Assembly: GCA_902561355.1 (NCBI GenBank) | Contig: CACEPG010000002.1 | Coordinates: 8,607 to 72,606 of the forward strand | DNA length: 64,000 nt | Source: an uncultured Alphaproteobacteria bacterium | GTDB lineage: Bacteria > Pseudomonadota > Alphaproteobacteria > HIMB59 > GCA-002718135 | Reading direction: 5' to 3' | Shown: positions 1 through 64,000 of the stretch, one piece after another | Layout: every line of letters starts with the position of its first letter | How positions within the stretch are numbered: position 1 is the first letter of the stretch | The notes under the pieces: generated by a model | The model's database searches: none | The model's input: the letters and a program-made list of their open reading frames with translations, nothing else | Told to the model about the DNA's origin: nothing | Made by a program: the position numbers and the translations under genes

Positions 1-236
1 AAAGTTATTATTTAGAAAGAATGGAACCTATTAAGAAACCAGAAGAACCTGAAGAAAAATATGATGAAAGACACCATAGATGGAGAGAATTGTGTGAAAA
101 AAGTTATAATACAGCAGAACTCATTATTGCTAAACAAAGACATGGACCCATTGGAACGATAAAAACACATTTTGACCCTAATTTTACAAGATTCAGTAAT
201 TTAACTGTTAAAGATTATGATAATATAATGGAGTGA
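1..236 (+). CDS. dnaB: replicative DNA helicase DnaB, C-terminal end (gene begins upstream of the window)
   Basis: The frame is open from nt 3. The tail ...YYLERMEP...IIAKQRHGPIGTIKTHFDPNFTRFSNL is a DnaB-type C-terminus. The stop TGA at 234-236 overlaps the GTG start of alr. Confidence 0.85.
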   Translation, partial: SYYLERMEPIKKPEEPEEKYDERHHRWRELCEKSYNTAELIIAKQRHGPIGTIKTHFDPNFTRFSNLTVKDYDNIME

Positions 237-1288
237 TTCCAAATACAGCAATTCTAGAAATATCAGTTAAAAGATTAATAGATAATTATAAATTTTTTCA
301 TAATTTAAATCAAAATATTGCAACTGCAGTTACAATTAAAGCTGATGCTTACGGTTTAGGAGATATAGAAATTTTTAAAATACTCTATAATAATGGTTGT
401 AGAAATTTTTTTGTAGCAACAGTTAGAGAAGGAGTTAAGCTAAGAAATAAATATAAAAAAGGGCATATTTATATACTTAATGGTACAGAAAATAACAAAA
501 TCAATGTTTTTAAAAACCATAATTTAATTCCTATCATCAATGATTCAAAAGAAGCTGAATTAATTATCAATAAAAATATATATTTTGGATTACATATAGA
601 CACAGGAATAAATCGCTTAGGGTGCAATATTAAAGATATCAATAATAAAATAATAAAAAATGATTACTTAAAATTAATTATGAGTCATTTAGCTAGTGCA
701 GATCAATATAAAAATACTTATAATTATATCCAAAAAGAAAAATTCAATGAATTAATAAAAAAATTTAACAGAAAAAAAATAATATTTACATTATCTAATT
801 CTCATGGAGCCGTGATTTCTAAAGATTTTCTATATAATATGATTAGACCAGGAATAGGTATTTATGGAGGTCATAATAACAGCAAAATTAAAAAATATAT
901 TAAACCAGTAATAAAGTTAAAAGCAAAAATTTTACAAATTAAAAAAATTTATAAAGATGAGTTTATAGGATACAATCAAACTCACAGAACAAAAAAAAAT
1001 ATATATGTTGCTATAATTGGAATAGGATATGCAGATGGAGTTAAAAGAATATTGAGTAACAATGGTAATATATATTTTAAAAAGAAAAAATTTAAAATAA
1101 TAGGTAGAATTTCTATGGACAGTATTACAATTGATATTACAAATAATTTTAAAAAATTTAAGATTGGTGAATTTGTAGAAATTATAAATTATGATCATGG
1201 AATTGATGAATTGGCAGATAAATGCAATACAATAAGTAATGAAATTATTACGTCTATTTCCCAAAGAGTTAAAAGATTGTATGTATAA
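233..1288 (+). CDS. alr: alanine racemase
   Basis: 351 aa. It has the PLP-lysine motif AVTIKADAYGLG (compare VKANAYGHG), later GYADG and GRISMD strings, and a GTG start in a GTGA overlap with dnaB. Confidence 0.85.
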   Translation: MIPNTAILEISVKRLIDNYKFFHNLNQNIATAVTIKADAYGLGDIEIFKILYNNGCRNFFVATVREGVKLRNKYKKGHIYILNGTENNKINVFKNHNLIPIINDSKEAELIINKNIYFGLHIDTGINRLGCNIKDINNKIIKNDYLKLIMSHLASADQYKNTYNYIQKEKFNELIKKFNRKKIIFTLSNSHGAVISKDFLYNMIRPGIGIYGGHNNSKIKKYIKPVIKLKAKILQIKKIYKDEFIGYNQTHRTKKNIYVAIIGIGYADGVKRILSNNGNIYFKKKKFKIIGRISMDSITIDITNNFKKFKIGEFVEIINYDHGIDELADKCNTISNEIITSISQRVKRLYV

Positions 1289-3665
1289 AATAAATAAAAT
1301 TATATTATCGCTGATTTTGTTATTTTTATTAGTTTTCTTTTCATTTAATTTAAAAAACTTTAGAATAGATGCTTCATCTGATACTTTAGTATCTCAAAAC
1401 GATAAAGATTTTTTATATTTCAACTATTATAATGAAATTTTTGAATCAAATAACTATTTAGTATTAGCAATAAAATCATCTAAAGAAATAGATAAAAAAT
1501 ATATCAAACATATTGAAAATATAAGTTTAAAAATAAGTAAATTAGATAATGTTTATAATATATTTAATATTAATAAAGCCCCAATATTATTACTAAATAA
1601 TTCGAAAATTACTGATTTATCTAATCAAAATATTCAAACAATAATAGATACTGAATATAACTTAAAAGATGTTTTAAATGAATTTATTGAAAACCCAATT
1701 TATAAAGACCAAATTATTAACGACAAAAAGAATATTACATCAATAATTATTTATCTTAAAAAAAATAATGAATTGAAAAATTTAAAAAATAATTACAAAG
1801 ATAAAGAATTAAATTCTGAATACAAAAGAAATTATTTAAAAATTAAAAATAAAATTGATGATGATCGCAAAAAATTAATTAAAAATTTAAGAACTATTAT
1901 TGAAAATACAGATACAGATTATGAATATTTTTTAGGTGGTATAGAAATGATAACAGACGATGTTATTACATACGTTAAAAATGACATTTTAATTTTTAGT
2001 ATTTCAGCAATAATAATAATCATTTTAGTTTTATTTTTTATATTTAGAGAATTTAAATGGGTAATAATATCTTTATTTACTTCTTTTTATTCAGTATTAC
2101 TCATGTTCGGAATCCTTGGATTAACAAAAATAGAAGTTACTGCTGTTTCTTCTAATTTTACTTCACTAATGTTTATATTGTCAATTTCTATGAATATTCA
2201 TATTATTAATCATTATAGGCAGTCAAGCACAGAAGTTTCTAACAAATTAAATAATACTATAAAAATAATGATTTGGCCTTGTATATATACTGTATTAACA
2301 ACTGTAGTTGCTTTTATATCACTAACTATTTCGGACATAAAACCAATAATTGATTTTGGGTTTATTATGATAATTTCTTTGATGGTTATTTTATTTAGTT
2401 CTTTTACCTTATTACCCCTATTGATTTCTATTTTTCCTAGCTCAAACAAATTAAGAATTAATAATTTTAAAATTATTCAATTTTTTAATAACAAAGCACT
2501 AGGGAATTCAAATTTTATAATAAGTTTTGCAATATTATTATTCTTAATATCTATCTATGGAATTTCTAAACTTAATGTTGAAAATAGTTTTATAAACTAT
2601 TTTGACGAAAATACTGAAATTTACAAAGGGATGAAACTAATTGATACTGAGCTTGGCGGCACCACCCCTATGGATATTATATTAAAATTTAATAACAATG
2701 AAATTGAAGAATTTGATTCATCATCAAACGTATCTTCAGATGATTCACTATTTGAAGATGAGATATTATTAGATGATATGTTTGATACTAATGATGAAAG
2801 TAAAATTTGGTTTACTAATGAAAAATTAAAAACGATTAAAGATATTCATACATATCTAGAAAACAGAAACGAAATCGGAAAAGTTCAATCAATTGCATCT
2901 CTTTTAGATGTTGCAAACTTAATAAATAAAAATGAACTCAGTATATTTGAATTATCAATTTTATATGATGAAATACCTGAAAATTTAAAAAAGGATTTAA
3001 TAAATCCATACTTATCTGTTGATGAGAATATGGTTAAAATTACTGCAAGAGTCAAAGATTCTTATAATATTAATAGAGCTAAATTACTCGATGAAGTAAA
3101 CTTATATTTATATAATAATTATAAAGAAACTTTAATTGAATTTAAAGTAAATGGATTATTGGTTTTATATAATAATATGTTGCAATCTTTATTTACTTCT
3201 CAAATCAAATCTATAGGCTTTGTAATTTTAGCAATTTTTATAATGTTTCTTATATTATTTAGATCTTGGAAGTTAAGTTTAATAGGTATAATTCCAAATA
3301 TATTTGCTTCAAGTTATATACTTGGTATAATTGGGTTATTAAAAATTCCACTTGATATTATGACAATTACAATAGCAGCAATAAGTATAGGAATAGCTGT
3401 AGACAATACTATCCATTACTTATACCGATATAAAAATAACTATAAAACTCATAAGGAAATTAAAAAATCAATAAAATTAACTCATCAAACTGTTGGGTTT
3501 GCAGTTTTAACAACTTCTATAACAATTGCATTTGGATTTTCTGTTTTAAGTTTTTCAAATTTTATTCCAACTGTATTATTTGGAATTTTTACATCAGTAG
3601 CAATGATATTAGCAATGTTTGGAGTTTTAATTTTATTACCAAGCATTCTCTATAAATTTAAATGA
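1281..3665 (+). CDS. RND-superfamily (MMPL-type) predicted exporter
   Basis: About 794 aa with two repeated units, each a large soluble loop followed by a cluster of hydrophobic helices, as in MMPL/HpnN-type exporters. I prefer the ATG at 1281 (MYKINKIILSLILLF...) over the track start at 1239, which gives an 8-nt overlap with alr. Confidence 0.7.
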   Translation: MYKINKIILSLILLFLLVFFSFNLKNFRIDASSDTLVSQNDKDFLYFNYYNEIFESNNYLVLAIKSSKEIDKKYIKHIENISLKISKLDNVYNIFNINKAPILLLNNSKITDLSNQNIQTIIDTEYNLKDVLNEFIENPIYKDQIINDKKNITSIIIYLKKNNELKNLKNNYKDKELNSEYKRNYLKIKNKIDDDRKKLIKNLRTIIENTDTDYEYFLGGIEMITDDVITYVKNDILIFSISAIIIIILVLFFIFREFKWVIISLFTSFYSVLLMFGILGLTKIEVTAVSSNFTSLMFILSISMNIHIINHYRQSSTEVSNKLNNTIKIMIWPCIYTVLTTVVAFISLTISDIKPIIDFGFIMIISLMVILFSSFTLLPLLISIFPSSNKLRINNFKIIQFFNNKALGNSNFIISFAILLFLISIYGISKLNVENSFINYFDENTEIYKGMKLIDTELGGTTPMDIILKFNNNEIEEFDSSSNVSSDDSLFEDEILLDDMFDTNDESKIWFTNEKLKTIKDIHTYLENRNEIGKVQSIASLLDVANLINKNELSIFELSILYDEIPENLKKDLINPYLSVDENMVKITARVKDSYNINRAKLLDEVNLYLYNNYKETLIEFKVNGLLVLYNNMLQSLFTSQIKSIGFVILAIFIMFLILFRSWKLSLIGIIPNIFASSYILGIIGLLKIPLDIMTITIAAISIGIAVDNTIHYLYRYKNNYKTHKEIKKSIKLTHQTVGFAVLTTSITIAFGFSVLSFSNFIPTVLFGIFTSVAMILAMFGVLILLPSILYKFK

Positions 3666-4201
3666 TAATTCAAAATTTAATTTTTCCATTCGATTACATA
3701 TTTTTATGTATCAGTATTTTATTTGTATTATTCAGTACATGGAAAGGTTTTATAAGCTCTATATTAGGATTATTAACTTGGGTTGGATCGATTATTATAA
3801 CAATCTATACTTATGGAGCTTTATCGTCATTTATTTACAATCAACTGATTAATATAGATATATTTAGTGATTATGCTCAAATTACAGACATGATAGCTTT
3901 CATAATTTCTATTCCGTTAATTTTTCTAGTATCTTTATTTTTTTTAAGAAAAATTCGAAAAGTTTTAAATAATGATTTAGATAAACAGTTTTTAGGTAGA
4001 ATCTTGGATAAATTTTTTGGTTTATTATACGGATTCGTATTTAGTTATTTAATATTTAGTACTTTTCTATTTGGCTTAGAAAATTTTACATATTTTACTT
4101 CTTTAAATAATTGGATAATGAATAATTCATATATTTTACATACAATAAATGACCTAAATACTTTTTTAATAACTTATTTGGATTTATATGAAGAAATATA
4201 A
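3662..4201 (+). CDS. cvpA: CvpA-family integral membrane protein
   Basis: 179 aa with four hydrophobic helices and an ATGA overlap with the upstream exporter. Size, topology and position downstream of dnaB-alr fit alphaproteobacterial cvpA. This is a family-level call only. Confidence 0.5.
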   Translation: MIIQNLIFPFDYIFLCISILFVLFSTWKGFISSILGLLTWVGSIIITIYTYGALSSFIYNQLINIDIFSDYAQITDMIAFIISIPLIFLVSLFFLRKIRKVLNNDLDKQFLGRILDKFFGLLYGFVFSYLIFSTFLFGLENFTYFTSLNNWIMNNSYILHTINDLNTFLITYLDLYEEI

Positions 4202-4202
4202 A

Positions 4203-5492
4203 TTAATTAAAAGGATTTTTTGTAGAAGAAAAAATTAATTTAATACTTTTATCTTTGATTTTAAATGTTTTACAAAAATTATTAATTAAAAATGTTTTAT
4301 AATTTTTCTTTATTAAATTAGAAAAGTTACAAAATAATTTAATAGTTAAAGGCTTGTTGGAAATTTGTAATCCATATTTAAATTTAACAGTTTTACCTTT
4401 TATCAATGGATGAACTGTTTCATTAGTAACTTTTTTTAACCAATAATTAATTTTACTTGTTTTAATATTTATTGAACTCATTTGAGTTTTTAATAAAATT
4501 GTATTTTTTAAACTAGTAATATCTGATTTTTTCTTTGCAGATAAAAAAATAAATGAAATATTTTTTGATTTTGAAAAAGTAAATTCAGCTTGATTCTTAA
4601 TTTCTTTGATAAAATTTGCTTTATTTTTTATTAAATCAATTTTATTAAATAATATTATTACTGATTTAGATTTATTTAATAAAATATTGAGAATTTTTTT
4701 TACTTGATTATCAAAACCCTCCTTAGAATCGATTAATAATAAGCTCATATCAATATTTTTAATAATATTAAAACTCATTTTAATTGATTGATAATTTACA
4801 CTATCCTTTGTAATTAATTTTTTTTTATAAATTCCTGCTGTATCTAAAATTTTAAAAATATTATTTTTATAAGTAAAATAATCTTCTACAATATCTGAAG
4901 TTGTTCCAGCTATAGGACTAGTAACAGATCTCATATAGCCCAAAATACCATTTACCAATGTACTTTTGCCAGCATTTGGTTTACCAAAAATTGCTATTGA
5001 AAAATCATAATTAAAATTAATATTATTTTTTGAATTAAAACTTTCGAAAAACTGATAAATTTCATCAAAACCATGTTTGTGTGCACATGATAAATAAAAA
5101 ATATCCTTCACTCCTAAATTTGTAAAATAATTATTTTTTTTATAATTATCATCTTTATTAACTAACAATATAATCCTTTTATTAAACTTTCTTAATTTAT
5201 TTATAGGTTCAATTTCAGTATTATTTTGTGCAGTTTTATTATCTAAAACATAAAGAAAAGTATCTATTTTATTTTGTATTACATTTAATTTTAAATGATC
5301 AATTTTTTTATCATTAATGATTAATCCTGGTGTGTCATATAAACAAATATTATCCAAGCCTTTAATAACATTTATGTGCCAATCTCTTGTTGTACCTTCT
5401 TTTTTATGAATAATATTTTTTTTACCAGAAGTTAAAATATTAAATATAGAAGATTTACCTACATTAGGCTTACCAATTAGAAGAAAATTCAT
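4203..5492 (-). CDS. der: ribosome-biogenesis GTPase Der (EngA)
   Basis: 429 aa with two tandem G domains: GKPNVGKSSIFN / DTPG / NKDD, then GKPNAGKSTLVN / DTAG / NKID. A KH-like C-terminal domain follows. Confidence 0.9.
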   Translation of the reverse strand: MNFLLIGKPNVGKSSIFNILTSGKKNIIHKKEGTTRDWHINVIKGLDNICLYDTPGLIINDKKIDHLKLNVIQNKIDTFLYVLDNKTAQNNTEIEPINKLRKFNKRIILLVNKDDNYKKNNYFTNLGVKDIFYLSCAHKHGFDEIYQFFESFNSKNNINFNYDFSIAIFGKPNAGKSTLVNGILGYMRSVTSPIAGTTSDIVEDYFTYKNNIFKILDTAGIYKKKLITKDSVNYQSIKMSFNIIKNIDMSLLLIDSKEGFDNQVKKILNILLNKSKSVIILFNKIDLIKNKANFIKEIKNQAEFTFSKSKNISFIFLSAKKKSDITSLKNTILLKTQMSSINIKTSKINYWLKKVTNETVHPLIKGKTVKFKYGLQISNKPLTIKLFCNFSNLIKKNYKTFLINNFCKTFKIKDKSIKLIFSSTKNPFN

Positions 5493-5494
5493 AA

Positions 5495-6685
5495 TTAAAA
5501 AATAGTTGTTTTACCGTTTAAATGCGATGTTAATAAAATATTTTTTTGAAAATAAATTTGATTAATATTTTTCACCTTTAACTCTTTAATATTTAAAATA
5601 TTATCATTTAATATTTCAACAATAATTCCATTATCAAAAAATAGATTCAATTTATTATTCAAAATTTTAGCATCTAAAATCTTCGCTTTTTTAAAAGATT
5701 TATGAATTTCAATTTTCCAAAAAATATTTCCATTAATAATATTTATTGCTTGAATAAAATTTTCATTTTTAGTTATCAAAGCATTATTTACAAATACACT
5801 TGAATGATTTGAACTAAATATTTTATTTTTGTAAAGTATGAATTCGTCTGTGAGGATATCAAAAGTATATAAATACTCACCTTCATCCAAATAAAACAAA
5901 TAATTTTCAAACAAGTGAATTTTATCATTCGTATTATTAATTGAACTTTGAATGTCTAAATCATCAAAATTAGAAGAATGCTTTTCTCCAAAAAGCATAT
6001 CAATTGATCCTATTTTATTATTAGGTAAGATAAAATATATCAAGTTTGCAAAATTAACCATTGCGCCACCTTTTGCTTGATAAATAGGCATATCATTATA
6101 AACTTCAGACCAATTTGTTAACCCATTATTAGGATTAATAGACTCGATAGAGTCTTCATAAATAACTATTAAAGTATCTTCATATAATTTTATATTTGTA
6201 TTTAATATTTTATTAGTTTTATTTAACCAGATAATTTTACCATTTCTATCAACTAAAATTATTAACCCTGATTTAAAGCCTATAATAAATTTATCTTTAT
6301 ATTGAATAAAATTAGTTGGTATTAATAAAGGACTAGTATCATTAATATCAACAAGAATAGTTTCAATTAAATCACCATTATTTAAATCAAATTTTAACAA
6401 TTCCAAATTAGAATTAAATGCAAATATCTTATTATCTAAAATATATACTTTTAACGGTGAATTATTTTTATAAGATTTTTGATAGTTATTAATAGTAAAT
6501 TTATTTTTATAAAATTCGTTGTTAAAATTAAAAGATGAATTTAGTGATATTTTATCAATTTTTTCATATTTAGTTTGATTTAAATCTTCATCATTTATTT
6601 CAGAAAGATTTTCAACTGTTCCACAAGAAAAAACAAAGAATAAAAAGAATATTTTAAATAAATTAATTATATAATTGGAACTCAT
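5495..6685 (-). CDS. bamB: BamB-like outer-membrane assembly lipoprotein (PQQ-like beta-propeller)
   Basis: The lipoprotein-type signal MSSNYIINLFKIFFLFFVFSCG is followed by repeated beta-propeller-like segments. The conserved yfgM-bamB-der order supports the call. I prefer the internal ATG at 6685 over the track start at 6772. Confidence 0.6.
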   Translation of the reverse strand: MSSNYIINLFKIFFLFFVFSCGTVENLSEINDEDLNQTKYEKIDKISLNSSFNFNNEFYKNKFTINNYQKSYKNNSPLKVYILDNKIFAFNSNLELLKFDLNNGDLIETILVDINDTSPLLIPTNFIQYKDKFIIGFKSGLIILVDRNGKIIWLNKTNKILNTNIKLYEDTLIVIYEDSIESINPNNGLTNWSEVYNDMPIYQAKGGAMVNFANLIYFILPNNKIGSIDMLFGEKHSSNFDDLDIQSSINNTNDKIHLFENYLFYLDEGEYLYTFDILTDEFILYKNKIFSSNHSSVFVNNALITKNENFIQAINIINGNIFWKIEIHKSFKKAKILDAKILNNKLNLFFDNGIIVEILNDNILNIKELKVKNINQIYFQKNILLTSHLNGKTTIF

Positions 6686-7337
6686 GAATTTTATTAACTC
6701 TTTCCTTAATAGTTTCAGAAGTAGTTTCAGATTCCATAATTTGATTATGCAAAATAGATACTTCAGGATCATTAGAATAAGAAAGATTGTTTAGATCAAT
6801 TTTAGTAACAGCTAACAAGTATTTTAATTCAAGTTTAGAATCTTTATAACTTTCTAAATTATCATCTATCAAATTTATAAAATTTTGAATTTCAGATAAA
6901 AAATTCATAGATTCATTGTTGTATTGAATATCGATAAAATTATAAGCTGCTGCAGTTGCAATAGCTGAAATATAACTTTTATCTAAATTATTTTTATTTA
7001 ATATTGTTTGATATAGCTCTAAAACTAAATCAAAATTTTTATTTAGTAAATTAAATTTAATTAATTCAAGATTAGAAAGAATTGAGTAAAAACCATCTTT
7101 TGTACTTAATTCTTCCATTAACTTGTTATACTGTTCTTTGTCATTTAAGTTTTTTGCATTAAAAAATTTAATACTATCTTTTTGTACTTGAGAAACTTGA
7201 TAGTATGAAAAAATTTGAAATGATAAAAAAAAGATAAAAATTATTATACAAATTGTAATTATTATTTTTAATTTTTCTCTTATGAAATCTTTAACACTAA
7301 GTAAAAAATTTGATTTTGTATTTTGATTATTATTCAT
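6663..7337 (-). CDS. YfgM-like membrane-anchored TPR-like protein
   Basis: 224 aa with a single N-terminal transmembrane helix (IIITICIIIFIFFLSFQIF) and a helical repeat-like body. It sits directly upstream of the bamB-like gene and der, as in other Proteobacteria. Confidence 0.4.
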   Translation of the reverse strand: MNNNQNTKSNFLLSVKDFIREKLKIIITICIIIFIFFLSFQIFSYYQVSQVQKDSIKFFNAKNLNDKEQYNKLMEELSTKDGFYSILSNLELIKFNLLNKNFDLVLELYQTILNKNNLDKSYISAIATAAAYNFIDIQYNNESMNFLSEIQNFINLIDDNLESYKDSKLELKYLLAVTKIDLNNLSYSNDPEVSILHNQIMESETTSETIKERVNKIHEFQLYN

Positions 7338-7887
7338 TTACTTTCCACTTAATTGAACATCCAAAACTATTGAACTGTTTATTTGGTCCTATTTTCTCTT
7401 CTTTAATTTTAATCATAGCTTTAAATAATTCTCTATTTATTTCATTATTTTCTGAATTCATAACCCCAGAATCAATCCTTCCTCGATACATTAATTTAAG
7501 AGATTTATCAAAACCGAAAATATCTGGGGTACAAACTGCTCCATAATTTTTAGCAACTTCTTGGGTTTCATCATATAAAAATGGAAATGTAAAATTATAT
7601 TTATATGCAAATTGTTTCATATTATCAAATGAATCATCAGGATATTGGATTACATCATTTGACATAATAGCAATTGTGTTTATCGATTTTTTTTTTAATT
7701 CTATTGCTTCAAAGCCTAATCTTTCTGCAATTGATATTACATATGGGCAATGACAACAAATAAATGCGACTACTGTTCCAAAATCCCCTTTTAATTGATC
7801 CAATGAAAACTTGTTTCCATCTATATTTAAAAGGTTAAATTTAGGAGCAATCCAACCTAATTTATCATTTGAAGCATTTACAGACAT
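7330..7887 (-). CDS. thioredoxin-fold (AhpC/TSA-like) protein
   Basis: Carries APKFNLLNIDGNKFSL...VVAFICCHCPYV...YPDDSF...FPFLYDETQEVAKNYGAVCTPDIF, which matches the conserved CxHCPYV redoxin family. The start is ambiguous between 7887 and 7926. Confidence 0.65.
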   Translation of the reverse strand: MSVNASNDKLGWIAPKFNLLNIDGNKFSLDQLKGDFGTVVAFICCHCPYVISIAERLGFEAIELKKKSINTIAIMSNDVIQYPDDSFDNMKQFAYKYNFTFPFLYDETQEVAKNYGAVCTPDIFGFDKSLKLMYRGRIDSGVMNSENNEINRELFKAMIKIKEEKIGPNKQFNSFGCSIKWKVNE

Positions 7888-7910
7888 AAAAAAATTGGTA
7901 TATTTATTAG

Positions 7911-8240
7911 ATGAGCCTAGTATCACCTAGCCGACAATCAAACAATCATAAACTATATTTTTCTAAATCGGAAATAAGTAAAATTTTAAACTGTTATTCT
8001 ATTGGCGTTTCAAAAGGAGAATGGAAAGATTACGCTTTAAATTTTAATTATAATGAGGCTGTTTTCTTCTTTTTTAAACATTCTTTAGCTTCTCCAGATT
8101 GTATATTAATTAAATTCAAAGAAAAAAGAAAAAAAAGAATTATTTATAGACTTTCAATCAAAAATAAAAAAAATAGCAAATATGAAAATTTAGACTCTCT
8201 TCTGGTGAATCTAAAAAGATCTCAAATATCTATTATATAA
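7911..8240 (+). CDS. small conserved protein, DUF2794-like
   Basis: 109 aa. The central string ILNCYSIGVSKGEWKDYAL resembles my recollection of the alphaproteobacterial DUF2794 core (GEWRDYA). Not verified. Confidence 0.4.
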   Translation: MSLVSPSRQSNNHKLYFSKSEISKILNCYSIGVSKGEWKDYALNFNYNEAVFFFFKHSLASPDCILIKFKEKRKKRIIYRLSIKNKKNSKYENLDSLLVNLKRSQISII

Positions 8241-8258
8241 TTTTTTTATAAATATATT

Positions 8259-8849
8259 TTATTTATTAAAATACTGAGCTACTAAAAATATTTCAGAAGA
8301 ATCTTTTCTGGAAGAACTTGGTTTAAAATATTGAACATTTTTAAATTTTTTATTTAGTAATTTTAAAATTTCTTTTTCTTCTGATCCTTTCCAAATTTTA
8401 GTCACAAAAGAACCATTTTTTAATAAAATTTTGTCCAACAAATTTATAATATTCATTACAAGATAACTTATCCTTAAATGATCTGTTGATTTATGTCCTG
8501 TGGTATTTGGAGCAATATCTGATAAAACTAAATCATAATTTTGGACTATTTTATTAAAATCAAAATTTAAAAAATCTTCTTTAAAAAAATGAATATTTTT
8601 ATGATTAAATTTCAATTGTAACAAATCTATTGCTGTAATTTTTATATTTGGATTAATTTCTAATAATATTTGACTCCAACCACCTGGAGACGCACCAAAT
8701 TCAAATGTATTTTTTGATTTAATTGCAATTTTATATTTTTCATCAATTTCTAGTAGTTTAAAGGCTGAGCGGCTAAAATAGCCCTTTTGTTTAGCTTTTA
8801 TTACATAATGATCATTTTTTTGTCTATTTAACCATTCTTTTGATTTCAT
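8259..8849 (-). CDS. rlmE: 23S rRNA 2'-O-ribose U2552 methyltransferase RlmE/FtsJ
   Basis: Has SRSAFKLLEIDEKY and the SAM-binding motif FGASPGGWSQ, plus DIAPNTTGH. Length is 196 aa. Confidence 0.85.
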   Translation of the reverse strand: MKSKEWLNRQKNDHYVIKAKQKGYFSRSAFKLLEIDEKYKIAIKSKNTFEFGASPGGWSQILLEINPNIKITAIDLLQLKFNHKNIHFFKEDFLNFDFNKIVQNYDLVLSDIAPNTTGHKSTDHLRISYLVMNIINLLDKILLKNGSFVTKIWKGSEEKEILKLLNKKFKNVQYFKPSSSRKDSSEIFLVAQYFNK

Positions 8850-8920
8850 ATATAAATAGTAATTTATGGGTATTGTTTTTTATTACTTATTTAATATATA
8901 AGCCATAAAGAAAGATTCAT

Positions 8921-10156
8921 ATGAAAAGATCAATTTTTATAGCTGCAGCAATCTTTATACTGGTAGCTGGCTGGATAGGCTCAGGACAATTTACTAATGT
9001 TAAAGCGCAAGATGAAGAAATAACTATAAATAATGAAAATTCGAATGAAACTTCTCAAGAAGTTATAAATGATGTTAATAATGAAAATAAGGTTGAAATT
9101 AAAGAATTTAAATTTAGTCAAATAGACCAATCTATTGAATTACAAGGTCAAACAACACATAATAAAAAAATTGATGTAAAATCTGAAACAACTGGAAATA
9201 TTATTAATGTTAATTTTTCAAGAGGAGATAAAGTTAAAGAAGGAGAAGAATTAATTAAAATTTCTATTGAAAATAGAAAAGAGTTGCTCAATAGTGCAAA
9301 AAAAGATTTGGAAAGATTAAATAAAGAATTAATCTTGAATGAAAAAAATAAATTGAATAGATTGTCTCAGAATAGTGAATTAATTAAACTTTATGAAATT
9401 GAATTTGCTTCGGCTAAACAACTAATAGATAAAGGGCTAAGTTCTAAATCAAAATTAAGTCTAGCATCATTTAATTTGGCAAATGCTAAATCGGATAAAG
9501 AAGATATATTGATAAATTTTGAATCGCAAAAATCAAATATTGAATCTCAAATAGCTAGTGTCAAATCTCAATTAAAAAATATAGAATTAGATATTGGAAA
9601 TACTTCAATTACCGCTCCCTTTAATGGCATAATTTCAAATAAAATGGTTGAACTAAGCGAATTCATTACTCCTGGAAATATTCTTTTCACAATTATTGAT
9701 TTAAATCCAATAAAAATACAAGGTTATCTATCTGAATTTGATGTTAATAAAGTAAATTTAGGTACCAAAGCAAATATTGAAAATACCAACGGTGTAAGTA
9801 AAGAAGGTAATATTTCTTTTATTTCTCCTTCAGCTGAGACAAGTACAAGAACTTTTGAAATAACTATTGAGGCAGACAATTCTGATTTATCTTTTAAAAG
9901 TGGGATAACCACAAAAATAACTATAGCCGGATCAGAGTTAAAAGCACATAAAATTCCTCCTTCAATACTCACTTTAAGAGATGATGGTACTGTTGGCGTC
10001 AAAGCTGTAAATTATAAGAATGTTGTTATATTTTATCCAACAACTACGGTTAAAGATACAATTGATGGTATATGGGTATCAGGACTTCCAAATACTGTAA
10101 AATTAATAGTTACTGGTCAAGAATACGTTGCTGTTGGTGACCAAATAGTTAATTAA
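8921..10156 (+). CDS. RND efflux periplasmic adaptor (membrane fusion protein)
   Basis: 411 aa with an N-terminal anchor, a long coiled-coil hairpin and a beta-barrel C-terminal part. It lies immediately upstream of the RND permease (7-nt gap). Confidence 0.8.
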   Translation: MKRSIFIAAAIFILVAGWIGSGQFTNVKAQDEEITINNENSNETSQEVINDVNNENKVEIKEFKFSQIDQSIELQGQTTHNKKIDVKSETTGNIINVNFSRGDKVKEGEELIKISIENRKELLNSAKKDLERLNKELILNEKNKLNRLSQNSELIKLYEIEFASAKQLIDKGLSSKSKLSLASFNLANAKSDKEDILINFESQKSNIESQIASVKSQLKNIELDIGNTSITAPFNGIISNKMVELSEFITPGNILFTIIDLNPIKIQGYLSEFDVNKVNLGTKANIENTNGVSKEGNISFISPSAETSTRTFEITIEADNSDLSFKSGITTKITIAGSELKAHKIPPSILTLRDDGTVGVKAVNYKNVVIFYPTTTVKDTIDGIWVSGLPNTVKLIVTGQEYVAVGDQIVN

Positions 10157-10163
10157 TATTAAA

Positions 10164-13100
10164 ATGAATATTATAGATTTCGCTTTATCAAAAGCTAGAG
10201 TATTTGTAGGAATATTAATATTTATAATAGTTGCTGGTGCGGCAACTTATGTAAATATTCCAAAAGAAGCTGCCCCAGATGTTAATATTCCTATAATATA
10301 TATATCATTAAGTCAAAATGGAATTTCTGCAGAAGACTCTGAAAGATTATTAGTTAAACCAATAGAAGATGAAGTAAAAAGTGTTGAAGGTATTAAAGAA
10401 GTAAGATCAACTGCTTATTCGGGTGGTGGTAATGTTCTCTTAGAATTCGATGCTGGATTTAATGCTGATCAAGCAATGCAAGATATTAGAGCAAAAGTTG
10501 ATCGTGCAAAAGGAGATCTTCCTAATGAAGCCGATGAACCAACAGTTAATGAAGTAAATATAAGTACATTTCCTATTTTACTTATTTCTTTGGTTGGAGA
10601 TTTACCTGATAGAACTTTACAAGATTTAGCAGTTAAACTTCAAGATGAAATTGAAACTATTGGCAGTGTATTAGAAGCAAAAATTGGTGGTAAAAGAAAT
10701 GAACAAGTAGAAATTTTAATAGATAAAACAGCTTTAGAGAGCTATGGAATTGATTTACAAGTTTTAATTAATACAGTCCAGCAAAATAATATGATGGTAT
10801 CAGCTGGTGGACAAGATACTGGTGATGGAAGTTTCAGTATAAAAGTTCCAGGCTTGTTTGAAACAATTGAAGATGTACTAAATACACCAATTAAAACTTC
10901 TGGAGACTCAGTTATTACTTTTAAAGATATTGCAAAAATCAAAAGAACATTTGAAGATAGGCAATCTTACGCAAATGTTAATGGCTCTAACTCAGTTACG
11001 ATTGAAGTTTCTAAAAGAATAGGAGAAAATATTATTCAAACAATAGATGAAGTTAAAAATGTAACATCGAAAGTCCCTTTTCCTCCTAATGTCAAAGTTT
11101 TGTATAGTCAGGATCAATCAAAGACTATAAAAACCATGCTCAGCAGTCTTCAAAATAATGTTATCGCTGCTATTATTTTAGTTTTAATTATAATCCTTGG
11201 GGCTTTAGGAGTAAGATCAGGTTTGCTTGTAGGATTGTCAATACCAGGATCTTTTTTATCAGGTTTATTAGCTTTATCAGTTATGGGATTTACAATTAAT
11301 ATTGTAGTATTATTTGCTCTAATACTTTCAGTTGGTTTGTTAGTTGATGGTGCAATTGTTGTAGTAGAGTATGCTGATAGAAAATTAAAAGAAGGATTGT
11401 CAATAAAACAAGCATATTCTGAATCTTCTAAAAAAATGGCACTTCCAATAATATCTTCTACTGCTACAACTTTAGCAGCTTTTCTTCCATTGATCTTTTG
11501 GCCAGGTTTAGCCGGAGAATTTATGAAATATTTACCAATTACATTAATATGTGTTCTTACTTCATCATTATTTATGGCACTTCTTTTTGTTCCAGTCCTT
11601 GGTACAGTTCTTAACAATTTGTCACGAATTATCCTTCAAATCCTAATTCCAATGATATCAGCAATTATTATTTTTAACTTAATTTCTTTTGCATCAACTT
11701 ATAATAATTTAAATTATTTATTCATACCCATTAATATTATACAATATTTATTACCAATTATCGTTTTTATATATGTTTTTATAAAAATTATTCCTAGAGT
11801 ATACAAACTTACAACTAACAATGGGGCTGAATTTTCAAATATATCTGAATCTGCAAAATTGTTATCTTCAGAGTCAAAAGAATCTGTTCTAAAAATAAAA
11901 GGTTTTATAGGTTTTTATGTTAGAATAATTAACTTTCTTTTAAATCATCCAGCAAAAGTTATATTCACTGCAATAGCTATACTTGTTTCAGTTAATGTGA
12001 CATATTCGAGAATTGGGTCAGGAGTAGAATTTTTTCCTCAAATTGAACCTGATCTTGCTAAAATAGTTGTATATGCAAGAGGAAATTTATCAGTTGAAGA
12101 AAAAAGAGCTTATGTAAGTCGAGTAGAAAATATTATATTAAAAATTCAAAATAGAAATAAGGAATTCAAAAGTGTGTACTCTTTGAGTGGGAATGTTTCT
12201 GATCAATCTGAAGGATCAGAAGATTTTATTGGATCAATAAGTTTAGAGTATAGTGATTGGAACAAAAGAAGACAATCAAAAGTAATATTAAATGAAATAT
12301 TAAATGAAGCAAAAAAAATTAAAGGAATTAAAGTTGAGTCAAGAGAACAAGAAGGAGGTCCTCCTACTGGTAAACCAATTAATATTAAACTAACTAGCAG
12401 TAACAAAAATTTATTATTACTAGAATCTGAAAAACTAAAAAAATTTATAGAGACCTACCCTGATTTAATGAATATAGAAGACAATTTACCTGCTCCAGGA
12501 ATAGAATGGGAAATTAATGTAGATAGAAAACAAGCTTCTAAATTTGATGTAAACATAAGATCTATTGGTAATGTAATAAAATTAGCAACTAATGGATTAA
12601 AATTAGGGGAATACAGACCGGATGACTCTGATGATAGTATACCTCTTTATCTTAGATACCCAAATGAGGGCAGAACACTTGATACTATTGACAATTTAAG
12701 AATTTCAACGCAAAATGGAATGGTTCCAATTTCTAACTTTGTAAAAATTACAGCTTCAAATACATCAGGAAATATTGTTAGAGTAAATTCTAAAAATGCA
12801 ATCAATATTCAGGCTGATGTAAAACCGGGAGTTTTTGGAGATTTTAAAGTCAGAGAATTAGAATATGTTCTTGGAATTACTAAAATTCCTCCATTTATTA
12901 AAGGTAGGTTAATGACTGATCTTCCTAAATATAATCTAGATACTAATGTAAGAGCTGAATTAATTGGTGAAAATGAAGATCAAAAGCAAGCTCAAGAGTT
13001 TCTTACTAAAGCTTTTAGTGTAGCTTTATTTATGATGCTAATGATTTTACTATTACAATTTAATTCTTTTTATAGTGGTTTTTTAATTTTATTTGCAGTT

Positions 13101-13571
13101 GTTATGTCTACTGCAGGTGTATTTATTGGTTTAATGATTACAGGTCAAGCTTTTGGAATAGTTATGACAGGTGTAGGAGTAATTGCGTTGGCTGGAATTG
13201 TAGTTAATAATAATATAATTTTGATTGATACTTTTGATTTTTTAAAAACCAAAACTTCAAATGTTAAAGAAGCAATAGTTAAAACAGGTGCACAGAGATT
13301 AAGACCTGTATTACTTACTACAACAACAACTGTACTTGGTTTACTTCCTATGGTTACTATGACTAATGTAGATTTTGTTACAAGAGAGATTACTAGAGGT
13401 TCTCCTGATACTCAGTGGTGGGTTCAATTAGCTACTGCTATAGTATTTGGTCTTATTTTTGCAACTATACTGACTTTAATTGTTACTCCTTCTGCTTTAA
13501 TGCTTAGGGAAAATGTGACTAATTGGTATAGAAAAAAAACTAGAAGTTCAGAAGAAAAATTACAAACTTGA
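10164..13571 (+). CDS. RND efflux permease, AcrB/HAE1-like
   Basis: 1135 aa with the AcrB-type layout: TM1, large periplasmic loop, TM2-6, second loop, TM8-12. Strings include GLLVDGAIVVVE and GIVVNNNIILID. It carries an extra hydrophobic insert after TM6 (see findings). Confidence 0.9.
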   Translation: MNIIDFALSKARVFVGILIFIIVAGAATYVNIPKEAAPDVNIPIIYISLSQNGISAEDSERLLVKPIEDEVKSVEGIKEVRSTAYSGGGNVLLEFDAGFNADQAMQDIRAKVDRAKGDLPNEADEPTVNEVNISTFPILLISLVGDLPDRTLQDLAVKLQDEIETIGSVLEAKIGGKRNEQVEILIDKTALESYGIDLQVLINTVQQNNMMVSAGGQDTGDGSFSIKVPGLFETIEDVLNTPIKTSGDSVITFKDIAKIKRTFEDRQSYANVNGSNSVTIEVSKRIGENIIQTIDEVKNVTSKVPFPPNVKVLYSQDQSKTIKTMLSSLQNNVIAAIILVLIIILGALGVRSGLLVGLSIPGSFLSGLLALSVMGFTINIVVLFALILSVGLLVDGAIVVVEYADRKLKEGLSIKQAYSESSKKMALPIISSTATTLAAFLPLIFWPGLAGEFMKYLPITLICVLTSSLFMALLFVPVLGTVLNNLSRIILQILIPMISAIIIFNLISFASTYNNLNYLFIPINIIQYLLPIIVFIYVFIKIIPRVYKLTTNNGAEFSNISESAKLLSSESKESVLKIKGFIGFYVRIINFLLNHPAKVIFTAIAILVSVNVTYSRIGSGVEFFPQIEPDLAKIVVYARGNLSVEEKRAYVSRVENIILKIQNRNKEFKSVYSLSGNVSDQSEGSEDFIGSISLEYSDWNKRRQSKVILNEILNEAKKIKGIKVESREQEGGPPTGKPINIKLTSSNKNLLLLESEKLKKFIETYPDLMNIEDNLPAPGIEWEINVDRKQASKFDVNIRSIGNVIKLATNGLKLGEYRPDDSDDSIPLYLRYPNEGRTLDTIDNLRISTQNGMVPISNFVKITASNTSGNIVRVNSKNAINIQADVKPGVFGDFKVRELEYVLGITKIPPFIKGRLMTDLPKYNLDTNVRAELIGENEDQKQAQEFLTKAFSVALFMMLMILLLQFNSFYSGFLILFAVVMSTAGVFIGLMITGQAFGIVMTGVGVIALAGIVVNNNIILIDTFDFLKTKTSNVKEAIVKTGAQRLRPVLLTTTTTVLGLLPMVTMTNVDFVTREITRGSPDTQWWVQLATAIVFGLIFATILTLIVTPSALMLRENVTNWYRKKTRSSEEKLQT

Positions 13572-14285
13572 AGTTTTGTAAAATAAGATAGTATAAAATA
13601 TTGATATTATATAAATAAAGGCAATTACTGATAATGTAATCCACAAATTTGAAATTAAAGCTATACTAAGAATTACAAAAACTAAAAAAATCCAGTTCCT
13701 AAATTTTTTTTTTACATCTATGGTTTTAAGAGAAATAGTAGGTACTTTACTTATCATTAAAAATGCTATTACAATTGAATTAATAAAATTAAGATAAGCA
13801 TTATTAAAAAAAATTAACTCAAACTCAAAATAAATAAATAAAGGTAATAATATTAGTCCTGAAGCAGCAGGTGAAGGAATTCCTGTAAAGTATTTTTCAC
13901 TATTAATTGGTTTATCAGAAATATATATATCAGCTGTAAATCTTGCTAATCTTAAAGCTGCACATATTACAAAAAAAAGTGTTGAAGCCCATCCAAGTGA
14001 TCCCAATATGTTTGTTGACCACAAATAAACTAAAATACTTGGTGCAACACCAAATGATACAAAATCACTTAGAGAATCTAACTCTGCTCCAAAATTAGAA
14101 TTAGTTTTAAGTTTTCTAGCAAACCAACCATCAAAAAAATCAAAAATTGCTGCAATTAAAATTAAATAAATAGCAATTTGCCAATCTTTATTCAAAGAAT
14201 ACATAATAGATGTAAATCCACTACTTAAACATAATAGTGTTACGAAATTTGGAATATATTTAGTTATAATATTACTGTCATTCAT
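13560..14285 (-). CDS. pssA: CDP-diacylglycerol--serine O-phosphatidyltransferase
   Basis: Has the CDP-alcohol phosphatidyltransferase motif DFFDGWFARKLKTNSNFGAELDSLSD, is multi-TM, and overlaps psd by 4 nt. Confidence 0.8.
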   Translation of the reverse strand: MNDSNIITKYIPNFVTLLCLSSGFTSIMYSLNKDWQIAIYLILIAAIFDFFDGWFARKLKTNSNFGAELDSLSDFVSFGVAPSILVYLWSTNILGSLGWASTLFFVICAALRLARFTADIYISDKPINSEKYFTGIPSPAASGLILLPLFIYFEFELIFFNNAYLNFINSIVIAFLMISKVPTISLKTIDVKKKFRNWIFLVFVILSIALISNLWITLSVIAFIYIISIFYTILFYKTSSL

Positions 14286-14950
14286 TTGATGATTGTATTA
14301 GTAATTTTATCTAATAATTCAGGATTAGAAATAATTGTTTCTCCAGCTATTACTTTTTGACCTTTAGAAACAAGTATATTGTACTCCTTAGGTAAATATA
14401 AATCTACTCTACTGCCAAATTTTATTATACCTATTCTATCACCTTTATTTAATTCTTGATTTACATCAACTTGACAAACAATTCTTCTAGCAATTAATCC
14501 AGCTATTTGAACAACATAAAATATTTTATTATCATGCTCTATAGAAATTACATTTCTTTCATTTTCTTCACTAGATTTATCATAAGATGCATTAATAAAT
14601 TTACCATAATGATAATTAATTTTTTTAATTTTACCACTAATAGGCATTCTGTTGACGTGAACATCAAAAATACTTAAAAATATACTTATTCTATTATATG
14701 GAATTTTTGTATCAGAAGCTTCAATAGGTAGTTTAGATTCACCAACATATGATATTAAACCATCAGCAGGAGAAATAATAAAATTATCATTAGGAACACA
14801 TCTGTTTGGATCTCTAAAAAAGAATAATATAAAAATTAATAATATAATTAAAAAGATACCTAAAATATTAAAAAAAGGTATTATTATAATTGTTAAAATT
14901 AATACCGATACAATATATGTCCAACCTTCAGTATGAAATTTAAATTGCAT
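14282..14950 (-). CDS. psd: phosphatidylserine decarboxylase proenzyme (short type)
   Basis: 222 aa with an N-terminal transmembrane segment and a candidate FGSR self-cleavage site near the C-terminus. It is coupled to pssA. Confidence 0.8.
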   Translation of the reverse strand: MQFKFHTEGWTYIVSVLILTIIIIPFFNILGIFLIILLIFILFFFRDPNRCVPNDNFIISPADGLISYVGESKLPIEASDTKIPYNRISIFLSIFDVHVNRMPISGKIKKINYHYGKFINASYDKSSEENERNVISIEHDNKIFYVVQIAGLIARRIVCQVDVNQELNKGDRIGIIKFGSRVDLYLPKEYNILVSKGQKVIAGETIISNPELLDKITNTIIK

Positions 14951-14982
14951 ATTTTAATTAATTTAGAAGTTCTTATAGAATT

Positions 14983-15534
14983 ATGAATATAAAATCTCTA
15001 ACAATTTACTGTTCATCATCTAATAATTTGGATGATGAATATTACAGGTGTACCAGAGAAATAAGTAAAATTTTATCAAATTATGGAATTTCAATAGTTT
15101 ATGGAGGTGGTCAAGTTGGATTGATGGGAGAATTGGCTAAAACTTCTATAAAATTAGGCAATAAAGTTGTTGGTATAATACCTGAATTTTTAGTCGATAA
15201 AGAAAAAGCATTTTTTGATGATATTGATTTAAAAATTGTAAAAAACATGCAGGAAAGAAAAAAACTTTTATTTGATTTAGGTGATGGATTTTTAATTTTA
15301 CCTGGTGGAACAGGAACCTTAGAAGAATTGATAGAAGTTATTTCATCAAAAAAACTTCAACTTCATAATAAGCCAATAATATTTTATAATTTGAATAATT
15401 TTTGGGAACCTTTATTTAATCAATTTGAAAAAATAATTAATAATAAATTTGCAAATAAAAATTTACAAAATTTGTATGAAGTTATAGATAACACAGATCA
15501 TTTAAAAGAAATTATATATTCATGGAAAAAATAA
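14983..15534 (+). CDS. LOG-family (TIGR00730-type) nucleotide 5'-monophosphate nucleosidase
   Basis: Carries [11 protein letters not shown] and PGGTGTLEE, the two LOG-family signature strings. Length is 183 aa. Confidence 0.8.
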
Positions 15535-16730
15535 AAGTTAAAAACCCTGTTGTAGAAATGAATGGGGATGAAATGACCAGAATAATTTGGGATTATATTA
15601 AAGAACAATTAATTCTTCCTTATTTAGATATAGATATCAAATATTTTGATTTAGGGATTGAAAATAGAAATCAAACAAATGATCAAATTACTATTGATGC
15701 TGCAGAAGCAATTAAAAAATTTAGTGTTGGAATTAAATGCGCAACAATTACTCCTGATGAAAATAGAGTTAAGGAATTCAATTTAAAAAAAATGTGGAAA
15801 TCACCAAATGGTACAATACGAAACATAATTGGTGGAACTATTTTTAGACAACCAATAATTTGCAAAAATGTTCCTAGAATAATTAAAAATTGGAATTATC
15901 CAATTGTTGTAGCAAGACATGCTTTTGGTGATCAATACAAAGCTACAGATACTATAATTGATAAACCAGGAATGTTAAAAATGGTATTTGAACCTAAAGA
16001 TGGATCTAAGGGATTTACAAAAGAAGTTTTTGAATTCAATACAACAGGAGTTGGGTTATCTATGTTTAATCTTGATAATTCTATAAAAGATTTTGCTCGT
16101 TCATGTTTTAATTATGGTCTTGATTTAGGTTGGCCAGTTTATTTATCTACAAAAAATACTATATTAAAAATTTATGATGGTAGATTTAAAGATTTATTTC
16201 AAGATGTATTTGAAAAAGAATTTATAAATAAATTTAAAGAAAAAAATATTGTTTATGAACATAGATTAATAGATGATATGGTTGCGTCAGCACTAAAATG
16301 GGATGGAAATTTTGTTTGGGCATGTAAAAATTATGATGGAGATGTGCAATCTGACTCTGTTGCACAAGGATTTGGTTCATTGGGATTAATGACAAGTGTT
16401 TTAATGACACCTGATGGTAAAACAGTTGAAGCTGAAGCAGCGCACGGTACTGTTACAAGACATTTCAGAAATCATCAAGAAGGTCTTGAAACATCTACAA
16501 ATCCAATTGCTTCAATATTTGCTTGGACAAGAGGGCTTCAGTTTAGAGGTAAATATGATTCAAATAATGAGCTTATTGAATTTGCAAAAAAATTAGAAAA
16601 AACTTGCACCGATACAGTAGAAAATGGGCAAATGACTAAAGATTTAGCTATTTTGATAAATAAAGATCATAAATGGTTGAACACTCAAGATTTTCTCAAA
16701 GCTATAAAAATGAACTTTAAAGCTATTTAA
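15522..16730 (+). CDS. icd: NADP-dependent isocitrate dehydrogenase (about 400-aa eukaryote-like subfamily)
   Basis: The N-terminus [19 protein letters not shown], the string [24 protein letters not shown] and the 402-aa length all fit this subfamily. Confidence 0.9.
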
Positions 16731-19395
16731 TTTTAATCAGTTTTCTTTCTATATATTCTATACAATTATTTATTTGAGAAATATCAGATCCTCCTCCTTG
16801 TGCCATATCCTTTCTTCCTCCGCCACCCTTACCGCCTAAAATAGTAGAAATATTTTTAATTTCATGAGACGCGTCAAATCTATCAGCAATATCACTAGAT
16901 ACACCTAAAACTATAGATAATTTTTTTTGATCATTAGAGATTATTAATGATACACTTTTATTTGTATATTTTTTCTTTTGTTCGTCGATAAAACTTTTAA
17001 GAGATTTATTTGGAAAATCCTCAGCAACTAAATAAATAAAATTTATATTATTAATTTTCTTAGTTATAATATTATCAATATTTTTTAAAATAGAATTATT
17101 TTGTTTTAATTTTTCGTATGCTTGATTCAATTCTTTTAAATACATAAGCTTATCATCATAAGAGTTTTTAAAATTATATTCAGGGTTTATAGATTTAATC
17201 TTTAATACTAACTCTTCTATCTGATTTGTTTGTAAGTTTTCTTTTTCAATATAATTTTTTTTTAATTCATTTAAAAACTTTTCCACTGAAATGTTAGAAA
17301 CTGCTTCAATCCTTCTTATACCAGAAGCTACACTAGATTGATTTGTTATTTTAAATTTATTAATTTCTCCAAGTTGAGCAACATGTGTACCTCCACATAA
17401 TTCTTTTGAAAAAAATGAACCATTTTCATCACCCATAGTTACAACTCTTACCTCATCACCATATTTTTCACCAAATAACGCCATAGCACCTTCTAAAATT
17501 GCTTTTTTTTGATCAATAAATTTTATATCCACTTTGCAATTTTTCTTTATTTGATCATTAACAATTTCTTCAATATTTAGAATTGTTTCATTCTCAATAG
17601 AATTACCATGACTAAAATCAAATCTAAGTTTTTCAGAATTTACTAATGATCCTTTTTGTGTGACATGATTACCTAAAGTTTTTCTAAGAGCTGCGTGTAA
17701 TAAATGTGTTGATGAATGGTTGTATTTAATAAGGTTTCTATTTTCAATATTTATTGATGCTTTTATATTATCATTAATTTTACATTTTCCTTTTATAACT
17801 TTACCCGAATGAAGAAAATAATTTCCAAATATTTTTGTTGTATTCAAGACTTCAAATTTAAAATTATCATTTTCTAAAAAACCCAGATCCCCAACTTGTC
17901 CACCACTTTCACCATAAAAAGGGGTTTGATTGAGTATAATTACTGCTGATTGATTTTGTTCAATATTATTTATTTTTTCACCATTAGATACTATTGATAA
18001 AATTTTACATTCTGCTTCTAAATCATTATAGCCTAAAAATTCTGTTGATTCTAATTCAGCAGTTATTTCATACCAAATCTTATCATCTTGAATATCACCA
18101 GTTCCTTTCCAATTTTTTCTAGCTCTTTGTTTTTGATCTAACATTTTTTGATCAAAAGTTTTTAGATCAACCTCTATATTTTTATTTTTTAGATAATCTT
18201 GAGTTAAATCTAATGGAAAACCATATGTATCATATAATTTAAATGCTACTTCTCCATCAAATACATTAGTTGAATTAGAAATTTCTTCTTCTAAAATTTT
18301 AATACCTTTTTCTACAGTTTCTTTAAATTTAGTTTCTTCATTTAAAAGAGTGTTGAGAATAAGATCTTTTGCTCTGTTTAATTCTGGATATGATTCTTTA
18401 ATTCCTTTTAGGAATGTAGGGAATAATTTATGGAATATAGGATCCTTATTTCCTAATGAATGAGCGTGCCTCATCCCTCTTCTCATAATTCTTCTTAAAA
18501 CATAACCTCTGCCTTCATTTGAAGGCATTACTCCATCAGCAATTAAGAATGATGAAGACTTTAAATGGTCAGCAATTACTCTATGACTTGGATTATTAAT
18601 TGATTGTTCATTCCCACTTAAATTAACAGATTCATTTATAATAGGTTGGAATAAATCAGTTGAATAGTTATCATTCGATCCATCTAGAAGAGCTGTCATT
18701 CTTTCCAAACCCATTCCAGTATCAATAGATGGTTTTGGTAAATTTATTCTTTCAGATTTAGTTATTTGTTCATATTGCATAAAAACCAAATTCCATATTT
18801 CTATAAATCTATCTCCATCTTCATTGGGTGATCCCGGAGGGCCTCCTTCATATTTATCTCCATGGTCAAAAAATATTTCAGAACAAGGACCGCAAGGACC
18901 AGTTTCTCCCATTGACCAAAAATTATCTGATGTATTAATTTTAATTATTTTATTTTCAGATAAACCAGCAATTTTTTTCCATAAATTGAAAGCTTCATCA
19001 TCTTCAGAATAAACAGTCACTAATAATCTATCCTTACTTATCGCATATTCTTTAGTTATTAAATTCCAAGCAAGTTCTATAGCTAAATCTTTAAAATAAT
19101 CACCAAATGAAAAATTGCCTAACATTTCAAAGAAAGTGTGGTGTCTTGAAGTATATCCTACATTTTCTAGATCATTATGCTTTCCTCCTGCTCTTACACA
19201 TTTTTGAGATGTAGTAGCTCTATTGTATTTTCTTTTTTCTTTTCCAGTAAATATATTTTTAAATTGTACCATACCAGAGTTAGCAAACATTAATGTTGGA
19301 TCATTATCTGGAACTAAAGAACTTGAATGAATTATTTCATGTCCATTCTTCTTAAAATAATTTAAAAACGTTGATCTTATCTGATTAGAATTCAT
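16723..19395 (-). CDS. alaS: alanine--tRNA ligase
   Basis: 890 aa with [17 protein letters not shown], the editing-domain string [11 protein letters not shown], and a glycine-rich C-terminal DHHA1-type segment [16 protein letters not shown]. Confidence 0.95.
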
Positions 19396-19433
19396 TCAAA
19401 ACTAATATAACTTGAAAGCTATATTGTCTAAAT

Positions 19434-19464
19434 AAAAAAAAGCGCCTATCAGCTAATAGGCGCC
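19434..19464 (-). terminator. rho-independent terminator downstream of recA
   Basis: The minus-strand RNA is GGCGCCUAU-UAGCUG-AUAGGCGCU, a 9-bp GC-rich stem with a 6-nt loop, followed by U8. It starts 18 nt after the recA stop. Confidence 0.85.
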
Positions 19465-19481
19465 TTAGTAAATATTATTAA

Positions 19482-20591
19482 TTAATCTTTAATTTCTTCT
19501 TTTTCTTTCTCTTCTTTATTTTCAATTTTTCCTTCCATCATAGCTTTTTCAACTATTCCGGCGTTTTGAAGAATTTGATTTTCTATTTCTTTAGCAATAG
19601 TTGGATTATCATTAAGGTAGGTCTTAACGTTTTCTCTACCTTGTCCTATTTTCGTATCCTTATATGCAAACCATGAACCTGACTTGTCAATGATTTCTGC
19701 TTTCACACCTAAATCTACAAGTTCTCCAAGTTTTGATATTCCTTCTCCATACATAATATCAAATTCAACTACTTTAAATGGAGGAGCAACTTTATTTTTA
19801 ACTACTTTTACTCTAGTCTGATTACCAATAATTTCATCTTTATCTTTAATAGCCCCTATCCTTCTTATATCCATTCTAACAGAAGAATAAAATTTAAGCG
19901 CATTACCGCCTGTAGTTGTTTCAGGACTACCAAACATTACTCCTATCTTCATTCTAAGCTGATTAATAAAAACAACTAGTGTATTAGATTGAGCAATTGA
20001 ACTTGTTAATTTTCTGAGAGCTTGACTCATTAATCTTGCTTGTAGACCAGGAAGTGAGTCCCCCATGTCACCCTCCAACTCTGCTCTTGGTACAAGAGCA
20101 GCAACAGAATCTATAACTAGAACGTCAATCCCTCCAGACTTAATTAAAGAATCTGCAATTTCCAAACCTTGTTCTCCTGTATCAGGTTGTGAAATTAATA
20201 ACTCTTCAAGGTTAACACCTAATTTTTTTGCATATGCAGGATCAAGGGCATGTTCAGCATCAATAAATGCACAATTTCCACCTTGTTTTTGAGATTCTGC
20301 AACAATATGGGTAGCTAATGTTGTCTTACCTGAACTTTCTGGTCCATATATTTCAACAATTCTTCCTTTAGGTACGCCGCCTATACCTAAAGCTATATCT
20401 AAACCTAAAGAACCAGTTGAAATTGATTCTATATCAACATTTGTTTTTGAGCCCAATTTCATTATTGAGCCTTTGCCATAATTTTTTTCTATAAGATTTA
20501 CAGCAGCTTCAAGAGATTTACTCCTATTTTCTTTATCCATTGTATTATTTTCTACTACTTTTAATTTAGCTTGAGACATTTTTTTCTCCAT
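19482..20591 (-). CDS. recA: recombinase RecA
   Basis: Has the Walker A motif GPESSGKTT, the string IDAEHALDP and [31 protein letters not shown]. An alternative start (MSQ...) lies 12 nt downstream. Confidence 0.95.
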
Positions 20592-20662
20592 TTAATTGGT
20601 ATATTTTATTAAGATTCTTGCAATTCATGTTTTTTTGTACACGTTTTGTTCTTATTTTAAAA

Positions 20663-20677
20663 GTTCTATTTTTGTTC
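20663..20677 (-). promoter_or_regulatory. candidate alphaproteobacterial-type SOS (LexA) box, GTTC-N7-GTTC, upstream of recA
   Basis: GTTCTATTTTTGTTC reads as GAAC-N7-GAAC on the recA strand, 72 nt upstream of the recA start. A third GTTC lies at 20648-20651. Confidence 0.35.
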
Positions 20678-20778
20678 TCATATGCTTTTTTCAATAAATA
20701 ATTGAATTTGTTATATTTTTTTTTTAATATTAATCTTGAATTATAAATTTCTTTTGATAAATCGAGCAAACTTAAATT

Positions 20779-21186
20779 ATGACTAAAATTTCCAAAAATT
20801 ATAAACCTACCCAAAAAGAAAAGTTTATGAGTGCTAAAATGAAAGAATATTTCAAGCAAAAATTATTAAATTGGAAAAATGAGCTATTAAAGGAATCTTC
20901 ACAAACTTTAAACAATCTTCAAAATGAAAATGAATCAAAGCCTGATTTAACAGATAGGGCTTCAGAAGAAATTGATAGAGCTTTTGAATTAAGAACCCGT
21001 GATAGAGAAAGAAAATTAATTAATAAAATAGATTCAGCTTTAAAAAGAATTGAAGATGGTTCATATGGCTACTGTGAAGAAACTGGAGAGCCTATAAGTA
21101 TAAAAAGGCTTGAAGCTAGGCCAGTAGCTACGCTTAGTCTTGAAGCTCAAGAAATGCATGAAAAAGCTGAAAAAAGATTAAACTAA
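20779..21186 (+). CDS. dksA: RNA polymerase-binding transcription factor DksA
   Basis: Has the coiled-coil tip DLTDRASEEIDRAFELRTRDRERKLI and the C-terminal CEETGEPISIKRLEARPVATLSLEAQ. Three of the four zinc-finger cysteines are replaced. Confidence 0.85.
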   Translation: MTKISKNYKPTQKEKFMSAKMKEYFKQKLLNWKNELLKESSQTLNNLQNENESKPDLTDRASEEIDRAFELRTRDRERKLINKIDSALKRIEDGSYGYCEETGEPISIKRLEARPVATLSLEAQEMHEKAEKRLN

Positions 21187-21212
21187 TTAATAATAATATA
21201 TATAACAATTAA

Positions 21213-21410
21213 ATGACTCAGAATTGTTATAGTGATTTAACTCCAGGAATATTTGTAATTAATGAAAATAAAAAAGATGAATGGGGTGTAGGACAAATTC
21301 AATCTTCTATAAATAATATTATAACAATCAATTTTGAAAATGTTGGTAAAAAAACTATAGATCCTTCAATTATAAAACTTAAAATAATAAATATTAATGG
21401 AATTAGTTGA
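21213..21410 (+). CDS. small conserved protein, DUF3553-like
   Basis: 65 aa. DEWGVGQIQSSINNIITINFENVGKKTI resembles my recollection of the DUF3553 core (WGxGQVQS...VTVNFEHAGK). Not verified. Confidence 0.4.
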   Translation: MTQNCYSDLTPGIFVINENKKDEWGVGQIQSSINNIITINFENVGKKTIDPSIIKLKIININGIS

Positions 21411-22389
21411 TCAATTTTTAAGAAAAATAAACTATTTACGAATTTCAGTAACGGATAGATGTGATTTAAGATGTGTTTATTGTATGAAAGAAAAAATGGA
21501 ATTTCTTCCAAAAAAAGAAATACTTACATTGGAAGAAATTGAAAGATTATCTGATAATTTTATTGATTTAGGGGTTGAGAAAATAAGATTAACTGGCGGA
21601 GAACCGCTTGTGAGAAAAGATATAATTAAATTAATAGAAAAGTTAAATTATAAAAAAAATTCAACAAATTTAAAAGAAATAACTCTAACTACTAATGGTA
21701 CTTTATTAAAAAATTATTCTTATGAATTAAAACAAAATGGAGTTAACAGAATAAATGTATCTCTTGATACTATAGATGAAGATAAATATAATCAAATTAC
21801 TCGATTTGGTAAAATCAAAAATGTATTTGATGGTATTAATGAAGCAAAAAAAAACAAAATTAAAATAAAAATCAATACTGTAGTTTTTAAAAATTTTAAT
21901 GAAATGGAATTAGAAAATTTAATAGAATGGTCAAATTCAAATAATCATGATTTAACATTTATTGAGGTGATGCCGATGGATGAAACAGACTCCCCAAGAG
22001 ATTTGCAATTTGTTCCTTTAAATAAAATATATGAAAAACTTGATTTAATTTATAATTTTAAAAAAACTAATGATAATACTGGTGGACCAGCAAAATATTA
22101 TAAGAGTGATAAATTAAAAATTAAAATTGGTTTTATAACTCCTTTAACCAATAATTTTTGTGAATCCTGCAATAGAGTAAGAATATCAAGCACAGGAAAG
22201 CTTTATATGTGTCTAGGGCAAAATGATTATGTTGATTTTAGAGAAATTATGAGATCAGATAGAAGTGATGATTTTATTAAAGAAAAAATAAGGTTTGCAT
22301 TAAGCATTAAACCTAAAAAACATGATTTCATGATTAATTCTGAAATAAAACCATATATGAAGAGGCATATGAATGTGACAGGTGGTTGA
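21397..22389 (+). CDS. moaA: GTP 3',8-cyclase MoaA (radical SAM)
   Basis: Has the radical-SAM cluster CDLRCVYC, the auxiliary cluster CESCNRVRISSTGKLYMC and the C-terminal double glycine ...NVTGG. Length is 330 aa. Confidence 0.9.
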   Translation: MELVDQFLRKINYLRISVTDRCDLRCVYCMKEKMEFLPKKEILTLEEIERLSDNFIDLGVEKIRLTGGEPLVRKDIIKLIEKLNYKKNSTNLKEITLTTNGTLLKNYSYELKQNGVNRINVSLDTIDEDKYNQITRFGKIKNVFDGINEAKKNKIKIKINTVVFKNFNEMELENLIEWSNSNNHDLTFIEVMPMDETDSPRDLQFVPLNKIYEKLDLIYNFKKTNDNTGGPAKYYKSDKLKIKIGFITPLTNNFCESCNRVRISSTGKLYMCLGQNDYVDFREIMRSDRSDDFIKEKIRFALSIKPKKHDFMINSEIKPYMKRHMNVTGG

Positions 22390-23147
22390 TGAAATTTTAT
22401 TTTACTTCTTCTAATTCACCTGATGCCATTAAAGCAAAAAATAAATTTATTAAAAGGTATGGTCAAGCTAATGCTAAAAATGCTGATTATTTAATTCCAA
22501 TTGGAGGTGATGGATTTTTATTAAAATCTCTTCATGATTTTAGTAATTTAAACAAACCTTTTTTTGGAATTAATTATGGCTCAGTAGGATTTTTAATGAA
22601 TACAATAAAAAAAGAAAACATTAACAAAGTTATTAAAAATGCAAAAAAAACAGAATTTAAACCACTAAAAATGGAAGCTACAAATTTAAGTGGTAAAAAA
22701 TTTAAATCAATTGCATACAATGAAGTGTCTTTAATGCGGCAAACGCACCTTGCAACAAAGGTACAAATAAAAATTAATAAAATTATAAGAATGAAAGAAT
22801 TAATTTGTGATGGTGTTTTAGTTGCAACATCAGCAGGTAGTACTGCTTATAATCTTTCAGCACATGGAAGTATACTACCTTTAAATTCTAAATTATTAGC
22901 TTTAACACCTGTGAGTGCTTTTAGACCTAGAAGATGGAAAGGAGCCTTAATAAATGAAAGTAATTCTATAGAATTTAAAGTTATTTATAGCAGAGAAAGG
23001 CCTGCTAGTGTTACTGCAGATAATATTGAATTTAGAAATATAAAATATGTTAAAGTATATTCCACAAAAGAAAAAAGTTGTGAGGTTTTATTTGATAGTA
23101 ATCATTCAATGGAAGATAAAATATTAAATGAGCAATTTGATTTTTAG
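22386..23147 (+). CDS. nadK: NAD kinase
   Basis: Carries IGGDGFLL and ATSAGSTAYNLSAHG. It is 253 aa and has an ATGA-type overlap with moaA. Confidence 0.85.
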   Translation: MMKFYFTSSNSPDAIKAKNKFIKRYGQANAKNADYLIPIGGDGFLLKSLHDFSNLNKPFFGINYGSVGFLMNTIKKENINKVIKNAKKTEFKPLKMEATNLSGKKFKSIAYNEVSLMRQTHLATKVQIKINKIIRMKELICDGVLVATSAGSTAYNLSAHGSILPLNSKLLALTPVSAFRPRRWKGALINESNSIEFKVIYSRERPASVTADNIEFRNIKYVKVYSTKEKSCEVLFDSNHSMEDKILNEQFDF

Positions 23148-23518
23148 TCTATTGAATATACAGTAATTTTATTTCCATCTAAATCTCTTATGTAGCAATA
23201 ATAATCTTTTCCGTGTCTAGGTCCGGGCAGACCTTCATTTACTGCTCCATTATTTAATGCATTTTGATGAAATTCATCAACCTTTGCTTTTGAATTCGCT
23301 AACAATCCAACCATTGTGCCATTACCATTAGTTGCTTTATTTTTATCATAAGGAATTGTAATATAAAGAGAGATATTTTTTTGATCATTTTTTTTTGCAT
23401 ATCCAACATATCTTTCTGTTTCTAAAACCCTAACTATATCTAGAGGTGAAAGAATTGCATCGTAAAATTTTGAAGATAAAAAAAGATTATTGGTACCTAG
23501 CATTAAAAAATTTATCAT
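23144..23518 (-). CDS. VOC (glyoxalase/bleomycin-resistance) family protein
   Basis: 124 aa with a paired beta-alpha-beta-beta-beta pattern and the C-terminal string YYCYIRDLDGNKITVY, which is typical of VOC proteins. Confidence 0.6.
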   Translation of the reverse strand: MINFLMLGTNNLFLSSKFYDAILSPLDIVRVLETERYVGYAKKNDQKNISLYITIPYDKNKATNGNGTMVGLLANSKAKVDEFHQNALNNGAVNEGLPGPRHGKDYYCYIRDLDGNKITVYSID

Positions 23519-23541
23519 AAAAATAATATCATTAAATTAAT

Positions 23542-23626
23542 TGGTAGCCTCGGCCGGACTTGAACCGGCACTCCCAAAAGGGCAAGGATTTTAAGTCCTT
23601 TGTGTCTACCATTCCACCACGAGGCC
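23542..23626 (-). tRNA. tRNA-Leu (anticodon UAA), CCA encoded
   Basis: The minus strand reads GGCCTCGTGGTGGAATGGTAGACACAAAGGACTTAAAATCCTTGCCCTTTTGGGAGTGCCGGTTCAAGTCCGGCCGAGGCTACCA. It has a 7-bp acceptor stem, the anticodon loop CUUAAAA, a long variable arm and a GGTTCAAGTCC T-arm. Confidence 0.9.
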
Positions 23627-23642
23627 AATTAAAAATCTATTA

Positions 23643-24389
23643 TCAGACTACTAAACTTTTTCCACTATTTAATTGAATCATTTCTATAATATCCTTTTCT
23701 ACAGGTTTAAGAGAATTCATATTCCAAGATGATATAACAATATTGACGCCCCCAATTTTAGAAACAAAATTAAAATATGGATAACTACCAATTGAACAAT
23801 CTTTATATTTTTTTTGAATATCATTTAAAAAAGAAGCTATTTTACTTTCATATAAGTCTGTATTAATTGTTGTAATTAGCTTAGGTTTACCTTTTTGAAT
23901 ATTATTTAAGATTTCTAAAAACATTTTTTCCATTATTTTAGGAACTCCAGGTAGAACAAAAACATTTTTAATTTTAAAACCAGGTGCTACTGTAACTGGA
24001 TTGTATATTAATTCTGCTCCTTCAGGCATAATTGTCATTTTTTGTCTACTTTTATTGAATTGACCTTTTGGATAATATTTTTCTAAGATTTTATATGCCT
24101 CATTATTAACTTCTAGTTTTTTTTTAAAAGCTGAAGCAACACTCTCTGATGTAATATCATCATGTGTTGGACCTATTCCACCAGTTGTAAATACATAATT
24201 ATATTTATTGCTAAAATTTAATACAGATTTTTCAATAATTGTTAATTTATCTTGAATTATTTTTATTTCTTCAAGTTTTATTCCATTTTTAATTAAATTT
24301 TTCGCTATAAAATTTGAGTTAGTATCATATGTTCTGCCAGACAATATCTCATCTCCTATCACTAATATTCCTGCAGTAATCAATTTCAT
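23643..24389 (-). CDS. CinA-like molybdopterin-binding (MoCF-biosynthesis) domain protein
   Basis: The N-terminus MKLITAGILVIGDEILSGRTYDTNS and the string TTGGIGPTHDDIT mark the CinA N-terminal domain type. Length is 248 aa. Confidence 0.7.
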   Translation of the reverse strand: MKLITAGILVIGDEILSGRTYDTNSNFIAKNLIKNGIKLEEIKIIQDKLTIIEKSVLNFSNKYNYVFTTGGIGPTHDDITSESVASAFKKKLEVNNEAYKILEKYYPKGQFNKSRQKMTIMPEGAELIYNPVTVAPGFKIKNVFVLPGVPKIMEKMFLEILNNIQKGKPKLITTINTDLYESKIASFLNDIQKKYKDCSIGSYPYFNFVSKIGGVNIVISSWNMNSLKPVEKDIIEMIQLNSGKSLVV

Positions 24390-24465
24390 TAAATATTCTT
24401 TTTTAAATAAATCATAATTATTCTGTCTTTTAATAAATAAAAATATTATTATAAGTTAATAATTA

Positions 24466-25260
24466 ATGAAATCTAATAATATTCCTATAAATAAAAAAGA
24501 AGATTTTTTTAAGATGCGGAATGCTGGACATCTTGCAGCAAAAATTCTTGATAATTTATTTGATTTAATTGAACCAGGAATTAGTACTTTAGAAATTAAT
24601 GATTATTGTCATAGTTTGATTATTAAAAATAAAGCTATACCCGCTCCTTTAAATTATAAAGGTTTCCCAAAATCAGTTTGTACATCTGTAAATCATGTTG
24701 TTTGTCATGGCATACCCTCTGAAAATAAAATTCTTAATAATGGAGACATTATTAACGTTGATGTAACTGTTATTTTGGATGGTTGGTATGGAGATAGCTC
24801 TAGAATGTATGTAGCAGGAAAAGTTAATAAAAAAAATTATGATTTACTTAAAACAACTTATGAGTGTCTTCTTATAGGTATTGAAGAAGCCAAACCTGGT
24901 AAGCATTTAAGTGATATTGGATTTAAAATTCAAGAACATGCAGAAAGTAAAAATTATTCTGTTGTAAGAGATTTCTGTGGACACGGAATTGGTAAAGAAT
25001 TTCATACCCCACCAAGTGTTCTTCATTATGGAAATGTTGGAGATGGCCCCGAACTACTTCCAGGAATGTTTTTTACTATTGAACCAATGATAAATTTAGG
25101 TGATTGGAAAGTTAAAATCTTAAAAGATGGATGGACTGCTGTAACTAAAGATAAGTCATATTCAGCTCAATTTGAACATACTATTGGTATAACAGAAAGT
25201 GGGAATGAAATATTTACTCTTTCTCAAAATAATACTGATTTTCCAATAAAAGAAATATAA
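24466..25260 (+). CDS. map: type I methionine aminopeptidase
   Basis: The metal-ligand context is present: VCHGIP, DVTVILDGWYGD, FCGHGIG, FTIEPM and FEHT. Confidence 0.9.
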   Translation: MKSNNIPINKKEDFFKMRNAGHLAAKILDNLFDLIEPGISTLEINDYCHSLIIKNKAIPAPLNYKGFPKSVCTSVNHVVCHGIPSENKILNNGDIINVDVTVILDGWYGDSSRMYVAGKVNKKNYDLLKTTYECLLIGIEEAKPGKHLSDIGFKIQEHAESKNYSVVRDFCGHGIGKEFHTPPSVLHYGNVGDGPELLPGMFFTIEPMINLGDWKVKILKDGWTAVTKDKSYSAQFEHTIGITESGNEIFTLSQNNTDFPIKEI

Positions 25261-25269
25261 AAAGAATAT

Positions 25270-26562
25270 ATGATTCCAAGATACAATCGTCCTAAAATAG
25301 AACAAATATGGTCAAGTAATTACAAGTTTAAAATATGGACTGAAATTGAATGTCTGATAGCTGAACAATTAGCTAAATTAAAAGTAATACCTTTAAAAGC
25401 TGCTAAAGATATTAGGAAAAGAGCTAGATTTGATGTTGATGAAATAAACAAAATTGAGAAAAAAACCAAACATGATGTTATTGCATATATAAATAATGTT
25501 AGCGTACATATAGGTGAATCTTCAAAATATTTTCATCATGGTGTCACATCTAGTGATATTATTGATACAAGTTTTTCTATTCAACTTAAAAAAACTGCAG
25601 AAATAATTAAGAAGCAATTAATTACTTTAATTAATACACTTAAAAAACAAAGCATAAAACATAAAGATCATTACATGATAGGTAGAAGTCATGGAATACA
25701 TGCTGAACCAATAACTTTTGGTTTAAAATTAAGTTCATTTTATTTTGAATTTAAAAGAAACCTTAATAGATTAGAGCAAGCAATAAAAGAAATTTCAGTA
25801 TGTGCAATTTCTGGTCCAGTGGGAACGTATAATTCTATTGATCCTAGTGTTGAAAAATTTGTTGCAAAAAAATTAGGTCTGAATACTGAGGATATATCAA
25901 CACAAGTAATTCCAAGAGATAGACATGCTTTCTTTTTTTCAGTATTAGGAATTATTGCTTCCTCCGTAGAAAGACTAGCAATAGAGATTAGGCACTTACA
26001 AAGAACTGAAATAATTGAAGTAGAAGAATATTTTGATAAAAATCAAAAAGGATCTTCAGCAATGCCTCACAAGAGAAATCCAGTTTTAAGTGAAAATTTA
26101 ACAGGCATAGCTAGATACATAAGAAGTGGAGTTATTCCTTCTCTTGAAAATATAGCTTTATGGCATGAAAGAGATATTAGTCACAGTAGTGTTGAAAGAA
26201 TACTTGCTCCTGACATAACCATAGCATTAGATTTTGCTTTAAACAGACTCGATAATATCATTAAAAATTTAGTTGTTTATCCTAAAAACATGGAAAAAAA
26301 TCTAAACCTTTTGGGAGGACTAGACAAAAGTCAGGATTTGTTATTATCTTTAACTAAAAAAGGTGTTTCTAGGCAAAAAGCATATTCAATAATTCAAAAA
26401 TGCGCTATGGCATCTTGGAATAATAAAAATAATTTTGAAGAAATATTATTAAAAAACAAAGAATTTAGAAAATATATATCAGAAAATGAACTGAAAAAAA
26501 TCATGATTAAAAATAATAAGATTGAAAAAATAGCGTGGATTTTTAAAAATAAAGTCAAATAG
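25270..26562 (+). CDS. purB: adenylosuccinate lyase
   Basis: Has the fumarate-lyase signature GSSAMPHKRNP and the string HHGVTSSDIIDT. Length is 430 aa. Confidence 0.9.
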   Translation: MIPRYNRPKIEQIWSSNYKFKIWTEIECLIAEQLAKLKVIPLKAAKDIRKRARFDVDEINKIEKKTKHDVIAYINNVSVHIGESSKYFHHGVTSSDIIDTSFSIQLKKTAEIIKKQLITLINTLKKQSIKHKDHYMIGRSHGIHAEPITFGLKLSSFYFEFKRNLNRLEQAIKEISVCAISGPVGTYNSIDPSVEKFVAKKLGLNTEDISTQVIPRDRHAFFFSVLGIIASSVERLAIEIRHLQRTEIIEVEEYFDKNQKGSSAMPHKRNPVLSENLTGIARYIRSGVIPSLENIALWHERDISHSSVERILAPDITIALDFALNRLDNIIKNLVVYPKNMEKNLNLLGGLDKSQDLLLSLTKKGVSRQKAYSIIQKCAMASWNNKNNFEEILLKNKEFRKYISENELKKIMIKNNKIEKIAWIFKNKVK

Positions 26563-26599
26563 TCTTTATTTTTTAATATTTCTAAACTATTTAGTTATT

Positions 26600-26830
26600 A
26601 TGCCTATTAGCCAAAAACAACTAGAAAAGTTAATTAAAGAATCAATACCAGACTGCAAAATTATAATAAATGATTTAAAAGGAGATGGTGATCATTATAG
26701 TGCTACTGTAATATCAAAAACCTTTGTAGGAAAAACTAGAGTAGAACAACATAAAATGGTTTATGATGCTCTAAAAGGTGGTATGGGCAGTGAACTTCAC
26801 GCACTTATGCTTAAAACTAAATCGGAGTAA
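26600..26830 (+). CDS. BolA-family protein
   Basis: 76 aa with the string GDGDHYSATVISKTFVGKTRVEQHKMVY. It lies directly upstream of a monothiol glutaredoxin, the classic BolA-Grx pairing. Confidence 0.8.
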   Translation: MPISQKQLEKLIKESIPDCKIIINDLKGDGDHYSATVISKTFVGKTRVEQHKMVYDALKGGMGSELHALMLKTKSE

Positions 26831-26832
26831 TT

Positions 26833-27180
26833 ATGGAAGAAAATAAATTTATAGATGTAACTGAAAGTATAAATAATGAGATAAAATCAAATGATATTGT
26901 TTTGTTTATGAAAGGAACACCAGTTTTTCCGATGTGCGGTTTTTCAGCTGCAGTTGTGCAAATATTGTCTGATTTAGGTGTAAAATTTAATAGTGTTAAT
27001 GTCTTAGATAGTAATGAAATGAGAGAAGGTATAAAAAAATTTTCTAATTGGCCCACAATTCCACAACTTTACATTAAAGAAGAATTCGTTGGTGGCTGTG
27101 ATATTGTAAAAGAAATGCATGAAAGTGGAGAGCTTTTGGAGTTATTAAATACTAAAGGTATTAACGTTAAACCAATCTAA
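26833..27180 (+). CDS. grxD: monothiol glutaredoxin (Grx4 family)
   Basis: Has the CGFS active site in FMKGTPVFPMCGFS and the string WPTIPQLYIKEEFVGGCDI. Confidence 0.9.
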   Translation: MEENKFIDVTESINNEIKSNDIVLFMKGTPVFPMCGFSAAVVQILSDLGVKFNSVNVLDSNEMREGIKKFSNWPTIPQLYIKEEFVGGCDIVKEMHESGELLELLNTKGINVKPI

Positions 27181-27182
27181 TT

Positions 27183-28076
27183 TTGAAATTAAATTCTTTT
27201 TACAAAGGAACTTTTTATATTTGTCTAGCCTCAGTTTTTTGGGGGATGCCACAACCATTAATTTTCAATGAAATAAAATATGTTCCCCCTTTAGAAGTTG
27301 CTTTTCATAGAGGTTTATGGTCTTTCATTTTCCTTTTTATAATTTTATTATTTTTTACTAAAATAAAAGATTTTCTTAAAATTTTTAATTCCAAAAAAAA
27401 TATAATAATTTTATCAATTACAGCTTCATTAATTACTATAAATTGGACGGGGTTTATATTTGCAGTAAGCATTAACAAAGTTCAAGATGCATCAATGGGA
27501 TATTTTATTACACCAATGATAAGCATTCTTTTAGGCTATTATTTTTTGAATGAAAAAATTAATTTACTTAAATTTATCTCAGTTTTATTAATGTTAATTT
27601 CAATAATTTTTTTATTCTTTAACATGAAATCCTACCCGTATATTGCATTATTAATTGGTACTACATGGGCTATATATGGACTTTTAAGGAAACAAATTAA
27701 TGTAAGTCCTGCTGTAGGTCTTTTTTATGAATGCTTTGTAATTTCTTTGATTTCTTTCCCATATTTATTTTACATTTATTTTAAGGGATTAGGATTTTTT
27801 TTAAATTATAATTCTTATACTACTATTTTTTTAATACTGACTGGTGCTGTAACAATATTTCCTTTATTTTTTTTTAATCTTGGAATCAAACATATTTCTT
27901 TGGGTTACGCAGGGGTTCTTTTTTATTTAGCTCCTACCTTTCATTTTGTAACTTCGGTTTTTATTTTAAATGAAGAACTGCAATTAGTTAAATTAATATC
28001 ATTCTTAATTATATGGATAGGAATTATTATATTTATAATTGATGTAATTATAAAAGAAGAAAATTATCTCGAATAA
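27183..28076 (+). CDS. rarD: EamA/RarD-family 10-TM transporter
   Basis: 297 aa with ten hydrophobic helices in two EamA-like halves and an N-terminus of the type G..Y....VFWG..P. It uses a TTG start. This is a family-level call. Confidence 0.6.
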
Positions 28077-28684
28077 TACTCAATTACTAAATTAGGTTCC
28101 ATTGTAACTGGATAAGGGACATCATGCATTAGTGGTGCACGCAAAAATCTTCCTTTAAATTCCTTAATATCCACTTCTATGTATTCAGGTATTTCTCTTT
28201 CCTGTGACACAATAGATTCTTGAACCAAATTTATTTCTTTACTTTGATCTTTTAAAGATATTTCATCTCCATCTTTAACACTGTAAGAAGGTATATTGAC
28301 TCTTCTTCCGTTAACTTTTACATGTCCATGATTTACTAATTGTCTAGCTGCAAAAATCGTGGGAACAAACTTCATTCTATATACAATAGCATCCAATCTT
28401 CTTTCAAGAAGTTCGATAAGTATTTGGCTTGTATCTCCTCTAATATTTGATGCCTTGTGATAAATTCTTCTAAATTGTTTTTCAGTAAGGTCGCCATAGT
28501 AAAATTTTAGCTTTTGTTTAGCAAATAGTTGATTTCCATAGTCTGAAAGTTTTTTTCTTTGACTCATTGCTCCATGCTGTCCAGGTCTTGAATTTCTTTT
28601 ATTATATGGACTTTTAGGTCTACCCCACAAATTACAACCAAGTCTTCTATCTATCTTGTATTTAGCTGAACTTCTTTTAGTCAT
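28064..28684 (-). CDS. rpsD: 30S ribosomal protein S4
   Basis: Has [26 protein letters not shown] and the S4 RNA-binding domain string [39 protein letters not shown]. Confidence 0.95.
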
Positions 28685-28695
28685 GTTTTACGGGG

Positions 28696-28723
28696 TATAT
28701 AGACATAAAATTATTGATGTCAA
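28696..28723 (-). promoter_or_regulatory. candidate sigma70-type promoter of rpsD
   Basis: The minus strand reads TTGACA (28723-28718), then a 16-nt spacer, then TATATA (28701-28696). The -10 element ends 12 nt before the rpsD ATG, so the leader would be very short. Confidence 0.45.
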
Positions 28724-28746
28724 ATTGAATATTATCCATTTTTGGC

Positions 28747-29467
28747 TTATTTTCGAAGTTTTTTTAACATTCCCCATAACATATTAAGCTCTTTTTTTGA
28801 TAAATCAGCTTTTGAATATATAGAAAAAATATTGTTAATCATACTTTCTCTTTTTTCGATAGGGTAAAAAAAATTACTTTTATCCAAATTCTCTATTAAA
28901 AATTTCATGTATTCAGAAATTTCATATTTAGAAGCTTGTTCTTTTGAATTTATATTAGTTGCTTTTTTTAAATTTTTTATCATTAATTTTTTTTTCATTT
29001 AATTTATACGTTATTATTGAAACTGCATGTGATAAATTTAAAGATTTGTTAGAGCCAAATGTAGGAATAGTAAATATATAATCAGCTAATCTCAATTCAT
29101 TATTAGTTAACCCAGAATTCTCTGGACCAAATAATATTGCTGATTTTTTTTCATCTATTAATATTTGATTAAATTTTAAAAAATTATTAAATGTTCTTTT
29201 TTGTAAATGTCGACTTCTATTACTAGTTGCAATAACTAAATTGAATTTTTTTAAAGCTTCTTCAATATTAAAATATAATTTTGTATTTTCTATAATTTTT
29301 TTTGCATGTTTTGATGCTTGTAATGATTTTTTATTTGGCCATTTTTCTCTTGGTAAAACTAATATTAAATTCTTAAATCCAAAATTATCCATTGTTCTAG
29401 CAACCATCCCTATATTTTCAGGTAGTTGCGGTCTGACTAATACAATAGTGGTTTTATTAAGAATCAA
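28747..29467 (-). pseudogene. TrmJ-like SPOUT (TrmH group 1) tRNA/rRNA 2'-O-methyltransferase, reading frame split in an A-rich tract
   Basis: ORF 28955-29467 (170 aa) is a complete SpoU catalytic domain, with LVRPQLPENIGMVARTM and FGPENSGL. ORF 28747-28998 (83 aa, shifted one frame) carries a TrmJ-type C-terminal extension (...LSKKELNMLWGMLKKL). The two frames exchange within 28958-28998, which contains A9, A6 and A7 runs. Confidence 0.6.
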
Positions 29468-29472
29468 GATTT

Positions 29473-31056
29473 TTATCTCAAATCATTAAATAACTTATAA
29501 GTTATACTATCATAAATTGCATTGTACGATGCATCAATTATATTTGAAGATACACCTACTGTTGTCCAATGTATGTTAGAGTTATCAGTTGACTCTATCA
29601 ATACTCTTGTAATAGCGCCAGTACCTTTTTCTGATGATAAAATCATTACTTTATAATCAGTCAATTTAAGATCAACTAATGTTGGATAAAAATTTACAAG
29701 TGCTTGACGTAAAGCACTATCAATTGCGTTTACAGGTCCATTACCAACACCAACAGTCATTTTTTCTTGTTTTTTAACAGTTAAATATACAGTTGCTTCT
29801 GAATCTGTAACTAAATTTCCTTTTGCATTCCATCTTCTTTCATCTGTTACTCGAAATTTTGTTAAATTAAAAAAATCATTTAAACTTCCTAAATGCCTTC
29901 TGACCAATAGTTCAAAACTTGCCAATGCTGTATCATAAGAAAAACCTTCAGATTCTTTTTGTTTAATTACATCTAATATTTCATTAATTTTTTCATCATC
30001 TATTTCAATTGAAAGTTTTTTAAGTTGACTTTGTAGATTAGCCTTTCCGGCTTGATCCGACACTATTACGTTTCTTGAATTACCTACTAGTTCAGGTTTT
30101 ATATGTTCATAAGTAACTGGATTTTTAGCCACTGCAGAAGCATGCAATCCTCCCTTATGTGAAAAAGCGTTCTCACCAACATATGCTGCATTTTTTGAGT
30201 TAGGTCTATTTAAAAGATTATTTAATAATTTTGATATTTTGGTAATAAACTGTAATTTATTCAAATCTATGCTAGTTTCATATTTGGTTTTTAAAATTAA
30301 TGTAGGTATTAATGAAGTTAAGTTCGTGTTCCCACATCTTTCACCAAGTCCATTTATTGTTCCTTGTACTTGTCTAACACCTGCATAAATTGCTGCTAAA
30401 GCATTAGCTACTCCATTTTCGGTATCATTATGTGCATGAATACCTAAATTTTTTCCTGGAATTACTTTAATCACTTCCTCAATTATACTTTTGATTTCGT
30501 GTGGTAATGTTCCTCCATTAGTATCACAAAGAACTACCCATCTAGCACCAGATTTGTATGCTTCTTCTATACATTTTAATGAATATTCTTTATTTTGTTT
30601 AAATCCATCAAAAAAATGTTCAGCGTCAAATATTGCTTCTTTATTTTTATTTTTGATATATAAAATGCTATCCTTAATCATTGAAAGATTTTCTTCTTCA
30701 GAAATCCCGAGAGCATTCTCAACATGAAAAGATGAAGATTTACCTACTATGCAAATTGTTGAAGCTTGACTATTTGTTAATGAATTCAGACCAGGGTCAT
30801 TTTCTGCACTTCTACCTGGACGTCTAGTCATACCAAATGCAGTAAATTTAGCATTATTAAAATTTAAATTTCTAGAAAAAAAATCATTATCAGTTGGATT
30901 TGCCCCAGGCCATCCTCCTTCCACGTAATCTATACCTAATTCATCTAAGTTTTGAGAAATAATCATTTTATCACTAACAGAAAAATTCACACCTGTTGTT
31001 TGCTGACCATCTCGCAACGTTGTATCAAATAAATAAATTTTTTCTTCTTTTTCCAT
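29473..31056 (-). CDS. cimA: (R)-citramalate synthase (LeuA-family, CimA type)
   Basis: 527 aa with the N-terminus IYLFDTTLRDGQQTTGVNFS, the string GIHAHNDTENGVANAL and a C-terminal LeuA-dimer-type regulatory domain. Confidence 0.8.
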   Translation of the reverse strand: MEKEEKIYLFDTTLRDGQQTTGVNFSVSDKMIISQNLDELGIDYVEGGWPGANPTDNDFFSRNLNFNNAKFTAFGMTRRPGRSAENDPGLNSLTNSQASTICIVGKSSSFHVENALGISEEENLSMIKDSILYIKNKNKEAIFDAEHFFDGFKQNKEYSLKCIEEAYKSGARWVVLCDTNGGTLPHEIKSIIEEVIKVIPGKNLGIHAHNDTENGVANALAAIYAGVRQVQGTINGLGERCGNTNLTSLIPTLILKTKYETSIDLNKLQFITKISKLLNNLLNRPNSKNAAYVGENAFSHKGGLHASAVAKNPVTYEHIKPELVGNSRNVIVSDQAGKANLQSQLKKLSIEIDDEKINEILDVIKQKESEGFSYDTALASFELLVRRHLGSLNDFFNLTKFRVTDERRWNAKGNLVTDSEATVYLTVKKQEKMTVGVGNGPVNAIDSALRQALVNFYPTLVDLKLTDYKVMILSSEKGTGAITRVLIESTDNSNIHWTTVGVSSNIIDASYNAIYDSITYKLFNDLR

Positions 31057-31093
31057 AATTATATTGGGGTATTAGAGTAATAATTATATTTTA

Positions 31094-32429
31094 CTATAAT
31101 TTTCCAAATTTTCTAAGAATTATGTCTTTATTAACCAATGGCATAAAATATTTTAACTCTGGACCTTTTTTTAAACCAGTTAATATAATTCTTAAAGGCA
31201 TAAATAAATCCTTACCTTTGAATCCAGAAGCTTTACTAATTGCATCAACCCACAAATCCCAACTATTTTCAACAAAAGGTTCAGGAGGGATATTTTCAAT
31301 AGCAGCAGTGATTAGTTTTTTATCAATATTATAGTTTTCTAATTTAATTACAGAAGTTATTGATCTTTCCCATTCTTTAATTTCTAAAAAAAAAATTTAG
31401 ATTATTTTTACTGAATCTCCAAAACTTTTCTTTGGATATATTATTACTTATTATATCTAAACGTGAGGCAATGTTATTAAAGCTATATGATTTAATTGTA
31501 TCAGAATTAAGCGATTTTAATATATCTAATGAAAATTTGCAGGAAGAAGTGGAAATATTTTTGATATCAAAATTTTTTAATATATCTTCAATATAAGTTT
31601 CAACTTTGATATCTTTACTTGAACCAATGTGCATCAAATAATTAAGGATTGTTAGATTTTCAAATCCTTCTTCTTTTAATTTATCAATAGATAAGCTTCC
31701 TATTCTTTTCCCAAAACCTTTACCTTGATTATCAGTTAAGAAAGGATGATGGGCAAAATTAGGAGACTTGCTATCAAGCGCATCAAAGATTTGAATATGA
31801 TAAGCTGTATTTGTTATATGATCTTCGCCTCTTATAATATCTGTTATATCTTCTTCTATATCATCTATAACTGATGGCAGATGATACAATAAACTTCCGT
31901 CCTCTCTAATTAATATTGGATCACTTAAATTTTTTGTGTTAAATTTTACTGTACCTTTAATCAAATCATTCCATAAAATTTCTTTATCTTCTAATTTAAA
32001 TCGCCAGTGAGGCTTTATACCACTTTTAATTTTTAAACTTATCTCATCACTTGATAATTTTAAAGCAGACCTGTCATATATAGGAGGTTTACCAGAAGAA
32101 AGTAAAGATTTTTTCTTAAGTGCAAGTTCTTCAGGAGTTTCAAAGCAAGGATAAAGTTTTTTATCAATCTTAAGTTTTTCTATTTTTTTATTGTACAAAT
32201 CAAATCTATCGGATTGATTAAAAGATTTATTCCAATTTAACCCAAGCCATTTTAGATTTTTTTTAATACTATCTTCATTTTCTTTCGTTGATCTTTGTCG
32301 ATCAGTATCATCTATTCTTAAAATAAATTCTCCATTATTGATACTTGAATAAGCCCAATTTAATATAGCTGAACGAACGTTTCCAACATGTATCTTTCCA
32401 GTTGGGCTAGGGGCAAATCTGCATTTCAT
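31094..32429 (-). pseudogene. gltX: glutamate--tRNA ligase with an apparent frameshift in an A10/T10 homopolymer
   Basis: The N-terminal ORF (to stop 31377) has MKCRFAPSPTGKIHVGN (HIGH-type) and a complete catalytic domain. My hand translation of a second frame, 31396 down to TAG 31094-31096, gives 100 stop-free codons ending ...GKDLFMPLRIILTGLKKGPELKYFMPLVNKDIILRKFGKL, a typical GltX C-terminus. The frames switch in the run 31386-31395. The total length of 1336 nt is not divisible by 3. Confidence 0.75.
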
Positions 32430-32430
32430 A

Positions 32431-33171
32431 TTACTTTTTTGGAAAAACACATACTGGTATAGGCTTCATTTTATGTAAATTTGGTTCTCTAATTTTATAA
32501 TATTTCTTATAATGCTCACTATTTTTATTTATCATCGCTTCTTCAATTTGTTTATAGCTTAATCCAAGTTGATTTTCATCATTTCGATTATCATCCCATA
32601 AACCATCAGTTGGATCAGCTTGGACAATATCTTTAATTATACCTAGTTTTTCAGCCATATCCCATACATCAGATTTAGTACAATCTGCAATAGGAGAAAT
32701 ATCTACACCACCATCACCATATTTTGTATAAAATCCTACACCAAAATCTTCAACTTTATTACCGGTTCCTACAACTAATCCGTTATTGGATTGTGCTACT
32801 TGATACAATGTTACCATACGTAAACGTGATCTAGAATTAGCAAAGGCAAGCTCACTATTAAAATTTTCTAATTTTGATTCAAATGAATTAAATACTGAGT
32901 CCAATTCAATTATAGAAGTCTCAACATTACTAAAATTATCTTGTAACCAGTTTAAATGCCTTAAGCTTAAATCATGTTGATTAATATTTTGTTTAATAGG
33001 CATTGATATTGCTATAGTTTTTAAACCAGTTTTAGCACATAAAGTACTTGTTAATGCTGAGTCTACGCCACCAGAAACACCTATAACAAGGCTTACTGGT
33101 TGAAACTTTAAATCTTTAATATATTTTTTAATCCAAGCTATAATAAAATCTATTTTTTGGTCAATATTCAT
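32431..33171 (-). CDS. nadE: NH3-dependent NAD+ synthetase
   Basis: Has the PP-loop string VIGVSGGVDSAL, is 246 aa, and lacks a glutaminase domain. Confidence 0.85.
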   Translation of the reverse strand: MNIDQKIDFIIAWIKKYIKDLKFQPVSLVIGVSGGVDSALTSTLCAKTGLKTIAISMPIKQNINQHDLSLRHLNWLQDNFSNVETSIIELDSVFNSFESKLENFNSELAFANSRSRLRMVTLYQVAQSNNGLVVGTGNKVEDFGVGFYTKYGDGGVDISPIADCTKSDVWDMAEKLGIIKDIVQADPTDGLWDDNRNDENQLGLSYKQIEEAMINKNSEHYKKYYKIREPNLHKMKPIPVCVFPKK

Positions 33172-33192
33172 AAATTTTAAATATATTTTATT

Positions 33193-34566
33193 TTATGAAT
33201 TGGAAGATTGTGAAGATAAAAAATTTTCATCTTTTAAAAAATCTGATATCAAAAATGCAAGCTCTAAAGATTGGGATGCATTTAGTCTTGGATCACAAAA
33301 AGTGTGATATCTATTTTTAAGATCTTCATCAGTAATTTCTTGTAAACCTCCCATACATTCAGTAACATCTTGACCAGTCATTTCTAAATGAACCCCTCCA
33401 GGATAAGTACCTATAGATTTATGGATTTGAAAAAACTTTTGTATCTCTGAAAATATGTTTGTTAGAGGTCTAGTTTTATAACCTGTATTTGACTTAATTG
33501 TATTTCCATGCATTGGGTCACATGCCCAAACAACATTACTACCTTCTTTTTTAACTTTATTAATGATATTTGGTAAAATAGAATTTATTTTATCAGCACC
33601 CATTCTGCATATTAGTGTAACTCTTCCTGATTCATTATTTGGATTTAATAATTCTAAAATTTTTATAAGTTCTTCAGAATCTGTTGTGGGGCCTACTTTA
33701 ATACCTATAGGATTTTCAATACCTTTTAAAAATTCAATATGAGATCCATCAATTTGGCGAGTTCTATCACCAACCCATAGCATATGCGCAGAAACATCAT
33801 ACCATTTACCAGTAGTGCTATCAATTCTAGTCAAAGCTTCTTCATAATCTAACAATAAAGCCTCATGACTAGTATAAAATTCAGTTTCATAAAGCTGTCT
33901 AACATTTTTTTCATTTATTCCACAAGCATTCATAAAGGCTAAACACTCGTCAATTCTTAGAGAAATCTCTCTAAATTTTTTTGCATTTTCTTCTTCAACA
34001 AAATTAAGATTCCATTGATGAATTTTGTTTAAATTTGCGAAACCTCCTTGAGAAAAAGCTCTGATCAGATTTAAAGTTGCAGCAGATTGATTATAAGCCC
34101 TAATTAATCTATCAGGATCAGGTTTTCTAGATTCCTTAGTAAATTCAATACCATTAATTATATCGCCTTTATAGGATTCCATTTCTACACCATTAACTGT
34201 TTCCATATCTTGAGATCTGGGTTTTGCAAATTGACCTGCTATTCTTCCAACCTTAACTACAGGACATGAAGATCCAAAAGTTAGGACTACTGCCATTTGC
34301 AAAATAACTTTAAAGGTATCTCTAATATTATCAGGATGAAAATCTGCAAAACTTTCTGCACAATCCCCTCCTTGTAATAAAAAAGCTTTACCATTTGCCA
34401 CTTCAGATAATCTAGACTTTAATGATCTAGCTTCTCCTGCAAATACTAATGGAGGGTATGCTTTTATCTTGTTAAGAGAATTTTTTAATTCAGTTACATC
34501 AGCGTATTTAGGTATATGCTTAGCTTTTTTACTTCTCCAACTATCAGGTGACCATTTATTATTCAT
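33193..34566 (-). CDS. class II (plant-like) 3-deoxy-7-phosphoheptulonate (DAHP) synthase
   Basis: 457 aa. The N-terminus [19 protein letters not shown], then [11 protein letters not shown] and [11 protein letters not shown], are characteristic of class II DAHPS. Confidence 0.9.
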
Positions 34567-34624
34567 TATAAAAAGGGCTAATAAACTTATTAGAATCTTC
34601 AGACAAGTTTATTAATTGAAAATG

Positions 34625-35914
34625 TTACTTTTTTTTGATTATTTTTAACTGAGATCTCTCAATAGCTAAGTTATTTGATGGTATGTCTTGAGTAATTACA
34701 CTACCAGCTCCTATCTTGACATTTTTGTTTATTACTAAAGGTGCTACTAAAGAACAATTTGAACCGATAAAAGAGCCTTCTTTTATAATAGTTTTGTTTT
34801 TTATTTTTCCATCAAAATTGCAAGTAATAGTTCCAGCGCCAATATTAACATTCTTACCAATATTACTATCCCCAATATATGATAAATGACTTATCGATGA
34901 TTTTTCACCTATTATTGAATTTTTAACTTCAACAAAATTACCAATTTTTGAATTCTTGCGTATTAATGAAGAAGGCCTTATCCTTGCAAAAGGTCCTATA
35001 ATGCAATTTTTTTCTATTTTAGCTCCTTCTAGATAAGAATTACTTTTAATTAATGTTCCTGATTTAATTTTTACATTATTTTTAATTGTGACATTTTGTT
35101 CAATTATTACACCTTTTTCAACAATGGTATCAAAGCTAAAGAAACATGTTTCAGGTTTTGATATTAAAACCCCTTTATCTATAAAATTTTTAATCAATTT
35201 TTTTTGAAGTATATTATCAACATTTATAAAATCACTTAAAGTATTAACACCGTGCATTTCATCTTCAGGTGAAATTATAAAAGAAAAAGGATTGTTGTTT
35301 TTTGAGTAAATTTCAAATATATCTGGCAAATATTTTTCTTTGTTAATTTTATTAATTTTAATTAAATATAAATTTTTAAAAAAAACATTAGAATTAACTA
35401 ACATTATTCCTGAATTACAAATTGTGATTTTTTTTTCCTCATTGTTGGCATTTATTTCTTCTATTACTTTTAAAATTTTATTTTTTTTTAATTTAATTCT
35501 TCCATAACCATATGGATTTAATGTAGTAAAAGCTAACATACTAGCTAAACTATTATTTTTTTTAAAATTCAATATTAATTTTTTAATTGTTTGGATTGAT
35601 AACAAAGGCACATCTCCAAATAAAATCAAAAGATTTTTTTGTTTAATTAGTTTTTTTGCTGAATTAATAGCATCAGCAGTTCCTTTTTGATTTTTTTGAA
35701 TAACAAATTTACAATCTTTAATTAATAATTTTAAATCTTTTATGTTGTTTTTATTACAGACAATAATAACATCTTGACCAGAAATTTTTTTTGCAGCGTT
35801 AACAACATGACAAATTATTGGTAATCCAGCTAATTCTTGTAGTAATTTACTTTTAGGTCCTTTGAATCTTGTACTTTTACCAGCAGCCAATATAACGGTT
35901 GTAACTTTTATCAT
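34625..35914 (-). CDS. glmU: bifunctional GlcNAc-1-P uridyltransferase / GlcN-1-P acetyltransferase GlmU
   Basis: The N-terminal nucleotidyltransferase part has ILAAGKSTRFKGPKSK, and the C-terminal half is a left-handed beta-helix of hexapeptide repeats. Confidence 0.85.
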   Translation of the reverse strand: MIKVTTVILAAGKSTRFKGPKSKLLQELAGLPIICHVVNAAKKISGQDVIIVCNKNNIKDLKLLIKDCKFVIQKNQKGTADAINSAKKLIKQKNLLILFGDVPLLSIQTIKKLILNFKKNNSLASMLAFTTLNPYGYGRIKLKKNKILKVIEEINANNEEKKITICNSGIMLVNSNVFFKNLYLIKINKINKEKYLPDIFEIYSKNNNPFSFIISPEDEMHGVNTLSDFINVDNILQKKLIKNFIDKGVLISKPETCFFSFDTIVEKGVIIEQNVTIKNNVKIKSGTLIKSNSYLEGAKIEKNCIIGPFARIRPSSLIRKNSKIGNFVEVKNSIIGEKSSISHLSYIGDSNIGKNVNIGAGTITCNFDGKIKNKTIIKEGSFIGSNCSLVAPLVINKNVKIGAGSVITQDIPSNNLAIERSQLKIIKKK

Positions 35915-35920
35915 TGAAAA

Positions 35921-36553
35921 TTATAAATTTCTTATAATCTCATTACCAGTATTAATAATTTCCTTAGAAGCGTCTGAAGTGATATTAATGTCGATAACTC
36001 CTCTGCCTACAGAAAAAGTTTCAGCAAATATTACTTTGCTTGAAATTCTTGATCGTGCAATTTTTGCTCCTGCATATCTCAATCTTAAAATCATTGCTTC
36101 AGTTAATTTTGCTCTTGGCATGACTCTATTTAAAATAATAATTGGATTTTTTCTTTCTTGTTTTGCAATTTGCAAAAAAGGTAAAGTTGCCATTAAATCT
36201 AATGGACTTGGTTGAACTGGAACAAAAAGTCCATTAGCAACCTTGACTATTTGAATTGTTTCAAACGTAATTGATGGAGGGCTATCAATTAGAATAAAAT
36301 CATATTTTCTTTTAATATTTTTTAATTCTTCCGCAAGATTTCTAACATCGAATTGATATGAATCTATGCCAATATCATCCTCACCGTAATATTTTTTTCT
36401 TTCAGTAAGCCAGTAAGTTAGACTTTGTTGAGCATCAGCATCAATTACAGCAACTTTATATCCACTATTGCTCCATAGAACAGCCATATTAGCAGTTAAA
36501 GTTGATTTTCCCGATCCACCTTTTTGATTTGAAAATGCTATAATTTTGCCCAT
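35921..36553 (-). CDS. orphan ParA/MinD-like P-loop ATPase
   Basis: Has the deviant Walker A motif NQKGGSGKST, plus VIDADAQ and ILIDSPP. It is 210 aa, has no parB-like neighbour, and sits 6 nt upstream of glmU. Confidence 0.75.
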   Translation of the reverse strand: MGKIIAFSNQKGGSGKSTLTANMAVLWSNSGYKVAVIDADAQQSLTYWLTERKKYYGEDDIGIDSYQFDVRNLAEELKNIKRKYDFILIDSPPSITFETIQIVKVANGLFVPVQPSPLDLMATLPFLQIAKQERKNPIIILNRVMPRAKLTEAMILRLRYAGAKIARSRISSKVIFAETFSVGRGVIDINITSDASKEIINTGNEIIRNL

Positions 36554-36625
36554 GATTAATTGTTGTAATATTTTGAATAGATAATAACTATTTTAATATT
36601 ATATGGAAACAATTTTAAAATAAAT

Positions 36626-37564
36626 ATGGGACAAAATTTAATAAAATTTGCTAAAATTATACTTCAAAAAGGTGGGTTAGTTATTTTTCCCACAGAAACT
36701 GTTTACGGAATTGGAGGCAATGCTAATAATCCAAAAGCAGTCAAATTAATATATGATAAGAAAAAAAGACCAACAAATAACCCAATAATTTGTCATTTTT
36801 CATCAATAAAAAAAGTTCACGAAAATTTTTTTTTAAATGATACTGATATTACATTAGCTAAAAAATTTTGGCCAGGACCTTTAACATTAATTTTAAAAAA
36901 AAAACCAGATTCAAAAATTACAAGCTTAGTTTCTAATAGGTCTTTATGGGTTGGATGCAGAATACCTAGCAACAAAATAGCACTAAAACTTCTTAATTCT
37001 ATAGATTTCCCAATTGCTGCACCAAGTGCAAATATCAATACTAAAACATCAGTTACTATTATTGATGATTTAGATCCCATTTTGAAAAAAAATATATTTA
37101 CTCTTGATAATGGGTCATCGAAACTTGGTCTTGAATCAACAGTAATAAAAACTTCTAAAAAAGATATTAAAATTCTAAGACTAGGAAGTTTAACTGAAGA
37201 AACAATAAAAAATAAAATAAGAAAATATAAAATAATAATTGTAAATAAAACTCGCTTATCTCCAGGAAATCAACGCAAACATTATTCACCAAAAAAAACA
37301 TTAAGAATGAATGTTAAAAATATTAAATTAGGTGAGGGTCTTTTAAATTTTGGAAAAAACAATTTAAAATCAAAGATAATAAATTTAAATTTAAGTAAAA
37401 AAAGGAATCTAAAAGAAGCAAGTAAAAAATTTTATCATTATTTAAACTTAATTGATAATTCAAAATGTGAAAAGATATCTGTTGCACCTATACCTAACAA
37501 AGGGCTAGGTAAAGTAATTAACGATAGATTAAAAAAAGCATCTTATAAAAAAAAAATTAGATAA
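36626..37564 (+). CDS. L-threonylcarbamoyladenylate synthase (Sua5/YwlC-type, YrdC domain plus Sua5 C-terminal domain)
   Basis: Carries VIFPTETVYGIGGNA and APSANINTKTS. The 312-aa length implies the extra C-terminal domain. Confidence 0.8.
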   Translation: MGQNLIKFAKIILQKGGLVIFPTETVYGIGGNANNPKAVKLIYDKKKRPTNNPIICHFSSIKKVHENFFLNDTDITLAKKFWPGPLTLILKKKPDSKITSLVSNRSLWVGCRIPSNKIALKLLNSIDFPIAAPSANINTKTSVTIIDDLDPILKKNIFTLDNGSSKLGLESTVIKTSKKDIKILRLGSLTEETIKNKIRKYKIIIVNKTRLSPGNQRKHYSPKKTLRMNVKNIKLGEGLLNFGKNNLKSKIINLNLSKKRNLKEASKKFYHYLNLIDNSKCEKISVAPIPNKGLGKVINDRLKKASYKKKIR

Positions 37565-37570
37565 TTTTTA

Positions 37571-38893
37571 TTATAATCTACTAATATAATCTAAAAGTCT
37601 GTAATATATTATAGAAGATGAATAGATTGGTCTTCTTAAAATATCTCCACCAGGTATTTTTAAATGAAAAATATTTGCAAATAAGTCAAATAAATCATTC
37701 TTTCCTATAATTTTATCAGCGACCAACTTACCGCCCATAATACTCATAGCCAACCCGTGCCCAGAATAACCATGGGCATAATATAATTTTTCTTTCATCA
37801 ATGTTCCAAATTGAGGCATTCTATTAACTGATATAGCAAGTGTTCCTCCCCATGCAAAATCAATTTTTACATCTTTTAAATCTGGGAAAACTTTTATCAT
37901 CCTTTTTGAGACAAATTTTTTTGCATCCTTAACAAAATTTGATGTTATAGTTTCTGGCCCACCAAACAACAACCTTGAATCTTCTGAAAATCTGAAATAA
38001 TCTATCATAAACCTTGAGTCACTTACTGCTACATCTCTTTTAATTAATTTTCTTGCATATTTTTCACCCAGTGGCTCTGTTGCTATAATATAATTATTTA
38101 TTGGCATAAAATAATTTCTTACAGAACCAAGTAAATTATCAAGATAACCATTACATGAAACAACTAATTTTTTAGTATTTATAAGATTTAAATTAGATTT
38201 AACTTCTATATTATTTGATTTTTCAATTATTTGATTAACTGGACTATTTTCATAAATTTTAACACCATTTTTTAAACAGGCATTCATTAAACCATAAGTT
38301 AATTTTAGAGGATTTAAATGAAAACTATCTTTCAACAGAATTCCTGAATAATAACGATCGCTTAAAATTTCATCTTTTATTGCTTTCTCATCAAAATATT
38401 TAATTTCTTCATAATTATAATTTTTTTGTAAATGATTAATTTCATCTAAAAAATATTTATAATCTTTATTGGTATTGCCAACATGAAGAACTCCTGGTTT
38501 AATAGCACAATCAATCTCGTATTTTTTAATTAATTTTAATACATTCCGAACAGCATCTAATCCAACTGACCAAAATATTTTAGCTTTTTCAGTACCAAAT
38601 TTTTTTTCTAAATAAAATTGATCTTTCCGCATTCCTATTCCAAGTTGACCTCCATTTCTACCAGATGCGCCTGAACCTATTTTATTTGCTTCTAAAATTG
38701 TAACTGAATATCCTTTATTTGATAAATGTAATGCTGCAGATAAACCTGTTAAACCTCCTCCAACAATACAAATATCTGTATCAATGCTTTCATTTAATTG
38801 CTTATGATTAACTGTATTGATAGTAGAAAATTGATAATAAGTAATATTTTCATTATGATGTTGCTCAAAAGTTCTTTTTTTTGTATGAAACAT
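37571..38893 (-). CDS. FAD-dependent oxidoreductase, DAO family (PuuB/PauB-like)
   Basis: Has the dinucleotide fold ICIVGGGLTGLSAALHLSNKGYSVTILE and is 440 aa. It is divergent from a GS-like ligase, as in Puu/Pau gamma-glutamyl-polyamine pathways. Confidence 0.7.
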   Translation of the reverse strand: MFHTKKRTFEQHHNENITYYQFSTINTVNHKQLNESIDTDICIVGGGLTGLSAALHLSNKGYSVTILEANKIGSGASGRNGGQLGIGMRKDQFYLEKKFGTEKAKIFWSVGLDAVRNVLKLIKKYEIDCAIKPGVLHVGNTNKDYKYFLDEINHLQKNYNYEEIKYFDEKAIKDEILSDRYYSGILLKDSFHLNPLKLTYGLMNACLKNGVKIYENSPVNQIIEKSNNIEVKSNLNLINTKKLVVSCNGYLDNLLGSVRNYFMPINNYIIATEPLGEKYARKLIKRDVAVSDSRFMIDYFRFSEDSRLLFGGPETITSNFVKDAKKFVSKRMIKVFPDLKDVKIDFAWGGTLAISVNRMPQFGTLMKEKLYYAHGYSGHGLAMSIMGGKLVADKIIGKNDLFDLFANIFHLKIPGGDILRRPIYSSSIIYYRLLDYISRL

Positions 38894-38944
38894 AATACTT
38901 TCATTAATGATTAATAATTAATAAGTAAACATACACTCATATTT

Positions 38945-40309
38945 ATGGAAAATAAATTTCAAAAATGGTTAGAAGAAAACTCAATTACTGAAGTTGAGTG
39001 CTTAGTACCGGATTTAGGAGGCATAGCTCGTGGAAAAATTGTTCCTACAAAAAAGTTTATTAAAGGTTTAGAAAATGATAGTCATAGATTGCCACAATCA
39101 GTATTTATTCAAACAATATCCGGTGGTTATGCTACAGAAGATGAAGAATTACCTATTGATGTCTATAATCCAACAGATATAGATGTAATTTTAAGACCAG
39201 ACTTTAATACCATTAGAAATGTACCTTGGTACGAAGATCCAACAGCACAAGTTATTTGTGATGCTGTAAATCTTAATGGAACTCAAGTAATTAATGCTAG
39301 CAGAACAGTATTAAAAAAAATATTAAAACTTTATGAAGAATTAGGATATCAACCGATAATTTCTCCAGAAGTTGAGTTTTATTTAGTTAAACCTAATTCT
39401 GATGCTGATTATCCTCTAGAAGTACCTACTGGTCAATCAGGTAGAGTAGAAACTGGTAAGCAAGCTTTTGGCATTGATGCAGTTAACGAATTTGATAACT
39501 TATTTGAAGATGTATATAATTTTTGTGAACAACAGAATATTGAAATTGATACTATTAACCATGAGAGTGGATCAGCTCAAATGGAAATTAACTTTCAGCA
39601 TGGGGAACCTCTAGAATTAGCTGATCAAGTATTTTTATTTAAAAGAACATTAAGACAAGCAGCGATAAAACATAAATTATATGCAACTTTCATGGCTAAA
39701 CCTATGGAGAATCAACCAGGAAGTTCATTACATTTACATCAATCATTATTAAATAAAAAAAATAACAAAAATATTTTTTATAGCAAAAAAAATACAATAT
39801 CTAATTTAATGAAAAATTATATTGGTGGACTTCAAGAATTCACACCAAAATTAATGCCAATTCATGCACCTAACATTAATTCTTATAGGCGATTATTTGC
39901 AACTTGGGATGCTCCTAGGAATACTAACTGGGGCATTGGAAATAGATCATGTGGTTTTAGAATTCCATCTAATGAAGAACATAGTATGAGAATAGAAAAT
40001 AGAATTTCTGGATCTGATACTAATCCATACCTTGTAATAGCTGCTAATTTAGCAGCTGGCTATTTAGGTATAAAAAATAAAATTAAGCCAAGTGCCGAGA
40101 CCAAAAAAAGTGTATTTGGTGATCAAAAAAGTTTTTTACCAAAAAATATGGAACAAGCAATTTCATTATTTGAAAAGAATGATCAGATAAATGATGTATT
40201 TAATCAAAAATTTGTCCGTACTATTGCAGCTATTAGAAGAGTTGAAAATCAAGCTTATCTAAAAGTAATAAGTTCTTGGGAAAGAGAATTTTTATTATTG
40301 AATGTTTAA
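38945..40309 (+). CDS. glutamine-synthetase-like glutamate--(poly)amine ligase (PuuA/PauA/GmaS-like)
   Basis: Has GS catalytic-domain strings: NHESGSAQMEINF, GSSLHLHQSL, NSYRRL and RIENRISGSDTNPY. Length is 454 aa. Confidence 0.75.
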   Translation: MENKFQKWLEENSITEVECLVPDLGGIARGKIVPTKKFIKGLENDSHRLPQSVFIQTISGGYATEDEELPIDVYNPTDIDVILRPDFNTIRNVPWYEDPTAQVICDAVNLNGTQVINASRTVLKKILKLYEELGYQPIISPEVEFYLVKPNSDADYPLEVPTGQSGRVETGKQAFGIDAVNEFDNLFEDVYNFCEQQNIEIDTINHESGSAQMEINFQHGEPLELADQVFLFKRTLRQAAIKHKLYATFMAKPMENQPGSSLHLHQSLLNKKNNKNIFYSKKNTISNLMKNYIGGLQEFTPKLMPIHAPNINSYRRLFATWDAPRNTNWGIGNRSCGFRIPSNEEHSMRIENRISGSDTNPYLVIAANLAAGYLGIKNKIKPSAETKKSVFGDQKSFLPKNMEQAISLFEKNDQINDVFNQKFVRTIAAIRRVENQAYLKVISSWEREFLLLNV

Positions 40310-41538
40310 GACAAGCAAATTTCTAGATGTTTCAAATACCACGACTTAAATTTTTCTAACCCTTTCTCCATATTGGAAAGTGGTCCAGGAACATATTTAC
40401 TCGATAATACGCCTTTCTGATTATTCTCAATAATTGTTTTGTCAGCAATGGTAGTCATATCCCACATCCATTTCATTTCTTCTAAATTATAATCTTTACC
40501 CTCCTCTGCATCTTTGTGAACTAACCACATTAATTCAACTTGTGTGTACAATGGTGAAATAGGAATAAAAGTAAACAATGTTGCAAAATCATTGCACATC
40601 AATAAACTGTTAAAAGGAGAAGTGCCTACTGATGTGTAGCCACAATCGTATTCTTTAAATTTACCCATTAATTTTGAAATAGGTTTTCCTGATTTTGTTT
40701 CTGTATATTTGCCTGCTTTAAGAGGTGTTCTTTCAGCACTTCTAGAATAATCATTAAATTCAGTTTCATAATATTCACCTGTAAGATGACCCATCTTGAT
40801 TGTCTTTTTATTCCAATCTTCCAAAACTTTGTTAAATTTATCTGACTCTGGTCCAGTATTGCTTCCTGCGCCATATGCAATAATATATTCACTATCATGA
40901 ACCGAGCAATATTCAGGGTGTGCTGGTTGACAATGATAACATTCATGAAAATTATCAAGTGTAAGTTTCCAATTGCCTTTCGTAGGATAGAATTGTCTGT
41001 GAGCAATTTTTGCTTCACTTAATCCATGAAATTCAATAAATTTTTCAGTAGGAGAGATAAATTCATCAAAACTATTAGGATTTTCTGATAAATTGATAAA
41101 TATTAATCCTTCAAAGATTTTCAAATTACACTTATTCAAACTCCAATCATTTTTTTTAAAATTATCATCCATCATTCTAGCTGATTTTATAGAACCATCT
41201 AAGTTGTAACTCCAAGCATGATATGGGCATACTAATAGTTTTTTATTTCCTTCTTCTTCCAAACAAATATGTGAACCTCTATGACGGCAAACATTGTAAT
41301 GGGCATGAATTAAATCGTCTTTGTCACGTATAATTATAATTGATTCATTGCCTATATTAAAAAGAAAATAATCACCATATTTAGGAATTCTAGAAACATG
41401 CCCTACAAATACCCATTGCTTAGAAAATATATTTTTTATATCCAAATCAAATATATAGTCATCTATATAGAACTCCTGATCTAATGTAAAATTAGGTTTT
41501 TGCTGTTTGATTAATTTTTTTAAATCAACATTATTCAT
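40306..41538 (-). CDS. Rieske [2Fe-2S] non-heme-iron oxygenase, alpha (catalytic) subunit
   Basis: Has the Rieske motif CRHRGSHIC...CPYHAWSY and the mononuclear-iron motif NFHECYHCQPAHPEY. I prefer the ATG at 41538 (MNNVDLKK...) over the track TTG at 41574, which lies inside an intergenic palindrome. Confidence 0.85.
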   Translation of the reverse strand: MNNVDLKKLIKQQKPNFTLDQEFYIDDYIFDLDIKNIFSKQWVFVGHVSRIPKYGDYFLFNIGNESIIIIRDKDDLIHAHYNVCRHRGSHICLEEEGNKKLLVCPYHAWSYNLDGSIKSARMMDDNFKKNDWSLNKCNLKIFEGLIFINLSENPNSFDEFISPTEKFIEFHGLSEAKIAHRQFYPTKGNWKLTLDNFHECYHCQPAHPEYCSVHDSEYIIAYGAGSNTGPESDKFNKVLEDWNKKTIKMGHLTGEYYETEFNDYSRSAERTPLKAGKYTETKSGKPISKLMGKFKEYDCGYTSVGTSPFNSLLMCNDFATLFTFIPISPLYTQVELMWLVHKDAEEGKDYNLEEMKWMWDMTTIADKTIIENNQKGVLSSKYVPGPLSNMEKGLEKFKSWYLKHLEICLS

Positions 41539-41558
41539 AATAATATATATAATATTGA

Positions 41559-41574
41559 TTGAATAAGCATTCAA
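41559..41574 (+). promoter_or_regulatory. operator/promoter cassette TTGAAT-AAGC-ATTCAA (copy 3)
   Basis: A perfect 6-4-6 palindrome in the 55-bp Rieske/DAO divergent spacer. Its first T lies exactly 35 nt before the ATG at 41594. TATAAA follows after a 17-nt spacer. Confidence 0.55.
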
Positions 41575-41593
41575 TGAAATTTATAAATTACTG

Positions 41594-42928
41594 ATGAACA
41601 ATTTATATCATAAAGATATTTATAAGTTTGATGAACCCATAAAAAGTTATTGGGAAACAACAATTAACACAAGTAATAAATATAAAACTTTTGAAAAAAA
41701 TACTAAAACTAATATCTTAGTAATAGGCGCAGGTTATACTGGTATTAGCTGTGCCTTATCTTTAGCTAAAAAATATAATGAAGATGTAGTTTTATTGGAA
41801 GCAGGACATATAGGATGGGGTTCTTCTGCTAGAAATGCCGGTTTTTGTTGTATTCCACCAGCAAAGATGTCTGTTAAAAAAATGATTAATAAACATGGAA
41901 AACAAGAAACAAAAAAATTTTTTAAAAATACTGTTGAGGGCTCAAACTTTACTAAAAACTTAATTGATGAATATAAAATTAATTGTGATTTAACTGGTGA
42001 TTGTAATTATGAAGTTGCACCTCATCCAAGTTATTTTGATTCAATTAAAGAAGAAGCTAGTTTATACAAAAATGAATTTGGAATAGAAACAGAGGTCTTT
42101 GCTAGAGAAGAGTTTAATGAAATAGGTCATATGGGCAATGAACAGTATGGTGCGTTTTCATATAAACCTGGTTTTGCTATTAACCCGTTAAAATTTTTAT
42201 TAGGATTAGCTAAAGAAGCTAAAATTTCTGGGGTAAAAATATTTCAAAAAAGTAAAGTAAGCAAAATAGAAAAAAAATCTGGAAAATTTAATATAATATC
42301 AAACGGACACATTATCACAGCAAATAAAATTGTAATGGCTACAAATGGCTTTTATCAAGATGATCTTTTTCCTAAATTAAATAATAGAATATTACCAGTT
42401 ATATCAAATATTATAATTACGAGACCACTTACAGAAGATGAATTAAAATCACATAATTATGTTACTAATAACCCAGTACTTAATATTAGAAATTTACTTT
42501 TTTATTACAGGTTATTAAAAGATAATCGTTTTTTATTTGGTGCTAGAGGAGATGTAATTGGTAGTGAAAAATCTTCAATAGATAAATCTAAAAAAATGGA
42601 GCAACAAATGAAAAAAGTTTTTCCTAATTGGAGTCATGTTAATATTGATTTTCACTGGAGGGGATTAGTTGCGATGACAGCTAAATTAACACCATCTATA
42701 GGAAAACTTGAAGATGATGAAATTTATTACAGTTTTGGTTATCAAGCTAATGGAGTTAATACAGCCCCATGGTCTGGCAATGAGTTATCAAAATTAATAA
42801 TTTCAAACAGTAAAGTTTTAAATATATCAAAATTTTATCAAGGTTTACCAAAAAAGTTTCCTTTTCCTAAATTAAGATTATTTTATTTAAGATTATATTT
42901 AATGTATTGCTCAATTATAGATAGATAA
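41594..42928 (+). CDS. FAD-dependent oxidoreductase, DAO family
   Basis: Has ILVIGAGYTGISCALSLAK...VVLLEA and is 444 aa. It is the first gene of a tight DAO-aguA-aguB unit. Confidence 0.7.
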   Translation: MNNLYHKDIYKFDEPIKSYWETTINTSNKYKTFEKNTKTNILVIGAGYTGISCALSLAKKYNEDVVLLEAGHIGWGSSARNAGFCCIPPAKMSVKKMINKHGKQETKKFFKNTVEGSNFTKNLIDEYKINCDLTGDCNYEVAPHPSYFDSIKEEASLYKNEFGIETEVFAREEFNEIGHMGNEQYGAFSYKPGFAINPLKFLLGLAKEAKISGVKIFQKSKVSKIEKKSGKFNIISNGHIITANKIVMATNGFYQDDLFPKLNNRILPVISNIIITRPLTEDELKSHNYVTNNPVLNIRNLLFYYRLLKDNRFLFGARGDVIGSEKSSIDKSKKMEQQMKKVFPNWSHVNIDFHWRGLVAMTAKLTPSIGKLEDDEIYYSFGYQANGVNTAPWSGNELSKLIISNSKVLNISKFYQGLPKKFPFPKLRLFYLRLYLMYCSIIDR

Positions 42929-42933
42929 ACAAA

Positions 42934-43980
42934 ATGAGCACGCCTAGAATAAATAATTATCACATGCCTGCTGAATGGTATACTCATGAATGTTGCTGGA
43001 TGCAATGGCCATATGACAATCCAAATCATAATAGTTATGGTGATATACCATCTTGGTCCCATTTTGATTTTGAAAAAGGAAGATTAGCATGGGCTAATGT
43101 TGCAAAAGCAATTTGTGAATTTGAAAAAGTAAAAATGATTGTGCATCCTGATCATTTAATAAGCGCAAAAAATATACTTGATTCAAAGGTAGAAATAATT
43201 GCACATCAAATTGATGATTGTTGGTCAAGAGACAGTGGAGCAATTTTTTTGTTAAATAATGAAAATAAACTTGGAGGGATTGATTGGGAATTTAACGGAT
43301 GGGGCAAATTTAAACCTTATGACTCAGATAATAAAATAGCTAAATTTATGATTGAAAATTCATCAGCAAAATATTTCAAAAATAATATGGTACTTGAGGG
43401 AGGATCTATTCATGTTGATGGGAATGGAACTTTAATAACAACAGAACAATGTTTACTTAATAAAAATAGAAATCCTAAGCTTACAAAAGAAAAAATTGAA
43501 GATAATCTAAAAGAATATTTTAATATAAGTAAAATTATTTGGCTTAAAAATGGAACTGATGAAGGAACAGATGGTCATGTAGACAATATTGCATGCTTTG
43601 CTAACCCGGAAACTATTTTAGCTTTAGGTTGTAGTGACAAACAAGATCCTTTTTATGAAAAAATAAATGAAAATTTAGAAATTTTAAAAACATCGACTAA
43701 TAGCAAAGGTAAAAGATTAAAAATTATTGAAATTGAAATGTCTAAAAAAAGACTTATACCTAATGATGAAGAGCCAAGTTCTTATATTAATTTTTATATT
43801 GCTAACCAGGGTATAGTTATGCCAAGATTTGATGATGAAAAAGCTGACGTAAATGCTCAAACTATTATACAATCTACCTTTCCTGATAGAAAAATTATTG
43901 CTATTGATGGTAAAGATATTTCTCTTGGAGGAGGAAATGTACATTGTATAACACAACAACAACCTCTAAGTGTGAAATAG
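42934..43980 (+). CDS. aguA: agmatine deiminase
   Basis: The N-terminus is MPAEWYTHECCWMQWP and the C-terminal catalytic-Cys context is GGGNVHCITQQQP. Length is 348 aa. Confidence 0.85.
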   Translation: MSTPRINNYHMPAEWYTHECCWMQWPYDNPNHNSYGDIPSWSHFDFEKGRLAWANVAKAICEFEKVKMIVHPDHLISAKNILDSKVEIIAHQIDDCWSRDSGAIFLLNNENKLGGIDWEFNGWGKFKPYDSDNKIAKFMIENSSAKYFKNNMVLEGGSIHVDGNGTLITTEQCLLNKNRNPKLTKEKIEDNLKEYFNISKIIWLKNGTDEGTDGHVDNIACFANPETILALGCSDKQDPFYEKINENLEILKTSTNSKGKRLKIIEIEMSKKRLIPNDEEPSSYINFYIANQGIVMPRFDDEKADVNAQTIIQSTFPDRKIIAIDGKDISLGGGNVHCITQQQPLSVK

Positions 43981-43996
43981 AAAAGAAAGAATAGAT

Positions 43997-44866
43997 ATGA
44001 AAGTTAAAGTTGCAGCAACCCAAATGACATGCAGTTGGACTATTGATGAAAATATTAATAAAGCTAAAGATTTAATTAATAAGAGTGCTGCAGAAGGTGC
44101 TAATATAATCCTTCTACAAGAACTATTTCAAACTCCATATTTTTGTATTCAATATGATGAGGAAATTTTTAAATTAGCTGCAACATTTGAAAACAATAAA
44201 GTACTTGGAATGATGAGTGATTTGGCTAAAAAACTTAATGTTGTTTTGCCAATTAGTTTTTTTGAGAGAGATAATAATGCATATTTTAATTCAATTGCTG
44301 TTATTGATGCTGATGGAGCAATATTAGGAAAATATCGAAAATCTCATATCCCTGATGGTCCTGGATATTTAGAAAAATACTATTTTAATCCGGGTAATAC
44401 CGGCTTTAAAGTTTGGGAAACAAAATTTGGGAAAATAGGTATTGGTATATGTTGGGACCAGTGGTTTCCTGAAGCTGCAAGAATTATGGCTTTAAAAGGA
44501 GCAGAAATATTATTTTACCCAACTGCAATAGGGGACGAATTAATGAGTGAGTATGATAGTTCTGGAGCTTGGCAAAGAGTCATGCAAGGTCATGCAGCTG
44601 CAAATATAATTCCTGTTGTTGCTTCAAATAGAGTTGGTTCAGAATCAGTTAAAGGGCAAACAAATGGTTTTTATGGTAGATCTTTTATTTGTGACAGATC
44701 TGGTAAAATATTAGAAGAGGCATCAAAGGATAAAGAAGAAATAATTGTTGCAGAAATTAATACTGAAGAAGATCATTTATTTAGAAGAAATTGGGGACTT
44801 TTTAGAGATCGAAGAACTGATTTGTATGAAGAAATTTTAACGCTAGATGGAAAAATTAAAGATTAA
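43997..44866 (+). CDS. aguB: N-carbamoylputrescine amidase (CN-hydrolase family)
   Basis: The Glu-Lys-Cys triad contexts are ILLQELF, YRKSHIP and GIGICWDQWFPE. It is 289 aa and lies directly after aguA. Confidence 0.85.
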   Translation: MKVKVAATQMTCSWTIDENINKAKDLINKSAAEGANIILLQELFQTPYFCIQYDEEIFKLAATFENNKVLGMMSDLAKKLNVVLPISFFERDNNAYFNSIAVIDADGAILGKYRKSHIPDGPGYLEKYYFNPGNTGFKVWETKFGKIGIGICWDQWFPEAARIMALKGAEILFYPTAIGDELMSEYDSSGAWQRVMQGHAAANIIPVVASNRVGSESVKGQTNGFYGRSFICDRSGKILEEASKDKEEIIVAEINTEEDHLFRRNWGLFRDRRTDLYEEILTLDGKIKD

Positions 44867-46241
44867 GATACCACTTATATTCAATATCAGAAATTTCAGA
44901 ACGAAAAGATTCGATTTCTTTTCTTTTTAAATCAGCATACATTGTCACATATTCTTTTGAATAATAATCAATACAAAATTTTGAGTCTTCAAATAATTGA
45001 ATAGCTTTTTCAATAGATTTGGGCATTTCAGGATCAGGGTCAGTACAAGCATTATCAATTCGAAAATTTGTAGGAGATATTTTGTTAATAAGACCATAAT
45101 GAATTCCAGATAAAATAGCAGAAAGAACTAAATAAGAATTAGCTTCAGCTCCTGCTACCCTATGCTCAATCCTTTTAGATTTTTCATCGCTTCTTGGAAT
45201 TCTAAAAGCAACTGATCTATTATTAGGACCCCACGAATTGTTTACAGGAACAAATTGATCAGGCTCAAAACGCCTATAAGAATTTACATTAGAAGCAAAT
45301 ATTAAAAAATTATCATATAACGTTTGTTGTAAGCCACCTATTGCATAATGTAATTGTTCACTACCCTCTTCTTTAGCTCCAGAAAAAATATTATGATTTT
45401 TCTCATTAAACAAACTTATATGAACATGCATGCCGCTACCAGTTTGCTCAATAAATGGCTTTGAAATGAAGCTTGCTTCATAATCATGCTTAATTGCAGT
45501 TTCTTTTATAACTCTTCTTAGTAACGCTGAATCATCTGCAGCTTTAAGAATATCATTGGTATGATTTAAATTTATTTCAAATTGTCCAGGAGCAAATTCA
45601 GATGAAGCAGTTGATGCAGGAATATTTTGTATTTTACAAAATTTATTAACATCTTCTAAAAAATCATAGAATTCATCTAATTCTCGCATTCCATAAACTT
45701 GAGTTCCTTCACTTTGTTTATTAGTTTCGTTTGATATTGCTGGTTCTGGTTTTTCAGAAATATTTTTTCTTTTTTTAAAAAGATAAAATTCTAATTCAAA
45801 AGCAACTTTAAATTGTAAATTTAAATCTTCAATTCTATCTAAAACTCTAGCTAGTACATTTCTTGGATCTATTATAGAGCTGTAACGTGAGTCATCTTGA
45901 ATTGTAATTAAAACTTGCCCCAAAGAATCTTTATGCCATGGCATTTTTTTTAAAGTGCCAGCCACAGGAAAATAAGTTGCATCTGGATCTCCATCAGTAA
46001 AACCTCTCCCTGCGGCATCAGGACAATAACCAGTTACATCTAGTAAAAATGTTGAATAACAAAATTGAATTCCTGACTTAAATAGTTTTTCAGCGTCGTT
46101 AATTGGCAATCTTTTACCTCTAATAACACCTGATAAGTCACTTAAAATAGCATCTATATATTTAATTTCAGGATTTTTTTCTTTAAAAGAATTAAATTCA
46201 TCAGCTGTAGCAATTAAAACTTTGCTATTTTTAAAAGTCAT
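44856..46241 (-). CDS. glutamine-synthetase-like glutamate--amine ligase (second paralogue)
   Basis: Has SSEFAPGQFEINL, GSGMHVHISL, NSYRRF and RIEHRVAGAEANSY. Length is 461 aa. Confidence 0.75.
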   Translation of the reverse strand: MTFKNSKVLIATADEFNSFKEKNPEIKYIDAILSDLSGVIRGKRLPINDAEKLFKSGIQFCYSTFLLDVTGYCPDAAGRGFTDGDPDATYFPVAGTLKKMPWHKDSLGQVLITIQDDSRYSSIIDPRNVLARVLDRIEDLNLQFKVAFELEFYLFKKRKNISEKPEPAISNETNKQSEGTQVYGMRELDEFYDFLEDVNKFCKIQNIPASTASSEFAPGQFEINLNHTNDILKAADDSALLRRVIKETAIKHDYEASFISKPFIEQTGSGMHVHISLFNEKNHNIFSGAKEEGSEQLHYAIGGLQQTLYDNFLIFASNVNSYRRFEPDQFVPVNNSWGPNNRSVAFRIPRSDEKSKRIEHRVAGAEANSYLVLSAILSGIHYGLINKISPTNFRIDNACTDPDPEMPKSIEKAIQLFEDSKFCIDYYSKEYVTMYADLKRKEIESFRSEISDIEYKWYLNL

Positions 46242-46264
46242 ATAAATTTATATGAAAAAAATAA

Positions 46265-46280
46265 TTGAATGTCTATTTAA
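46265..46280 (+). promoter_or_regulatory. degenerate copy of the TTGAAT-N4-ATTCAA cassette (TTGAAT-GTCT-ATTTAA, copy 4)
   Basis: It has one mismatch to the palindrome and lies in the 58-bp GS-like/amidase divergent spacer. Its first T is again exactly 35 nt before the ATG at 46300. The -10-like element is weak. Confidence 0.3.
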
Positions 46281-46299
46281 TTAAATTAAAGCAATATCT

Positions 46300-47775
46300 A
46301 TGGATCTACATTATATATCAGCTGTTGAAGCAATTAAAAAATTTAAAGATAAGTCATTATCTCCTGTAGAACTAGTAAATTCTGTAATTGAAAGATCGCA
46401 AAAGATTAATCCTAAAATAAATGCTCATAACTTTACTTTTTATGAAAAAGCAATTGAATATGCAAAAAAATCAGAGCAAAAATATTTTACAAACTCCAAA
46501 ACACTCCCTCTAGAAGGTATACCTGTTGCTATCAAAGATGAAGAGGATATCGAAGGTCAGCCAAATACTAATGGTTCTTTGATATTAAAAGATCGCATAG
46601 CAAAAAAAACTATGGTTGATGTTGAAAGAATTATTAATTCTGGAGCAGTTATTCATTGCAGAACAACTACGCCTGAATTTTCCACTACCTCATTCACTCA
46701 TTCGAAATTGTGGGGCGTTACAAGAAATCCATGGAATTTGGAATATACACCTGGAGGTTCATCAGGAGGTTCAGGTGCATCTCTAGCTGCTGGATGTTCA
46801 ACTCTCGCAACTGGTTCTGATATTGGAGGTTCAATAAGAATACCTGCTTCTGCCTGTGGTCTAGTTGGATTTAAACCTCCTCATGGTCGAAATCCTCAGG
46901 AAGCTCCTTTTAATCATGATCAATATTGTGTAGTTGGTCCAATGGCAAGAACAGTAAAAGATTGTGCTCTAATGCAAAATGTAATGTCAGGACCACATCC
47001 TAAAGATATTACTAGTTTAAAACCCAAATTAAATATCCCTAATAAATTTGATAATATTAAAAATTGGAAAATAGCTTATTCAATGAATCTTGGTTTTTTT
47101 GAAATTGATAAAGAGGTAGAAAAAAATACACTCGATATAATTAATAAATTAAAAGAATTAGGTGCAAAAGTTGAAGAAGTTAAAATAAACTGGAACAAAA
47201 AAGAACTTGAGGATACTTGTTATAATTATTATGCCCATCTTTTTGCTAATTTTATTGCAGAATTAATACCTGAGCATGAAGAGGAGCTGACAGATTATGC
47301 AAGAGATGTTGGCTTGACTGCTAGAATTATTAACAAAGCATTAGTTGAAAGAAAAAAAATTAATCATCCTAGTATGGGTGTTGATTTAGGCATGACATTA
47401 TATGAATGCAATAAAATAGCTGGTAAAATGTATGAAGAATTTGGACCTATAATACACAAATACGATGCATTTATTTGTCCTACATTATCAATACCTGCCG
47501 TTAAGGCAGATATTAATCTGTTTAAAGATAAAATAGTAATTAATGGAAAAGAAATAAATTCACCCGATCTTGGATGGACTTTGTGTTATCCTTTTAATAT
47601 ACTCTGTCGATTACCAGTATTATCAATCCCTTCAGGAATAGCTAGTAATGGCGTGCCTACTGGGGTACAAATAGTTGGAAAGCCTTATGATGATATACCC
47701 GTTTTTCAAGCAGGCTATCAATTAGAACAGATAGAACCATGGTTTCAAAATAATAAATTAAAACCTAATTTATAA
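46300..47775 (+). CDS. amidase-signature (AS) family amidase
   Basis: Has GGSSGGSGASLAAG, the catalytic Lys context PVAIKDEEDI, and GSDIGGSIRIPA. Length is 491 aa. Confidence 0.85.
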   Translation: MDLHYISAVEAIKKFKDKSLSPVELVNSVIERSQKINPKINAHNFTFYEKAIEYAKKSEQKYFTNSKTLPLEGIPVAIKDEEDIEGQPNTNGSLILKDRIAKKTMVDVERIINSGAVIHCRTTTPEFSTTSFTHSKLWGVTRNPWNLEYTPGGSSGGSGASLAAGCSTLATGSDIGGSIRIPASACGLVGFKPPHGRNPQEAPFNHDQYCVVGPMARTVKDCALMQNVMSGPHPKDITSLKPKLNIPNKFDNIKNWKIAYSMNLGFFEIDKEVEKNTLDIINKLKELGAKVEEVKINWNKKELEDTCYNYYAHLFANFIAELIPEHEEELTDYARDVGLTARIINKALVERKKINHPSMGVDLGMTLYECNKIAGKMYEEFGPIIHKYDAFICPTLSIPAVKADINLFKDKIVINGKEINSPDLGWTLCYPFNILCRLPVLSIPSGIASNGVPTGVQIVGKPYDDIPVFQAGYQLEQIEPWFQNNKLKPNL

Positions 47776-47823
47776 AAATTGCTATTTTTTATTGAAATTT
47801 TCTCAAATTATTGTTCATGTAGC

Positions 47824-47843
47824 AATTAATTAATTAATTAATT
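47824..47843. repeat. (AATT)x5 tetranucleotide tract
   Basis: aattaattaattaattaatt lies immediately upstream of a G6 Shine-Dalgarno-like run (47850-47855) and the ATG at 47860. Confidence 0.9.
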
Positions 47844-47859
47844 TTTATTGGGGGGTAAA

Positions 47860-48948
47860 ATGCCTAAATACTATGAAACTAAAAATTATTTAGTAAAAAC
47901 TTTAGGTGTGGCAATATTGATGGTTTTTATAACCGGATTATTTACTACATCAAAGGTTTTTGCTGATGAGCCTGGAAGTGTTTTTCTATGGGGTGGATAT
48001 GATGATGATGGACTATTTGGATCTTATGTAGAAGAACATGGATCACCAGAATACGCAACATTTGGTGATGCTGAAGAAGGATTACAAAAATTAAAAGCTG
48101 GTTTTGAAGTGGATTTAGCTTGGCCATGCCAAGGTGAAATAGCTCGATGGGTAAGAGCTGGAGTGCTTGAACCATTAGACACTTCTCGTATAGATAATTG
48201 GGATGATATGTTCCCTGAAGTCAGAGACCTGCCAAGCGGTATTGTTGATGGTCAAAACTATTTTGCACCTATCGATTGGGGTGATACAACTTTATTTTAC
48301 ATGGCTGATCGAATTCCATGGATGAATGCTGACAATGAAAGTTTTGATCTAATGGAAGATCCAAGAGTAAAAGGTAAAGTTGGTATATTAGACTCAGCTG
48401 CTGACTCATTATTTTTAATGATGCATCATCTTGGAATTGATATCAGAGAAAAAGATCAATTAACTAAAGCTGCTATTGATAAAGGTATCAATAAGTTTCG
48501 TGAAATGAGAGATAACGGACAAATACGTGCATTCTTCGGAGACACTTCCTCAATGGTAGAGGCGCTAGGTAACGAAGAAATAGATGTAGCTCTTGGTTGG
48601 AACGAAATTGCATGGAATGCGGGAGCAAAAATGATGCAACCTGCTAATGGAACAATGACGTGGGCTTGTGGGCTTGCCATTGTTAAAGGTGCAGATCTTG
48701 ATAAAGCATATGCAATGATTAATGGAGCTACGAGTGCTGAAACTTCTGCTTACTTACTAAGTGAGTGGGGTTATGGTCATTCAAACATGAAAGGCTTTAG
48801 CACAATTACTGCTGATGAATTAGCTGAACGTGGAGTAGCATCTAATCCTGCAGAACACCTTTCAAATGGAATGTTCTCTGTGATGCCTTCAGATGAAGTA
48901 ACTGATTACATGGAAGCTCAATGGGCTGAAATGGTTGCTGGCGGTTGA
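47860..48948 (+). CDS. ABC-transporter periplasmic substrate-binding protein, PotD/PotF (polyamine) family
   Basis: Has a signal peptide (...LFTTSKVFA/DEPGS) and a roughly 340-aa mature two-lobe SBP-like sequence. It is convergent with PotA/B/C-like genes. I prefer the ATG at 47860, preceded by GGGGGG, over the track TTG at 47848. Confidence 0.8.
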   Translation: MPKYYETKNYLVKTLGVAILMVFITGLFTTSKVFADEPGSVFLWGGYDDDGLFGSYVEEHGSPEYATFGDAEEGLQKLKAGFEVDLAWPCQGEIARWVRAGVLEPLDTSRIDNWDDMFPEVRDLPSGIVDGQNYFAPIDWGDTTLFYMADRIPWMNADNESFDLMEDPRVKGKVGILDSAADSLFLMMHHLGIDIREKDQLTKAAIDKGINKFREMRDNGQIRAFFGDTSSMVEALGNEEIDVALGWNEIAWNAGAKMMQPANGTMTWACGLAIVKGADLDKAYAMINGATSAETSAYLLSEWGYGHSNMKGFSTITADELAERGVASNPAEHLSNGMFSVMPSDEVTDYMEAQWAEMVAGG

Positions 48949-48970
48949 TCAAAGTTTAGTTCAATATCTA

Positions 48971-49007
48971 AATAGCCTGTTCTCTTTTTGAGGGCGGGCT
49001 ATTTTTT
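48971..49007 (+). terminator. rho-independent terminator of the SBP gene
   Basis: The plus-strand RNA forms a 14-bp stem (48971-48984 with 48990-49003, three G-U pairs) and a 5-nt loop. The stem's last pair (A48971-T49003) begins the T-run 49003-49007. The structure contains the stop codon of the convergent ATPase gene. Confidence 0.75.
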
Positions 49008-50081
49008 ATTCAATAAAGAAATATCTTCTAAACTAATACTTATAAAGCACTCGTTATTTTCAAAAGATTGGTTGTCAAAATGTTGTGAAGAAACAGTGAT
49101 AGTCTTATCTATTCCTTTAACTTCAACGTAAAATCTAGTCATTTCTCCTAAATATGAAGTCTGTCTAATCTTAGCATCAAGACAAATATCCCAATCGGAT
49201 TTCACTTTTGAAATCATCATAGATTCTGGGCGAACACTACAAACAACATCAGAAGAATTTGCTGCGATATTTAAATTATTTTTAATTTTAAATTCTCCCA
49301 ATTCTTCGATTGAAACATTGGTGAATCCTCCATCACTTGATTTAGTCTCAGCTTTAAGAAAATTTGTTTCACCTATAAAATCACTTACAAATATATTTTT
49401 TGGATTCTTATAAAGTTCGTTGGGTGCTGATAATTGTTGAATTTTTCCATCATTCATAACTGCAACTCTGTCTGACATACTTATGGCTTCTTGTTGATCA
49501 TGAGTGACAAATACAAAAGTAATTCCAATATTTTTTTGAAGCGTTCTTAATTCTAATTGCATTTCATCTCTTAGTTTTTTATCTAAAGCACCTAGAGGTT
49601 CATCTAATAATAGAACTTTTGGTTGCCTTACTAAAGCTCTAGCAAGAGCAACACGCTGTCTTTGACCACCAGATAGTTGATTGCTAAACCTTTCTTCATA
49701 GCCCTCAAGCTTTACTAATTTAAGAACATCTTTAACTCTATTACCTATCTCATCATGACTTAAACCAAGTTTTCTTAGTCCAAATTTAATATTTTTTTCA
49801 ACATTAAGATGAGGAAAAATTGCATAGTTTTGAAAAACCATATTTGTAGGTCTTTTGTCTGGAGGTAATGCTGTAATATCTATCCCATCAATTAATAGAT
49901 TTCCAGAAGTTGGATATTCAAATCCTGCCAATAACCTCAACAATGTTGTCTTACCACATCCGGAAGGTCCTAAAAGTGAAAAAAATTCACCTTCTTTAAT
50001 CTCAAATGAAACATCATCAACTGCTTTTACATCTGCAAAGTGTTTTGAAATATTATTGATTTGTATAAATGAATTATTCAT
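48999..50081 (-). CDS. ABC-transporter ATP-binding protein, PotA-like
   Basis: Has Walker A GPSGCGKTT, the signature LSGGQRQRVALARAL and Walker B LLLDEP. A C-terminal TOBE-like regulatory domain follows. Confidence 0.9.
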   Translation of the reverse strand: MNNSFIQINNISKHFADVKAVDDVSFEIKEGEFFSLLGPSGCGKTTLLRLLAGFEYPTSGNLLIDGIDITALPPDKRPTNMVFQNYAIFPHLNVEKNIKFGLRKLGLSHDEIGNRVKDVLKLVKLEGYEERFSNQLSGGQRQRVALARALVRQPKVLLLDEPLGALDKKLRDEMQLELRTLQKNIGITFVFVTHDQQEAISMSDRVAVMNDGKIQQLSAPNELYKNPKNIFVSDFIGETNFLKAETKSSDGGFTNVSIEELGEFKIKNNLNIAANSSDVVCSVRPESMMISKVKSDWDICLDAKIRQTSYLGEMTRFYVEVKGIDKTITVSSQHFDNQSFENNECFISISLEDISLLNKK

Positions 50082-50087
50082 AGTTTT

Positions 50088-50897
50088 TTATAATTTCACA
50101 GCTATATCTTTCTTTGCTTTACCTTGTCCAACATTTCTTAACCAGAATGCTAACAAAACAATAAAAGTAGTAAAAACAATAATTACTGCTCCTAATGCCA
50201 GTACATGAGGTAACTTCTGAACAAATCTCATTTGACCCCACATATACATAGGTAACGTTGCATCACTTCCAGTTAAAAAAAATGCAAGAATAAATTCATC
50301 AAAAGAAATTATGAAACTTAGAAGAAGAGCGGCGACTATACCAGGCAAATATAATGGAAATGACACTCTAAAAAATGTTCCCCACGCATTTTCTCCTAAA
50401 TCCCTAGAGGCCTCTTCAAGTGAAAAATCAAAACCTTCAATACGGGCTATAAGTATTAACATTGCAAAAGGTGTACAAAATAAAGTGTGGCCAATTGTTA
50501 CTGGGACAAGTCCCAATTTAAATCCAAGATTGATCCAAATTATCAGTATAGCTACAGCCAAGATAATTTCAGGTATCAAAAATGGCATCATTATACCTCC
50601 ATAAGAAATCTTTTCCCCTCTAAATTTATATCGAGCAAATGCCTTTGCTGCAAATAGTGCAATTGTTGTACTAATGACACTCGCAACAACTCCTACTTTT
50701 ATACTTGCCCATAGAGCCTTATGTAGATTTCTTTTTGACCACATCTCTTCATAGTGCTCCGTTGTAAATCCAGCGAGAGGGAATGACATATAATTTGCAT
50801 CGTTAAAACTAAATATAGGTAAGAATAAAACTGGCACATAAAGAAATACAAAATAAAGAAGGGTATAAATCAGTAATGTATTATTTTTTTCGTTCAT
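50088..50897 (-). CDS. ABC-transporter permease, PotC-like
   Basis: Six transmembrane helices with the EAA loop EEASRDLGENAWGTFFRVSFPLYLPG. Confidence 0.85.
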   Translation of the reverse strand: MNEKNNTLLIYTLLYFVFLYVPVLFLPIFSFNDANYMSFPLAGFTTEHYEEMWSKRNLHKALWASIKVGVVASVISTTIALFAAKAFARYKFRGEKISYGGIMMPFLIPEIILAVAILIIWINLGFKLGLVPVTIGHTLFCTPFAMLILIARIEGFDFSLEEASRDLGENAWGTFFRVSFPLYLPGIVAALLLSFIISFDEFILAFFLTGSDATLPMYMWGQMRFVQKLPHVLALGAVIIVFTTFIVLLAFWLRNVGQGKAKKDIAVKL

Positions 50898-50899
50898 TT

Positions 50900-51784
50900 T
50901 TAAGTTAACCTTTGTGTAAGTCTTTTTGTTACATTCGACACAATTATTGTTATGAGTATAACAGTTGTTAACATAATTGTAGCTGAAGCTGCGCCAAGAG
51001 GAATATTATTTATTTTTCCAAAGTAAGCCTGGATCATATTCGAAAGCATACGACCATCAGTTCCTCCAAGTAAGGCTGGAGTGACATAATCACCTACTGT
51101 AGGAATGAATATGATTAATATCGCTCCTATTACACCAGGTAAAGATAATGGAAATGTAATTTTCCAAAAAACTTCAAATCGAGAGAGTCCAAGATCTCTT
51201 CCTGCTTCAATAAACGAAAAGTCAATTTTTTCTAACGAAACATATAAAGGTAGTAATGCAAATGCTGCCCATGCGTGAGTAAGAGTAATAACTACTGCGG
51301 TTTCTGAATACATAAGAAATGTAAGAGGTTCGCTGAGAATTCCAGCGTTGATCAATGAAGAGTTTATAACTCCTTTTGTTCCAAGAATAATCTTCCAAGA
51401 AAATACTCTTAATAAATAAGATGTCCAAAAAGGCAAAGTGAGCAAAACAAGCCACAACATTTTGTTTTTTTTAACATAAAAAGCGATGTAATAACAAACT
51501 GGGTATGCTGTGATCAGTGTAATTAAAGTTACAAGAAATGATATTTTAATAGACTTTATGAGAAGTGTGACCAGCAAATTTTTTTGAAAGAAATCAATAT
51601 ATCTTTGAAAAGTAAAAGTATAGTCTATCTCCATCATGTTAACTTGAGTAAACATACTAAAGCTCAACATTAGTGCCATTGGTACGACCATAGCCAAAAT
51701 AATTAAAATTAAAGCTGGTGATAATAAAGTATAAGCTTTAACATTATCATTTTTAGCATAAATTTTTCTCCAAAAACCTATCAT
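50900..51784 (-). CDS. ABC-transporter permease, PotB-like
   Basis: Six transmembrane helices with the EAA loop IEAGRDLGLSRFEVFWKITFPLSLPG. Confidence 0.85.
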   Translation of the reverse strand: MIGFWRKIYAKNDNVKAYTLLSPALILIILAMVVPMALMLSFSMFTQVNMMEIDYTFTFQRYIDFFQKNLLVTLLIKSIKISFLVTLITLITAYPVCYYIAFYVKKNKMLWLVLLTLPFWTSYLLRVFSWKIILGTKGVINSSLINAGILSEPLTFLMYSETAVVITLTHAWAAFALLPLYVSLEKIDFSFIEAGRDLGLSRFEVFWKITFPLSLPGVIGAILIIFIPTVGDYVTPALLGGTDGRMLSNMIQAYFGKINNIPLGAASATIMLTTVILITIIVSNVTKRLTQRLT

Positions 51785-51804
51785 ATTTTTTTTCAGCTCC
51801 TTAT

Positions 51805-52983
51805 TTATTCAATTAAAGATTTCAAACCTCGTTTATAAAGAGAATTTGCAATAATAATTCTATGAATTTCACTTGTTCCTTCCCAAATACGGTCCACTCT
51901 TAATTCTCTATAATAACGCTCTGCAACATTCTCTCTCATATATCCTCTTCCACCAAAAATCTGCACTGCACGATCAGCAATTCTATTAGCCATTTCAGAT
52001 GCAAGTAATTTAATCATAGAACATTTTCCATGTAAAATTTTTACATCTTGTTTTGCATCATGAGCTTTGCAAACCTCATAAAGCATTAATCGAGTTGAAG
52101 CTAATTCATTTACACTATCTGCTAACATGAATTGTATAGCTTGATAGTTTGAAATTTTATCACCAAAAGATTCTCTTTCTTTTGCAAAAATTGTTGCTTC
52201 ATCAATTAATCTTTGAGCAGCCCCGCAGCATCTTGCAGCTATACCTAGTCTTTCATGCCTAAACCAGGAATGCGTATAATCCATGCCAATACCTTCATTA
52301 CCAATTATTTTTTTTTCTGAAATTGAAACATTATCAAACCTATAAATAGAATGATGATGTGCATATGTATGACTAAACTTAGGACTATCTATTAACTCAA
52401 TACCTTTCTCATCCTTATCAATTATAAATAGTGAATGCTTGCCCTCATTTGAACCAGATTTAATTTTTGCCTGTAAAAAGAAAAAATCAGCTAGATTTGC
52501 ACTTGTAACATACCATTTTTCGCCATTAATAATATATTGATCTCCCTTTTTTTCTGCTGTTGTTTCAATTGAGCCTTCCACATCTGAACCTGCGCCTTTT
52601 TCTGTAATCGCATAACATTCTTTTTTAGTACCGTTTAAAAGTGGTTTAAAATAATTTTCTTTTTGATAATCAGTAAAATTATTTTCCATCCAATCCTGAG
52701 CTTCTGAAAAACACCAGCATAATGCATTTGTAACTCGGCCTAATTGTTCCCAAACTATCATCTGTTCAAACATATTTAATCCCAAGCCTCCGCTTTCTTT
52801 TGAAATACCCATACCCGGCAAACCTAGTGAAATAGCAATCTCCCGATGTTTTTTTTCAATTTCCTTGGGTAACTCACCTTCATTTTTTTCTGCATGCACC
52901 TCCCAAGGAATTAATTCATCATTAACAAATTTTTTTATCTTTAATTGCCATTCCAAAGCTTTTGGTGTCATGCCGCTATACAT
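51805..52983 (-). CDS. acyl-CoA dehydrogenase family protein
   Basis: Has YAITEKGAGSDV and the C-terminal string YYRELRVDRIWEGTSEIHRIIIA. It is 392 aa and lies 2 nt downstream of the TetR gene. Confidence 0.85.
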   Translation of the reverse strand: MYSGMTPKALEWQLKIKKFVNDELIPWEVHAEKNEGELPKEIEKKHREIAISLGLPGMGISKESGGLGLNMFEQMIVWEQLGRVTNALCWCFSEAQDWMENNFTDYQKENYFKPLLNGTKKECYAITEKGAGSDVEGSIETTAEKKGDQYIINGEKWYVTSANLADFFFLQAKIKSGSNEGKHSLFIIDKDEKGIELIDSPKFSHTYAHHHSIYRFDNVSISEKKIIGNEGIGMDYTHSWFRHERLGIAARCCGAAQRLIDEATIFAKERESFGDKISNYQAIQFMLADSVNELASTRLMLYEVCKAHDAKQDVKILHGKCSMIKLLASEMANRIADRAVQIFGGRGYMRENVAERYYRELRVDRIWEGTSEIHRIIIANSLYKRGLKSLIE

Positions 52984-52985
52984 TG

Positions 52986-53624
52986 TTAAAACATTCCCTT
53001 AAATTGTTTGGGGAAATTAGATTTAATAAACTCAAAACATATTTTCTTTGCTTGTATCCTGTTAAAAGTATCAGGATCTTCAAGTTGATCCAACCATAAT
53101 CCCATAATCAAAGCTTGAAATCCTCTAGAAATATTTTTTTTAGATAATTTCACTTTTTCTTTTTTTATAAGTTCATCAAATATATTTTCAGTTAAAGATT
53201 GGTAATACATATCTCGTTCTTTACAAATTTGATGATAAGCAGGTTTATATTTAATTTCACTAAAAAAAGTAAACCACACTGAAATTTTTTCTCTAGTGCA
53301 AATTTTTTTACTAAAATCATTTTCTACAATTCCAATGATTTTTTTTCTTGGATCATTACCTTTTTTTGCAATACTTCTTTGAAATGAATCTAGATACTCG
53401 TTAGAAATATATTTTAATGTTTCTATTAATAAAAGTTCCTTACTTTTAAAATGAAAATTTACTATACCTTGGGAAAGACCTGCTCCCTGTGATACATCTT
53501 GCATAGTTAATTCATTTATTCCTTTTTTTGATAAATTTTTAATTGTTGAAGAAATTAATTTTAAATTACTATTTTTCTTATTTTCTGATCTAAGATTTCT
53601 TTGTTTCATATTTAATAAATTCAT
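52986..53624 (-). CDS. TetR-family transcriptional regulator (BetI-like ligand domain)
   Basis: The N-terminal HTH is ELTMQDVSQGAGLSQGIVNFHFKSKELLLIETL. The C-terminal strings ISVWFTFFSE...KP.Y and FQALIMGLWLDQL resemble E. coli BetI as I recall it (KAWLAFWASS...QP.LY, ALIDGLWLRAAL). Confidence 0.8.
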   Translation of the reverse strand: MNLLNMKQRNLRSENKKNSNLKLISSTIKNLSKKGINELTMQDVSQGAGLSQGIVNFHFKSKELLLIETLKYISNEYLDSFQRSIAKKGNDPRKKIIGIVENDFSKKICTREKISVWFTFFSEIKYKPAYHQICKERDMYYQSLTENIFDELIKKEKVKLSKKNISRGFQALIMGLWLDQLEDPDTFNRIQAKKICFEFIKSNFPKQFKGMF

Positions 53625-53665
53625 TATAGTTTTTCATAAAAAGCTTGATTTTACAAGAAATTTGG

Positions 53666-53681
53666 TTGAATGCTCATTCAA
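53666..53681 (+). promoter_or_regulatory. operator/promoter cassette TTGAAT-GCTC-ATTCAA (copy 1)
   Basis: A perfect 6-4-6 palindrome in the 76-bp TetR/flavoprotein-operon divergent spacer. Its first T lies exactly 35 nt before the ATG at 53701. Confidence 0.6.
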
Positions 53682-53700
53682 AGAAATATAAGAAAATACA

Positions 53701-55329
53701 ATGAACAAAACTAAATATGATGTTGCTATAATTGGTGGTGGTCATAATGGATTAACCACAGCTTGTTATTTGGCTAAGGCGGGTCTCAAAGTCATTGTTG
53801 TGGAACGACATGAATATGTTGGAGGCGCAGCTGTTAGCAGAGAATTGCATCCAGGTTGGACTTATTCTAATTGCTCATATGTTTGCAGCTTATTAAGACC
53901 TGAGATATTTAGAGATTTAGAATTATCAAAACATGGGCTTCAAATTATACCTTATGAAGGTAGTGCGAGTATGCTTAATGATGGTAGATTTTATGCACAT
54001 TATCAAGATCATGATTTAACTTACAGATCTATCGCTCAATTTTCAAAAAAAGATGCTGAAGCCTATGATAGGTTTGGCAAAGATGTAATGAGGCAATGCA
54101 AAATTATCAAACCTCTTTTAAAAATGACTCCTCCTGACCCTACTTCTTTTAAACCAAAAGATATTATGGGTCTTTTTGAATTTGCAAAATACTTTGCAGC
54201 TAAAGATGAGCTTGGTGGTTTAGGTGAAAAAGAAATTTACGACACCATAAGATTTTGGACAATGAGCGTAAGAGATTATTTAGAAGAATATTTTGAATCA
54301 GATATAGTAAAAGTACATTTAGCTGGATCTGCAATAATAGGTACAGCGCTTGGGCCTTATTCCCCTGGTTCAGCTTATGTATTATTACATCATTACATGG
54401 GAGAAGTAGATGGGACTGTTGGAGCATGGGGGTATTCCAGAGGAGGAATGGGCTCGATTACAAAAGCTATGGCGTCATCTTTAAAATCAAACAATGGTGA
54501 AATAAAAGCAGGTTCACCAGTAAGTCAGATTCTTATCAAAAATAACAAAAGTTATGGACTTGTTCTTGAGAATGGTGATGAAATTTATGCAGATAAAATA
54601 GTTTCTAACCTTGATGTAAAAAGAACTTTTTTAAAAGTTGTAGAAGAAAAAGAATTACCTAGTGATTTTTATAAAGCTGTTAAAAATTTTAAAATTAGAG
54701 GCTCATCAGGAAAATTAAATATTGCTCTTGATGATCTTCCTATTTGGAAGAGTATTCCAGTTGGTGATCCTGCTGGCACTGGTGATCTGCATATAACGCA
54801 AAACATAGAAGAGATGGAAGGAGCTTACGATGATTGGAAGGATGGTAAGTGGTCACAATTTCCTTATGTTGATATGTGCATTCCAAGCATCAATGATCCA
54901 ACTATGGCACCACAAGGAAAACATTATATGTCTGTATTTATTCAATATGTACCCTACAATTTAGCTAATGGAGGTTGGACTGAGGAGAAACGTCTTGAAT
55001 TTGGTAAACATGTAATGAATAGAATTGGCAATTACTCCACAAACTTTAATGATATTATCAATCATGCAGAAATTAGAACTCCTAAAGAAATAGAAGCTGA
55101 GGTTGGTTTAACTGAAGGCAATATATTCCAAGGCGAACTAACCATGGACCAATTAATGTTTAATCGTCCAGTACCTGGTTATGCTCAATATAAGACACCG
55201 ATCAAAAATCTATATATGTGTGGATCAAGCACGCATCCTGGCGGAGGTGTTATGGGTGCACCTGGAGTTAATGCAGCAAGAGAAATATTAAAAGATTTAA
55301 AGATGAAAATATCAACACATTACATATGA
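53701..55329 (+). CDS. NAD(P)/FAD-dependent oxidoreductase, CrtI/amine-oxidase superfamily, PYROXD2-like
   Basis: Has YDVAIIGGGHNGLTTACYLAKAGLKVIVVERHEYVGGAA and CSYVCSLLRPEIFRDLELSKHGL, the latter close to the human PYROXD2 string as I recall it. The C-terminal string is LYMCGSSTHPGGGVMGAPG. Length is 542 aa. Confidence 0.8.
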   Translation: MNKTKYDVAIIGGGHNGLTTACYLAKAGLKVIVVERHEYVGGAAVSRELHPGWTYSNCSYVCSLLRPEIFRDLELSKHGLQIIPYEGSASMLNDGRFYAHYQDHDLTYRSIAQFSKKDAEAYDRFGKDVMRQCKIIKPLLKMTPPDPTSFKPKDIMGLFEFAKYFAAKDELGGLGEKEIYDTIRFWTMSVRDYLEEYFESDIVKVHLAGSAIIGTALGPYSPGSAYVLLHHYMGEVDGTVGAWGYSRGGMGSITKAMASSLKSNNGEIKAGSPVSQILIKNNKSYGLVLENGDEIYADKIVSNLDVKRTFLKVVEEKELPSDFYKAVKNFKIRGSSGKLNIALDDLPIWKSIPVGDPAGTGDLHITQNIEEMEGAYDDWKDGKWSQFPYVDMCIPSINDPTMAPQGKHYMSVFIQYVPYNLANGGWTEEKRLEFGKHVMNRIGNYSTNFNDIINHAEIRTPKEIEAEVGLTEGNIFQGELTMDQLMFNRPVPGYAQYKTPIKNLYMCGSSTHPGGGVMGAPGVNAAREILKDLKMKISTHYI

Positions 55330-56792
55330 AAAAATTTGATGTCATAATAATTGGTGGAGGTCACAATGGATTAGTTGCATCTTCATACTTATCAAAAAAA
55401 GGAAAAAAAGTTTTGGTAATTGAAAAAAACGAAAACGTTGGAGGATTAGCGGAATATGCAGAATCACTAAACTGTATCTCACCAATCATTAAAAAAGAAT
55501 TAGGGATTAATGTTAATAATATTAATCATTCAAATAATATTATATCACTAGAGGATAATCAAAATCATACTATTTTGTCAGATAAAAACGGCAAATTATC
55601 TTTTGTTCAAACCAATGCTGATGAAAATGATCAAAAGAAATTCTTGTCAATTATCAATAACTACAAATTGTTTTCAAAAACTCTTGGTGCATTTATGTTT
55701 CAAAAACCACCAAGAGTTAAATCAGGTAAAAGAGCTGACTTATTTCAATTAATTTCTATGGGATGGAAAATTAGAAAATTAGGTAAAAAAAATATGCGTG
55801 AACTATTAAGAGTAATTGGTTTAAATATCGCAGATGACTTAGAAGATAATTTAAATAGCAATAATCTAATGGGTCTATTATCCCATGAAGCTGTTTTGGG
55901 AACAAATCTAGGTCCAAGATCTCCAGGTTCAATATTAACTTTACTTTATAAACAAGCTATCAATGACAATATTTTTAATTTAAACAAAATAGAAGTTGCA
56001 GAATATATTAATCAATTAGAAGATTGCTGTAATAAAAATACTGTTGAAATCATTAAATCCTCTGAAGTTAAAAAAATATTAACTCAAAATAACTCTGTGA
56101 CTGGTGTTCAATTAACAAATGGCGAGGTTTTTGAATCAAAATATGTGATGTCTAATGCTGACCCTAAAACAACTTATTTAAATTTATTAGGTGCAGAAAT
56201 CCTAGATACTGATTTTATTAGAAGAACTAAAAATTTTAGAAATAAAGGAAATGTCGCTAAGCTTGAATTAGCGTTAGAAAATGAAATTAACATTAATAAT
56301 ATTGATAAAAAAATGAACGGAAAGTTTATTTATGCTCCTGGTATTAAGTACATAGAACATGCATTTAATGCTAATAAATATAACAAATATTCTGAAAATC
56401 CATGCCTTGAGTTTTACGTTAATCAAAAAACCTTATCAGCTAATGTTTATTATGTTCCGTATTTAATTAATACTAATCATAAAGAAAATGAAATAATTGA
56501 AAGATGTGTTTCAGTTTTAAGTAAATTTATTCCAGATATGAAAATAGTAAAACAAAAACTCATCACTCCCAATAAAATGGAAGAAAAGTTTAATATAACA
56601 GGAGGGCATTGGCATCACGGTGATTTAGAAATAGATCAATTATTAATGATGAGACCTTTTTATGGATCAGCTCAATATTCTACACCTATAAATGGTTTAT
56701 ATTTATGTGGTGCAGGAACCCATCCTGGAGGGGGAGTAACAGGTATCAACGGTCTTAATGCTGCAAAAAAAGTAATAGAGGATTTAAAATAA
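55326..56792 (+). CDS. second CrtI/PYROXD2-like FAD-dependent oxidoreductase (diverged paralogue)
   Basis: Has FDVIIIGGGHNGLVASSYLSKKGKKVLVIEKNENVGG and the C-terminal string LYLCGAGTHPGGGVTGINGLNAA. It has an ATGA overlap with the upstream paralogue. It is much more AT-, K- and N-rich than that paralogue. Confidence 0.75.
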   Translation: MKKFDVIIIGGGHNGLVASSYLSKKGKKVLVIEKNENVGGLAEYAESLNCISPIIKKELGINVNNINHSNNIISLEDNQNHTILSDKNGKLSFVQTNADENDQKKFLSIINNYKLFSKTLGAFMFQKPPRVKSGKRADLFQLISMGWKIRKLGKKNMRELLRVIGLNIADDLEDNLNSNNLMGLLSHEAVLGTNLGPRSPGSILTLLYKQAINDNIFNLNKIEVAEYINQLEDCCNKNTVEIIKSSEVKKILTQNNSVTGVQLTNGEVFESKYVMSNADPKTTYLNLLGAEILDTDFIRRTKNFRNKGNVAKLELALENEININNIDKKMNGKFIYAPGIKYIEHAFNANKYNKYSENPCLEFYVNQKTLSANVYYVPYLINTNHKENEIIERCVSVLSKFIPDMKIVKQKLITPNKMEEKFNITGGHWHHGDLEIDQLLMMRPFYGSAQYSTPINGLYLCGAGTHPGGGVTGINGLNAAKKVIEDLK

Positions 56793-57994
56793 TGAATACA
56801 TCAAAAATATCATACAAAAAACCTCTCTTAGAGACACCTTTTCACGAAAGAACATCTGAGCATTGTTATGCAAATGATTGGTATAGATGGGCTGGTTATA
56901 AAGTTGCTAAAGAGTACTCATCAACAGAACTTGAGTATACTTCAATGAGAAATACAGCTGGGGTAATTGATATTACTCCTATGCATAAATATGATATCAA
57001 AGGTGAGGATGCTAAAAAGTTTATTAATAAATTAATCACAAAAGATATTACTAATATTCAATCAAACCAAGTTGCCTATGGCATATGGTGCAATGAAGAT
57101 GGAATGGTAATTGATGATGGAACAATATTTTGCTTTAATGAAAATCATTTTAGAATTTTTTGTGCAGAACGAAATCTAAATTGGTTTTCTGACACAGCTA
57201 CGGGATTTAATGCAAGTGTTGAGGATATAAGTCCATCAATTGCCGCTTTAGCTTTTCAAGGGCCATTATCTTGTAAGATATTAAATTTATTAAAAGTAGA
57301 AAATATAGAAAACCTAAAACCATTTCATTTTAATAATTATAATATTGAAAATCATAATGTTACAATTTCCAGAACAGGTTTTTCTGGAGACTTAGGTTAT
57401 GAAATATGGTGTGACCCTTCTCAAGCCATTGATGTATGGGATAGTTTATTTAAATTTAATAGAGACTATAAAGTACTAGCAGCTGGAATGAATGCACTTG
57501 AGATGGTCAGAATTGAAGCTGGTTTTATCCAACCTAATGTAGATTTTATGTCTGCGGAACAAGCTTTAAGACCCAATAGAATGAGAAACCCCTATGAATT
57601 AGGTTTGGGCTGGTTAGTAAATCTAGATAAAGAGTATTTTACTGGAAAACAGGCATTAATTAGACACAAAGAAAAAGGTCCTGAAAAAAAACTCGTGGGA
57701 TTAGATATTGAAGGAGATAAACCTGCCGTTGGTTCTGTACTCTACGATAATAGTAAAAAAAATCAAGCCAAAGAAATTGGTATAGTGACAGCTGCAATGT
57801 GGTCCCCTGTCCTTAAATCTAATATTGCGATTGGATTTGTTAGCAAAGAACATTATAAATTAGGATCAAATGTTTATGCTGAAATTTATCATCCAGAAGA
57901 GCTGGATTACAGAAAAATTTGGGCTGAATGTAAAGTGGTTAAAAAGCAATTTTTTAACAATCCAAGAAGAAATGAAACACCTGCGTTTACATAA
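56792..57994 (+). CDS. stand-alone aminomethyltransferase (GcvT/DmdA-fold, folate-binding) family protein
   Basis: Has MRNTAGVIDITPMHKYDIKGEDA and ISRTGFSGDLGYEIW (compare GcvT ISRTGYTGEDGFEI). It is 400 aa and has a TAATG overlap with the upstream gene. Confidence 0.8.
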   Translation: MNTSKISYKKPLLETPFHERTSEHCYANDWYRWAGYKVAKEYSSTELEYTSMRNTAGVIDITPMHKYDIKGEDAKKFINKLITKDITNIQSNQVAYGIWCNEDGMVIDDGTIFCFNENHFRIFCAERNLNWFSDTATGFNASVEDISPSIAALAFQGPLSCKILNLLKVENIENLKPFHFNNYNIENHNVTISRTGFSGDLGYEIWCDPSQAIDVWDSLFKFNRDYKVLAAGMNALEMVRIEAGFIQPNVDFMSAEQALRPNRMRNPYELGLGWLVNLDKEYFTGKQALIRHKEKGPEKKLVGLDIEGDKPAVGSVLYDNSKKNQAKEIGIVTAAMWSPVLKSNIAIGFVSKEHYKLGSNVYAEIYHPEELDYRKIWAECKVVKKQFFNNPRRNETPAFT

Positions 57995-58000
57995 AGAATA

Positions 58001-59152
58001 ATGGAATTTAATCTTTCAGAAGAACAGAATCTTTTAATTGATACTACTAAGTCATTTGTAAAAGCAGAATTGCTTCAACACGAAGAATTATTAGAAAAAA
58101 CAAATAATTTACCAAAAGAATTGTATGATGAAATTAAGCAAAAAAGTATTAAAGCAGGTTTGTATGCTTGCAATATGCCCACTGAACATGGTGGTGGTGG
58201 TTTAAATGCTTTTGATTTAACTTTAGTTGAAAAACATCTCGGTTTTGCATCACTTGCTTTAGCGGAAGTTGCTTGGCGACCACAAAATATCTTAATGGCC
58301 TGTGAAGGTAAATTAATTGATGAATACTTAAAACCAGCTATCACAGGTGAGAGAAAAGATTGCATAGCAATGACAGAACCAGGAGCTGGTTCAGATTTAC
58401 GGGGGATGAAAACAAAAGCAGTTAAGGATGGTAATGATTGGGTGATTAATGGAACAAAACATTTTATATCTAATGCACACATATCTGACTTTGTAGTACT
58501 TTTTGCCTCAACAGGTGAAGATGAAAAAGGTAGAAATTTACTTTCGTGTTTCTTAGTTGATTTAAAACAAAAAGGAGTTGAGGTTGCAAAAGGTTATGAC
58601 TGTGTTTCTCACAGAGGATACGTTAATAATATTTTAAACTTTAATGATTGCAGAATTCCTGCAAGAAATATTCTTGGTGAAAAAGATAAAGGCTTTGAGC
58701 TAATGAATGTTTGGTTAGAAGCAACTCGTTTAACTGTTGCGGCAACTTCTGTATCTAGAGCCGAAAGAGCTTTTGATATAGCCTTGGATTGGTCTGCAAA
58801 TAGAAAACAATTTGGAAAAGTCATTGGAAAATTTCAGGGTGTTTCATTTAAATTAGCTGATATGGCTACAGAAATTAAACTAGCAAACTTGATATTAATG
58901 GAGTCTGCTTGGAAAATTGATCAAAAAACATTAACATCTCAAGATGCGGCTATGACAAAATTATTTTGTACTGAAATGTTAAGTAGAGTCTCTGATGAAG
59001 CTATTCAAATCCTTGGTGGAATGGGATTGATGTCAGATATTCCACTTGAAAGAATATGGCGAGATGCAAGAATAGAAAGAATTTGGGAAGGCACCAGTGA
59101 AATTCAACGTCATATTATTTCACGTTCACTTCTAAGACCCCTTGGAGCATAA
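58001..59152 (+). CDS. acyl-CoA dehydrogenase family protein (CaiA/DmdC-position)
   Basis: The N-terminus is MEFNLSEEQ. It also has AMTEPGAGSDL and the C-terminal string RDARIERIWEGTSEIQRHIISR. Length is 383 aa. Confidence 0.85.
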   Translation: MEFNLSEEQNLLIDTTKSFVKAELLQHEELLEKTNNLPKELYDEIKQKSIKAGLYACNMPTEHGGGGLNAFDLTLVEKHLGFASLALAEVAWRPQNILMACEGKLIDEYLKPAITGERKDCIAMTEPGAGSDLRGMKTKAVKDGNDWVINGTKHFISNAHISDFVVLFASTGEDEKGRNLLSCFLVDLKQKGVEVAKGYDCVSHRGYVNNILNFNDCRIPARNILGEKDKGFELMNVWLEATRLTVAATSVSRAERAFDIALDWSANRKQFGKVIGKFQGVSFKLADMATEIKLANLILMESAWKIDQKTLTSQDAAMTKLFCTEMLSRVSDEAIQILGGMGLMSDIPLERIWRDARIERIWEGTSEIQRHIISRSLLRPLGA

Positions 59153-59155
59153 TCT

Positions 59156-61192
59156 TTGAATTTAAAAAAACTTTTTAGACCAAAAAGTCTTGCTTTAGTT
59201 GGAGGGTATTGGGCAGACTTTGTTTATGATGGCAATAAAACTATTGGCTATCAAGGTAAAGTTTGGCATATAAATCCTTCACGTAAAAGCTCCAAAGCAA
59301 AAAAATATTATAAAAATATTAAAGATCTTCCAGAAGTACCTGATTGCGTTTATCTAGCTGTCTCAAGGGATCAAACAGTAAAATTAATAAAAGATATTGC
59401 TGACATAGGTGTTGGAGGTACTGTTTGTTTAGCTTCGAGATTTTCTGAACTTAATTCTAAAGAAGGTACAAATAAAACTAATGAGCTAATTAGGAATGCT
59501 GGCAAAATGCCTTTCCTTGGACCAAATTGTTATGGATTTATAAATTACTTGGATAGAATTTCAGTATGGTCTGATCAAGTAGCAGGCAAACCAACTAAAA
59601 AAGGTGTTGCTATTATATGTCAAAGTGGAACTATTGGTAATACGATTAGTTTTAATAATAGATCTTTACCAATTGGGTATATAATTTCTCTCGGCAATCA
59701 ATCACAAATAACGATAGAAGATGCCATTAATTATGCTTTAGATGATAAGAGAGTTACTGCTATTGGAATTTATGCTGAAAGTTTTACCAATACAGAAAAG
59801 TTAATAAAAGTATTTAAAAAATCCAGATTAAAAAAAATTCCTATAGCATTAGTTAAAGTAGGCAGATCTAAAACTGCGTCTAAAACAATATTAACACATA
59901 CTGGATCACTAAGCGGGAAAGAAGATATATATGATTCTTTATTTCAAAGAATGGGTGTGGCTAGATGTAATACATTAGGAGAGTTATGTGAAATTTTAAA
60001 ATTACTTCACACTCATGGTGCTTTAAATAACGATAAAATTTCAATTATGGGTCCATCAGGTGGTGATATGGCTATGATAGGAGACGTTGCAGAAACTTTA
60101 TCATTAAATTTTGGTAAAATACCTACAAAAATAAAAAATGAATTAAAAAAAGTTAATCACCCAAGTGTTATAATTTCAAATCCATTCGATCTACAAACAT
60201 ACAACTGGAATGACCCTAAGCAATTAGCAAAAACATTTAAATTAATATTTAAAACTAATTTTGGTTTAAATGCACTTATGCTAGATTTTCCAAATATAGA
60301 AGATTGTGACACTGCAGAATGGGATGCTATAGTAGATCAATTTATAAAATCATCAAAAATAAAAAAAAATGGAGCGATTATTTCTTCACTTTCAGATACC
60401 CTTCCTAAATATCTAAGAGAAAAATGTCTTAAGTCAGGAGTTGTTCCACTTCAGGGTATGTCAGAGAGTTTACTAGCCATAAGTAACTCAATAAAAATTT
60501 CAAAAGCTTGGAGTAATTTTAGTGAAATTAAAATTTCAAAAAAATTACAAAATCATAAAAAGAAAATTAAAACATTTTCAGAATATGAATCAAAATTAAT
60601 CCTAAAAAAATTTAAAATATCTACACCAAAATCTTTAATTACAAATAAAAAAAATATTTTGCGAGATTATAAAAAAATTGGATTTCCTTTAGTGGCAAAA
60701 ATACATTCAACTAAATTTTTTCATAAAACTGAAATTGGAGGTGTTATTATTAACATTAATAATGAAAAAGAATTAAAGCAAAAGACAAATAAATTTAGAG
60801 GCAATATCTTAATTGAAAAAATGATATCAAATTCGATTTTTGAAATGATAATAGGCATAAAAAATGATAGCCAATTTGGACCTACAATAATATTGGGGGC
60901 TGGTGGTATTTATACCGAATTATTTAAAGATACGACTACCTTACTTTTACCTTTAAATAAAAAAATAATTTTGGATGAAATAAAAAAACTTAAATTTAGC
61001 AAAATATTATTTGGTTTTAGAGGAAGTAATATTGCTGATATTGATGCATTAGTAAATACAATATTAAAAGTAGCTGTTTTTGCTGAAAAAAATTCAGATA
61101 AAATTTCAGAAGTTGATATAAATCCACTAATAGTTTGTAAAAAAGGTAAAGGTGTATTTGCTGTAGATGCTCTAATACATTATTTAATATAG
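59156..61192 (+). CDS. NDP-forming acyl-CoA synthetase (CoA-binding, succinyl-CoA-ligase-like and ATP-grasp domains fused)
   Basis: The N-terminus LFRPKSLALVGG marks the CoA-binding fold. It also has ICQSGTIG and HTGSLSG (phosphohistidine-loop type) and a C-terminal ATP-grasp string (PLVAKIHS...HKTEIGGV). It is 678 aa and uses a TTG start. Confidence 0.8.
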   Translation: MNLKKLFRPKSLALVGGYWADFVYDGNKTIGYQGKVWHINPSRKSSKAKKYYKNIKDLPEVPDCVYLAVSRDQTVKLIKDIADIGVGGTVCLASRFSELNSKEGTNKTNELIRNAGKMPFLGPNCYGFINYLDRISVWSDQVAGKPTKKGVAIICQSGTIGNTISFNNRSLPIGYIISLGNQSQITIEDAINYALDDKRVTAIGIYAESFTNTEKLIKVFKKSRLKKIPIALVKVGRSKTASKTILTHTGSLSGKEDIYDSLFQRMGVARCNTLGELCEILKLLHTHGALNNDKISIMGPSGGDMAMIGDVAETLSLNFGKIPTKIKNELKKVNHPSVIISNPFDLQTYNWNDPKQLAKTFKLIFKTNFGLNALMLDFPNIEDCDTAEWDAIVDQFIKSSKIKKNGAIISSLSDTLPKYLREKCLKSGVVPLQGMSESLLAISNSIKISKAWSNFSEIKISKKLQNHKKKIKTFSEYESKLILKKFKISTPKSLITNKKNILRDYKKIGFPLVAKIHSTKFFHKTEIGGVIININNEKELKQKTNKFRGNILIEKMISNSIFEMIIGIKNDSQFGPTIILGAGGIYTELFKDTTTLLLPLNKKIILDEIKKLKFSKILFGFRGSNIADIDALVNTILKVAVFAEKNSDKISEVDINPLIVCKKGKGVFAVDALIHYLI

Positions 61193-61200
61193 TTTAATTT

Positions 61201-61977
61201 ATGGACAAACCAGTTAAAACAAAAATTGAAGGATCAATATTAGAGATAACTATTGATCGACCAAAAGCTAATGCGATAGATGCTAAGACAAGTATAATGT
61301 TGGGAAATATATTTGCTGACTTTAGAGATAATCCAAAACTTAAAGTAGCTATCATTACAGGTGGCGGAGAAAAATTTTTTTCTGCCGGATGGGATCTAAA
61401 GGCTGTTAATGAAGGAGAGGCTGCTGATGCAGATTATGGTGTTGGTGGATTTGGAGGACTGCAAGAGTTACCTAATATGAACAAACCTATTATAGCAGCT
61501 GTTAATGGTATTGCGTGCGGTGGTGGTTTTGAAATTATGATTTCAGCAGATATTATAATTGCCGCAGAACACGCAACATTTGCGTTACCTGAAATCAATG
61601 TAGGAGTTGTAGCTGACGCAGCTACAATAAAATTAAGAAGACGTATACCCTATCACGTAGCTGTTGAGTTTTTAATGACTGGAAGATGGATGGATGTCAA
61701 AGAAGCAAAACACTGGGGTTTAGTAAATGAAATTGTTAAAACAAATGATTTATTAAAAAGAGCCTGGGAAATAGCTGATAAAATTTCAAAAGGACCTAAT
61801 TTAATTTATTCTTCAATTAAAGAAGTTTTAAGAGAAACAGAAAACGAAAAGGAAATACCATCATTTAAAATTTTGCGATCATTAGAATCAGTAAAAAAAG
61901 TTTATGGAAGTGAAGATCTAAAAGAAGGAGCTTCTTCTTTTGTTAAAAAAACAGATCCGAATTGGAAAGATAAATAG
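61201..61977 (+). CDS. crotonase-family hydratase, closely CaiD-like (carnitinyl-CoA dehydratase / crotonobetainyl-CoA hydratase type)
   Basis: [21 protein letters not shown] and [39 protein letters not shown] are almost colinear with E. coli CaiD as I recall it ([60 protein letters not shown]). An alignment is needed to confirm this. Confidence 0.8.
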   Translation: [258 protein letters not shown]

Positions 61978-61995
61978 AATATAAAAATTATTTCA

Positions 61996-62017
61996 TTGAA
62001 TGCTCATTCAGTGAATG
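61996..62017 (+). promoter_or_regulatory. operator/promoter cassette TTGAAT-GCTC-ATTCAG overlapping a second palindrome CATTCA-G-TGAATG (copy 2)
   Basis: The 15-nt core TTGAATGCTCATTCA is identical to copy 1. It lies in the 53-bp spacer between the CaiD-like gene and the aminotransferase. Its first T is exactly 35 nt before the ATG at 62031, and TACAGT follows after a 17-nt spacer. Confidence 0.6.
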
Positions 62018-62030
62018 ATACAGTTAAATC

Positions 62031-63407
62031 ATGAAAAATGATTATGTTAGTGAAATCCATAAGAAAGATAAACTTGTTCTCCATCCATATGAAGATATGG
62101 AAAGTAGAGGAACTTATGACCGTAAACTTATTGTAAAATCAGATAATATTTATCTTTATGATGAAAATGGAAAAGAATACATTGATGGACCTGGAGGTAT
62201 GTGGTGTAATAACATAGGGCACGGAAATAAAGAGATAGGTGAGGCTGTTAAAAATCAACTAGAAAAAATGGAATATTGCAGCCCTTTTTCAGAATCTAGT
62301 GAAATTTCTGCTGAATTAGCTTCTGTTCTATCTGAATTGTCTCCTGGAGATCTTAATACAGTTTTTTTTACTACTGATGGCTCTACAGCCAATGATACTG
62401 CTCTAAGATTTATTATGTTTTATAATAACATATTAGGCAGACCTAATAAAAAACACTTTATCACTAGGCATAAAGCTTATCATGGAAGCACTTATCTTAC
62501 AGGATCAATAACAGGCAAAGATAGGGAAAAAAATAATTTTGATTTTGAAAAAAATTTCATTCATCATTTGAGTTCACCTCTTGCTTATAGAAGAAAAAAA
62601 AACCAAACAATTCAAGAATTTTGTGATGAACTTGTAAAAGAATTTGAAGATAAAATAATAGAATTAGGATCAGAAAATGTTGCAGCTTTTATTGCTGAAC
62701 CAGTCATGGCTTCAGGTGGTTGTATAGTCCCTCCTGAAGGATATTTAAAAAGAATTTGGCAAATATGCAAAAAATATGATGTTTTATATATTTCTGATGA
62801 AGTAGTTACAGGGTTTGGAAGAATGGGTCATTTTTTTTCTTCTGAAGAAGTTTTTGAAATAGTTCCTGATATTATAACTTGTGCTAAGGGAATTACATCA
62901 GGATATATGCCTCTTGGAGCTGTCTTATTTTCTGACAAATTACTAAATGATATTAAAAAAGAATCTGCACTTTTTTTTCACGGCTATACTTATTCAGGAC
63001 ATCCTGCATGTTGTGCTGCAGCATTAAAAAACATAGAAATTATTGAACGAGATAAAATTCTTGAACATGTTCAAGAAATTGAACCCTACTTTCATAATAA
63101 ATTACAAAAATTGTATGAATTACCAATTGTTGGAGATGTAAGAGGTAAAGGATTAATGGCAGGCATAGAATGTGTAATAAATAAAGATAGTAAGGAAGCA
63201 CTTATTTTAGATAAAGCTATAGGATCAAGAATTGATGAGGAATCAATTAAATTAGGCTTAATTATTAGACCGCTCTATCATATTTGTGTTTTATCTCCTG
63301 CTTTAATAATTACAAAATCACAAATTGATGATCTTGTTGAAAAATTATTTACTGCTATTCAAAATTCTCTTCAACAACTTAAAACAGAAGGTTTATGGAA
63401 AGATTAA
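62031..63407 (+). CDS. class-III (omega-amino acid / diamine : pyruvate or 2-oxoglutarate) aminotransferase
   Basis: Has GGMWCNNIGHG, ISDEVVTGFGRMG and the PLP-Lys context ITCAKGITSGY. Length is 458 aa. Confidence 0.85.
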   Translation: MKNDYVSEIHKKDKLVLHPYEDMESRGTYDRKLIVKSDNIYLYDENGKEYIDGPGGMWCNNIGHGNKEIGEAVKNQLEKMEYCSPFSESSEISAELASVLSELSPGDLNTVFFTTDGSTANDTALRFIMFYNNILGRPNKKHFITRHKAYHGSTYLTGSITGKDREKNNFDFEKNFIHHLSSPLAYRRKKNQTIQEFCDELVKEFEDKIIELGSENVAAFIAEPVMASGGCIVPPEGYLKRIWQICKKYDVLYISDEVVTGFGRMGHFFSSEEVFEIVPDIITCAKGITSGYMPLGAVLFSDKLLNDIKKESALFFHGYTYSGHPACCAAALKNIEIIERDKILEHVQEIEPYFHNKLQKLYELPIVGDVRGKGLMAGIECVINKDSKEALILDKAIGSRIDEESIKLGLIIRPLYHICVLSPALIITKSQIDDLVEKLFTAIQNSLQQLKTEGLWKD

Positions 63408-63416
63408 ATTTACATA

Positions 63417-64000
63417 ATGTTTTCTGCAATTAAAAATTATGCAGATTTTAGCACTGTAAATTCTAGTATTAAATATTTATCAATTGTTGCTTTTTTTACT
63501 GGCGTTGTTTTAGGATATTTTTTTACAATTATAGTAATTTTACAAAAATATGCAGGTTATTCAGAATTTACAATAGGAATTGTAGCTTCTTGTTTCTCTT
63601 TTGGATTAATGTCAGCCGGTTTTATAGTCACAAAAGTACTTAATAAAATTGGTTTATTTTTGACACTTATTTTTGCAGTATCTTTACAAACTGTATGTAT
63701 AATTTCTATGTTTGCTTATTTTAATCCAATTAATTTAGCAACTTGTCATTTTGTTATGGGTCTTATGGGGGGGATGAATTGGATGACAATGGATGCTTGG
63801 GCTAACATAGTTTCAAGTGATAAAAATAGAGGGAAAGCTATAGGCTTATATAATTCTTCTATTTCTATAGGATTTGGAGTTGGTCCATTAATTGTTGCAT
63901 TATACGGAAGCTCTGGAAATTTACCTGTAATAATTTGCTTAATCCTAATGTCTTTAAGAATTTTAACTATCATATTTATTAAAAAACATATTCATGAAGT
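63417..64000 (+). CDS. MFS-type transporter, N-terminal part (runs off the 3' edge; not in the ORF track)
   Basis: My hand translation from the ATG at 63417 gives a stop-free frame to the window end. It contains at least five hydrophobic helices and an MFS loop-like string, SSDKNRGKAIG. Confidence 0.6.
   Translation, partial: MFSAIKNYADFSTVNSSIKYLSIVAFFTGVVLGYFFTIIVILQKYAGYSEFTIGIVASCFSFGLMSAGFIVTKVLNKIGLFLTLIFAVSLQTVCIISMFAYFNPINLATCHFVMGLMGGMNWMTMDAWANIVSSDKNRGKAIGLYNSSISIGFGVGPLIVALYGSSGNLPVIICLILMSLRILTIIFIKKHIHE

Follow-up and report, generated by a model that had tools for sequence, protein, structure and literature searches.

The palindrome TTGAAT-AAGC-ATTCAA (TTGAATAAGCATTCAA) at positions 41559–41574 of the window, the 64,000-nucleotide stretch of DNA analyzed here, is a real, non-random and conserved element, and we consider it fairly likely to be an operator for a BetI-like TetR-family repressor whose gene lies 12 kb away (52986–53624). 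This element, designated site C, occupies the spacer between the divergent genes for a Rieske oxygenase and a DAO-family flavoprotein (DAO2). That the candidate operator is common to the Rieske/DAO2 pair and to the flavoprotein/GcvT/CoA operon is well supported by the comparative sequence data, and in the lineage to which the window belongs the predicted regulon extends to aguA-aguB as well. From the sequence we infer that the repressor binds and represses, that the promoters have a leaderless geometry and what kind of ligand is involved, and we propose the following mechanism. A repressor dimer would recognize TTGAAT(G)-NN-(C)ATTCAA. The half-sites of site C would double as −35 hexamers for a pair of overlapping, divergent promoters of the sigma-70 type, and a single bound dimer would shut off the Rieske gene and DAO2 together. 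The same repressor would act on its own divergent promoter (site A, 53666) and on the promoter of an aminotransferase gene (site B, 61996). Release would require a small-molecule ligand, likely a methylated or quaternary amine in view of the BetI-type ligand domain of the regulator and the demethylase-type target genes.

Gene families in the window were assigned with Pfam and NCBIfam. The Rieske gene (40306–41538, minus strand, start ATG 41538) is monocistronic and encodes a quaternary-amine demethylase homologue of the GbcA/Stc2 type. The best NCBIfam match of its product is GbcA (334 bits vs a cut-off of 670), and the nearest solved structures are 3N0Q, 3VCA/3VCP and 4QUP (demethylase), of which we take 3VCA/3VCP to be the proline-betaine (stachydrine) demethylase Stc2; an exact look-up returned no protein identical to that of the window. 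On the plus strand, DAO2 (41594–42928), an agmatine deiminase-like gene (aguA, 42934–43980) and an N-carbamoylputrescine amidase gene (aguB, 43997–44866) are separated by gaps of only 5 and 16 nt and are therefore likely to form one operon (41594–44866). Beyond them lie a glutamine-synthetase-like (GS-like) gene (44856–46241, minus strand) and genes for an amidase and a solute-binding protein (46300–48948, plus strand). Genes for an ABC ATPase, two ABC permeases and an acyl-CoA dehydrogenase (48999–52983, minus strand) are tightly packed behind the TetR gene in the same direction. A six-gene operon on the plus strand (53701–61977) encodes two CrtI/amine-oxidase-like flavoproteins, a GcvT-like demethylase, an acyl-CoA dehydrogenase, an ADP-forming acyl-CoA ligase and an enoyl-CoA hydratase. 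Behind site B is a class-III aminotransferase gene (62031–63407, plus strand), and an MFS transporter gene, which comes after the aminotransferase gene in loci L090 and L125, probably starts near 63417 in the window. The G+C content of this cluster region (36–64 kb) is 27–32%, and homologues carry the label Pelagibacteraceae, so that the genome is of the SAR11 type. Positions 1–8000 of the window have a G+C content of 19–24%, vs 27–35% elsewhere in the window.

Site C is a perfect 6+4+6 inverted repeat whose arms reach 7 bp (ATTGAAT/ATTCAAT, 41558–41575), and it fits the short dyad (~15–30 bp) of a TetR-family operator. It is centered in the 55-bp divergent spacer between the Rieske ATG at 41538 (minus strand) and the DAO ATG at 41594, 20 nt from the former and 19 nt from the latter. 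The first-pass annotation had placed the palindrome in this spacer, and its coordinates and both ATGs were borne out. It had also dismissed a TTG start at 41574 for the Rieske gene as an artefact of the palindrome, and here we agree: this TTG, which opens a 422-aa ORF, is the first codon of the reverse-complement arm of the palindrome. The Rieske homologues are almost all 410 aa, which sets the start at ATG 41538, and the few 422-aa calls among them (P0048, P0062) reuse the palindrome TTG.

How unusual is such a palindrome? Site C had been described as the third perfect copy, but the window holds only two perfect copies of TTGAAT-N4-ATTCAA, at 41559 and 53666, the element at 61996 (TTGAATGCTCATTCAG) having one mismatch. 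By chance, 0.12 perfect copies are expected per window, and two or more copies occurred in 2 of 100 shuffles. When up to two mismatches were allowed, there was no enrichment in the window (20 matches vs 29.6 expected), and looser searches, with 2 or 3 mismatches permitted, were dropped because they added noise and showed no enrichment. A refined motif, TTGAAYGNNYATTCAR, matches exactly sites A, B and C in the window, where 0.03 matches are expected, and never has more than one match in a shuffle, although it was built after the comparative data had been seen and the enrichment figure is therefore partly circular. On the minus strand site C reads TTGAATGCTTATTCAA, so that its central bases nearly equal the GCTC of sites A and B. 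All three sites lie in short intergenic spacers, 19–20 nt upstream of start codons. An origin of the palindromes as a repeat or mobile element was ruled out by their number and setting, as there are only three copies, each of them in a promoter, and no flanks are shared beyond ~30 bp.

Orthologous loci were collected from the contigs of the Rieske homologues P0010, P0071, P0105 and P0117 and from a metagenome scan with the GS-like protein. The palindrome is present in the spacer of every locus in which the Rieske gene lies inside the syntenic cluster (Rieske proteins 68–87% identical), and it is absent at one 66%-identical Rieske homologue in a non-syntenic, Bacteroidota-looking context. Both half-sites of site C are intact in 10 of the 11 spacer haplotypes, the remaining one having a T to C change. 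The sequence is TTGAATGCTTATTCAA in L081-84, L085-88, L103, L104/L113, L110/L114, L112 and L131, and TTGAATGGATATTCAA in L102 and L122; in L098-100, with a Rieske protein of 68% identity and a PAD-family gene as the divergent partner, it is TTGAACGCACATTCAA. Across the 11 haplotypes no other block of the Rieske/DAO2 spacer is as well conserved as site C, and the remainder of the spacer is variable. Alignment A1 shows little or no variation in the block TAAATTTCATTGAA.G..YATTCAAT.AATA.TATA, and next to both start codons the sequence and its length vary. The footprinting check proposed in the first-pass annotation therefore came out in its favor, in that sites A, B and C are all conserved at orthologous promoters in related Pelagibacteraceae contigs.

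The position of aguA-aguB is less constant. The two genes directly follow DAO2 only in the window and in loci of the L081 and L103 types. DAO2 is cut off from the true aguA-aguB pair by an ABC transporter on the opposite strand in L130/L131 and by an opposite-strand GcvT gene in L085-88, and the motif is absent from the aguA spacer of L130/L131. The earlier proposal that the Rieske gene and the DAO-aguA-aguB unit belong to the regulon of the flavoprotein operon is partly supported, by the common palindrome and by the occurrence of the TetR gene on the same contigs (L110, L131), and has to be narrowed in that the link to aguA-aguB is limited to certain lineages. One further locus, L001, the only close relative (87%) from a genome scan with aguB, was uninformative on site C because DAO is fused in frame to alaS. 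In this single-cell genome (AG-414-E06), alaS continues at ~5880–5940 into DAO, of which the first ~55 codons are missing; the resulting ORF is 1263 aa long, and the fusion is probably an amplification or assembly chimera.

The candidate regulator (52986–53624, minus strand) has the Pfam domains TetR_N and TetR_C_6, and its C-terminal domain is of the BetI type (PF13977). Its best NCBIfam hits are BetI models, with both scores under the cut-off (TIGR03384, 106.3 bits vs 201.3; NF001978, 101.3 bits vs 118), so that it does not qualify as a BetI equivalog. The helix-turn-helix sequence TMxDVSxGAGLSQGIVNFHFKSKELLLIETL is invariant in six aligned TetR sequences, which represent the lineages that hold the gene. 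Most homologues are 207 aa long, vs 212 aa for the annotated window protein (ATG 53624), and the true start is probably ATG 53609, which would give 207 aa. The annotated ATG 53624 falls inside a minus-strand TATAAT (window 53609–53637). The genome that carries site C thus also carries a helix-turn-helix gene of the TetR family whose own promoter region contains a copy of the palindrome, and annotation with Pfam and NCBIfam found no other regulator gene in the cluster. This copy, site A (TTGAATGCTCATTCAA, 53666–53681), lies in the TetR/flavoprotein divergent spacer, in the classic layout of the TetR family, 19 nt from the flavoprotein ATG and 41 nt upstream of the annotated TetR ATG, and we presume it to be an auto-operator.

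Site A and the TetR gene are kept or lost together. Its half-sites are perfect in 14 of 14 loci that have the TetR gene (TetR proteins 73–100% identical), with GCTC or GGTC at the center, and it is broken in all three loci without the gene. In these three (L106, L107 and L124) the TetR gene has been deleted, and a remnant of its 5′ end is left between the acyl-CoA dehydrogenase and flavoprotein genes; the deletion junctions are at 4676–4792 in L106, at the same position in L107 and at 8983–9099 in L124 (window equivalent 52986–53700). Both ...CAAGAAATTTGGTTGAATG and ATATAAGAA survive in the TetR-less spacer. There, ~8 substitutions, including a change from ATTCAA to ATTATA, affect the right half of site A and the adjoining bases, with the flanking TTGAATG and ATATAAGAA untouched. 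Such decay of site A with the loss of TetR is as predicted for a repressor/operator pair.

We considered whether the palindromes might be bound by another transcription factor, from a gene elsewhere in the genome, with the neighboring TetR protein recognizing some other sequence. This idea draws on the persistence of site C and of a weak fourth site, site D, where the TetR gene is missing, and on the failure of the operator to match the canonical betI box. However, it sits poorly with the pattern at site A (intact in 14 of 14 loci with TetR, broken in 3 of 3 without) and with the location of site A in the promoter of the TetR gene itself. In addition, the cluster has no second regulator gene, and SAR11 genomes have very few regulators (PMC8437039). 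A different, unlinked regulator appears disfavored by the presence and absence of site A and TetR, and we regard it as improbable.

For site C itself, the co-variation of operator and regulator seen at site A is mixed. The TetR gene, site A and site C are found together on one contig in L110 (12.6 kb) and L131 (21 kb of a 79-kb contig). Loci L085-88 have a perfect site C, and their ends overlap the TetR-less L124 at 95% and the TetR-less L107 at 92% nucleotide identity. The 249-bp spacer upstream of aguA looks identical in L085-88 and in the TetR-less contigs over the part read, and the nearest TetR-containing relative of L085-88, L129, is 89% identical. These data suggest that site C is probably maintained in a lineage without this TetR, a link that rests on overlapping sequence of 92–95% identity. 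A search through aguA homologues did not find site C and a TetR-less junction on the same contig, the contigs breaking ~250 bp upstream of aguA. The contigs of one lineage break repeatedly around aguA, DUF6356 and aguB (L107 13528–13771; L124 1–249; left ends of L085-88), which points to a locally heterogeneous population or to a repeat that assembly cannot resolve. Such persistence would be expected if both halves also served as promoter elements. Because site C apparently persists without TetR, and because its halves lie where −35 boxes would be, its conservation alone is no proof that a repressor binds it.

The position of the half-sites deserves attention in this respect. The distance from the start of TTGAAT to the ATG is 35 nt for DAO2 and 36 nt for the Rieske gene. 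Read by eye, TTGAAT is followed towards DAO2 by 17 bp, TATAAA, 6 nt and the ATG, and towards the Rieske gene by 17 bp, TATATA (TATAAT in relatives), 7 nt and the ATG, and these −10-like hexamers sit within the conserved block of the Rieske/DAO2 spacer. The spacing to the two ATGs would be that of leaderless or near-leaderless transcripts, and the half-sites of site C, again as read by eye, may be the −35 boxes of two overlapping divergent promoters. A consensus sigma-70 scan did not call the promoters at site C, its hits being at chance level in this AT-rich DNA. The sigma-70 and terminator scans were both set aside, as their hits were at or below shuffle expectation.

From this geometry it could be argued that site C is a pair of −35 hexamers of divergent promoters in a spacer of 47–60 bp, without meaningful action of TetR, and that its likeness to sites A and B comes from the common −35 hexamer. 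Such a reading would fit the −35/−10 spacing to both ATGs (TATAAA, TATATA or TATAAT 17 bp downstream), the extension of the conserved block ~11 bp past the palindrome on each side over the −10-like elements, and the seemingly intact site C in the lineage nearest to the TetR-less contigs. It would also fit the half retained in the TetR-less site A, which is a TTGAAT that points towards the flavoprotein gene. On the other hand, a TetR dimer that binds site A would also bind the identical half-sites and spacing of site C wherever the two co-occur, as they do in the window and in L110 and L131; a central G and GCTY are common to all three sites; and the sigma-70 scan, with hits at chance level, made no calls at these promoters. 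Moreover, site B lies outside any divergent spacer, so that promoter boxes alone fail to explain its symmetry. We therefore see promoter function without TetR as a possible but rather unlikely account of site C. The case for an operator is argued from its half-sites and spacing, which are identical to those of site A in any genome that holds both, and from which the repressor would be expected to bind it.

Could the palindrome instead function in RNA, as a hairpin in 5′ leaders with, for example, a translational or stabilizing role? Its distance to the start codon is constant, at 19–20 nt, at four genes, and two of the four leaders fold better than shuffled sequences (site C plus strand, z −2.45; site B, z −2.26). 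However, the folds are weak (−3.4 to −9.8 kcal/mol), the other two leaders fold no better than shuffles, and the minimum-energy fold at site A pairs bases other than the palindrome arms. Nor does the variation look like that of a paired RNA: it consists of loop-equivalent bases and single uncompensated changes without covariation, and the L098 variant TTGAAC...ATTCAA lacks one pair, with no second change to restore it. There was also no match to an Rfam family. Given the weak hairpins and the negative Rfam result, we rejected RNA structure as the main explanation, and a hairpin function of the palindrome seems to us very improbable.

As a predicted operator, the palindrome would act at promoters other than those of site C. 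Site B (TTGAATGCTCATTCAG, 61996–62011, plus strand), with its one mismatch in the terminal ATTCAG, is 19 nt upstream of the ATG of the class-III aminotransferase gene. The variant ending in G and both halves are kept in the window, L090 and L125, and the neighboring spacer sequence varies. Site B overlaps a second small palindrome, CATTCAgTGAATG (window 62005–62017), and the block ATTCAGYGAATGATA at this site is kept in L090 and L125; the second palindrome might provide a third half-site or a position for a second dimer, an arrangement that recalls the overlapping betI2 boxes. Site D (TTGAATGTCTATTTAA, 46265–46280, plus strand) lies in the divergent spacer of the GS-like and amidase genes, 19 nt from the amidase ATG. 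Many lineages retain its left half, TTGAATGTCTAT, with the right half degraded to ATTTAT or ATGTAT, and no such site was found in spacers of the L081 and L110-112 types. With conservation limited to the left half, its standing as a fourth operator stays uncertain. Site D is also kept in the TetR-less contig L124. Together, sites A, B and C head 17 genes, namely the Rieske gene (1), DAO2-aguA-aguB (3), the TetR operon (5), the flavoprotein operon (6) and the aminotransferase and MFS genes (2). The first-pass estimate of at least 20 genes was thus too high, 20 being reached only when the weak, half-conserved site at 46265 is counted.

How does this system compare with known repressors? BetI1 of Ruegeria pomeroyi protects ATTGACG*CGTCAAT, a perfect palindrome lying over a −35 box, and BetI2 binds palindromes in a divergent spacer (PMC12442346); in Escherichia coli, BetI binds the overlapping betI-betT promoter region (PMC5934670). 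The resemblance to the window is considerable. First, the window regulator likewise combines TetR_N with a BetI-type C-terminal domain (PF13977), and BetI models are its best NCBIfam hits. Second, a putative operator of the window is a palindrome in the divergent spacer of the regulator itself. Third, as with BetI1 and BetI2, more copies are found at catabolic promoters of the same theme, where they overlap presumed −35 boxes (PMC12442346). Fourth, the outer arms ATTGA...TCAAT are common to the window operator and the betI box. In contrast to BetI, however, the window regulator scores below both cut-offs (106 vs 201 and 101 vs 118 bits), and its predicted operator is 18 bp long (ATTGAATG-NN-CATTCAAT) rather than 14 bp, with arms 8 bp apart rather than 4. 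None of betA, betB, betC and betT is among the genes of the cluster, and the predicted targets are instead a Rieske demethylase homologue, DAO and agmatine deiminase genes, a Pot-type ABC transporter and the GcvT/acyl-CoA operon. The sequence comparison thus suggests a system that would work like a BetI-type TetR operator but outside the BetI regulon proper.

The arrangement also recalls TetR/tetA, with a repressor gene divergent from its target, a palindromic operator in the short spacer between overlapping promoters and an expectation of autoregulation. It differs from TetR/tetA in being a predicted multi-promoter regulon, with at least three sites over 20 kb, in having one palindrome per spacer rather than tandem operators, and in that the pair of genes that would be regulated at site C does not include the repressor gene.

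For the metabolic side of the cluster, the demethylation of DMSP offers a parallel. The Dmd pathway proceeds through DmdA, DmdB, DmdC and DmdD, that is, a GcvT-family demethylase, an acyl-CoA ligase, an acyl-CoA dehydrogenase and an enoyl-CoA hydratase. The region 56792–61977 of the window contains, in this order, genes for a GcvT-like demethylase, an acyl-CoA dehydrogenase, a CoA ligase and an enoyl-CoA hydratase, corresponding to DmdA, C, B and D. Unlike DmdA, however, the GcvT-like protein scores 166 bits vs the DmdA cut-off of 410; the window ligase is of the ADP-forming ATP-grasp type, whereas that of the Dmd pathway is AMP-forming; and the window operon has two extra CrtI-like flavoproteins.

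Considering these features together, we tentatively raise the possibility of a ligand-inducible SAR11 regulon of 17–20 genes, controlled by a BetI-like repressor through three, perhaps four, palindromes and devoted to the uptake and degradation of an uncharacterized methylated or quaternary nitrogen compound, in which some lineages would have deleted the repressor and would run the pathway constitutively. Under this tentative reading, candidate substrates would be a methylated polyamine, a guanidino compound or an osmolyte of the beta-alanine/butyro-betaine type. The enzymes would comprise a Stc2/GbcA-like Rieske N-demethylase and a THF-dependent GcvT-like demethylase, together with a Dmd-like CoA ligase, dehydrogenase and hydratase and with agmatine deiminase and N-carbamoylputrescine amidase.

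The interest of such a system would come from the organism and the substrate, and less from the mechanism, a TetR-family operator overlapping promoters, which is conventional. No other heterotroph in the ocean is as abundant as SAR11. Transcriptional control of its genes for carbon and nitrogen oxidation is usually described as almost absent (PMC8437039). A literature search for a BetI or TetR regulon in SAR11 found nothing relevant, most of the matches to "betI" being names of freshwater clades. The switch proposed here would be of an ordinary kind but previously undescribed in a SAR11-type bacterium. If the proposal is correct, a transporter, two kinds of demethylase, CoA-dependent steps and agmatine-processing enzymes would be under one conserved repressor/operator system; the substrate would be important enough to warrant regulation, and the ligand of the repressor would be a handle for finding it. 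The lineages with natural TetR deletions would provide a ready-made comparison of regulated and constitutive states in metatranscriptomes.

Finally, the immediate neighbors of DAO2 and of the Rieske gene differ among lineages. In most lineages a second PAD-family gene, whose product is ~342 aa and ~35% identical to that of aguA, directly follows DAO2 (L085 2965–3993, L103 6327–7304, L131 4800–5828); the window has lost this gene, so that DAO2 abuts the true agmatine deiminase-like gene. The window has no obvious reductase gene adjoining the Rieske gene. In some lineages (L081 11260–13296; L082-84) the Rieske gene is followed by one for a 678-aa Oxidored_FMN/Pyr_redox_2 protein, which is absent from the window and which could be the electron-transfer partner of the Rieske oxygenase.

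What the first reader, a model, noticed from the sequence alone, without database searches (positions are those of the whole stretch)
41559..62033. Invariant 35-nt offset between the cassette and the start codon in all four copies implies that TTGAAT doubles as a -35 element and the mRNAs are leaderless
The distance from the first T of TTGAAT to the A of the ATG is 35 in every case:
- 41559 to 41594
- 46265 to 46300
- 53666 to 53701
- 61996 to 62031

With a 17-nt spacer, the hexamers that follow are TATAAA (41582-41587), TACAGT (62019-62024), TAAGAA (53689-53694; a better TATAAG lies 2 nt upstream) and a poor AAAGCA (46288-46293). Each ends 6 nt before the ATG. A sigma70-type start would therefore fall on the A of the start codon.

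Operator, -35 element and translation start thus form one fixed module. Repressor binding would occlude the -35 directly. The distances to the divergent minus-strand starts are not constant (36, 39 and 57 nt), so the module is oriented.
Basis: partly seen in the sequence, partly recalled or inferred. Interest (0 to 1): 0.65.

Follow-up and report, generated by a model that had tools for sequence, protein, structure and literature searches.

The report
Repressor site overlapping promoters at start codons
Four binding sites for a TetR-type repressor in a streamlined marine alphaproteobacterium sit on promoters so close to the start codons that the mRNAs probably have almost no leader; this is a tidy new example of a layout already shown by experiment in other bacteria.

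Summary
TTGAAT starts at 41559, 46265, 53666 and 61996, and each lies exactly 35 nt before the first ATG of a long ORF. Chance does not explain this: 4 of 6 motif-like sites fall in the 5.4% of the window that is intergenic.

Orthologous loci support half of the interpretation well. A -10-like hexamer stays 15-17 nt after TTGAAT in two bacterial orders. The few bases between that hexamer and the ATG vary freely in sequence and length. This fits TTGAAT acting as a -35 element.

Three parts of the interpretation do not hold:
- The 35-nt offset is not invariant. Orthologues show 34-40 nt, and 51-56 nt in most Pelagibacteraceae.
- The module is not oriented. At site 1 the other half-site serves a mirror-image promoter for the divergent gene.
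- Lack of a Shine-Dalgarno sequence is not informative, because the genome barely uses them.

No transcription start was mapped, so "leaderless" remains a prediction.

The layout has direct precedents: AcuR in Rhodobacter (5'-RACE shows a leaderless transcript) and BetI boxes over -35 elements in Ruegeria. I rate it a new member of a known kind.

The parts
41559..41574 (.). Site 1 operator, TTGAATAAGCATTCAA, a perfect palindrome. The left half is the proposed -35 for the plus-strand gene. The reverse complement of the right half is the proposed -35 for the minus-strand gene.
   Evidence: Invariant in orthologues whose DAO protein is only 79-86% identical.
41582..41587 (+). Proposed -10 TATAAA for the DAO-type oxidoreductase gene. 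It lies 17 nt after TTGAAT and 6 nt before the ATG at 41594.
   Evidence: TATAAA or TATAAG is kept in all 5 distinct orthologues, while the following 5-6 nt vary (TTACTG, TAACCT, TATATA, TAAGTA, TAGAT).
41546..41551 (-). Proposed -10 TATATA for the divergent Rieske oxygenase gene. It lies 17 nt after the minus-strand TTGAAT and 7 nt before the ATG at 41538.
   Evidence: Kept in all orthologues, with 7 or 10 nt to the ATG.
41594..42928 (+). FAD-dependent oxidoreductase (DAO family, named gamma-glutamylputrescine oxidoreductase in MAG records). First gene of an operon with agmatine deiminase (42934-43980) and a CN-hydrolase (43997-44866).
40306..41538 (-). Rieske-type oxygenase alpha subunit (GbcA-like), divergent from site 1.
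46265..46280 (.). Site 2 operator, TTGAATGTCTATTTAA. The right half-site is degenerate (ATTTAA, ATGTAT or ATTTAT in orthologues).
46287..46292 (+). Weak -10 candidate TAAAGC for the amidase gene. Spacer 16, and 7 nt before the ATG at 46300.
   Evidence: Orthologues have TAAAGT, TAAAAG or TAAGTG. The offset of 35 is kept in all 5 distinct orthologues.
46247..46275 (-). Promoter for the glutamine-synthetase-like gene. The -35 TAGACA (46275..46270) lies in the operator centre. A 17-nt spacer, the -10 TATAAA (46252..46247) and 5 nt lead to the ATG at 46241.
   Evidence: Kept in 9 orthologues. L015 has TTGAAA-17-TATAAA-6-ATG with no operator.
44856..46241 (-). Glutamine-synthetase-family gene (gamma-glutamyl-amine synthetase type).
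46300..47775 (+). Amidase gene.
53666..53681 (.). Site 3 operator, TTGAATGCTCATTCAA, a perfect palindrome between the TetR gene and the CrtI-like oxidoreductase gene.
   Evidence: The same palindrome lies next to the TetR homologue in about 50 of 63 loci.
53687..53692 (+). Proposed -10 TATAAG. Spacer 15 from TTGAAT, and 8 nt before the ATG at 53701.
   Evidence: TATAAG, TATAAA or TATATT sits at spacer 15 in all 11 distinct orthologues of the same lineage.
53648..53653 (-). Proposed -10 TAAAAT of the TetR promoter. Its -35 would fall in the operator centre (TGAGCA or TGACCA).
   Evidence: Conserved in most orthologues of the same lineage (changed in L009/L010/L013 and L014).
52986..53624 (-). 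TetR-family regulator with a BetI-type C-terminal domain. It is the presumed binder of the palindrome. It heads an operon with an acyl-CoA dehydrogenase and ABC-transporter genes.
53701..55329 (+). CrtI-like FAD oxidoreductase. First gene of a co-directional run up to the enoyl-CoA hydratase gene at 61201-61977.
61996..62017 (.). Site 4 operator, TTGAATGCTCATTCAG, followed directly by a third half-site TGAATG (62012-62017).
   Evidence: The third half-site is kept as TGAATG or CGAATG in orthologues.
62019..62024 (+). Proposed -10 TACAGT. Spacer 17, and 6 nt before the ATG at 62031.
   Evidence: Variants are TACAGT, TACTAT, TACTGT, TAGAGT, TAAAAC and TATAAT, always at spacer 17. Positions 1, 2 and 6 are kept (except TAAAAC) while 3-5 vary.
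62031..63407 (+). Class-III aminotransferase gene. It also lies 53 nt downstream of the preceding co-directional gene, so read-through transcripts are possible too.

Best explanation
The 16-bp palindrome TTGAAT-N4-ATTCAA is the operator of the BetI-like TetR repressor encoded at 52986-53624. In this lineage the operator is built into sigma-70-type promoters. One half-site serves as the -35 hexamer, and at site 1 both half-sites do so, one on each strand. A -10 hexamer follows 15-17 nt later. The start codon follows only 5-8 nt after that.

Bound repressor would therefore block RNA polymerase from the -35 element. When the unknown ligand releases the repressor, transcription would start on or within about 3 nt of the A of the ATG. 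That would give leaderless or near-leaderless mRNAs for amine-catabolic operons.

The figure of 35 nt is simply 6 + 17 + 6 + 6, or 6 + 16 + 6 + 7, or 6 + 15 + 6 + 8. It is the normal footprint of a promoter that abuts a start codon, not a separately selected constant.

What is shown: the motif positions, the conservation pattern, and the co-occurrence of regulator and operator. What is inferred: repressor binding, promoter use, the transcription start, and leaderless translation.
For: 1. The motif sites are intergenic and equally spaced from the start codons, beyond chance.

2. The TetR homologue (31-99% identity) sits next to a palindrome with 0-2 mismatches in about 50 of 63 loci. These span MarineAlpha5-type genomes, Pelagibacteraceae and GC-rich Alpha- and Gammaproteobacteria.

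3. A -10-like hexamer lies 15-17 nt after TTGAAY at 8 of 9 independent site/lineage combinations, against 21.5% for random anchors.

4. At site 4 the hexamer variants keep T1, A2 and T6 while positions 3-5 change.

5. In Pelagibacteraceae the hexamer TATCAT shifts between spacer 16 and 17.

6. Conservation is complete through the -10 and then collapses in the 5-9 nt before the ATG. That stretch also changes in length. A Shine-Dalgarno leader would show the opposite pattern.

7. Pelagibacteraceae aminotransferase orthologues read TTGAAY-N4-RTTCAA-N7-TATAAT-N5-ATG.

8. The 55-nt spacer at site 1 is fully accounted for as 7 + 6 + 7 + 16 + 7 + 6 + 6. That is two mirror-image promoters around one operator.

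9. In L015 the GS-like gene has no operator but still has TTGAAA-17-TATAAA-6-ATG.

10. Precedents exist. In Rhodobacter sphaeroides, AcuR (TetR family) has an operator overlapping a promoter contained in the 36 bp before the ATG, and 5'-RACE places the start exactly at the AUG (PMC3017554). In Ruegeria pomeroyi, BetI boxes cover the predicted -35 elements, including both -35s of a divergent pair (PMC12442346).
Against: - No transcription start, repressor binding or expression data exist for this organism.
- The proposed -10 hexamers at sites 1 and 3 (TATAAA, TATAAG) lack the usually critical final T. Site 3 needs a short 15-nt spacer. Site 2 has only TAAAGC.
- In DNA that is 79% A+T, -10-like hexamers are common. 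The consensus promoter scan found fewer hits than in shuffled sequence (85 against 108).
- A perfect TATAAT at 41548-41553 lies just upstream of the site 1 operator. It could drive a transcript with a 34-nt leader.
- In GC-rich relatives the same operator lies 49-125 nt upstream of the orthologous gene, with ordinary leaders. In two of them a TATCAT precedes the operator.
- Flanking AAAT/ATTT symmetry suggests that the repressor footprint may extend over part of the region I read as spacer.
- Site 4 can also be transcribed by read-through from the upstream gene.
Confidence: 0.6

Rival explanations
1. The promoter lies upstream of the operator, with its -10 just 5' of TTGAAT and its -35 inside the neighbouring gene. 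The repressor then acts at or just after the transcription start. The mRNAs would carry leaders of about 35 nt, unstructured, A/U-rich and without a Shine-Dalgarno sequence. The similar offsets would reflect tight packing of operator and start codon.
For: - TCAACA-17-TATAAT at 41525-41553 ends 5 nt before the site 1 operator.
- In gammaproteobacterial relatives L060 and L069 a TATCAT sits 3 nt upstream of the operator, and the gene starts 49 nt or more downstream.
- The genome translates nearly all genes without Shine-Dalgarno sequences (7 of 55 genes have an SD-like 4-mer, against 11% of random 17-mers). A leader without one would therefore work.
Against: - No TAnnnT lies within 12 nt upstream of the operator at site 3.
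- At site 4 the upstream TATAAA is absent from orthologues L003 and L007.
- The upstream -35 at site 1 is not kept in L204, L209 or L212.
- The downstream hexamer is kept everywhere at polymerase-like spacing.
Confidence: 0.2
2. The conserved box after the palindrome is part of an extended repressor footprint of 28-30 bp, as for pairs of TetR dimers. It would not be a -10 element. The genes would be transcribed from elsewhere, for example by read-through or from promoters inside upstream genes.
For: - Flanks show extra symmetry: ATTTnn-TTGAAT...ATTCAA-nnAAAT at sites 1-3, and a third half-site TGAATG at site 4.
- The BetI1 footprint in Ruegeria is 29 bp.
- Site 4 follows a co-directional gene by only 53 nt.
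Against: - The box moves by 1-2 nt relative to the palindrome: spacer 15, 16 or 17 between sites, and 16 or 17 between Pelagibacteraceae lineages.
- Its interior positions vary while T1, A2 and T6 are kept.
- Sites 1-3 are between divergent genes, so read-through cannot supply their transcripts.
Confidence: 0.12
3. The equal offsets are coincidence, or a by-product of very short intergenic spacers, with no functional link between the motif and the start codon.
For: - Intergenic spacers here are only 53-76 nt, which limits the possible offsets.
- The genome-wide profile of TAnnnT relative to start codons is flat.
Against: - Four of six motif-like sites fall in the 5.4% of the window that is intergenic, and all four offsets are identical.
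- The offset is kept within 34-40 nt in orthologues whose sequence between the -10 and the ATG has diverged.
- A control divergent pair without the motif (38893/38945) varies from 51 to 73 nt.
Confidence: 0.03

Closest known systems
AcuR and the acuR-acuI-dddL operon of Rhodobacter sphaeroides (PMC3017554)
   Same: - The regulator is a TetR-family repressor in an alphaproteobacterium.
- An inverted-repeat operator overlaps a sigma-70-type promoter (TTGATT ... TATTAT).
- The whole promoter and operator fit in the 36 bp before the ATG.
- The first gene has no Shine-Dalgarno sequence.
- 5'-RACE shows that the transcript starts exactly at the AUG.
- The authors saw the same layout in other taxa and in marine metagenome fragments.
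   Different: - The operator sequence differs (TAATAGAC-n6-GTCTATTA).
- The leaderless gene there is the regulator itself. Here the regulator gene seems to have a 17-32 nt leader, and the predicted leaderless genes are catabolic enzymes.
- There are several operator sites here (a small regulon).
- At site 1 the arrangement is bidirectional.
- Nothing here has been tested by experiment.
BetI1/BetI2 and betI boxes in Ruegeria pomeroyi, and BetI of E. coli (PMC12442346)
   Same: - The regulator has the BetI-type TetR C-terminal domain (Pfam TetR_C_6).
- The palindromic box contains TTGA...TCAA and lies over the predicted -35.
- One box overlaps the -35 elements of both promoters of a divergent pair.
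- The regulator is autoregulated from a divergent position.
   Different: - The box geometry differs: a 16-bp TTGAAT-N4-ATTCAA against the 14-bp ATTGACG|CGTCAAT.
- The protein scores below both BetI equivalog cut-offs (106.3 against 201.3, and 101.3 against 118).
- None of the annotated genes beside the four sites is a bet gene. The regulated genes look like amine or polyamine catabolism.
- The Ruegeria promoters were predicted, not mapped, and were not described as leaderless.
Leaderless mRNAs in bacteria (lambda cI, Tn1721 tetR; common in Actinobacteria; mapped in Caulobacter crescentus and Sinorhizobium meliloti)
   Same: - The -10 element ends about 6-7 nt before an AUG that serves as both +1 and start codon.
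- An AUG start is required. All starts here and in all orthologues are ATG.
- Sources: the discussion in PMC3017554, and the titles and abstracts of PMC4117421 and PMC3616915.
   Different: - Here the starts are only predicted.
- Some sites would give 1-3 nt leaders rather than none.
- No genome-wide -10 peak before start codons was seen in the DNA sampled. A weak excess of -35/-10 pairs 4-11 nt before start codons was seen (10 against 3.0).
TetR/tetO of Tn10 (own knowledge, not checked here)
   Same: Palindromic operators in a short divergent region control both the regulator gene and the structural gene by overlapping their promoters.
   Different: There are two tandem operators placed over the -10 and +1 regions rather than one operator supplying the -35 hexamers. 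The intergenic region is longer and the mRNAs have leaders.

Membership tests
TetR family of transcriptional repressors | N-terminal TetR-type helix-turn-helix domain | tested here: met
   PF00440 TetR_N scores 35.0 bits (cut-off 24) at residues 24-68 of the 52986-53624 product.
TetR family of transcriptional repressors | Binds a palindromic operator, usually next to its own gene | tested here: inconclusive
   A palindrome with 0-2 mismatches lies within 200 nt of the 5' end of the TetR homologue in about 50 of 63 loci across distant taxa. This is co-occurrence only. Binding cannot be tested with these tools.
BetI (choline-responsive repressor) equivalog | Score above the curated family cut-off | tested here: not met
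   TIGR03384 scores 106.3 against a cut-off of 201.3. NF001978 scores 101.3 against 118. The BetI-type C-terminal domain PF13977 is present (47.2 against 27).
BetI (choline-responsive repressor) equivalog | betI box ATTGACG|CGTCAAT-type operator and linkage to betA/betB/betT | tested here: not met
   The operator is TTGAAT-N4-ATTCAA. The betI box is as given in PMC12442346. Flanking genes are an acyl-CoA dehydrogenase, an ABC transporter and CrtI-like oxidoreductases.
Sigma-70-type promoter with the operator over the -35 element | A -35-like and a -10-like hexamer separated by 15-19 nt, conserved in orthologues | tested here: met
   TTGAAY plus a TA-initial hexamer at spacer 15-17 occurs at 8 of 9 site/lineage combinations, against a 21.5% background. 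Site 2 plus strand is weak (TAAAGC).
Sigma-70-type promoter with the operator over the -35 element | Transcription actually initiates 6-8 nt after the -10 hexamer | not testable with these tools
   No transcript 5'-end data are available. No paper mapping transcription starts in SAR11 or its relatives was found.
Leaderless mRNA | The 5' end of the primary transcript is at, or within a few nt of, the start codon | not testable with these tools
   The geometry predicts starts 0-3 nt before the four ATGs. The -10 ends 6, 7, 8 and 6 nt upstream.
Leaderless mRNA | AUG start codon and no Shine-Dalgarno sequence | tested here: met
   All four genes and all orthologues start with ATG, and none has an SD-like 4-mer. 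This is not diagnostic, because only 7 of 55 genes in the window have one, against 11% of random 17-mers.

The most novel reading that the evidence does not exclude
At site 1, one 16-bp palindrome supplies the -35 hexamers of two back-to-back leaderless promoters. The entire 55-nt spacer (7 + 6 + 7 + 16 + 7 + 6 + 6) would then be a complete bidirectional repressible switch with no untranslated RNA on either side.

More broadly, promoters that abut start codons may be a recurrent streamlining device in these marine alphaproteobacteria, which barely use Shine-Dalgarno sequences. Two hints point that way. The S4-like ribosomal protein gene at 28684(-) reads TTGACA-16-TATATA-11-ATG. Promoter-like pairs 4-11 nt before start codons are about three-fold in excess.
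Probability: 0.35. Interest if true: 0.55.

Novelty: new member of a known kind. Interest (0 to 1): 0.35.

Why it matters
SAR11-type and related streamlined marine bacteria are thought to have very few transcriptional regulators, as noted in the discussion of PMC12992908.

This finding defines a conserved repressor-operator pair shared by MarineAlpha5-type genomes, Pelagibacteraceae and other Proteobacteria. It also defines a small regulon of amine-catabolic operons, and it makes a concrete, testable prediction of where the transcripts start.

If confirmed, it would show how a complete regulated bidirectional promoter can be packed into about 55 nt. It would also give a first handle on promoter structure and leaderless translation in lineages that lack genetic tools.

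It does not change what is known about TetR repressors or about leaderless mRNAs.

Tried and rejected
1. Metagenome scan for TTGAATGNNCATTCAA. The 120 hits came from soils, guts and sediments and were mostly in coding DNA or unrelated operators. Only L186 was orthologous.

3. Consensus promoter scan. It found fewer hits than in shuffled sequence (85 against 108), so it cannot discriminate in DNA of about 28% G+C. It did flag the rival TATAAT upstream of site 1.

4. Position profile of TAnnnT relative to start codons in 107 non-redundant upstream regions. The profile is flat, so leaderless geometry is not the dominant architecture in these lineages. A stricter test on -35/-10 pairs gave only a weak excess (10 against 3.0).

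5. Absence of a Shine-Dalgarno sequence as evidence for leaderless mRNAs. I rejected this because the whole window lacks them.

6. Literature searches for transcription-start or leaderless data in SAR11 or Pelagibacter found nothing relevant. A sequence-word search for TTGAATG with TetR was swamped by unrelated papers. DmdR is a GntR-type regulator and is unrelated.

7. The idea that the four copies are duplicated cassettes. I rejected it because similarity beyond the operator is limited to a short (T/A)GAAAT flank.

8. My early assumption that the window is SAG AG-426-C22 (L001) was wrong. L001 differs upstream of the TetR gene and at site 4. L002 is closer.

Full report
**The observation**

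The four TTGAAT hexamers start at 41559, 46265, 53666 and 61996. The ATGs at 41594, 46300, 53701 and 62031 are the most upstream possible starts of ORFs of 444, 491, 542 and 458 aa.

Only 41559 and 53666 are perfect TTGAAT-N4-ATTCAA palindromes (2 found, 0.12 expected). The other two carry one mismatch each.

Of the six sites in the window with at most one mismatch, four are intergenic, although intergenic DNA makes up only 5.4% of the window. Together with the identical offsets, this rules out chance.

The start codons are well founded:
- The CrtI-like protein begins six residues before its Rossmann motif, and distant orthologues begin at the same place.
- Homologues of the DAO-type protein at 78-97% identity are all 443-445 aa.
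- Curated family profiles align from residue 2 of the amidase and residue 9 of the aminotransferase.

**What the genes are**

The window is about 28% G+C. Its closest relatives are single-cell and metagenome-assembled genomes labelled 'uncultured Alphaproteobacteria' or 'MarineAlpha5'. From memory, and not tested here, I believe this corresponds to the HIMB59 lineage.

The four sites precede these genes:
- a DAO-family oxidoreductase, followed by agmatine deiminase and a CN-hydrolase;
- an amidase;
- a CrtI-like FAD oxidoreductase, heading a run that includes a second such enzyme, a GcvT-like aminomethyltransferase, an acyl-CoA dehydrogenase, an ADP-forming CoA ligase and an enoyl-CoA hydratase;
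- a class-III aminotransferase.

The divergent genes are as follows:
- At site 1, a Rieske oxygenase.
- At site 2, a glutamine-synthetase-like enzyme.
- At site 3, a TetR regulator that heads an operon with an acyl-CoA dehydrogenase and a spermidine/putrescine-type ABC transporter.

The regulon therefore looks like amine or polyamine catabolism. That reading is an inference from domain content.

**The regulator**

The TetR protein has the BetI-type C-terminal domain, but it scores below both BetI equivalog cut-offs.

Homologues at 31-99% identity lie next to a palindrome with 0-2 mismatches in about 50 of 63 loci. These include Pelagibacteraceae and GC-rich Alpha- and Gammaproteobacteria. This is the usual comparative signature of an autoregulated TetR and its operator. 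Binding itself is not shown.

**Test of the -35 idea with orthologues**

I collected orthologous upstream regions from 80 genome loci around the CrtI-like gene. I added 12 loci around DAO homologues at 79-86% identity. tabulates them.

In every lineage a -10-like hexamer follows TTGAAY at a fixed, polymerase-like distance:
- Site 1: spacer 17 (TATAAA or TATAAG).
- Site 2: spacer 16 (TAAAGC or TAAAGT, weak).
- Site 3: spacer 15 in the window's lineage (TATAAG, TATAAA or TATATT).
- Site 3 in Pelagibacteraceae: spacer 16-17 (TATCAT, TATGAT, TAAAAT, TAATAT or TATTAT).
- Site 4: spacer 17 (TACAGT, TACTAT, TACTGT, TAGAGT, TAAAAC, and TATAAT in Pelagibacteraceae).

A TA-initial hexamer with at least 4 of 6 matches to TATAAT occurs at spacer 15-17 from only 21.5% of random anchors in comparable upstream DNA. 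Here it occurs in 8 of 9 site/lineage combinations.

Three further details argue for a true -10 rather than an extension of the operator:
- At site 4, positions 1, 2 and 6 are kept while positions 3-5 change.
- In Pelagibacteraceae the box shifts by one base relative to the palindrome.
- Conservation is complete up to the end of the box and collapses in the bases between it and the ATG.

**Test of 'invariant 35' and 'leaderless'**

The distance from the -10 to the ATG is short but not constant:
- 5-6 nt at site 1;
- 6-7 nt at site 2;
- 7, 8, 12 or 13 nt at site 3 in the window's lineage;
- 5, 6 or 9 nt at site 4.

Offsets from TTGAAT to the ATG are therefore 34, 35, 38, 39 and 40 nt in relatives. 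In most Pelagibacteraceae orthologues of the CrtI-like gene, 23-28 nt separate the box from the ATG, which predicts a leader of roughly 17-21 nt.

So 35 is the sum of ordinary promoter dimensions, not a selected constant. For the window itself the geometry predicts starts on the A of the ATG at sites 1 and 4, and within 1-3 nt of it at sites 2 and 3.

This is a prediction only. No transcript data exist, and I found no paper that maps transcription starts in these lineages.

The absence of Shine-Dalgarno sequences adds nothing. Only 7 of 55 genes in the window have an SD-like 4-mer, against 11% of random 17-mers.

**The module is not oriented**

At site 1 the minus strand reads TTGAAT-17-TATATA-7-ATG for the Rieske gene, and orthologues keep the box with 7 or 10 nt to the ATG. 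The 55-nt spacer is exactly 7 + 6 + 7 + 16 + 7 + 6 + 6. That is two mirror-image promoters sharing one palindrome.

At site 2 the convincing promoter faces the minus-strand glutamine-synthetase-like gene: TAGACA in the operator centre, 17 nt, TATAAA, then 5 nt to the ATG. This is kept in nine orthologues. One relative (L015) has lost the operator but keeps TTGAAA-17-TATAAA-6-ATG.

At site 3 the TetR gene has a conserved TAAAAT, with its -35 in the operator centre. Its start codon lies further away, giving a leader of about 17-32 nt.

**Rival readings**

The main rival places the promoter upstream of the operator, giving leaders of about 35 nt.
- Its best support is a perfect TATAAT at 41548-41553.
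- Further support comes from relatives in which a TATCAT precedes the operator and the gene starts far downstream.
- Against it, sites 3 and 4 have no conserved upstream -10, and the upstream -35 at site 1 is not conserved.

A second rival treats the downstream box as part of a longer repressor footprint. The flanking AAAT/ATTT symmetry and the third half-site at 62012-62017 give it some weight. The 1-2 nt shifts of the box argue against it.

**Is the geometry general in these genomes?**

A position profile of TAnnnT before start codons is flat in 107 non-redundant upstream regions. Stricter -35/-10 pairs show a small excess 4-11 nt before start codons: 10 observed against 3.0 in shuffles, among 95 regions without the operator. 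Examples include a ribosomal-protein-S4-like gene in the window. This is suggestive only.

**Comparison with what is known**

The layout is established elsewhere.

In Rhodobacter sphaeroides, the TetR-family repressor AcuR has an inverted-repeat operator overlapping a TTGATT...TATTAT promoter. The whole unit fits in the 36 bp before the ATG, and 5'-RACE places the transcript start exactly at the AUG. The authors noted the same arrangement in other taxa and in marine metagenomes (PMC3017554).

In Ruegeria pomeroyi, BetI boxes cover the predicted -35 elements, and one BetI2 box overlaps the -35 of both promoters of a divergent pair (PMC12442346).

The present case differs in four ways:
- the operator sequence and spacing are different;
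- the predicted leaderless genes are catabolic genes rather than the regulator gene;
- there are four sites;
- site 1 is mirror-symmetric.

**Verdict**

The -35 overlap is well supported by comparison, and near-leaderless starts are plausible but unmapped. The claims of invariance and of orientation are wrong.

It is a new member of a known kind. Its interest is moderate to low overall, and somewhat higher for people working on regulation in streamlined marine bacteria.

Noticed in passing
window 53595-53637 (minus strand): A conserved ATGAAAAA lies 10 nt after the TetR -10 (TAAAAT). In the window it opens only a 15-codon ORF, out of frame with the TetR gene. In L004, L007, L008 and L011 it is in frame and extends the TetR N-terminus. 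The TetR start therefore differs between close relatives (MNLLNMKQ..., MKQRN..., MKKYSFFEYKMNN...).
   Followed up: partly
window 62012-62017; flanks of 41559, 53666 and 61996: Site 4 has a third half-site (TGAATG) directly after the operator. It is kept as TGAATG or CGAATG in orthologues of the same lineage. Sites 1-3 show extra flanking symmetry (ATTTnn ... nnAAAT). The real footprint may be about 28 bp, or two dimers may bind.
   Followed up: partly
whole window: The genome barely uses Shine-Dalgarno sequences. An SD-like 4-mer occurs at -20..-4 for 7 of 55 genes, against 11% of random 17-mers. The clearest examples are 50900-51784(-) with TAAGGAGC and 47860(+) with TTGGGGGGTAAA.
   Followed up: yes
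window 28064-28684 (minus strand): A gene starting [10 protein letters not shown], which I take from memory to be ribosomal protein S4, has TTGACA-16-TATATA only 11 nt before its ATG. It could be another very short leader outside the regulon.
   Followed up: no
window 7887-7911 and 14950-14983: Two divergent gene pairs are separated by only 23 and 32 nt. Their promoters must lie inside the neighbouring coding sequences, or the first-ATG start calls are wrong.
   Followed up: no
L052, L055, L059, L060, L062, L069, L078 (upstream of the CrtI-like gene): GC-rich Alpha- and Gammaproteobacteria keep the same palindrome next to the TetR homologue, but 49-125 nt upstream of the CrtI-like gene. In L060 and L069 a TATCAT sits just before the operator. 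The operator is old, and its position relative to the promoter differs by lineage.
   Followed up: partly
L207 and L208, about 17640-17720 and 12775-12857: These relatives lack the amidase gene. The site 2 operator there faces the solute-binding-protein gene across about 60 nt that end in TTGGGGGTAAA. The same G-rich element precedes the binding-protein gene in the window (47845-47859).
   Followed up: no
window 59156 against 59507: The CoA-ligase ORF is complete only if it starts at the TTG at 59156, 3 nt after the preceding gene. The CoA-binding domain begins at residue 33. This is an internal non-ATG start, in contrast to the ATG at every operon-first gene of the regulon.
   Followed up: no
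window 48970-49004: This is the only strong terminator-like hairpin in the region scanned (15 pairs followed by a T run). It lies between the convergent binding-protein and ABC ATPase genes.
   Followed up: no
L001 against the window: L001 encodes a CrtI-like protein 100% identical to the window's. Its site 4 region matches the 38-nt-offset type of L007 rather than the window's 35-nt type. This suggests recombination within the island among close relatives.
   Followed up: no

Follow-up and report, generated by a model that had tools for sequence, protein, structure and literature searches.

The Flv1, Flv2 and GcvT-like proteins of the locus analysed here are proposed to be a split, non-homologous analogue of dimethylglycine dehydrogenase, heterotetrameric sarcosine oxidase or Tdm. 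Genetic variation in human PYROXD2 is associated both with N6-methyl- and N6,N6-dimethyl-lysine (PMC9730628) and with urinary TMA (PMC5310055). As for transport, a PotD-annotated solute-binding protein of SAR11 binds betaines (glycine betaine, DMSP) with nanomolar affinity (PMC11485210).

A probable catabolic island and its operator

The window is a 64-kb stretch of DNA from an uncultured marine alphaproteobacterium. An earlier note had proposed that 47860-63407 encodes a system, regulated by a BetI-like TetR protein, for the breakdown of an N-methylated or quaternary amine, and this claim is supported. Its observations are borne out with minor corrections: the genes, domains, spacings and repeated operator are all present, the ORFs and strands match, and the profile search it proposed recovered every predicted Pfam family. 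The families found are Amino_oxidase/NAD_binding_8 (twice), GCV_T with GCV_T_C, Acyl-CoA_dh (twice), CoA_binding_2 with Succ_CoA_lig and ATP-grasp_5, ECH_1, Aminotran_3, TetR_N with TetR_C_6, SBP_bac_8, ABC_tran and BPD_transp_1 (twice). The extent was set too small. What the note described makes up the right-hand two-thirds of a probable ~26 kb catabolic island (roughly 37.6-64 kb). Upstream of it the note overlooked genes for a Rieske oxygenase (Stc2/GbcA-like) and two DAO flavoproteins as well as glutamine-synthetase (GS)-like genes, with the same operator at one promoter there.

Features of the island, in positions of the window
Position	Strand	Feature	Evidence or remark
37571-38893	-	DAO-family flavoprotein a (PuuB/pipecolate-oxidase-like)	Pfam DAO 206 bits
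38945-40309	+	GS-like gamma-glutamyl-amine ligase a	Pfam Gln-synt_C 333 bits
40306-41574	-	Alpha subunit of a Rieske non-haem-iron oxygenase of the quaternary-ammonium N-demethylase type (Stc2/GbcA-like)	Pfam Rieske + Ring_hydroxyl_A
41559-41574		Operator copy 3, TTGAATAAGCATTCAA	Rieske/DAO divergent junction, outside 47860-63407; one mismatch to 14-mer at 41560-41573
41594-42928	+	DAO-family flavoprotein b, divergent from Rieske gene	Pfam DAO 174 bits
42934-43980	+	Agmatine-deiminase-like (PAD_porph) protein, putative regulon member	Pfam 374 bits; TIGR03380 346 (cutoff 382)
43997-44866	+	N-carbamoylputrescine amidase AguB, putative regulon member	TIGR03381 437.5, above cutoff 410
44856-46241	-	GS-like ligase b	Pfam Gln-synt_C 319 bits; below equivalog cutoffs
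46300-47775	+	Amidase-signature amidase	Pfam Amidase 310 bits
47860/47848-48948	+	Periplasmic solute-binding protein (SBP), PotD/PotF superfamily	SBP_bac_8 69 bits
48970-49004		Hairpin terminator between convergent SBP and PotA	15-bp stem, then T-run
48999-50081	-	ABC transporter ATPase (PotA-like)	Pfam ABC_tran/TOBE_2
50088-50897	-	ABC permease (PotC-like)	Pfam BPD_transp_1
50900-51784	-	ABC permease (PotB-like)	Pfam BPD_transp_1
51805-52983	-	Acyl-CoA dehydrogenase 1 (ACAD1), co-transcribed with TetR	Pfam Acyl-CoA_dh N, M, C domains
52986-53624	-	TetR-family repressor, BetI-type ligand domain	TetR_N + TetR_C_6
53666-53681		Operator copy 1, TTGAATGCTCATTCAA	In TetR/Flv1 divergent spacer
53701-55329	+	Flv1, PYROXD2-family FAD flavoprotein, proposed catalytic subunit	Pfam Amino_oxidase/NAD_binding_8
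55326-56792	+	Flv2, diverged Flv1 paralog, proposed partner subunit	29% identical to Flv1, full length
56792-57994	+	Stand-alone GcvT-like folate-binding protein	GCV_T 190 bits + GCV_T_C
58001-59152	+	Acyl-CoA dehydrogenase 2 (ACAD2), Bco-type trio gene 1	Pfam Acyl-CoA_dh
59156-61192	+	NDP-forming acyl-CoA synthetase (ACS), alpha-beta fusion, trio gene 2	CoA_binding_2 + Succ_CoA_lig + ATP-grasp_5
61201-61977	+	CaiD-like enoyl-CoA hydratase (ECH), trio gene 3	ECH_1 201 bits
61996-62011		Operator copy 2, TTGAATGCTCATTCAG	Upstream of AT
62031-63407	+	Class-III omega-amine:pyruvate-type aminotransferase (AT)	Aminotran_3 302 bits
63417-64000	+	MFS transporter	Cut off by window end

The minus-strand unit PotA-PotC-PotB-ACAD1-TetR has gaps of 6, 2, 20 and 2 nt, and TetR and Flv1 diverge across a 76-bp spacer. 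Flv1 and Flv2 overlap by 4 nt and Flv2 and the GcvT-like gene by 1 nt; from the latter through ACAD2 and ACS to ECH the gaps are at most 8 nt, and 53 nt separate ECH from AT.

The operator 14-mer TGAATGCTCATTCA is found exactly at 53667-53680 and at 61997-62010. Allowing up to two mismatches, there are 5 matches against 1.33 expected, a number reached by 1 of 100 shuffles, and in 32 of 80 orthologous loci Flv1 is preceded by a motif of this class. The repeat of the palindrome described earlier is confirmed as a second exact copy; the palindrome is not perfect, because its 7+2+7 arms enclose a non-symmetric CT centre. The TetR protein, present in 56 of the 62 loci with full flanks, scores 106 and 101 bits against the BetI models (cutoffs 201 and 118). 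This BetI-like repressor is predicted to control the island via the conserved operator TTGAATG-N2-CATTCAA, and the regulon appears to reach upstream, to the third copy at the promoter of the Stc2/GbcA-like Rieske demethylase (~41.5 kb).

Invariant core and accessory CoA module

Flv1, Flv2 and the GcvT-like protein occur together in 62/62 full-flank loci from Alpha-, Beta- and Gammaproteobacteria, and the start/stop overlaps among them are kept across loci. The "six-gene operon" of the earlier note divides into a core of three invariant genes and a CoA module that is accessory: co-conservation stands for the core and fails for ACS (12/62), ACAD (22/62) and ECH (7/62), each found in less than 40% of these loci. 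At least 593 matched stretches with Flv1 orthologs (58-73%) were confirmed in a collection of species-representative genomes. The core trio is conserved in hundreds of bacterial species; a literature search found no published characterisation of it, NCBIfam holds no equivalog for the system and PGAP product names are generic only, in agreement with the claim that it has no characterised equivalent.

The likeness of Flv1 to PYROXD2 is real, at ~40% identity to the oyster protein (E 3.6e-112). In a structure model of mediocre quality (pLDDT 64), CrtD/CrtI ranks first, followed by MAO/NicA2. Flv2 keeps GGGHNGL and HPGGGV and lacks the Flv1-specific motifs. The GcvT-like protein is most closely related to T-protein (1woo) and to the formaldehyde-capturing C-terminal domain of Tdm, and DmdA matches it more weakly; its DDGT motif, with the catalytic Asp, is invariant in 48/48 sequences.

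The ACAD2-ACS-ECH trio has an evolutionary history separate from that of the core. Compared with a sister genome, DNA identity is 97-99% in the core and 74-82% in the ACS, ECH, AT and MFS stretch, and the CoA module is confined to this genome and a minority of other loci. ACAD2 is 62% identical to the ACAD of locus L027, ECH matches the NCBIfam crotonobetainyl-CoA hydratase best (297 bits, cutoff 500), and orthologs of ACAD1 (53-62%) adjoin TetR in gammaproteobacterial loci. The trio is homologous to and collinear with that of L044 (Peteryoungia, Rhizobiaceae; 55%, 29% over the full length, and 58% identical), whose neighbours, in a true carnitine-dehydrogenase operon, are a BKACE gene and a carnitine 3-dehydrogenase that scores above its cutoff. 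The trio of the window thus fits a Bco-type route, and the claim that the combination matches no known pathway is half right, failing for this route. The module, together with a second ACAD, would handle a carboxylate chain as its CoA ester.

Flanking and transport genes

The Rieske protein probably starts at the in-frame ATG at 41538. It scores 334 bits against the GbcA model (cutoff 670), 258 against stachydrine demethylase Stc2 (PDB 3vca/4qup) and 144 against the more distant CntA. Its family is present in 34 of the 62 loci, and in L086 and L090, two loci of Pelagibacterales type, the Rieske and DAO genes again lie side by side. DAO b shares 46.5% identity with the DAO that lies downstream of ECH in L083; DAO a is 35% identical to the DAO after ECH in L061/L083 and matches AmaA best (190 bits, cutoff 600). 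GS-like ligase a reaches no NCBIfam equivalog cutoff (GGputSyn 197 vs 650), and its family adjoins the core in 9/62 loci. By blastn, the amidase is an indel, present in the window and L002 and absent from sister genome L001.

Transporter genes occur in 46-51 of the 62 loci. The PotA-like ATPase exceeds the subfamily model TIGR01187 (368, cutoff 355.6) and reaches no equivalog model; the SBP scores 44 and 36 bits against PotF and PotD equivalogs (cutoffs about 600), falls in metagenome clusters that each comprise about 1,000 members, and sits amid the same gene set in Pelagibacterales. Since glycine betaine and DMSP are ligands of the SAR11 PotD, the PotD-like label does not imply polyamines and is unusable as an argument for them. 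AT, found in 55/62 loci, exceeds the generically named NF005447 (668, cutoff 618); among PDB entries it matches 3i5t best (438 bits) and after that putrescine, GABA and polyamine transaminases. The MFS protein is 54% identical to the one after AT in L001, and the same family, with Pfam MFS_1, adjoins TetR in L003, L086 and L087.

Proposed pathway and substrate

Because enzyme scores fall below NCBIfam equivalog cutoffs, we infer every specific activity. Uptake would occur via the PotD-superfamily ABC system, whose genes are observed and whose ligand is predicted. By family membership, the Rieske oxygenase would remove the first N-methyl from a trimethylammonium group. The Flv1-Flv2 pair, with its PYROXD2/CrtI-MAO fold, would then oxidise the tertiary or secondary N-methyl amine so formed and pass the C1 unit to tetrahydrofolate on the GcvT-like protein, as suggested by the invariant synteny, the conserved overlaps and the conserved T-protein motifs. 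A DAO flavoprotein may perform the last demethylation, and AT would transaminate the freed primary amine. The favoured candidate substrates are omega-trimethylammonio acids such as gamma-butyrobetaine, which would proceed through 4-dimethylaminobutyrate, 4-methylaminobutyrate and GABA to succinate semialdehyde.

We give this reading, in which a betaine of the gamma-butyrobetaine type loses its N-methyl groups by successive oxidations with C1 capture on tetrahydrofolate and is then transaminated, about an even chance. In its favour, beside the conserved synteny, overlaps and operator, the family relationships of the GcvT-like, Rieske, Flv1 and CoA-trio proteins, the human PYROXD2 associations and the SAR11 transport precedent given above, the modelled Flv1 fold appears to lie within the CrtI-MAO superfamily, amine oxidases included, and other loci also carry DgcA/TMADH-architecture flavoproteins, ALDH and CDH-thioesterase genes. 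Against it, the closest solved folds to Flv1 are carotenoid C-C desaturases (CrtD TM 0.67-0.74), with amine oxidases at TM about 0.5, and the island shows neither a Rieske reductase partner nor ETF genes. Polyamine-type genes are present there as well (AguA/AguB, two GS-like, two DAO), AT is equally close to putrescine/polyamine and to GABA transaminases, and orthology of the SBP to betaine-binding SAR11_1336 is not established. Carnitine dehydrogenase and BKACE are absent from the 64-kb window, which leaves no obvious fate for a Bco-type product.

The earlier interpretation is partly supported: it holds for methylated-amine catabolism, with N-dealkylation by flavoproteins, its coupling to a folate-binding GcvT-like protein and a transaminase, and for conservation of the core, and fails for the six-gene unit, the exclusion of Bco and the extent. 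Judged from sequence, the island's compound is most likely a methylated ammonium, with a quaternary one favoured, and the most likely role of the core trio is to demethylate a betaine-type amine. The trio has a human relative, the orphan enzyme PYROXD2, which is genetically tied to methyl-lysine and trimethylamine levels.

Gene organization and operator of the island

An ORF listing of the window reproduced the gene order and strands given in the earlier note, and all the Pfam families predicted there were found. A gene for a binding protein of the PotD/PotF superfamily (SBP, plus strand) is convergent with a minus-strand unit containing PotA-, PotC- and PotB-like transporter genes, an acyl-CoA dehydrogenase gene (ACAD1) and a TetR gene, with gaps of 6, 2, 20 and 2 nt. 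Where the SBP and PotA genes converge lies a hairpin with a strong 15-bp stem and flanking T/A runs, which is likely a bidirectional terminator. After a 76-bp divergent spacer, the plus strand encodes two PYROXD2/CrtI-like flavoproteins (Flv1 and Flv2), a folate-binding GcvT-like protein, a second acyl-CoA dehydrogenase (ACAD2), an NDP-forming acyl-CoA synthetase (ACS) and a CaiD-like hydratase (ECH). Flv1 and Flv2 overlap by 4 nt, Flv2 and GcvT-like by 1 nt, and the other gaps in this operon are 8 nt or less. The ECH gene is followed by a 53-nt spacer, a class-III aminotransferase (AT) gene and an MFS gene running off the window end. Within the reported interval no equivalog cutoff of NCBIfam (June 2026) was reached, except that of one generically named aminotransferase model.

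The island extends beyond this interval. Annotation of 33-45 kb, together with a comparison of every window ORF with the neighbour families, gave, in order, genes for a DAO-family flavoprotein, a glutamine-synthetase-like ligase (GS-like), a Rieske oxygenase, a second DAO protein, an AguA-like protein, AguB, a second GS-like protein and an amidase, and housekeeping genes start left of 37.6 kb. AguA and AguB convert agmatine to putrescine. The amidase gene is an indel polymorphism between the second GS-like gene and the SBP gene; the window and a MAG (L002) both carry it, and it is precisely absent from the sister genome (L001).

The 14-mer TGAATGCTCATTCA has two exact occurrences in the window, one before Flv1 and one before AT. 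It had been described as a perfect palindrome; the operator is actually a 7+2+7 inverted repeat. A third copy with one mismatch is located at the divergent junction of the Rieske and DAO genes. When up to 2 mismatches were allowed, 5 matches were found against 1.33 expected, a number reached in 1 of 100 shuffles. Since 32 of 80 loci, with both Alpha- and Gammaproteobacteria represented, have TGAAYRNNCATTCA in the 300 nt upstream of Flv1, we take the operator to be genuine and conserved, and the predicted TetR regulon of the window comprises at least three promoters. The operator contains TGAACGTTCA-like cores, found in rhizobial loci, which we take to resemble BetI boxes. The longest Rieske ORF begins at a TTG that overlaps the third operator copy; an in-frame ATG at 41538 would put this copy in a 55-bp divergent spacer common to the DAO gene, so the Rieske start is probably 41538.

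A promoter scan gave 71 sites against 86 expected in this 30% GC DNA, and an Rfam scan of the 64-kb window found no riboswitch. The window has a GC content of about 28-35%, and its DNA shares ~90% identity with a contig from AG-426-C22, a marine single-cell genome of an uncultured Alphaproteobacterium.

Coordinates of features in the window and in related loci
Feature	Sequence	Position	Strand	Remark
Low-GC region	window	1-8000		GC exceptionally low, 19-23%; 26-35% elsewhere in the window
tRNA gene	window	23545-23626	-	sole Rfam match in the 64-kb window
Rieske oxygenase gene	window	40306-41574		TTG start of longest ORF in the 41538-41594 region
Operator, third copy	window	41560-41573		one mismatch
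AguA-like/AguB gene pair	window	42934-44866		between betaine-type and Puu-like genes; AguB above curated cutoff
Amidase gene	window	46300-47775
Hairpin	window	48970-49004
Operator, exact copy	window	53667-53680
Flv1 gene	window	53701-55329	+
Flv2 gene	window	55326-56792	+
GcvT-like gene	window	56792-57994	+
ACAD2-ACS-ECH genes	window	58001-61977	+	CoA module
Operator, exact copy	window	61997-62010
Flv2-GcvT read-through ORF	L027	11993-14362		long-read MAG, frameshift signs
TetR-Rieske fusion	L081	20662-21602
TetR-Rieske fusion	L007	~4035-5571
LysR-regulated block	L088	852-4171		Parasedimentitalea marina pW43C

Conservation of the core trio and its accessory genes

The Flv1 alignment was scanned against species-representative genomes, and at least 593 matched stretches were confirmed. 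The best 80 of these loci show 58-100% Flv1 identity, and their carriers include Pelagibacterales, Rhizobiaceae, Mesorhizobium, Shinella, Kiloniella and Rhodobacterales, as well as Steroidobacteraceae, Woeseiaceae, Halieaceae, Porticoccaceae and Burkholderiales. Neighbouring genes were counted by tblastn over 62 loci with full 10-kb flanks, because greedy ORF calling misses real genes in high-GC loci (GcvT was called in only 47 loci).

Neighbours of Flv1 in the tblastn census of 62 loci
Gene	Loci (of 62)
Flv2	62
GcvT-like	62
TetR	56
Class-III aminotransferase	55
Transporter genes	46-51
GbcA-like Rieske oxygenase	34
ACAD	22
ALDH	19
NDP-forming ACS	12
GS-like	9
Carnitine-dehydrogenase-like	9
ECH	7
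DAO	6

These counts divide the six-gene operon of the earlier note into two parts: Flv1-Flv2-GcvT stands as an invariant trio, whereas ACAD2-ACS-ECH is an accessory CoA module, and 37 of the 62 loci have no CoA-pathway gene around the core at all. The start/stop overlaps of Flv1, Flv2 and GcvT are kept across loci. The same core/accessory modularity is shown by a comparison of window positions 51500-63900 with the sister single-cell genome, where divergence is mosaic. DNA identity is 97-99% for ACAD1, TetR, Flv1, Flv2 and GcvT and 93-95% for the transporter, and from ~58.6 kb (mid-ACAD2) rightwards it is only 74-82%, with protein identities of 66% for ACS, 83% for AT and 54% for MFS. Such a breakpoint inside ACAD2 suggests that the accessory module has undergone recombination or allele replacement.

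Gene order differs between lineages. In contigs of the gammaproteobacterial type, ABC, ACAD and TetR genes are divergent from AT, Flv1, Flv2, GcvT, ACS, ECH, DAO and GS genes, which almost matches the full layout of the window, and a TetR-Rieske fusion is found further on. In contigs of the Pelagibacterales type, TetR is divergent from Flv1, Flv2, GcvT, AT, Rieske, DAO, PotB, PotC and PotA, followed by SBP on the opposite strand. Other recurrent neighbours include flavoproteins built from OYE+Pyr_redox_2, as are DgcA, trimethylamine dehydrogenase and N-methylproline demethylase; further ones are ALDH, MAO-type oxidases and fusions of carnitine dehydrogenase (CDH) with a thioesterase. The TetR-Rieske protein, seen in 12 loci of the Steroidobacteraceae type, is an unusual fusion of regulator and enzyme (TetR_N + TetR_C_6 + Rieske + Ring_hydroxyl_A, ~570-617 residues). 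In Parasedimentitalea marina, the plasmid with the Flv cluster also carries, a few kb away, a LysR-regulated block encoding an aminotransferase, a BKACE protein, a histone-deacetylase-family protein and an amidohydrolase; this block may be a further unit for amine or betaine catabolism.

We found no published description of the Flv1-Flv2-GcvT trio in full-text literature searches on subjects that included PYROXD2 in bacteria, the catabolism of beta-alanine betaine, aminomethyltransferases occurring with phytoene dehydrogenase, butyrobetainyl-CoA and SAR11. Neither a curated model nor an informative annotation was found for the trio, whose annotation is only generic. HTCC1062 has only four aminomethyltransferases, none with such neighbours (Sun et al. 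2011), and model SAR11 strains are therefore probably without the cluster.

Family placement of the encoded proteins

Flv1 and Flv2 are paralogs along their full length (29% identity), and FAD motifs are kept in both. The invariant segments YSNCSYVCSLLRP and YVLLHHYMG occur in Flv1 and are absent from Flv2. Flv1 evolves slowly, with ~60% identity across classes, and Flv2 fast, with 30-45%. Flv1 carries a Pfam Amino_oxidase match; its best curated NCBIfam match is CrtO (284, cutoff 1000), and crtI_fam (TIGR02734, cutoff 238.1) is reached by neither Flv1 (107.9) nor Flv2 (74.8). In a PDB sequence search CrtI alone matches Flv1 (E 1e-17). A PDB fold search with the AlphaFold model, which is mediocre (pLDDT 64), gave superfamily-level matches only, with CrtD/CrtI as best (TM ~0.7), then the group of NicA2, MAO and putrescine oxidase (TM ~0.5). 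A reading as carotenoid biosynthesis was dropped, since neither window 33-64 kb nor the neighbour families that recur across 89 loci included crtB, crtE or crtY.

An exhaustive HMMER search gave ~2,100 representatives of 50% clusters at E <=1e-30, eukaryotic proteins with N-terminal presequences among them. The representative of a cluster named PYROXD2 (P0270, Crassostrea/Magallana gigas) aligns with Flv1 over residues 4-534 (40% identity, E 3.6e-112), and a choanoflagellate homolog (P0282) aligns similarly. Judged by this full-length homology, Flv1 is placed in the PYROXD2 family. The bacterial group differs from the animal proteins as a distinct subfamily, at least 58% identical within itself and always paired with Flv2 and GcvT-like. 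To our knowledge, no biochemical function, partner or reaction has been assigned to PYROXD2, an orphan mitochondrial flavoprotein. In humans, variants of PYROXD2 show reproducible associations with N-methylated amines, namely N6-methyllysine and N6,N6-dimethyllysine (PMC9730628), and also urinary trimethylamine (PMC5310055). Apparent Flv2-GcvT fusions (c76) were rejected, as one case arises from a start-codon artefact in DNA of high GC content and the other, an ORF in a long-read MAG that reads through Flv2 into GcvT, likely reflects frameshifts. A true fusion, if found elsewhere, would strongly support a complex.

The best NCBIfam match of the GcvT-like protein is the C-terminal domain of the TMAO demethylase Tdm (251, cutoff 1100). 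The GcvT equivalogs are not reached (NF001567, 228 against 300; TIGR00528, 187 against 236), nor is DmdA (NF009133, 165.9 against 410), and the DmdA structure 3tfh scores 101 bits, lower than T-proteins and Tdm. The protein has the folate-site and catalytic-Asp motif of T-protein: its GMVIDDGTIF aligns with GGIIDDLVVY of 1woo (catalytic-Asp segment) and with GGMVDDGT of Tdm, and the DD pair is invariant in an alignment of 48 of 48 orthologs. These motifs fit capture of a methylene group or formaldehyde on THF better than DmdA-type methyl transfer. True glycine cleavage was dropped, as gcvH and gcvP were found neither adjacent in the island of the window (annotated over 33-64 kb) nor among the recurrent neighbour families of related loci. 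DmdABCD was dropped as well, with scores far under the cutoff and the wrong ligase type: DmdB is an AMP-forming MMPA-CoA ligase, and the CoA synthetase of the window is of the NDP-forming ATP-grasp type.

The trio resembles dimethylglycine dehydrogenase/oxidase (DMGDH), sarcosine dehydrogenase and the heterotetrameric sarcosine oxidase SoxBDAG in its proposed logic, in which an N-methyl amine is oxidised by a flavoprotein while a GcvT fold traps the C1 unit on THF, and the GcvT-like protein matches the folate domains of DMGDH/sarcosine-oxidase-type enzymes. Gamma-N-methylaminobutyrate oxidase is another folate-linked flavoprotein N-demethylase. In those systems a DAO-fold subunit is fused to or complexed with the GcvT domain, whereas Flv1 and Flv2 have the Amino_oxidase/CrtI-type fold (PYROXD2/CrtI-MAO), and the folate protein is a separate polypeptide. 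Matches to soxB and soxA are confined to the Rossmann N-terminus or to the GcvT domain, and unlike SoxBDAG the cluster lacks SoxD and SoxG and has a pair of paralogous flavoproteins. Tdm, which shares the DDGT motif, is a precedent for a GcvT domain that captures formaldehyde from a separate active site, but it is one fused polypeptide whose N-terminal domain is metal-dependent and non-flavin, where the cluster has flavoprotein partners.

The upstream oxygenase contains both a Rieske [2Fe-2S] domain and a catalytic non-haem-iron domain (Ring_hydroxyl_A) by Pfam. It scores 258 bits with Stc2 (3vca/4qup), 144 with CntA and at most 115 with aromatic dioxygenases, and GbcA is its best NCBIfam family (NF058607, 334 against a cutoff of 670). 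Because it scores closest to Stc2 and GbcA, we group it with enzymes that remove methyl groups from quaternary ammonium compounds. It has the same two domains as GbcA/BmoA and Stc2, and its gene has an operator common to the Flv operon; it differs in lying under the GbcA equivalog cutoff and in that no reductase partner was seen. The regulator combines TetR_N with a BetI-type C-terminal domain, and BetI is its best NCBIfam family, with both cutoffs unmet (TIGR03384, 106 against 201; NF001978, 101 against 118). Unlike BetI, a choline-responsive repressor, it is not beside betA, betB or betT (no betA or betB homolog was found adjacent to it), and it governs a different gene set. The SBP matches PotF and PotD in the PDB with E-values of 1e-15 to 1e-9 and falls far under the equivalog cutoffs (PotF, 43.8 against 636; PotD, 35.6 against 582). 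SAR11_1336 of Pelagibacter ubique, which bears a PotD annotation, has glycine betaine (Kd 2 nM) among its ligands, along with DMSP and further osmolytes (PMC11485210). We regard a PotD annotation as an unreliable guide to a polyamine ligand.

In Peteryoungia aggregata (L044), ACAD, ACS and ECH genes are followed by a BKACE-family gene and by a dehydrogenase-thioesterase gene whose product is above the carnitine 3-dehydrogenase cutoff (630.7 against 592), and this CoA/carnitine block directly adjoins SBP, TetR, Flv1, Flv2 and GcvT. The ACAD2-ACS-ECH genes of the window are collinear with these three (55%, 29% and 58% identity over full lengths), and so are homologous to a trio that lies in a carnitine operon. 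The gene order is also that of bcoA/B, bcoC and bcoD in the aerobic CoA route of Rhizobiaceae that turns gamma-butyrobetaine into L-carnitine; the Bco comparison is based on the synteny in P. aggregata and on the S. meliloti bco genes. The window differs from Bco and the E. coli Cai enzymes in that its CoA genes are joined to the Flv operon, the CaiD cutoff of 500 is not reached by ECH (297) and the CaiA cutoff of 540 is reached neither by ACAD2 (185) nor by ACAD1 (163). In addition, tblastn with the CDH-thioesterase and BKACE proteins of P. aggregata found no carnitine dehydrogenase or BKACE in the 64-kb window; these could be encoded elsewhere in the genome.

A proposed demethylation route and its alternatives

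From the genes observed and their synteny, the conservation of operator and motifs, and the family placements, we infer the catalytic steps, the physical complex and the substrate of a route built around the trio. The account that we consider most likely, with about an even chance of being right, is a stepwise demethylation of a betaine. A betaine-type quaternary amine would be imported, and its first methyl group would be removed by the Rieske oxygenase. The Flv1-Flv2 pair would oxidise the resulting tertiary or secondary N-methyl amine, and the GcvT-like protein would pass the C1 unit to THF. A DAO enzyme may complete the demethylation. The exposed primary amine would be removed by the omega-transaminase, followed by ALDH in some lineages, and the carboxylate chain would in some lineages be handled by the accessory CoA module. 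Gamma-butyrobetaine-type substrates fit best, because of the Bco-like CoA genes, the adjacency to CDH, the resemblance of ECH to CaiD, an ending with a GABA-type transaminase and the omega-N-methyl amines associated with PYROXD2. Beta-alanine betaine, 5-aminovalerate betaine, methylated lysines and N-methylated polyamines may also be candidates. Known butyrobetaine routes release TMA, convert the compound to carnitine, or halt after one cobalamin-dependent demethylation. Among the butyrobetaine-consuming enzymes covered in a previous report, CntAB and YeaWX release TMA and the cobalamin enzyme MtyB takes off just one methyl group, and aerobic stepwise demethylation is absent (PMC8604678).

Other readings of the island have to be weighed against this betaine demethylation. 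It is unlikely, in our judgement, that the island serves polyamines. Here a PotABCD-like system would import spermidine, putrescine or an N-methylated polyamine, Flv1/Flv2 would be a polyamine dehydrogenase or oxidase with the amine-oxidase fold, AT would be a polyamine:pyruvate transaminase of the SpuC type, the GS-like and DAO proteins would form a Puu/Pau gamma-glutamylation branch, and the CoA module would act on an aminoacyl or beta-alanine-type chain. Such a role would agree with PotA, PotB and PotC as the best NCBIfam matches of the transporter components, with AguB above its cutoff beside an AguA-like gene, with the two GS-like and two DAO genes upstream, with the strong PDB matches of AT to putrescine/polyamine transaminases (6gwi, 335 bits; 9j4z, 311 bits), with a PuuD-like Peptidase_C26 gene in one related locus (L086), and with the Amino_oxidase match of Flv1. 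However, it leaves the invariant GcvT-like protein (62/62) without explanation, because unmethylated polyamines give no C1 unit. The BetI-like regulator, an Stc2/GbcA-type quaternary-amine Rieske oxygenase under the common operator, the CaiD-like ECH and the link of the CoA genes to carnitine dehydrogenase in P. aggregata also speak against it, as do the SBP scores of only 36-44 bits with PotD/PotF models and the binding of betaines by a SAR11 'PotD' (PMC11485210). That binding, which includes glycine betaine, is in turn consistent with a route from glycine betaine through dimethylglycine to sarcosine, a reading that we hold to be quite unlikely. The Rieske protein would be a GbcA analogue, the trio would replace DgcAB/DMGDH, DAO would be a sarcosine oxidase, and Bco-type genes, where present, would feed carnitine or butyrobetaine carbon into glycine betaine. 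GbcA as the best family of the Rieske protein, the BetI-like regulator, the presence of three successive demethylase types, and a core that adjoins a complete carnitine-to-betainyl-CoA gene set in P. aggregata all point this way. Against this, 55 of 62 loci keep the omega-transaminase together with the core although nothing is left for it to do after glycine, the Rieske protein reaches half of the GbcA cutoff (334 against 670), ALDH in 19 loci fits an ending from amine through aldehyde to acid, and the breakdown of glycine betaine has no use for the ACAD1 and ACS found in gammaproteobacterial operons.

CrtD, CrtI and CrtO, to which Flv1 is most closely related in structure and sequence, would also suit a quite different chemistry, in which Flv1/Flv2 is a CrtI-type C-C desaturase, saturase or isomerase acting on an unsaturated betaine or CoA ester (e.g. 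crotonobetaine), and the GcvT-like protein is a direct methyltransferase of the DmdA/LigM type acting on a sulfonium, ammonium or O-methyl group. DmdA and LigM, of the GcvT family, demethylate alone and are both among the GcvT-like matches, and ACAD, ACS and ECH recall the logic of DmdB/C/D. We consider this very unlikely, because most loci (37/62) have the core without any CoA-pathway gene, and because the GcvT-like protein is nearer to T-protein and Tdm than to DmdA or LigM and keeps the aminomethyl/methylene-type DDGT motif. The human PYROXD2 associations are, moreover, with N-methyl amines (PMC9730628), and the start/stop overlaps, being invariant, speak for joint action of the three proteins. 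Very short spacers are found everywhere in streamlined marine genomes, and the divergence history of the right-hand module differs from that of the core; the gene order might thus be fortuitous, with unrelated small operons packed together, but we find this hardly credible. The core trio occurs in 62 of 62 loci, with TetR and AT in 55-56, across three proteobacterial classes, and a common operator at three promoters is conserved across classes. For the core, chance adjacency is refuted by this co-occurrence and by the conserved operator.

Returning to betaine demethylation, we put forward a broader proposal as a tentative possibility: Flv1-Flv2-GcvT may be an unrecognised three-protein, THF-coupled N-methyl-amine dehydrogenase on the PYROXD2 fold. 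Together with the Stc2/GbcA-like Rieske oxygenase and the omega-transaminase it may form an undescribed aerobic route for full demethylation of omega-trimethylammonio compounds (gamma-butyrobetaine or a relative) without TMA release, widespread in ocean and soil Proteobacteria. Folate-linked oxidative N-demethylation is already known; the different flavoprotein family and the split three-protein arrangement would be new. The trio is widespread (at least 593 matched stretches in species-representative genomes) and abundant in marine metagenomes, where it carries generic annotation only. If it is a folate-linked N-demethylase, it would represent a new enzyme architecture for methylated-amine cycling, and the proposed route would send methyl groups into the C1 pool without releasing trimethylamine. 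Counts of 'PotD' transporters in ocean omics should not be read as polyamine uptake. The metabolite-QTL signal of PYROXD2 for methyl-lysines is among the strongest replicated, and the bacterial context leads to a specific biochemical hypothesis on this human orphan enzyme that can be put to the test. If true, homology would give human PYROXD2 a reaction class, the demethylation of N-epsilon-methyl-lysine-type amines.

Follow-up and report, generated by a model that had tools for sequence, protein, structure and literature searches.

The 16-bp inverted repeat at positions 53666-53681 of the window, by which we mean the whole stretch of 64,000 nucleotides analyzed here, is most likely the operator of the BetI-like TetR-family repressor encoded beside it. 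Judged from the sequence, it is very probably a real, conserved operator, and three strong copies together with one weak copy would define a local regulon under a textbook kind of switch. The sites exist, they are conserved, they co-evolve with the regulator, and they are restricted to the promoters of one gene island.

The repeat reads TTGAATGCTCATTCAA, as given in the preliminary description of this DNA, and is better presented with 7-bp arms (TTGAATG/CATTCAA), to which the pairing extends, around a centre of 2 bp. An exhaustive scan of both strands of the window for TTGAAT-N4-ATTCAA returned two exact copies, at 41559 and 53666, where 0.12 are expected, and 2 of 100 shuffles reached that number; an earlier estimate of 0.04 per 64 kb was of the right order of magnitude. 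Allowing up to one mismatch, the window holds six copies against 2.47 expected, a count reached by 1 of 100 shuffles. Two perfect and two one-mismatch copies had been described in the intergenic DNA of the island, and all four were recovered by the scan (41559, 46265, 53666, and 61996, of which 46265 is weak), together with copies at 3658 and 45897. The copy at 61996 is the same as that at 53666 in 15 of its 16 bases, including the centre GCTC. Each of the four intergenic sites, labeled O1 to O4 in Table 1, ends exactly 19 nt 5' of an ATG (53701, 62031, 41594, and 46300 for O1 to O4, respectively). The edges of O3 lie 20 nt and 19 nt from the two flanking ATGs (19 nt to 41594), and at the other edge of O4 the divergent gene starts 23 nt away; in relatives, the spacing from site to ATG is either 19 nt or 22-24 nt. 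The spacers at 38894-38944 and 47776-47859 were inspected for further sites, and none were found.

Table 1. Predicted operators, the conserved module around O1, and the genes of the island (positions in the window; a dot marks features without strand)
Feature	Position	Strand	Description
Operator O1 (predicted)	53666..53681	.	TTGAATGCTCATTCAA; spacer between tetR and the plus-strand operon; 19 nt to ATG 53701
Operator O2 (predicted)	61996..62011	.	TTGAATGCTCATTCAG; spacer between the enoyl-CoA hydratase and class-III aminotransferase genes; 19 nt to ATG 62031
Operator O3 (predicted)	41559..41574	.	TTGAATAAGCATTCAA; middle of the 55-bp spacer between the Rieske oxygenase gene (-) and DAO-aguA-aguB (+)
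Operator O4 (candidate, weak)	46265..46280	.	TTGAATGTCTATTTAA; spacer between the glutamine-synthetase-like (-) and amidase (+) genes; 19 nt to ATG 46300
Conserved module around O1 (operator and putative promoters)	53631..53693	.	35 bp on the tetR side and 12 bp on the operon side of O1; promoter assignment inferred
GbcA-like Rieske oxygenase	40306..41538	-	Flanks O3; 334 bits against a cut-off of 670
DAO flavoprotein, agmatine deiminase, N-carbamoylputrescine amidase	41594..44866	+	Flank O3
Glutamine-synthetase-like (gamma-glutamyl-polyamine synthetase-like) gene	44856..46241	-	Flanks O4
Amidase and PotD-like binding protein	46300..48948	+	Flank O4
Genes co-transcribed with tetR	48999..52983	-	Acyl-CoA dehydrogenase, two ABC permeases, ABC ATPase (Pot-type transporter); gaps of 2-20 nt
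TetR-family repressor gene (tetR), BetI-type C-terminal domain	52986..53609	-	207 aa; first gene of the minus-strand operon; PF00440, PF13977
Divergent operon, six genes	53701..61977	+	Two CrtI/amine-oxidase-like flavoproteins, GcvT-family aminomethyltransferase, acyl-CoA dehydrogenase, NDP-forming acyl-CoA synthetase, CaiD-like enoyl-CoA hydratase
Class-III (omega) aminotransferase, SpuC-like	62031..63407	+	3' of O2; NCBIfam NF005447, 668 bits against a cut-off of 618

An independent ranking of the copies was obtained with a symmetrised weight matrix built from 22 distinct sites of high-GC genomes only, with window and clade sequences excluded. The four highest scores in the window fall on 61996 (27.5 bits), 41559 (26.4 bits), 53666 (22.1 bits), and 46265 (11.5 bits), and the next match scores 9.6 bits. 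The copies at 3658 (1.3 bits) and 45897 were rejected as chance matches, as they score at most 1.3 bits with this foreign-trained matrix and lie inside or at the edge of coding DNA; 45897 is kept only among close relatives, as coding sequence would be. The best matches in 200 simulated windows averaged 11.4 +/- 2.7 bits and never exceeded 18.3 bits, and 0.63 matches of at least 11.5 bits are expected per window, so that O1, O2, and O3 stand far beyond chance while O4, on score alone, does not. O4 is accordingly treated as a candidate with a marginal score, and what speaks for it is its position, intergenic and with the shared 19-nt spacing.

That chance palindromes had simply accumulated in AT-rich intergenic DNA might be suspected from the GC content of the window (19-35%) and from the 2.5 copies to be expected when one mismatch is allowed, and two of the six copies in the window are indeed chance matches. 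The three strong sites nevertheless beat all 200 simulated windows, the sites are conserved across loci, and the motif is enriched more than 400-fold in the high-GC orthologous loci described below. Chance is refuted for O1 to O3 and possible for O4 alone, and as a reading of the whole set we give it practically no weight. When the matrix was applied to 496 kb of clade DNA (24 loci and the window itself; a crude ORF call leaves 7.1% as intergenic), the matches of at least 12 bits numbered 44 and fell without exception on the orthologous positions of O1, O2, and O3. Four of the O1 copies were flagged as coding, which we take to be the crude ORF caller over-extending an ORF. The preliminary description had held that many further copies inside coding regions, at the chance rate, would speak against an operator; no other match of at least 12 bits lies anywhere in the coding DNA of these 496 kb.

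Conservation within the HIMB59 clade shows the footprint of the site directly. O1 is kept in each of the 24 clade loci that the TetR protein retrieved (TetR identity 62-100%), with arms close to 100% conserved, a variable centre, and diverged flanks. Among the 19 distinct sequences, column identity averages 0.96 over the site, with about 1.0 in the arms and 0.5 in the central column, 0.90 in the neighbouring bases on the tetR side and 0.92 on the operon side, and 0.68-0.69 beyond these. The conserved block reads TATATyTCT-TTGAATGAsCATTCAA-CCAAATTyCTTGwAAAA, with divergence further out, and the module listed in Table 1 includes 35 bp on the tetR side, containing CTTGTAAAAT, and 12 bp on the operon side, containing TATAAG. 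As this block of about 63 bp exceeds a single operator, part of the conservation around O1 is due to promoter elements or other factors.

O2 and O3 show the same kind of footprint. In 16 loci O2 takes the form ATTTTCrTTGAATGCwyATTCAGyGAATGATA, and its asymmetric arm ATTCAG, followed by GAATGATA, is the same throughout. O3 is kept in 19 metagenome loci retrieved with the DAO protein (identity 71-98%), in which both the centre and the flanks vary. O4 is kept only in 8 close relatives, and its conservation says little because the whole spacer is conserved in those 8. O2 also carries a third half-site, TGAATG at 62012-62017, so that 62005-62017 (CATTCA-G-TGAATG) forms a second, everted palindrome overlapping the first, which is kept in the 16 loci as ATTCAGyGAATGATA. 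At the same position relative to O3 and O1, the weaker half-sites TGAAAT and AGAAAT are seen.

Fixed arms around a free centre have the look of a site for a dimeric helix-turn-helix protein and are unlike an RNA stem. An inverted repeat just 5' of start codons could in principle act as RNA, through a hairpin, an attenuator, or a riboswitch stem in a 5' leader. The predicted fold of -3.9 kcal/mol is, however, no better than that of shuffled sequences (z-score -0.22), a 2-nt centre is unable to make a hairpin loop, the arm changes seen among the sites (TTGAAC, ATTCAG) are uncompensated, none of the sites has an Rfam match, and the same motif serves both sides of divergent genes. On the quality of the fold and the Rfam result, a structured RNA was rejected, and its probability is close to nil. 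A sub-threshold Rfam match to csRNA at 40717-40809, inside the Rieske oxygenase coding sequence, is almost certainly a chance match (35.8 bits against a gathering cut-off of 57, E=0.21).

The regulator adjacent to O1 carries a TetR N-terminal helix-turn-helix domain (PF00440, E=1.2e-8, 35 bits against a cut-off of 24) and a C-terminal domain assigned to PF13977 (E=3e-12). Homologues were detected in number (n=281), mostly of 207 aa and from marine metagenomes, and the protein is 100% identical in the single-cell genome AG-426-C22. The organism of the window belongs to the HIMB59/AEGEAN-169/MarineAlpha5 lineage. The gene had been placed with its start at 53624; this upstream ATG is not conserved, and the likely start is therefore the conserved one at 53609, which gives a spacer of 91 bp. 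The best NCBIfam match is BetI, with 106.4 bits against a cut-off of 201.3 for TIGR03384, and NF001978 is matched with 101.4 bits against a cut-off of 118. An assignment as BetI proper was rejected on the basis of the equivalog cut-off, which is not reached, and of a different box geometry. Among solved structures there are weak relatives only, the best being 3e7q (E=3.8e-10), and none comes with a described operator.

A further ATG on the minus strand at 53635-53637 follows the operator at exactly 28 nt in the direction of tetR and belongs to the conserved block TTTTATGAAAAA. Its equivalent is invariant in 24 of 24 loci (L001-L024), and the sequence that follows it varies: some genomes have this ATG in frame with tetR (giving 217-aa forms), in others it opens tiny upstream ORFs (MKN*, MKNY*), and in the remaining loci it starts out-of-frame upstream ORFs that overlap the tetR start (MKNYNEFIKYETKKS* in the window). 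This ATG could be a near-leaderless start or the start of a regulatory upstream ORF.

The association between box and regulator extends well beyond the clade. Orthologues of TetR that share 32-37% identity with it were identified in 35 loci from Ruegeria, Roseovarius, Roseibium, Thalassospiraceae, and others, with GC contents of 52-70%, and aTTGAATGAnyATTCAAt is present in 24 of them; one locus (L045) carries TTGAATGAGCATTCAA, which is exactly the O1 sequence of HIMB59. In Ruegeria the box lies about 165 bp 5' of tetR, and in other distant loci about 4.3 kb 5' of it, at the head of an SBP-permease-permease-ATPase-tetR operon that is divergent from a flavin amine oxidase gene. The 627 kb of high-GC DNA in these loci hold 14 exact copies, against 0.033 in Markov-simulated loci, and 25 copies with up to one mismatch, against 1.23 in the simulations, and the matches fall almost entirely at the position 5' of tetR or at the head of its operon. 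Across the same distance, from HIMB59 to Ruegeria, the recognition-helix segment AGLSxGIVNFHFKSK does not vary, in proteins that are otherwise about 33% identical. About 11 of the 35 loci have diverged versions in place of a close match, most of them at the equivalent position, such as AATTGATTGACTGTTCAATC just 5' of tetR in L028.

In orthologues from Thalassospiraceae, Rhodospirillales, and some others (L025-L031, L035, and L042), the recognition helix is kept and the boxes at the equivalent positions have drifted (for example TTGATTGACTGTTCAA, TTGACTGATCAATCA, and CTGAATGAACGTTCAT). One or two flavoproteins of 690-700 aa (OYE-like plus Pyr_redox_2) are encoded 3' of the tetR orthologue of Rhodobacteraceae (L057, 10627-14826; L045, 10673-12754). 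The tetR operon of Rhodobacteraceae diverges from the gene of a 449-aa flavin amine oxidase, which supports an amine as the substrate of the ancestral regulon.

These observations bear on whether the reader of the box is the neighbouring repressor or another transcription factor whose gene lies elsewhere, such as a global or nitrogen regulator, with the proximity to tetR being coincidental. The target genes handle nitrogen-rich substrates, as they might under a regulator of that kind. A site is kept 5' of tetR or of its operon in two lineages, however, despite a TetR identity of 32-37% and different gene orders; the recognition helix is invariant across those lineages; the high-GC matches in 627 kb concentrate at that one position; and a study of nitrogen limitation in SAR11 describes no such motif. 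We therefore regard a foreign reader as unlikely. The computational results from footprint, co-travel, and matrix agree with the TetR-family operator proposed earlier, one that would serve both divergent units and recur within the island.

It could also be argued that no repressor needs to be invoked, and that the palindrome is purely a promoter element made of two back-to-back -35 hexamers for divergent promoters. TTGAAT shares with TTGACA the four positions that are conserved best, both edges of O3 and of O4 keep a fixed distance of 19-23 nt to an ATG, and the -10-like flanks are conserved too. Yet O2 lies between co-directional plus-strand genes and retains the full palindrome in its 16 loci, the motif is missing from all other promoters in the 496 kb, and in high-GC genomes it accompanies the TetR orthologue at a distance of 90-165 bp from start codons. 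A variable centre with both arms fixed is, moreover, the pattern of a dimeric protein site. A purely promoter-based origin of the palindrome is thus very improbable, and such an element is compatible with an operator that overlaps a -35 box rather than being an alternative to it.

Placed among their genes, the four sites account for practically all transcription units between 40.3 and 63.4 kb. AguB exceeds its equivalog cut-off (437.5 against 410.25) and AguA falls below its own (346 against 381.8). The PotD-like binding protein is 35% identical to one that heads an operator-bearing operon in Rhodobacteraceae, and it follows that the association of the regulator with a Pot-type transporter is old. 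The mix of genes in the operon at 53701-61977 is unusual, with a logic that resembles DMSP-demethylation (DmdA/B/C/D) or carnitine-CoA pathways, and none of its components reaches an NCBIfam equivalog cut-off. In L001 (around 16040-16075) and equivalently in L022, the start codon of the amidase is lost (ATGGATCTA -> GTAGTTTTG) and O4 is retained, and O4 lies about 1.2 kb closer to tetR, which may point to a pseudogene or a deletion.

From the arrangement of sites and genes, a mechanism can be hypothesized in which the two recognition helices of a repressor dimer would each contact one (A)TTGAATG arm, with half-site centres about 10 bp apart and the centre left free. As O1 sits between tetR and the divergent operon, binding there would allow the repressor to control its own operon (tetR, the acyl-CoA dehydrogenase gene, and the Pot-type ABC genes) as well as the catabolic operon opposite. 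The sites at 41559 and 61996, and probably the weak site at 46265, would place the agmatine-to-putrescine, glutamine-synthetase-like, amidase, binding-protein, and omega-aminotransferase genes under the same repressor, which gives a proposed regulon that spans 23 kb and comprises about 20 genes in 7 transcription units.

Since each site ends 19 nt before an ATG, its TTGAAT arm most likely serves as a -35 hexamer as well, and the palindrome would make it usable on both strands. A -10-like element (TATAAG/TAAGAA, TATAAA, or TACAGT) would lie 5-13 nt past the site, and transcription would then start at the ATG or a few nucleotides from it. A strict sigma-70 consensus scan of the spacer found no hexamer pair, and a terminator scan found no terminator-like site; with TTGAAT as the -35 element, the best -10 candidates (TATAAG, TATAAA, and TACAGT) are spaced at 15-17 nt and are imperfect. 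The missing Shine-Dalgarno sequences were considered as a sign of the putative leaderless mRNAs and set aside as uninformative, since such sequences precede only 8 of the 55 called genes in the window. Among the few clear cases are that of the PotD-like binding protein (GGGGGG at 47851) and those of genes within the tetR operon. The direction of regulation that we infer is repression: the bound protein would exclude RNA polymerase from one promoter, or from both at divergent spacers. For comparison, BetI1 of Ruegeria pomeroyi protects 29 bp that include a palindrome covering the -35 box (PMC12442346).

It could further be speculated that the C-terminal pocket binds an amine taken up by the cell or an intermediate of the pathway (agmatine, putrescine, or another compound of the polyamine type) and that the repressor is thereby released. 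This suggestion follows from gene content, namely the agmatine deiminase pathway, the gamma-glutamyl-polyamine-synthetase-like enzymes, the SpuC-like aminotransferase, and the Pot-type transporter, as well as the amine oxidase in Rhodobacteraceae. The effector is thus probably, as a guess from those genes, an agmatine- or polyamine-type amine rather than choline; the presence of a GbcA-like Rieske oxygenase and a GcvT-like demethylase makes choline or betaines possible as well.

A broader and distinctly tentative extension, which we consider conceivable rather than likely, is that the box and its BetI-like reader form an ancient alphaproteobacterial amine/polyamine sensor common to HIMB59/AEGEAN-169 and Rhodobacteraceae. 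In the streamlined genome of HIMB59 it would have been reduced to a minimal switch, where one 16-bp operator would at the same time be the shared -35 element of two back-to-back, leaderless or near-leaderless promoters, and a single repressor would gate an organic-nitrogen island of about 20 genes.

HIMB59/AEGEAN-169 and SAR11-like bacterioplankton are very abundant, hard to culture, and equipped with few regulators. The predicted repressor, operator, and regulon offer a handle on how these organisms decide on the use of agmatine- or polyamine-type dissolved organic nitrogen. As the same box and recognition helix occur in species of Ruegeria and Roseovarius that can be cultured and manipulated genetically, both the predicted switch and its inducer are testable by proxy, and the regulon is usable as a co-expression marker in metatranscriptomes. 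Conceptually this is a standard TetR operator, of modest interest for the conservation of box and reader across orders and for an operator that apparently doubles as a -35 element. Neither the regulator nor its box was found described in a literature search that covered the operator strings, TetR-family regulation of polyamine genes in Ruegeria and in Alphaproteobacteria at large, and AguR; polyamine transporters are treated in the AEGEAN-169 genome paper, which never mentions TetR.

Comparison with known systems places these predictions into context. In TetR/tetO, a palindromic operator of about 15-16 bp in a divergent spacer is bound by one dimer, and both directions are repressed until the ligand binds. 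There, two tandem tetO sites occupy the spacer and the target is efflux, whereas here each spacer has one operator, the targets are catabolic, and extra distal operators would create a multi-operon regulon. The nearest functional analogue is AguR of Pseudomonas aeruginosa, reportedly a TetR-family repressor of the aguBA agmatine deiminase operon that is induced by pathway amines. Its targets, agmatine deiminase and N-carbamoylputrescine amidase, are the same as two of those proposed here, where the regulon is much wider; no AguR model is among the NCBIfam matches of TetR. PuuR of E. coli, described as an HTH-cupin protein rather than a TetR-family one, and PauR of P. aeruginosa resemble the present system by functional analogy. 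In these two cases, one repressor governs polyamine catabolic operons of the gamma-glutamylation type through sites in divergent spacers (PMC9397018).

The closest comparison is with BetI, the choline-responsive TetR-family repressor of the bet genes in E. coli, Sinorhizobium meliloti, and R. pomeroyi (BetI1), with which the regulator shares the TetR N-terminal helix-turn-helix domain and PF13977 and, by prediction, a palindrome overlapping the -35 box and autoregulation. The betI box of R. pomeroyi, ATTGACG*CGTCAAT, has the outer ATTGA...TCAAT in common with the box described here (PMC12442346). The latter is 4 bp longer (ATTGAATG-NN-CATTCAAT against ATTGACG-CGTCAAT), and the half-site geometry therefore differs. 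R. pomeroyi also has two overlapping BetI2 boxes, which the overlapping palindromes of O2 recall (PMC12442346). The regulons differ as well: betA, betB, betC, and betT are all absent from the genes flanking the sites in the window, and the proposed targets are instead agmatine- or polyamine-type catabolism and Pot-type transport.
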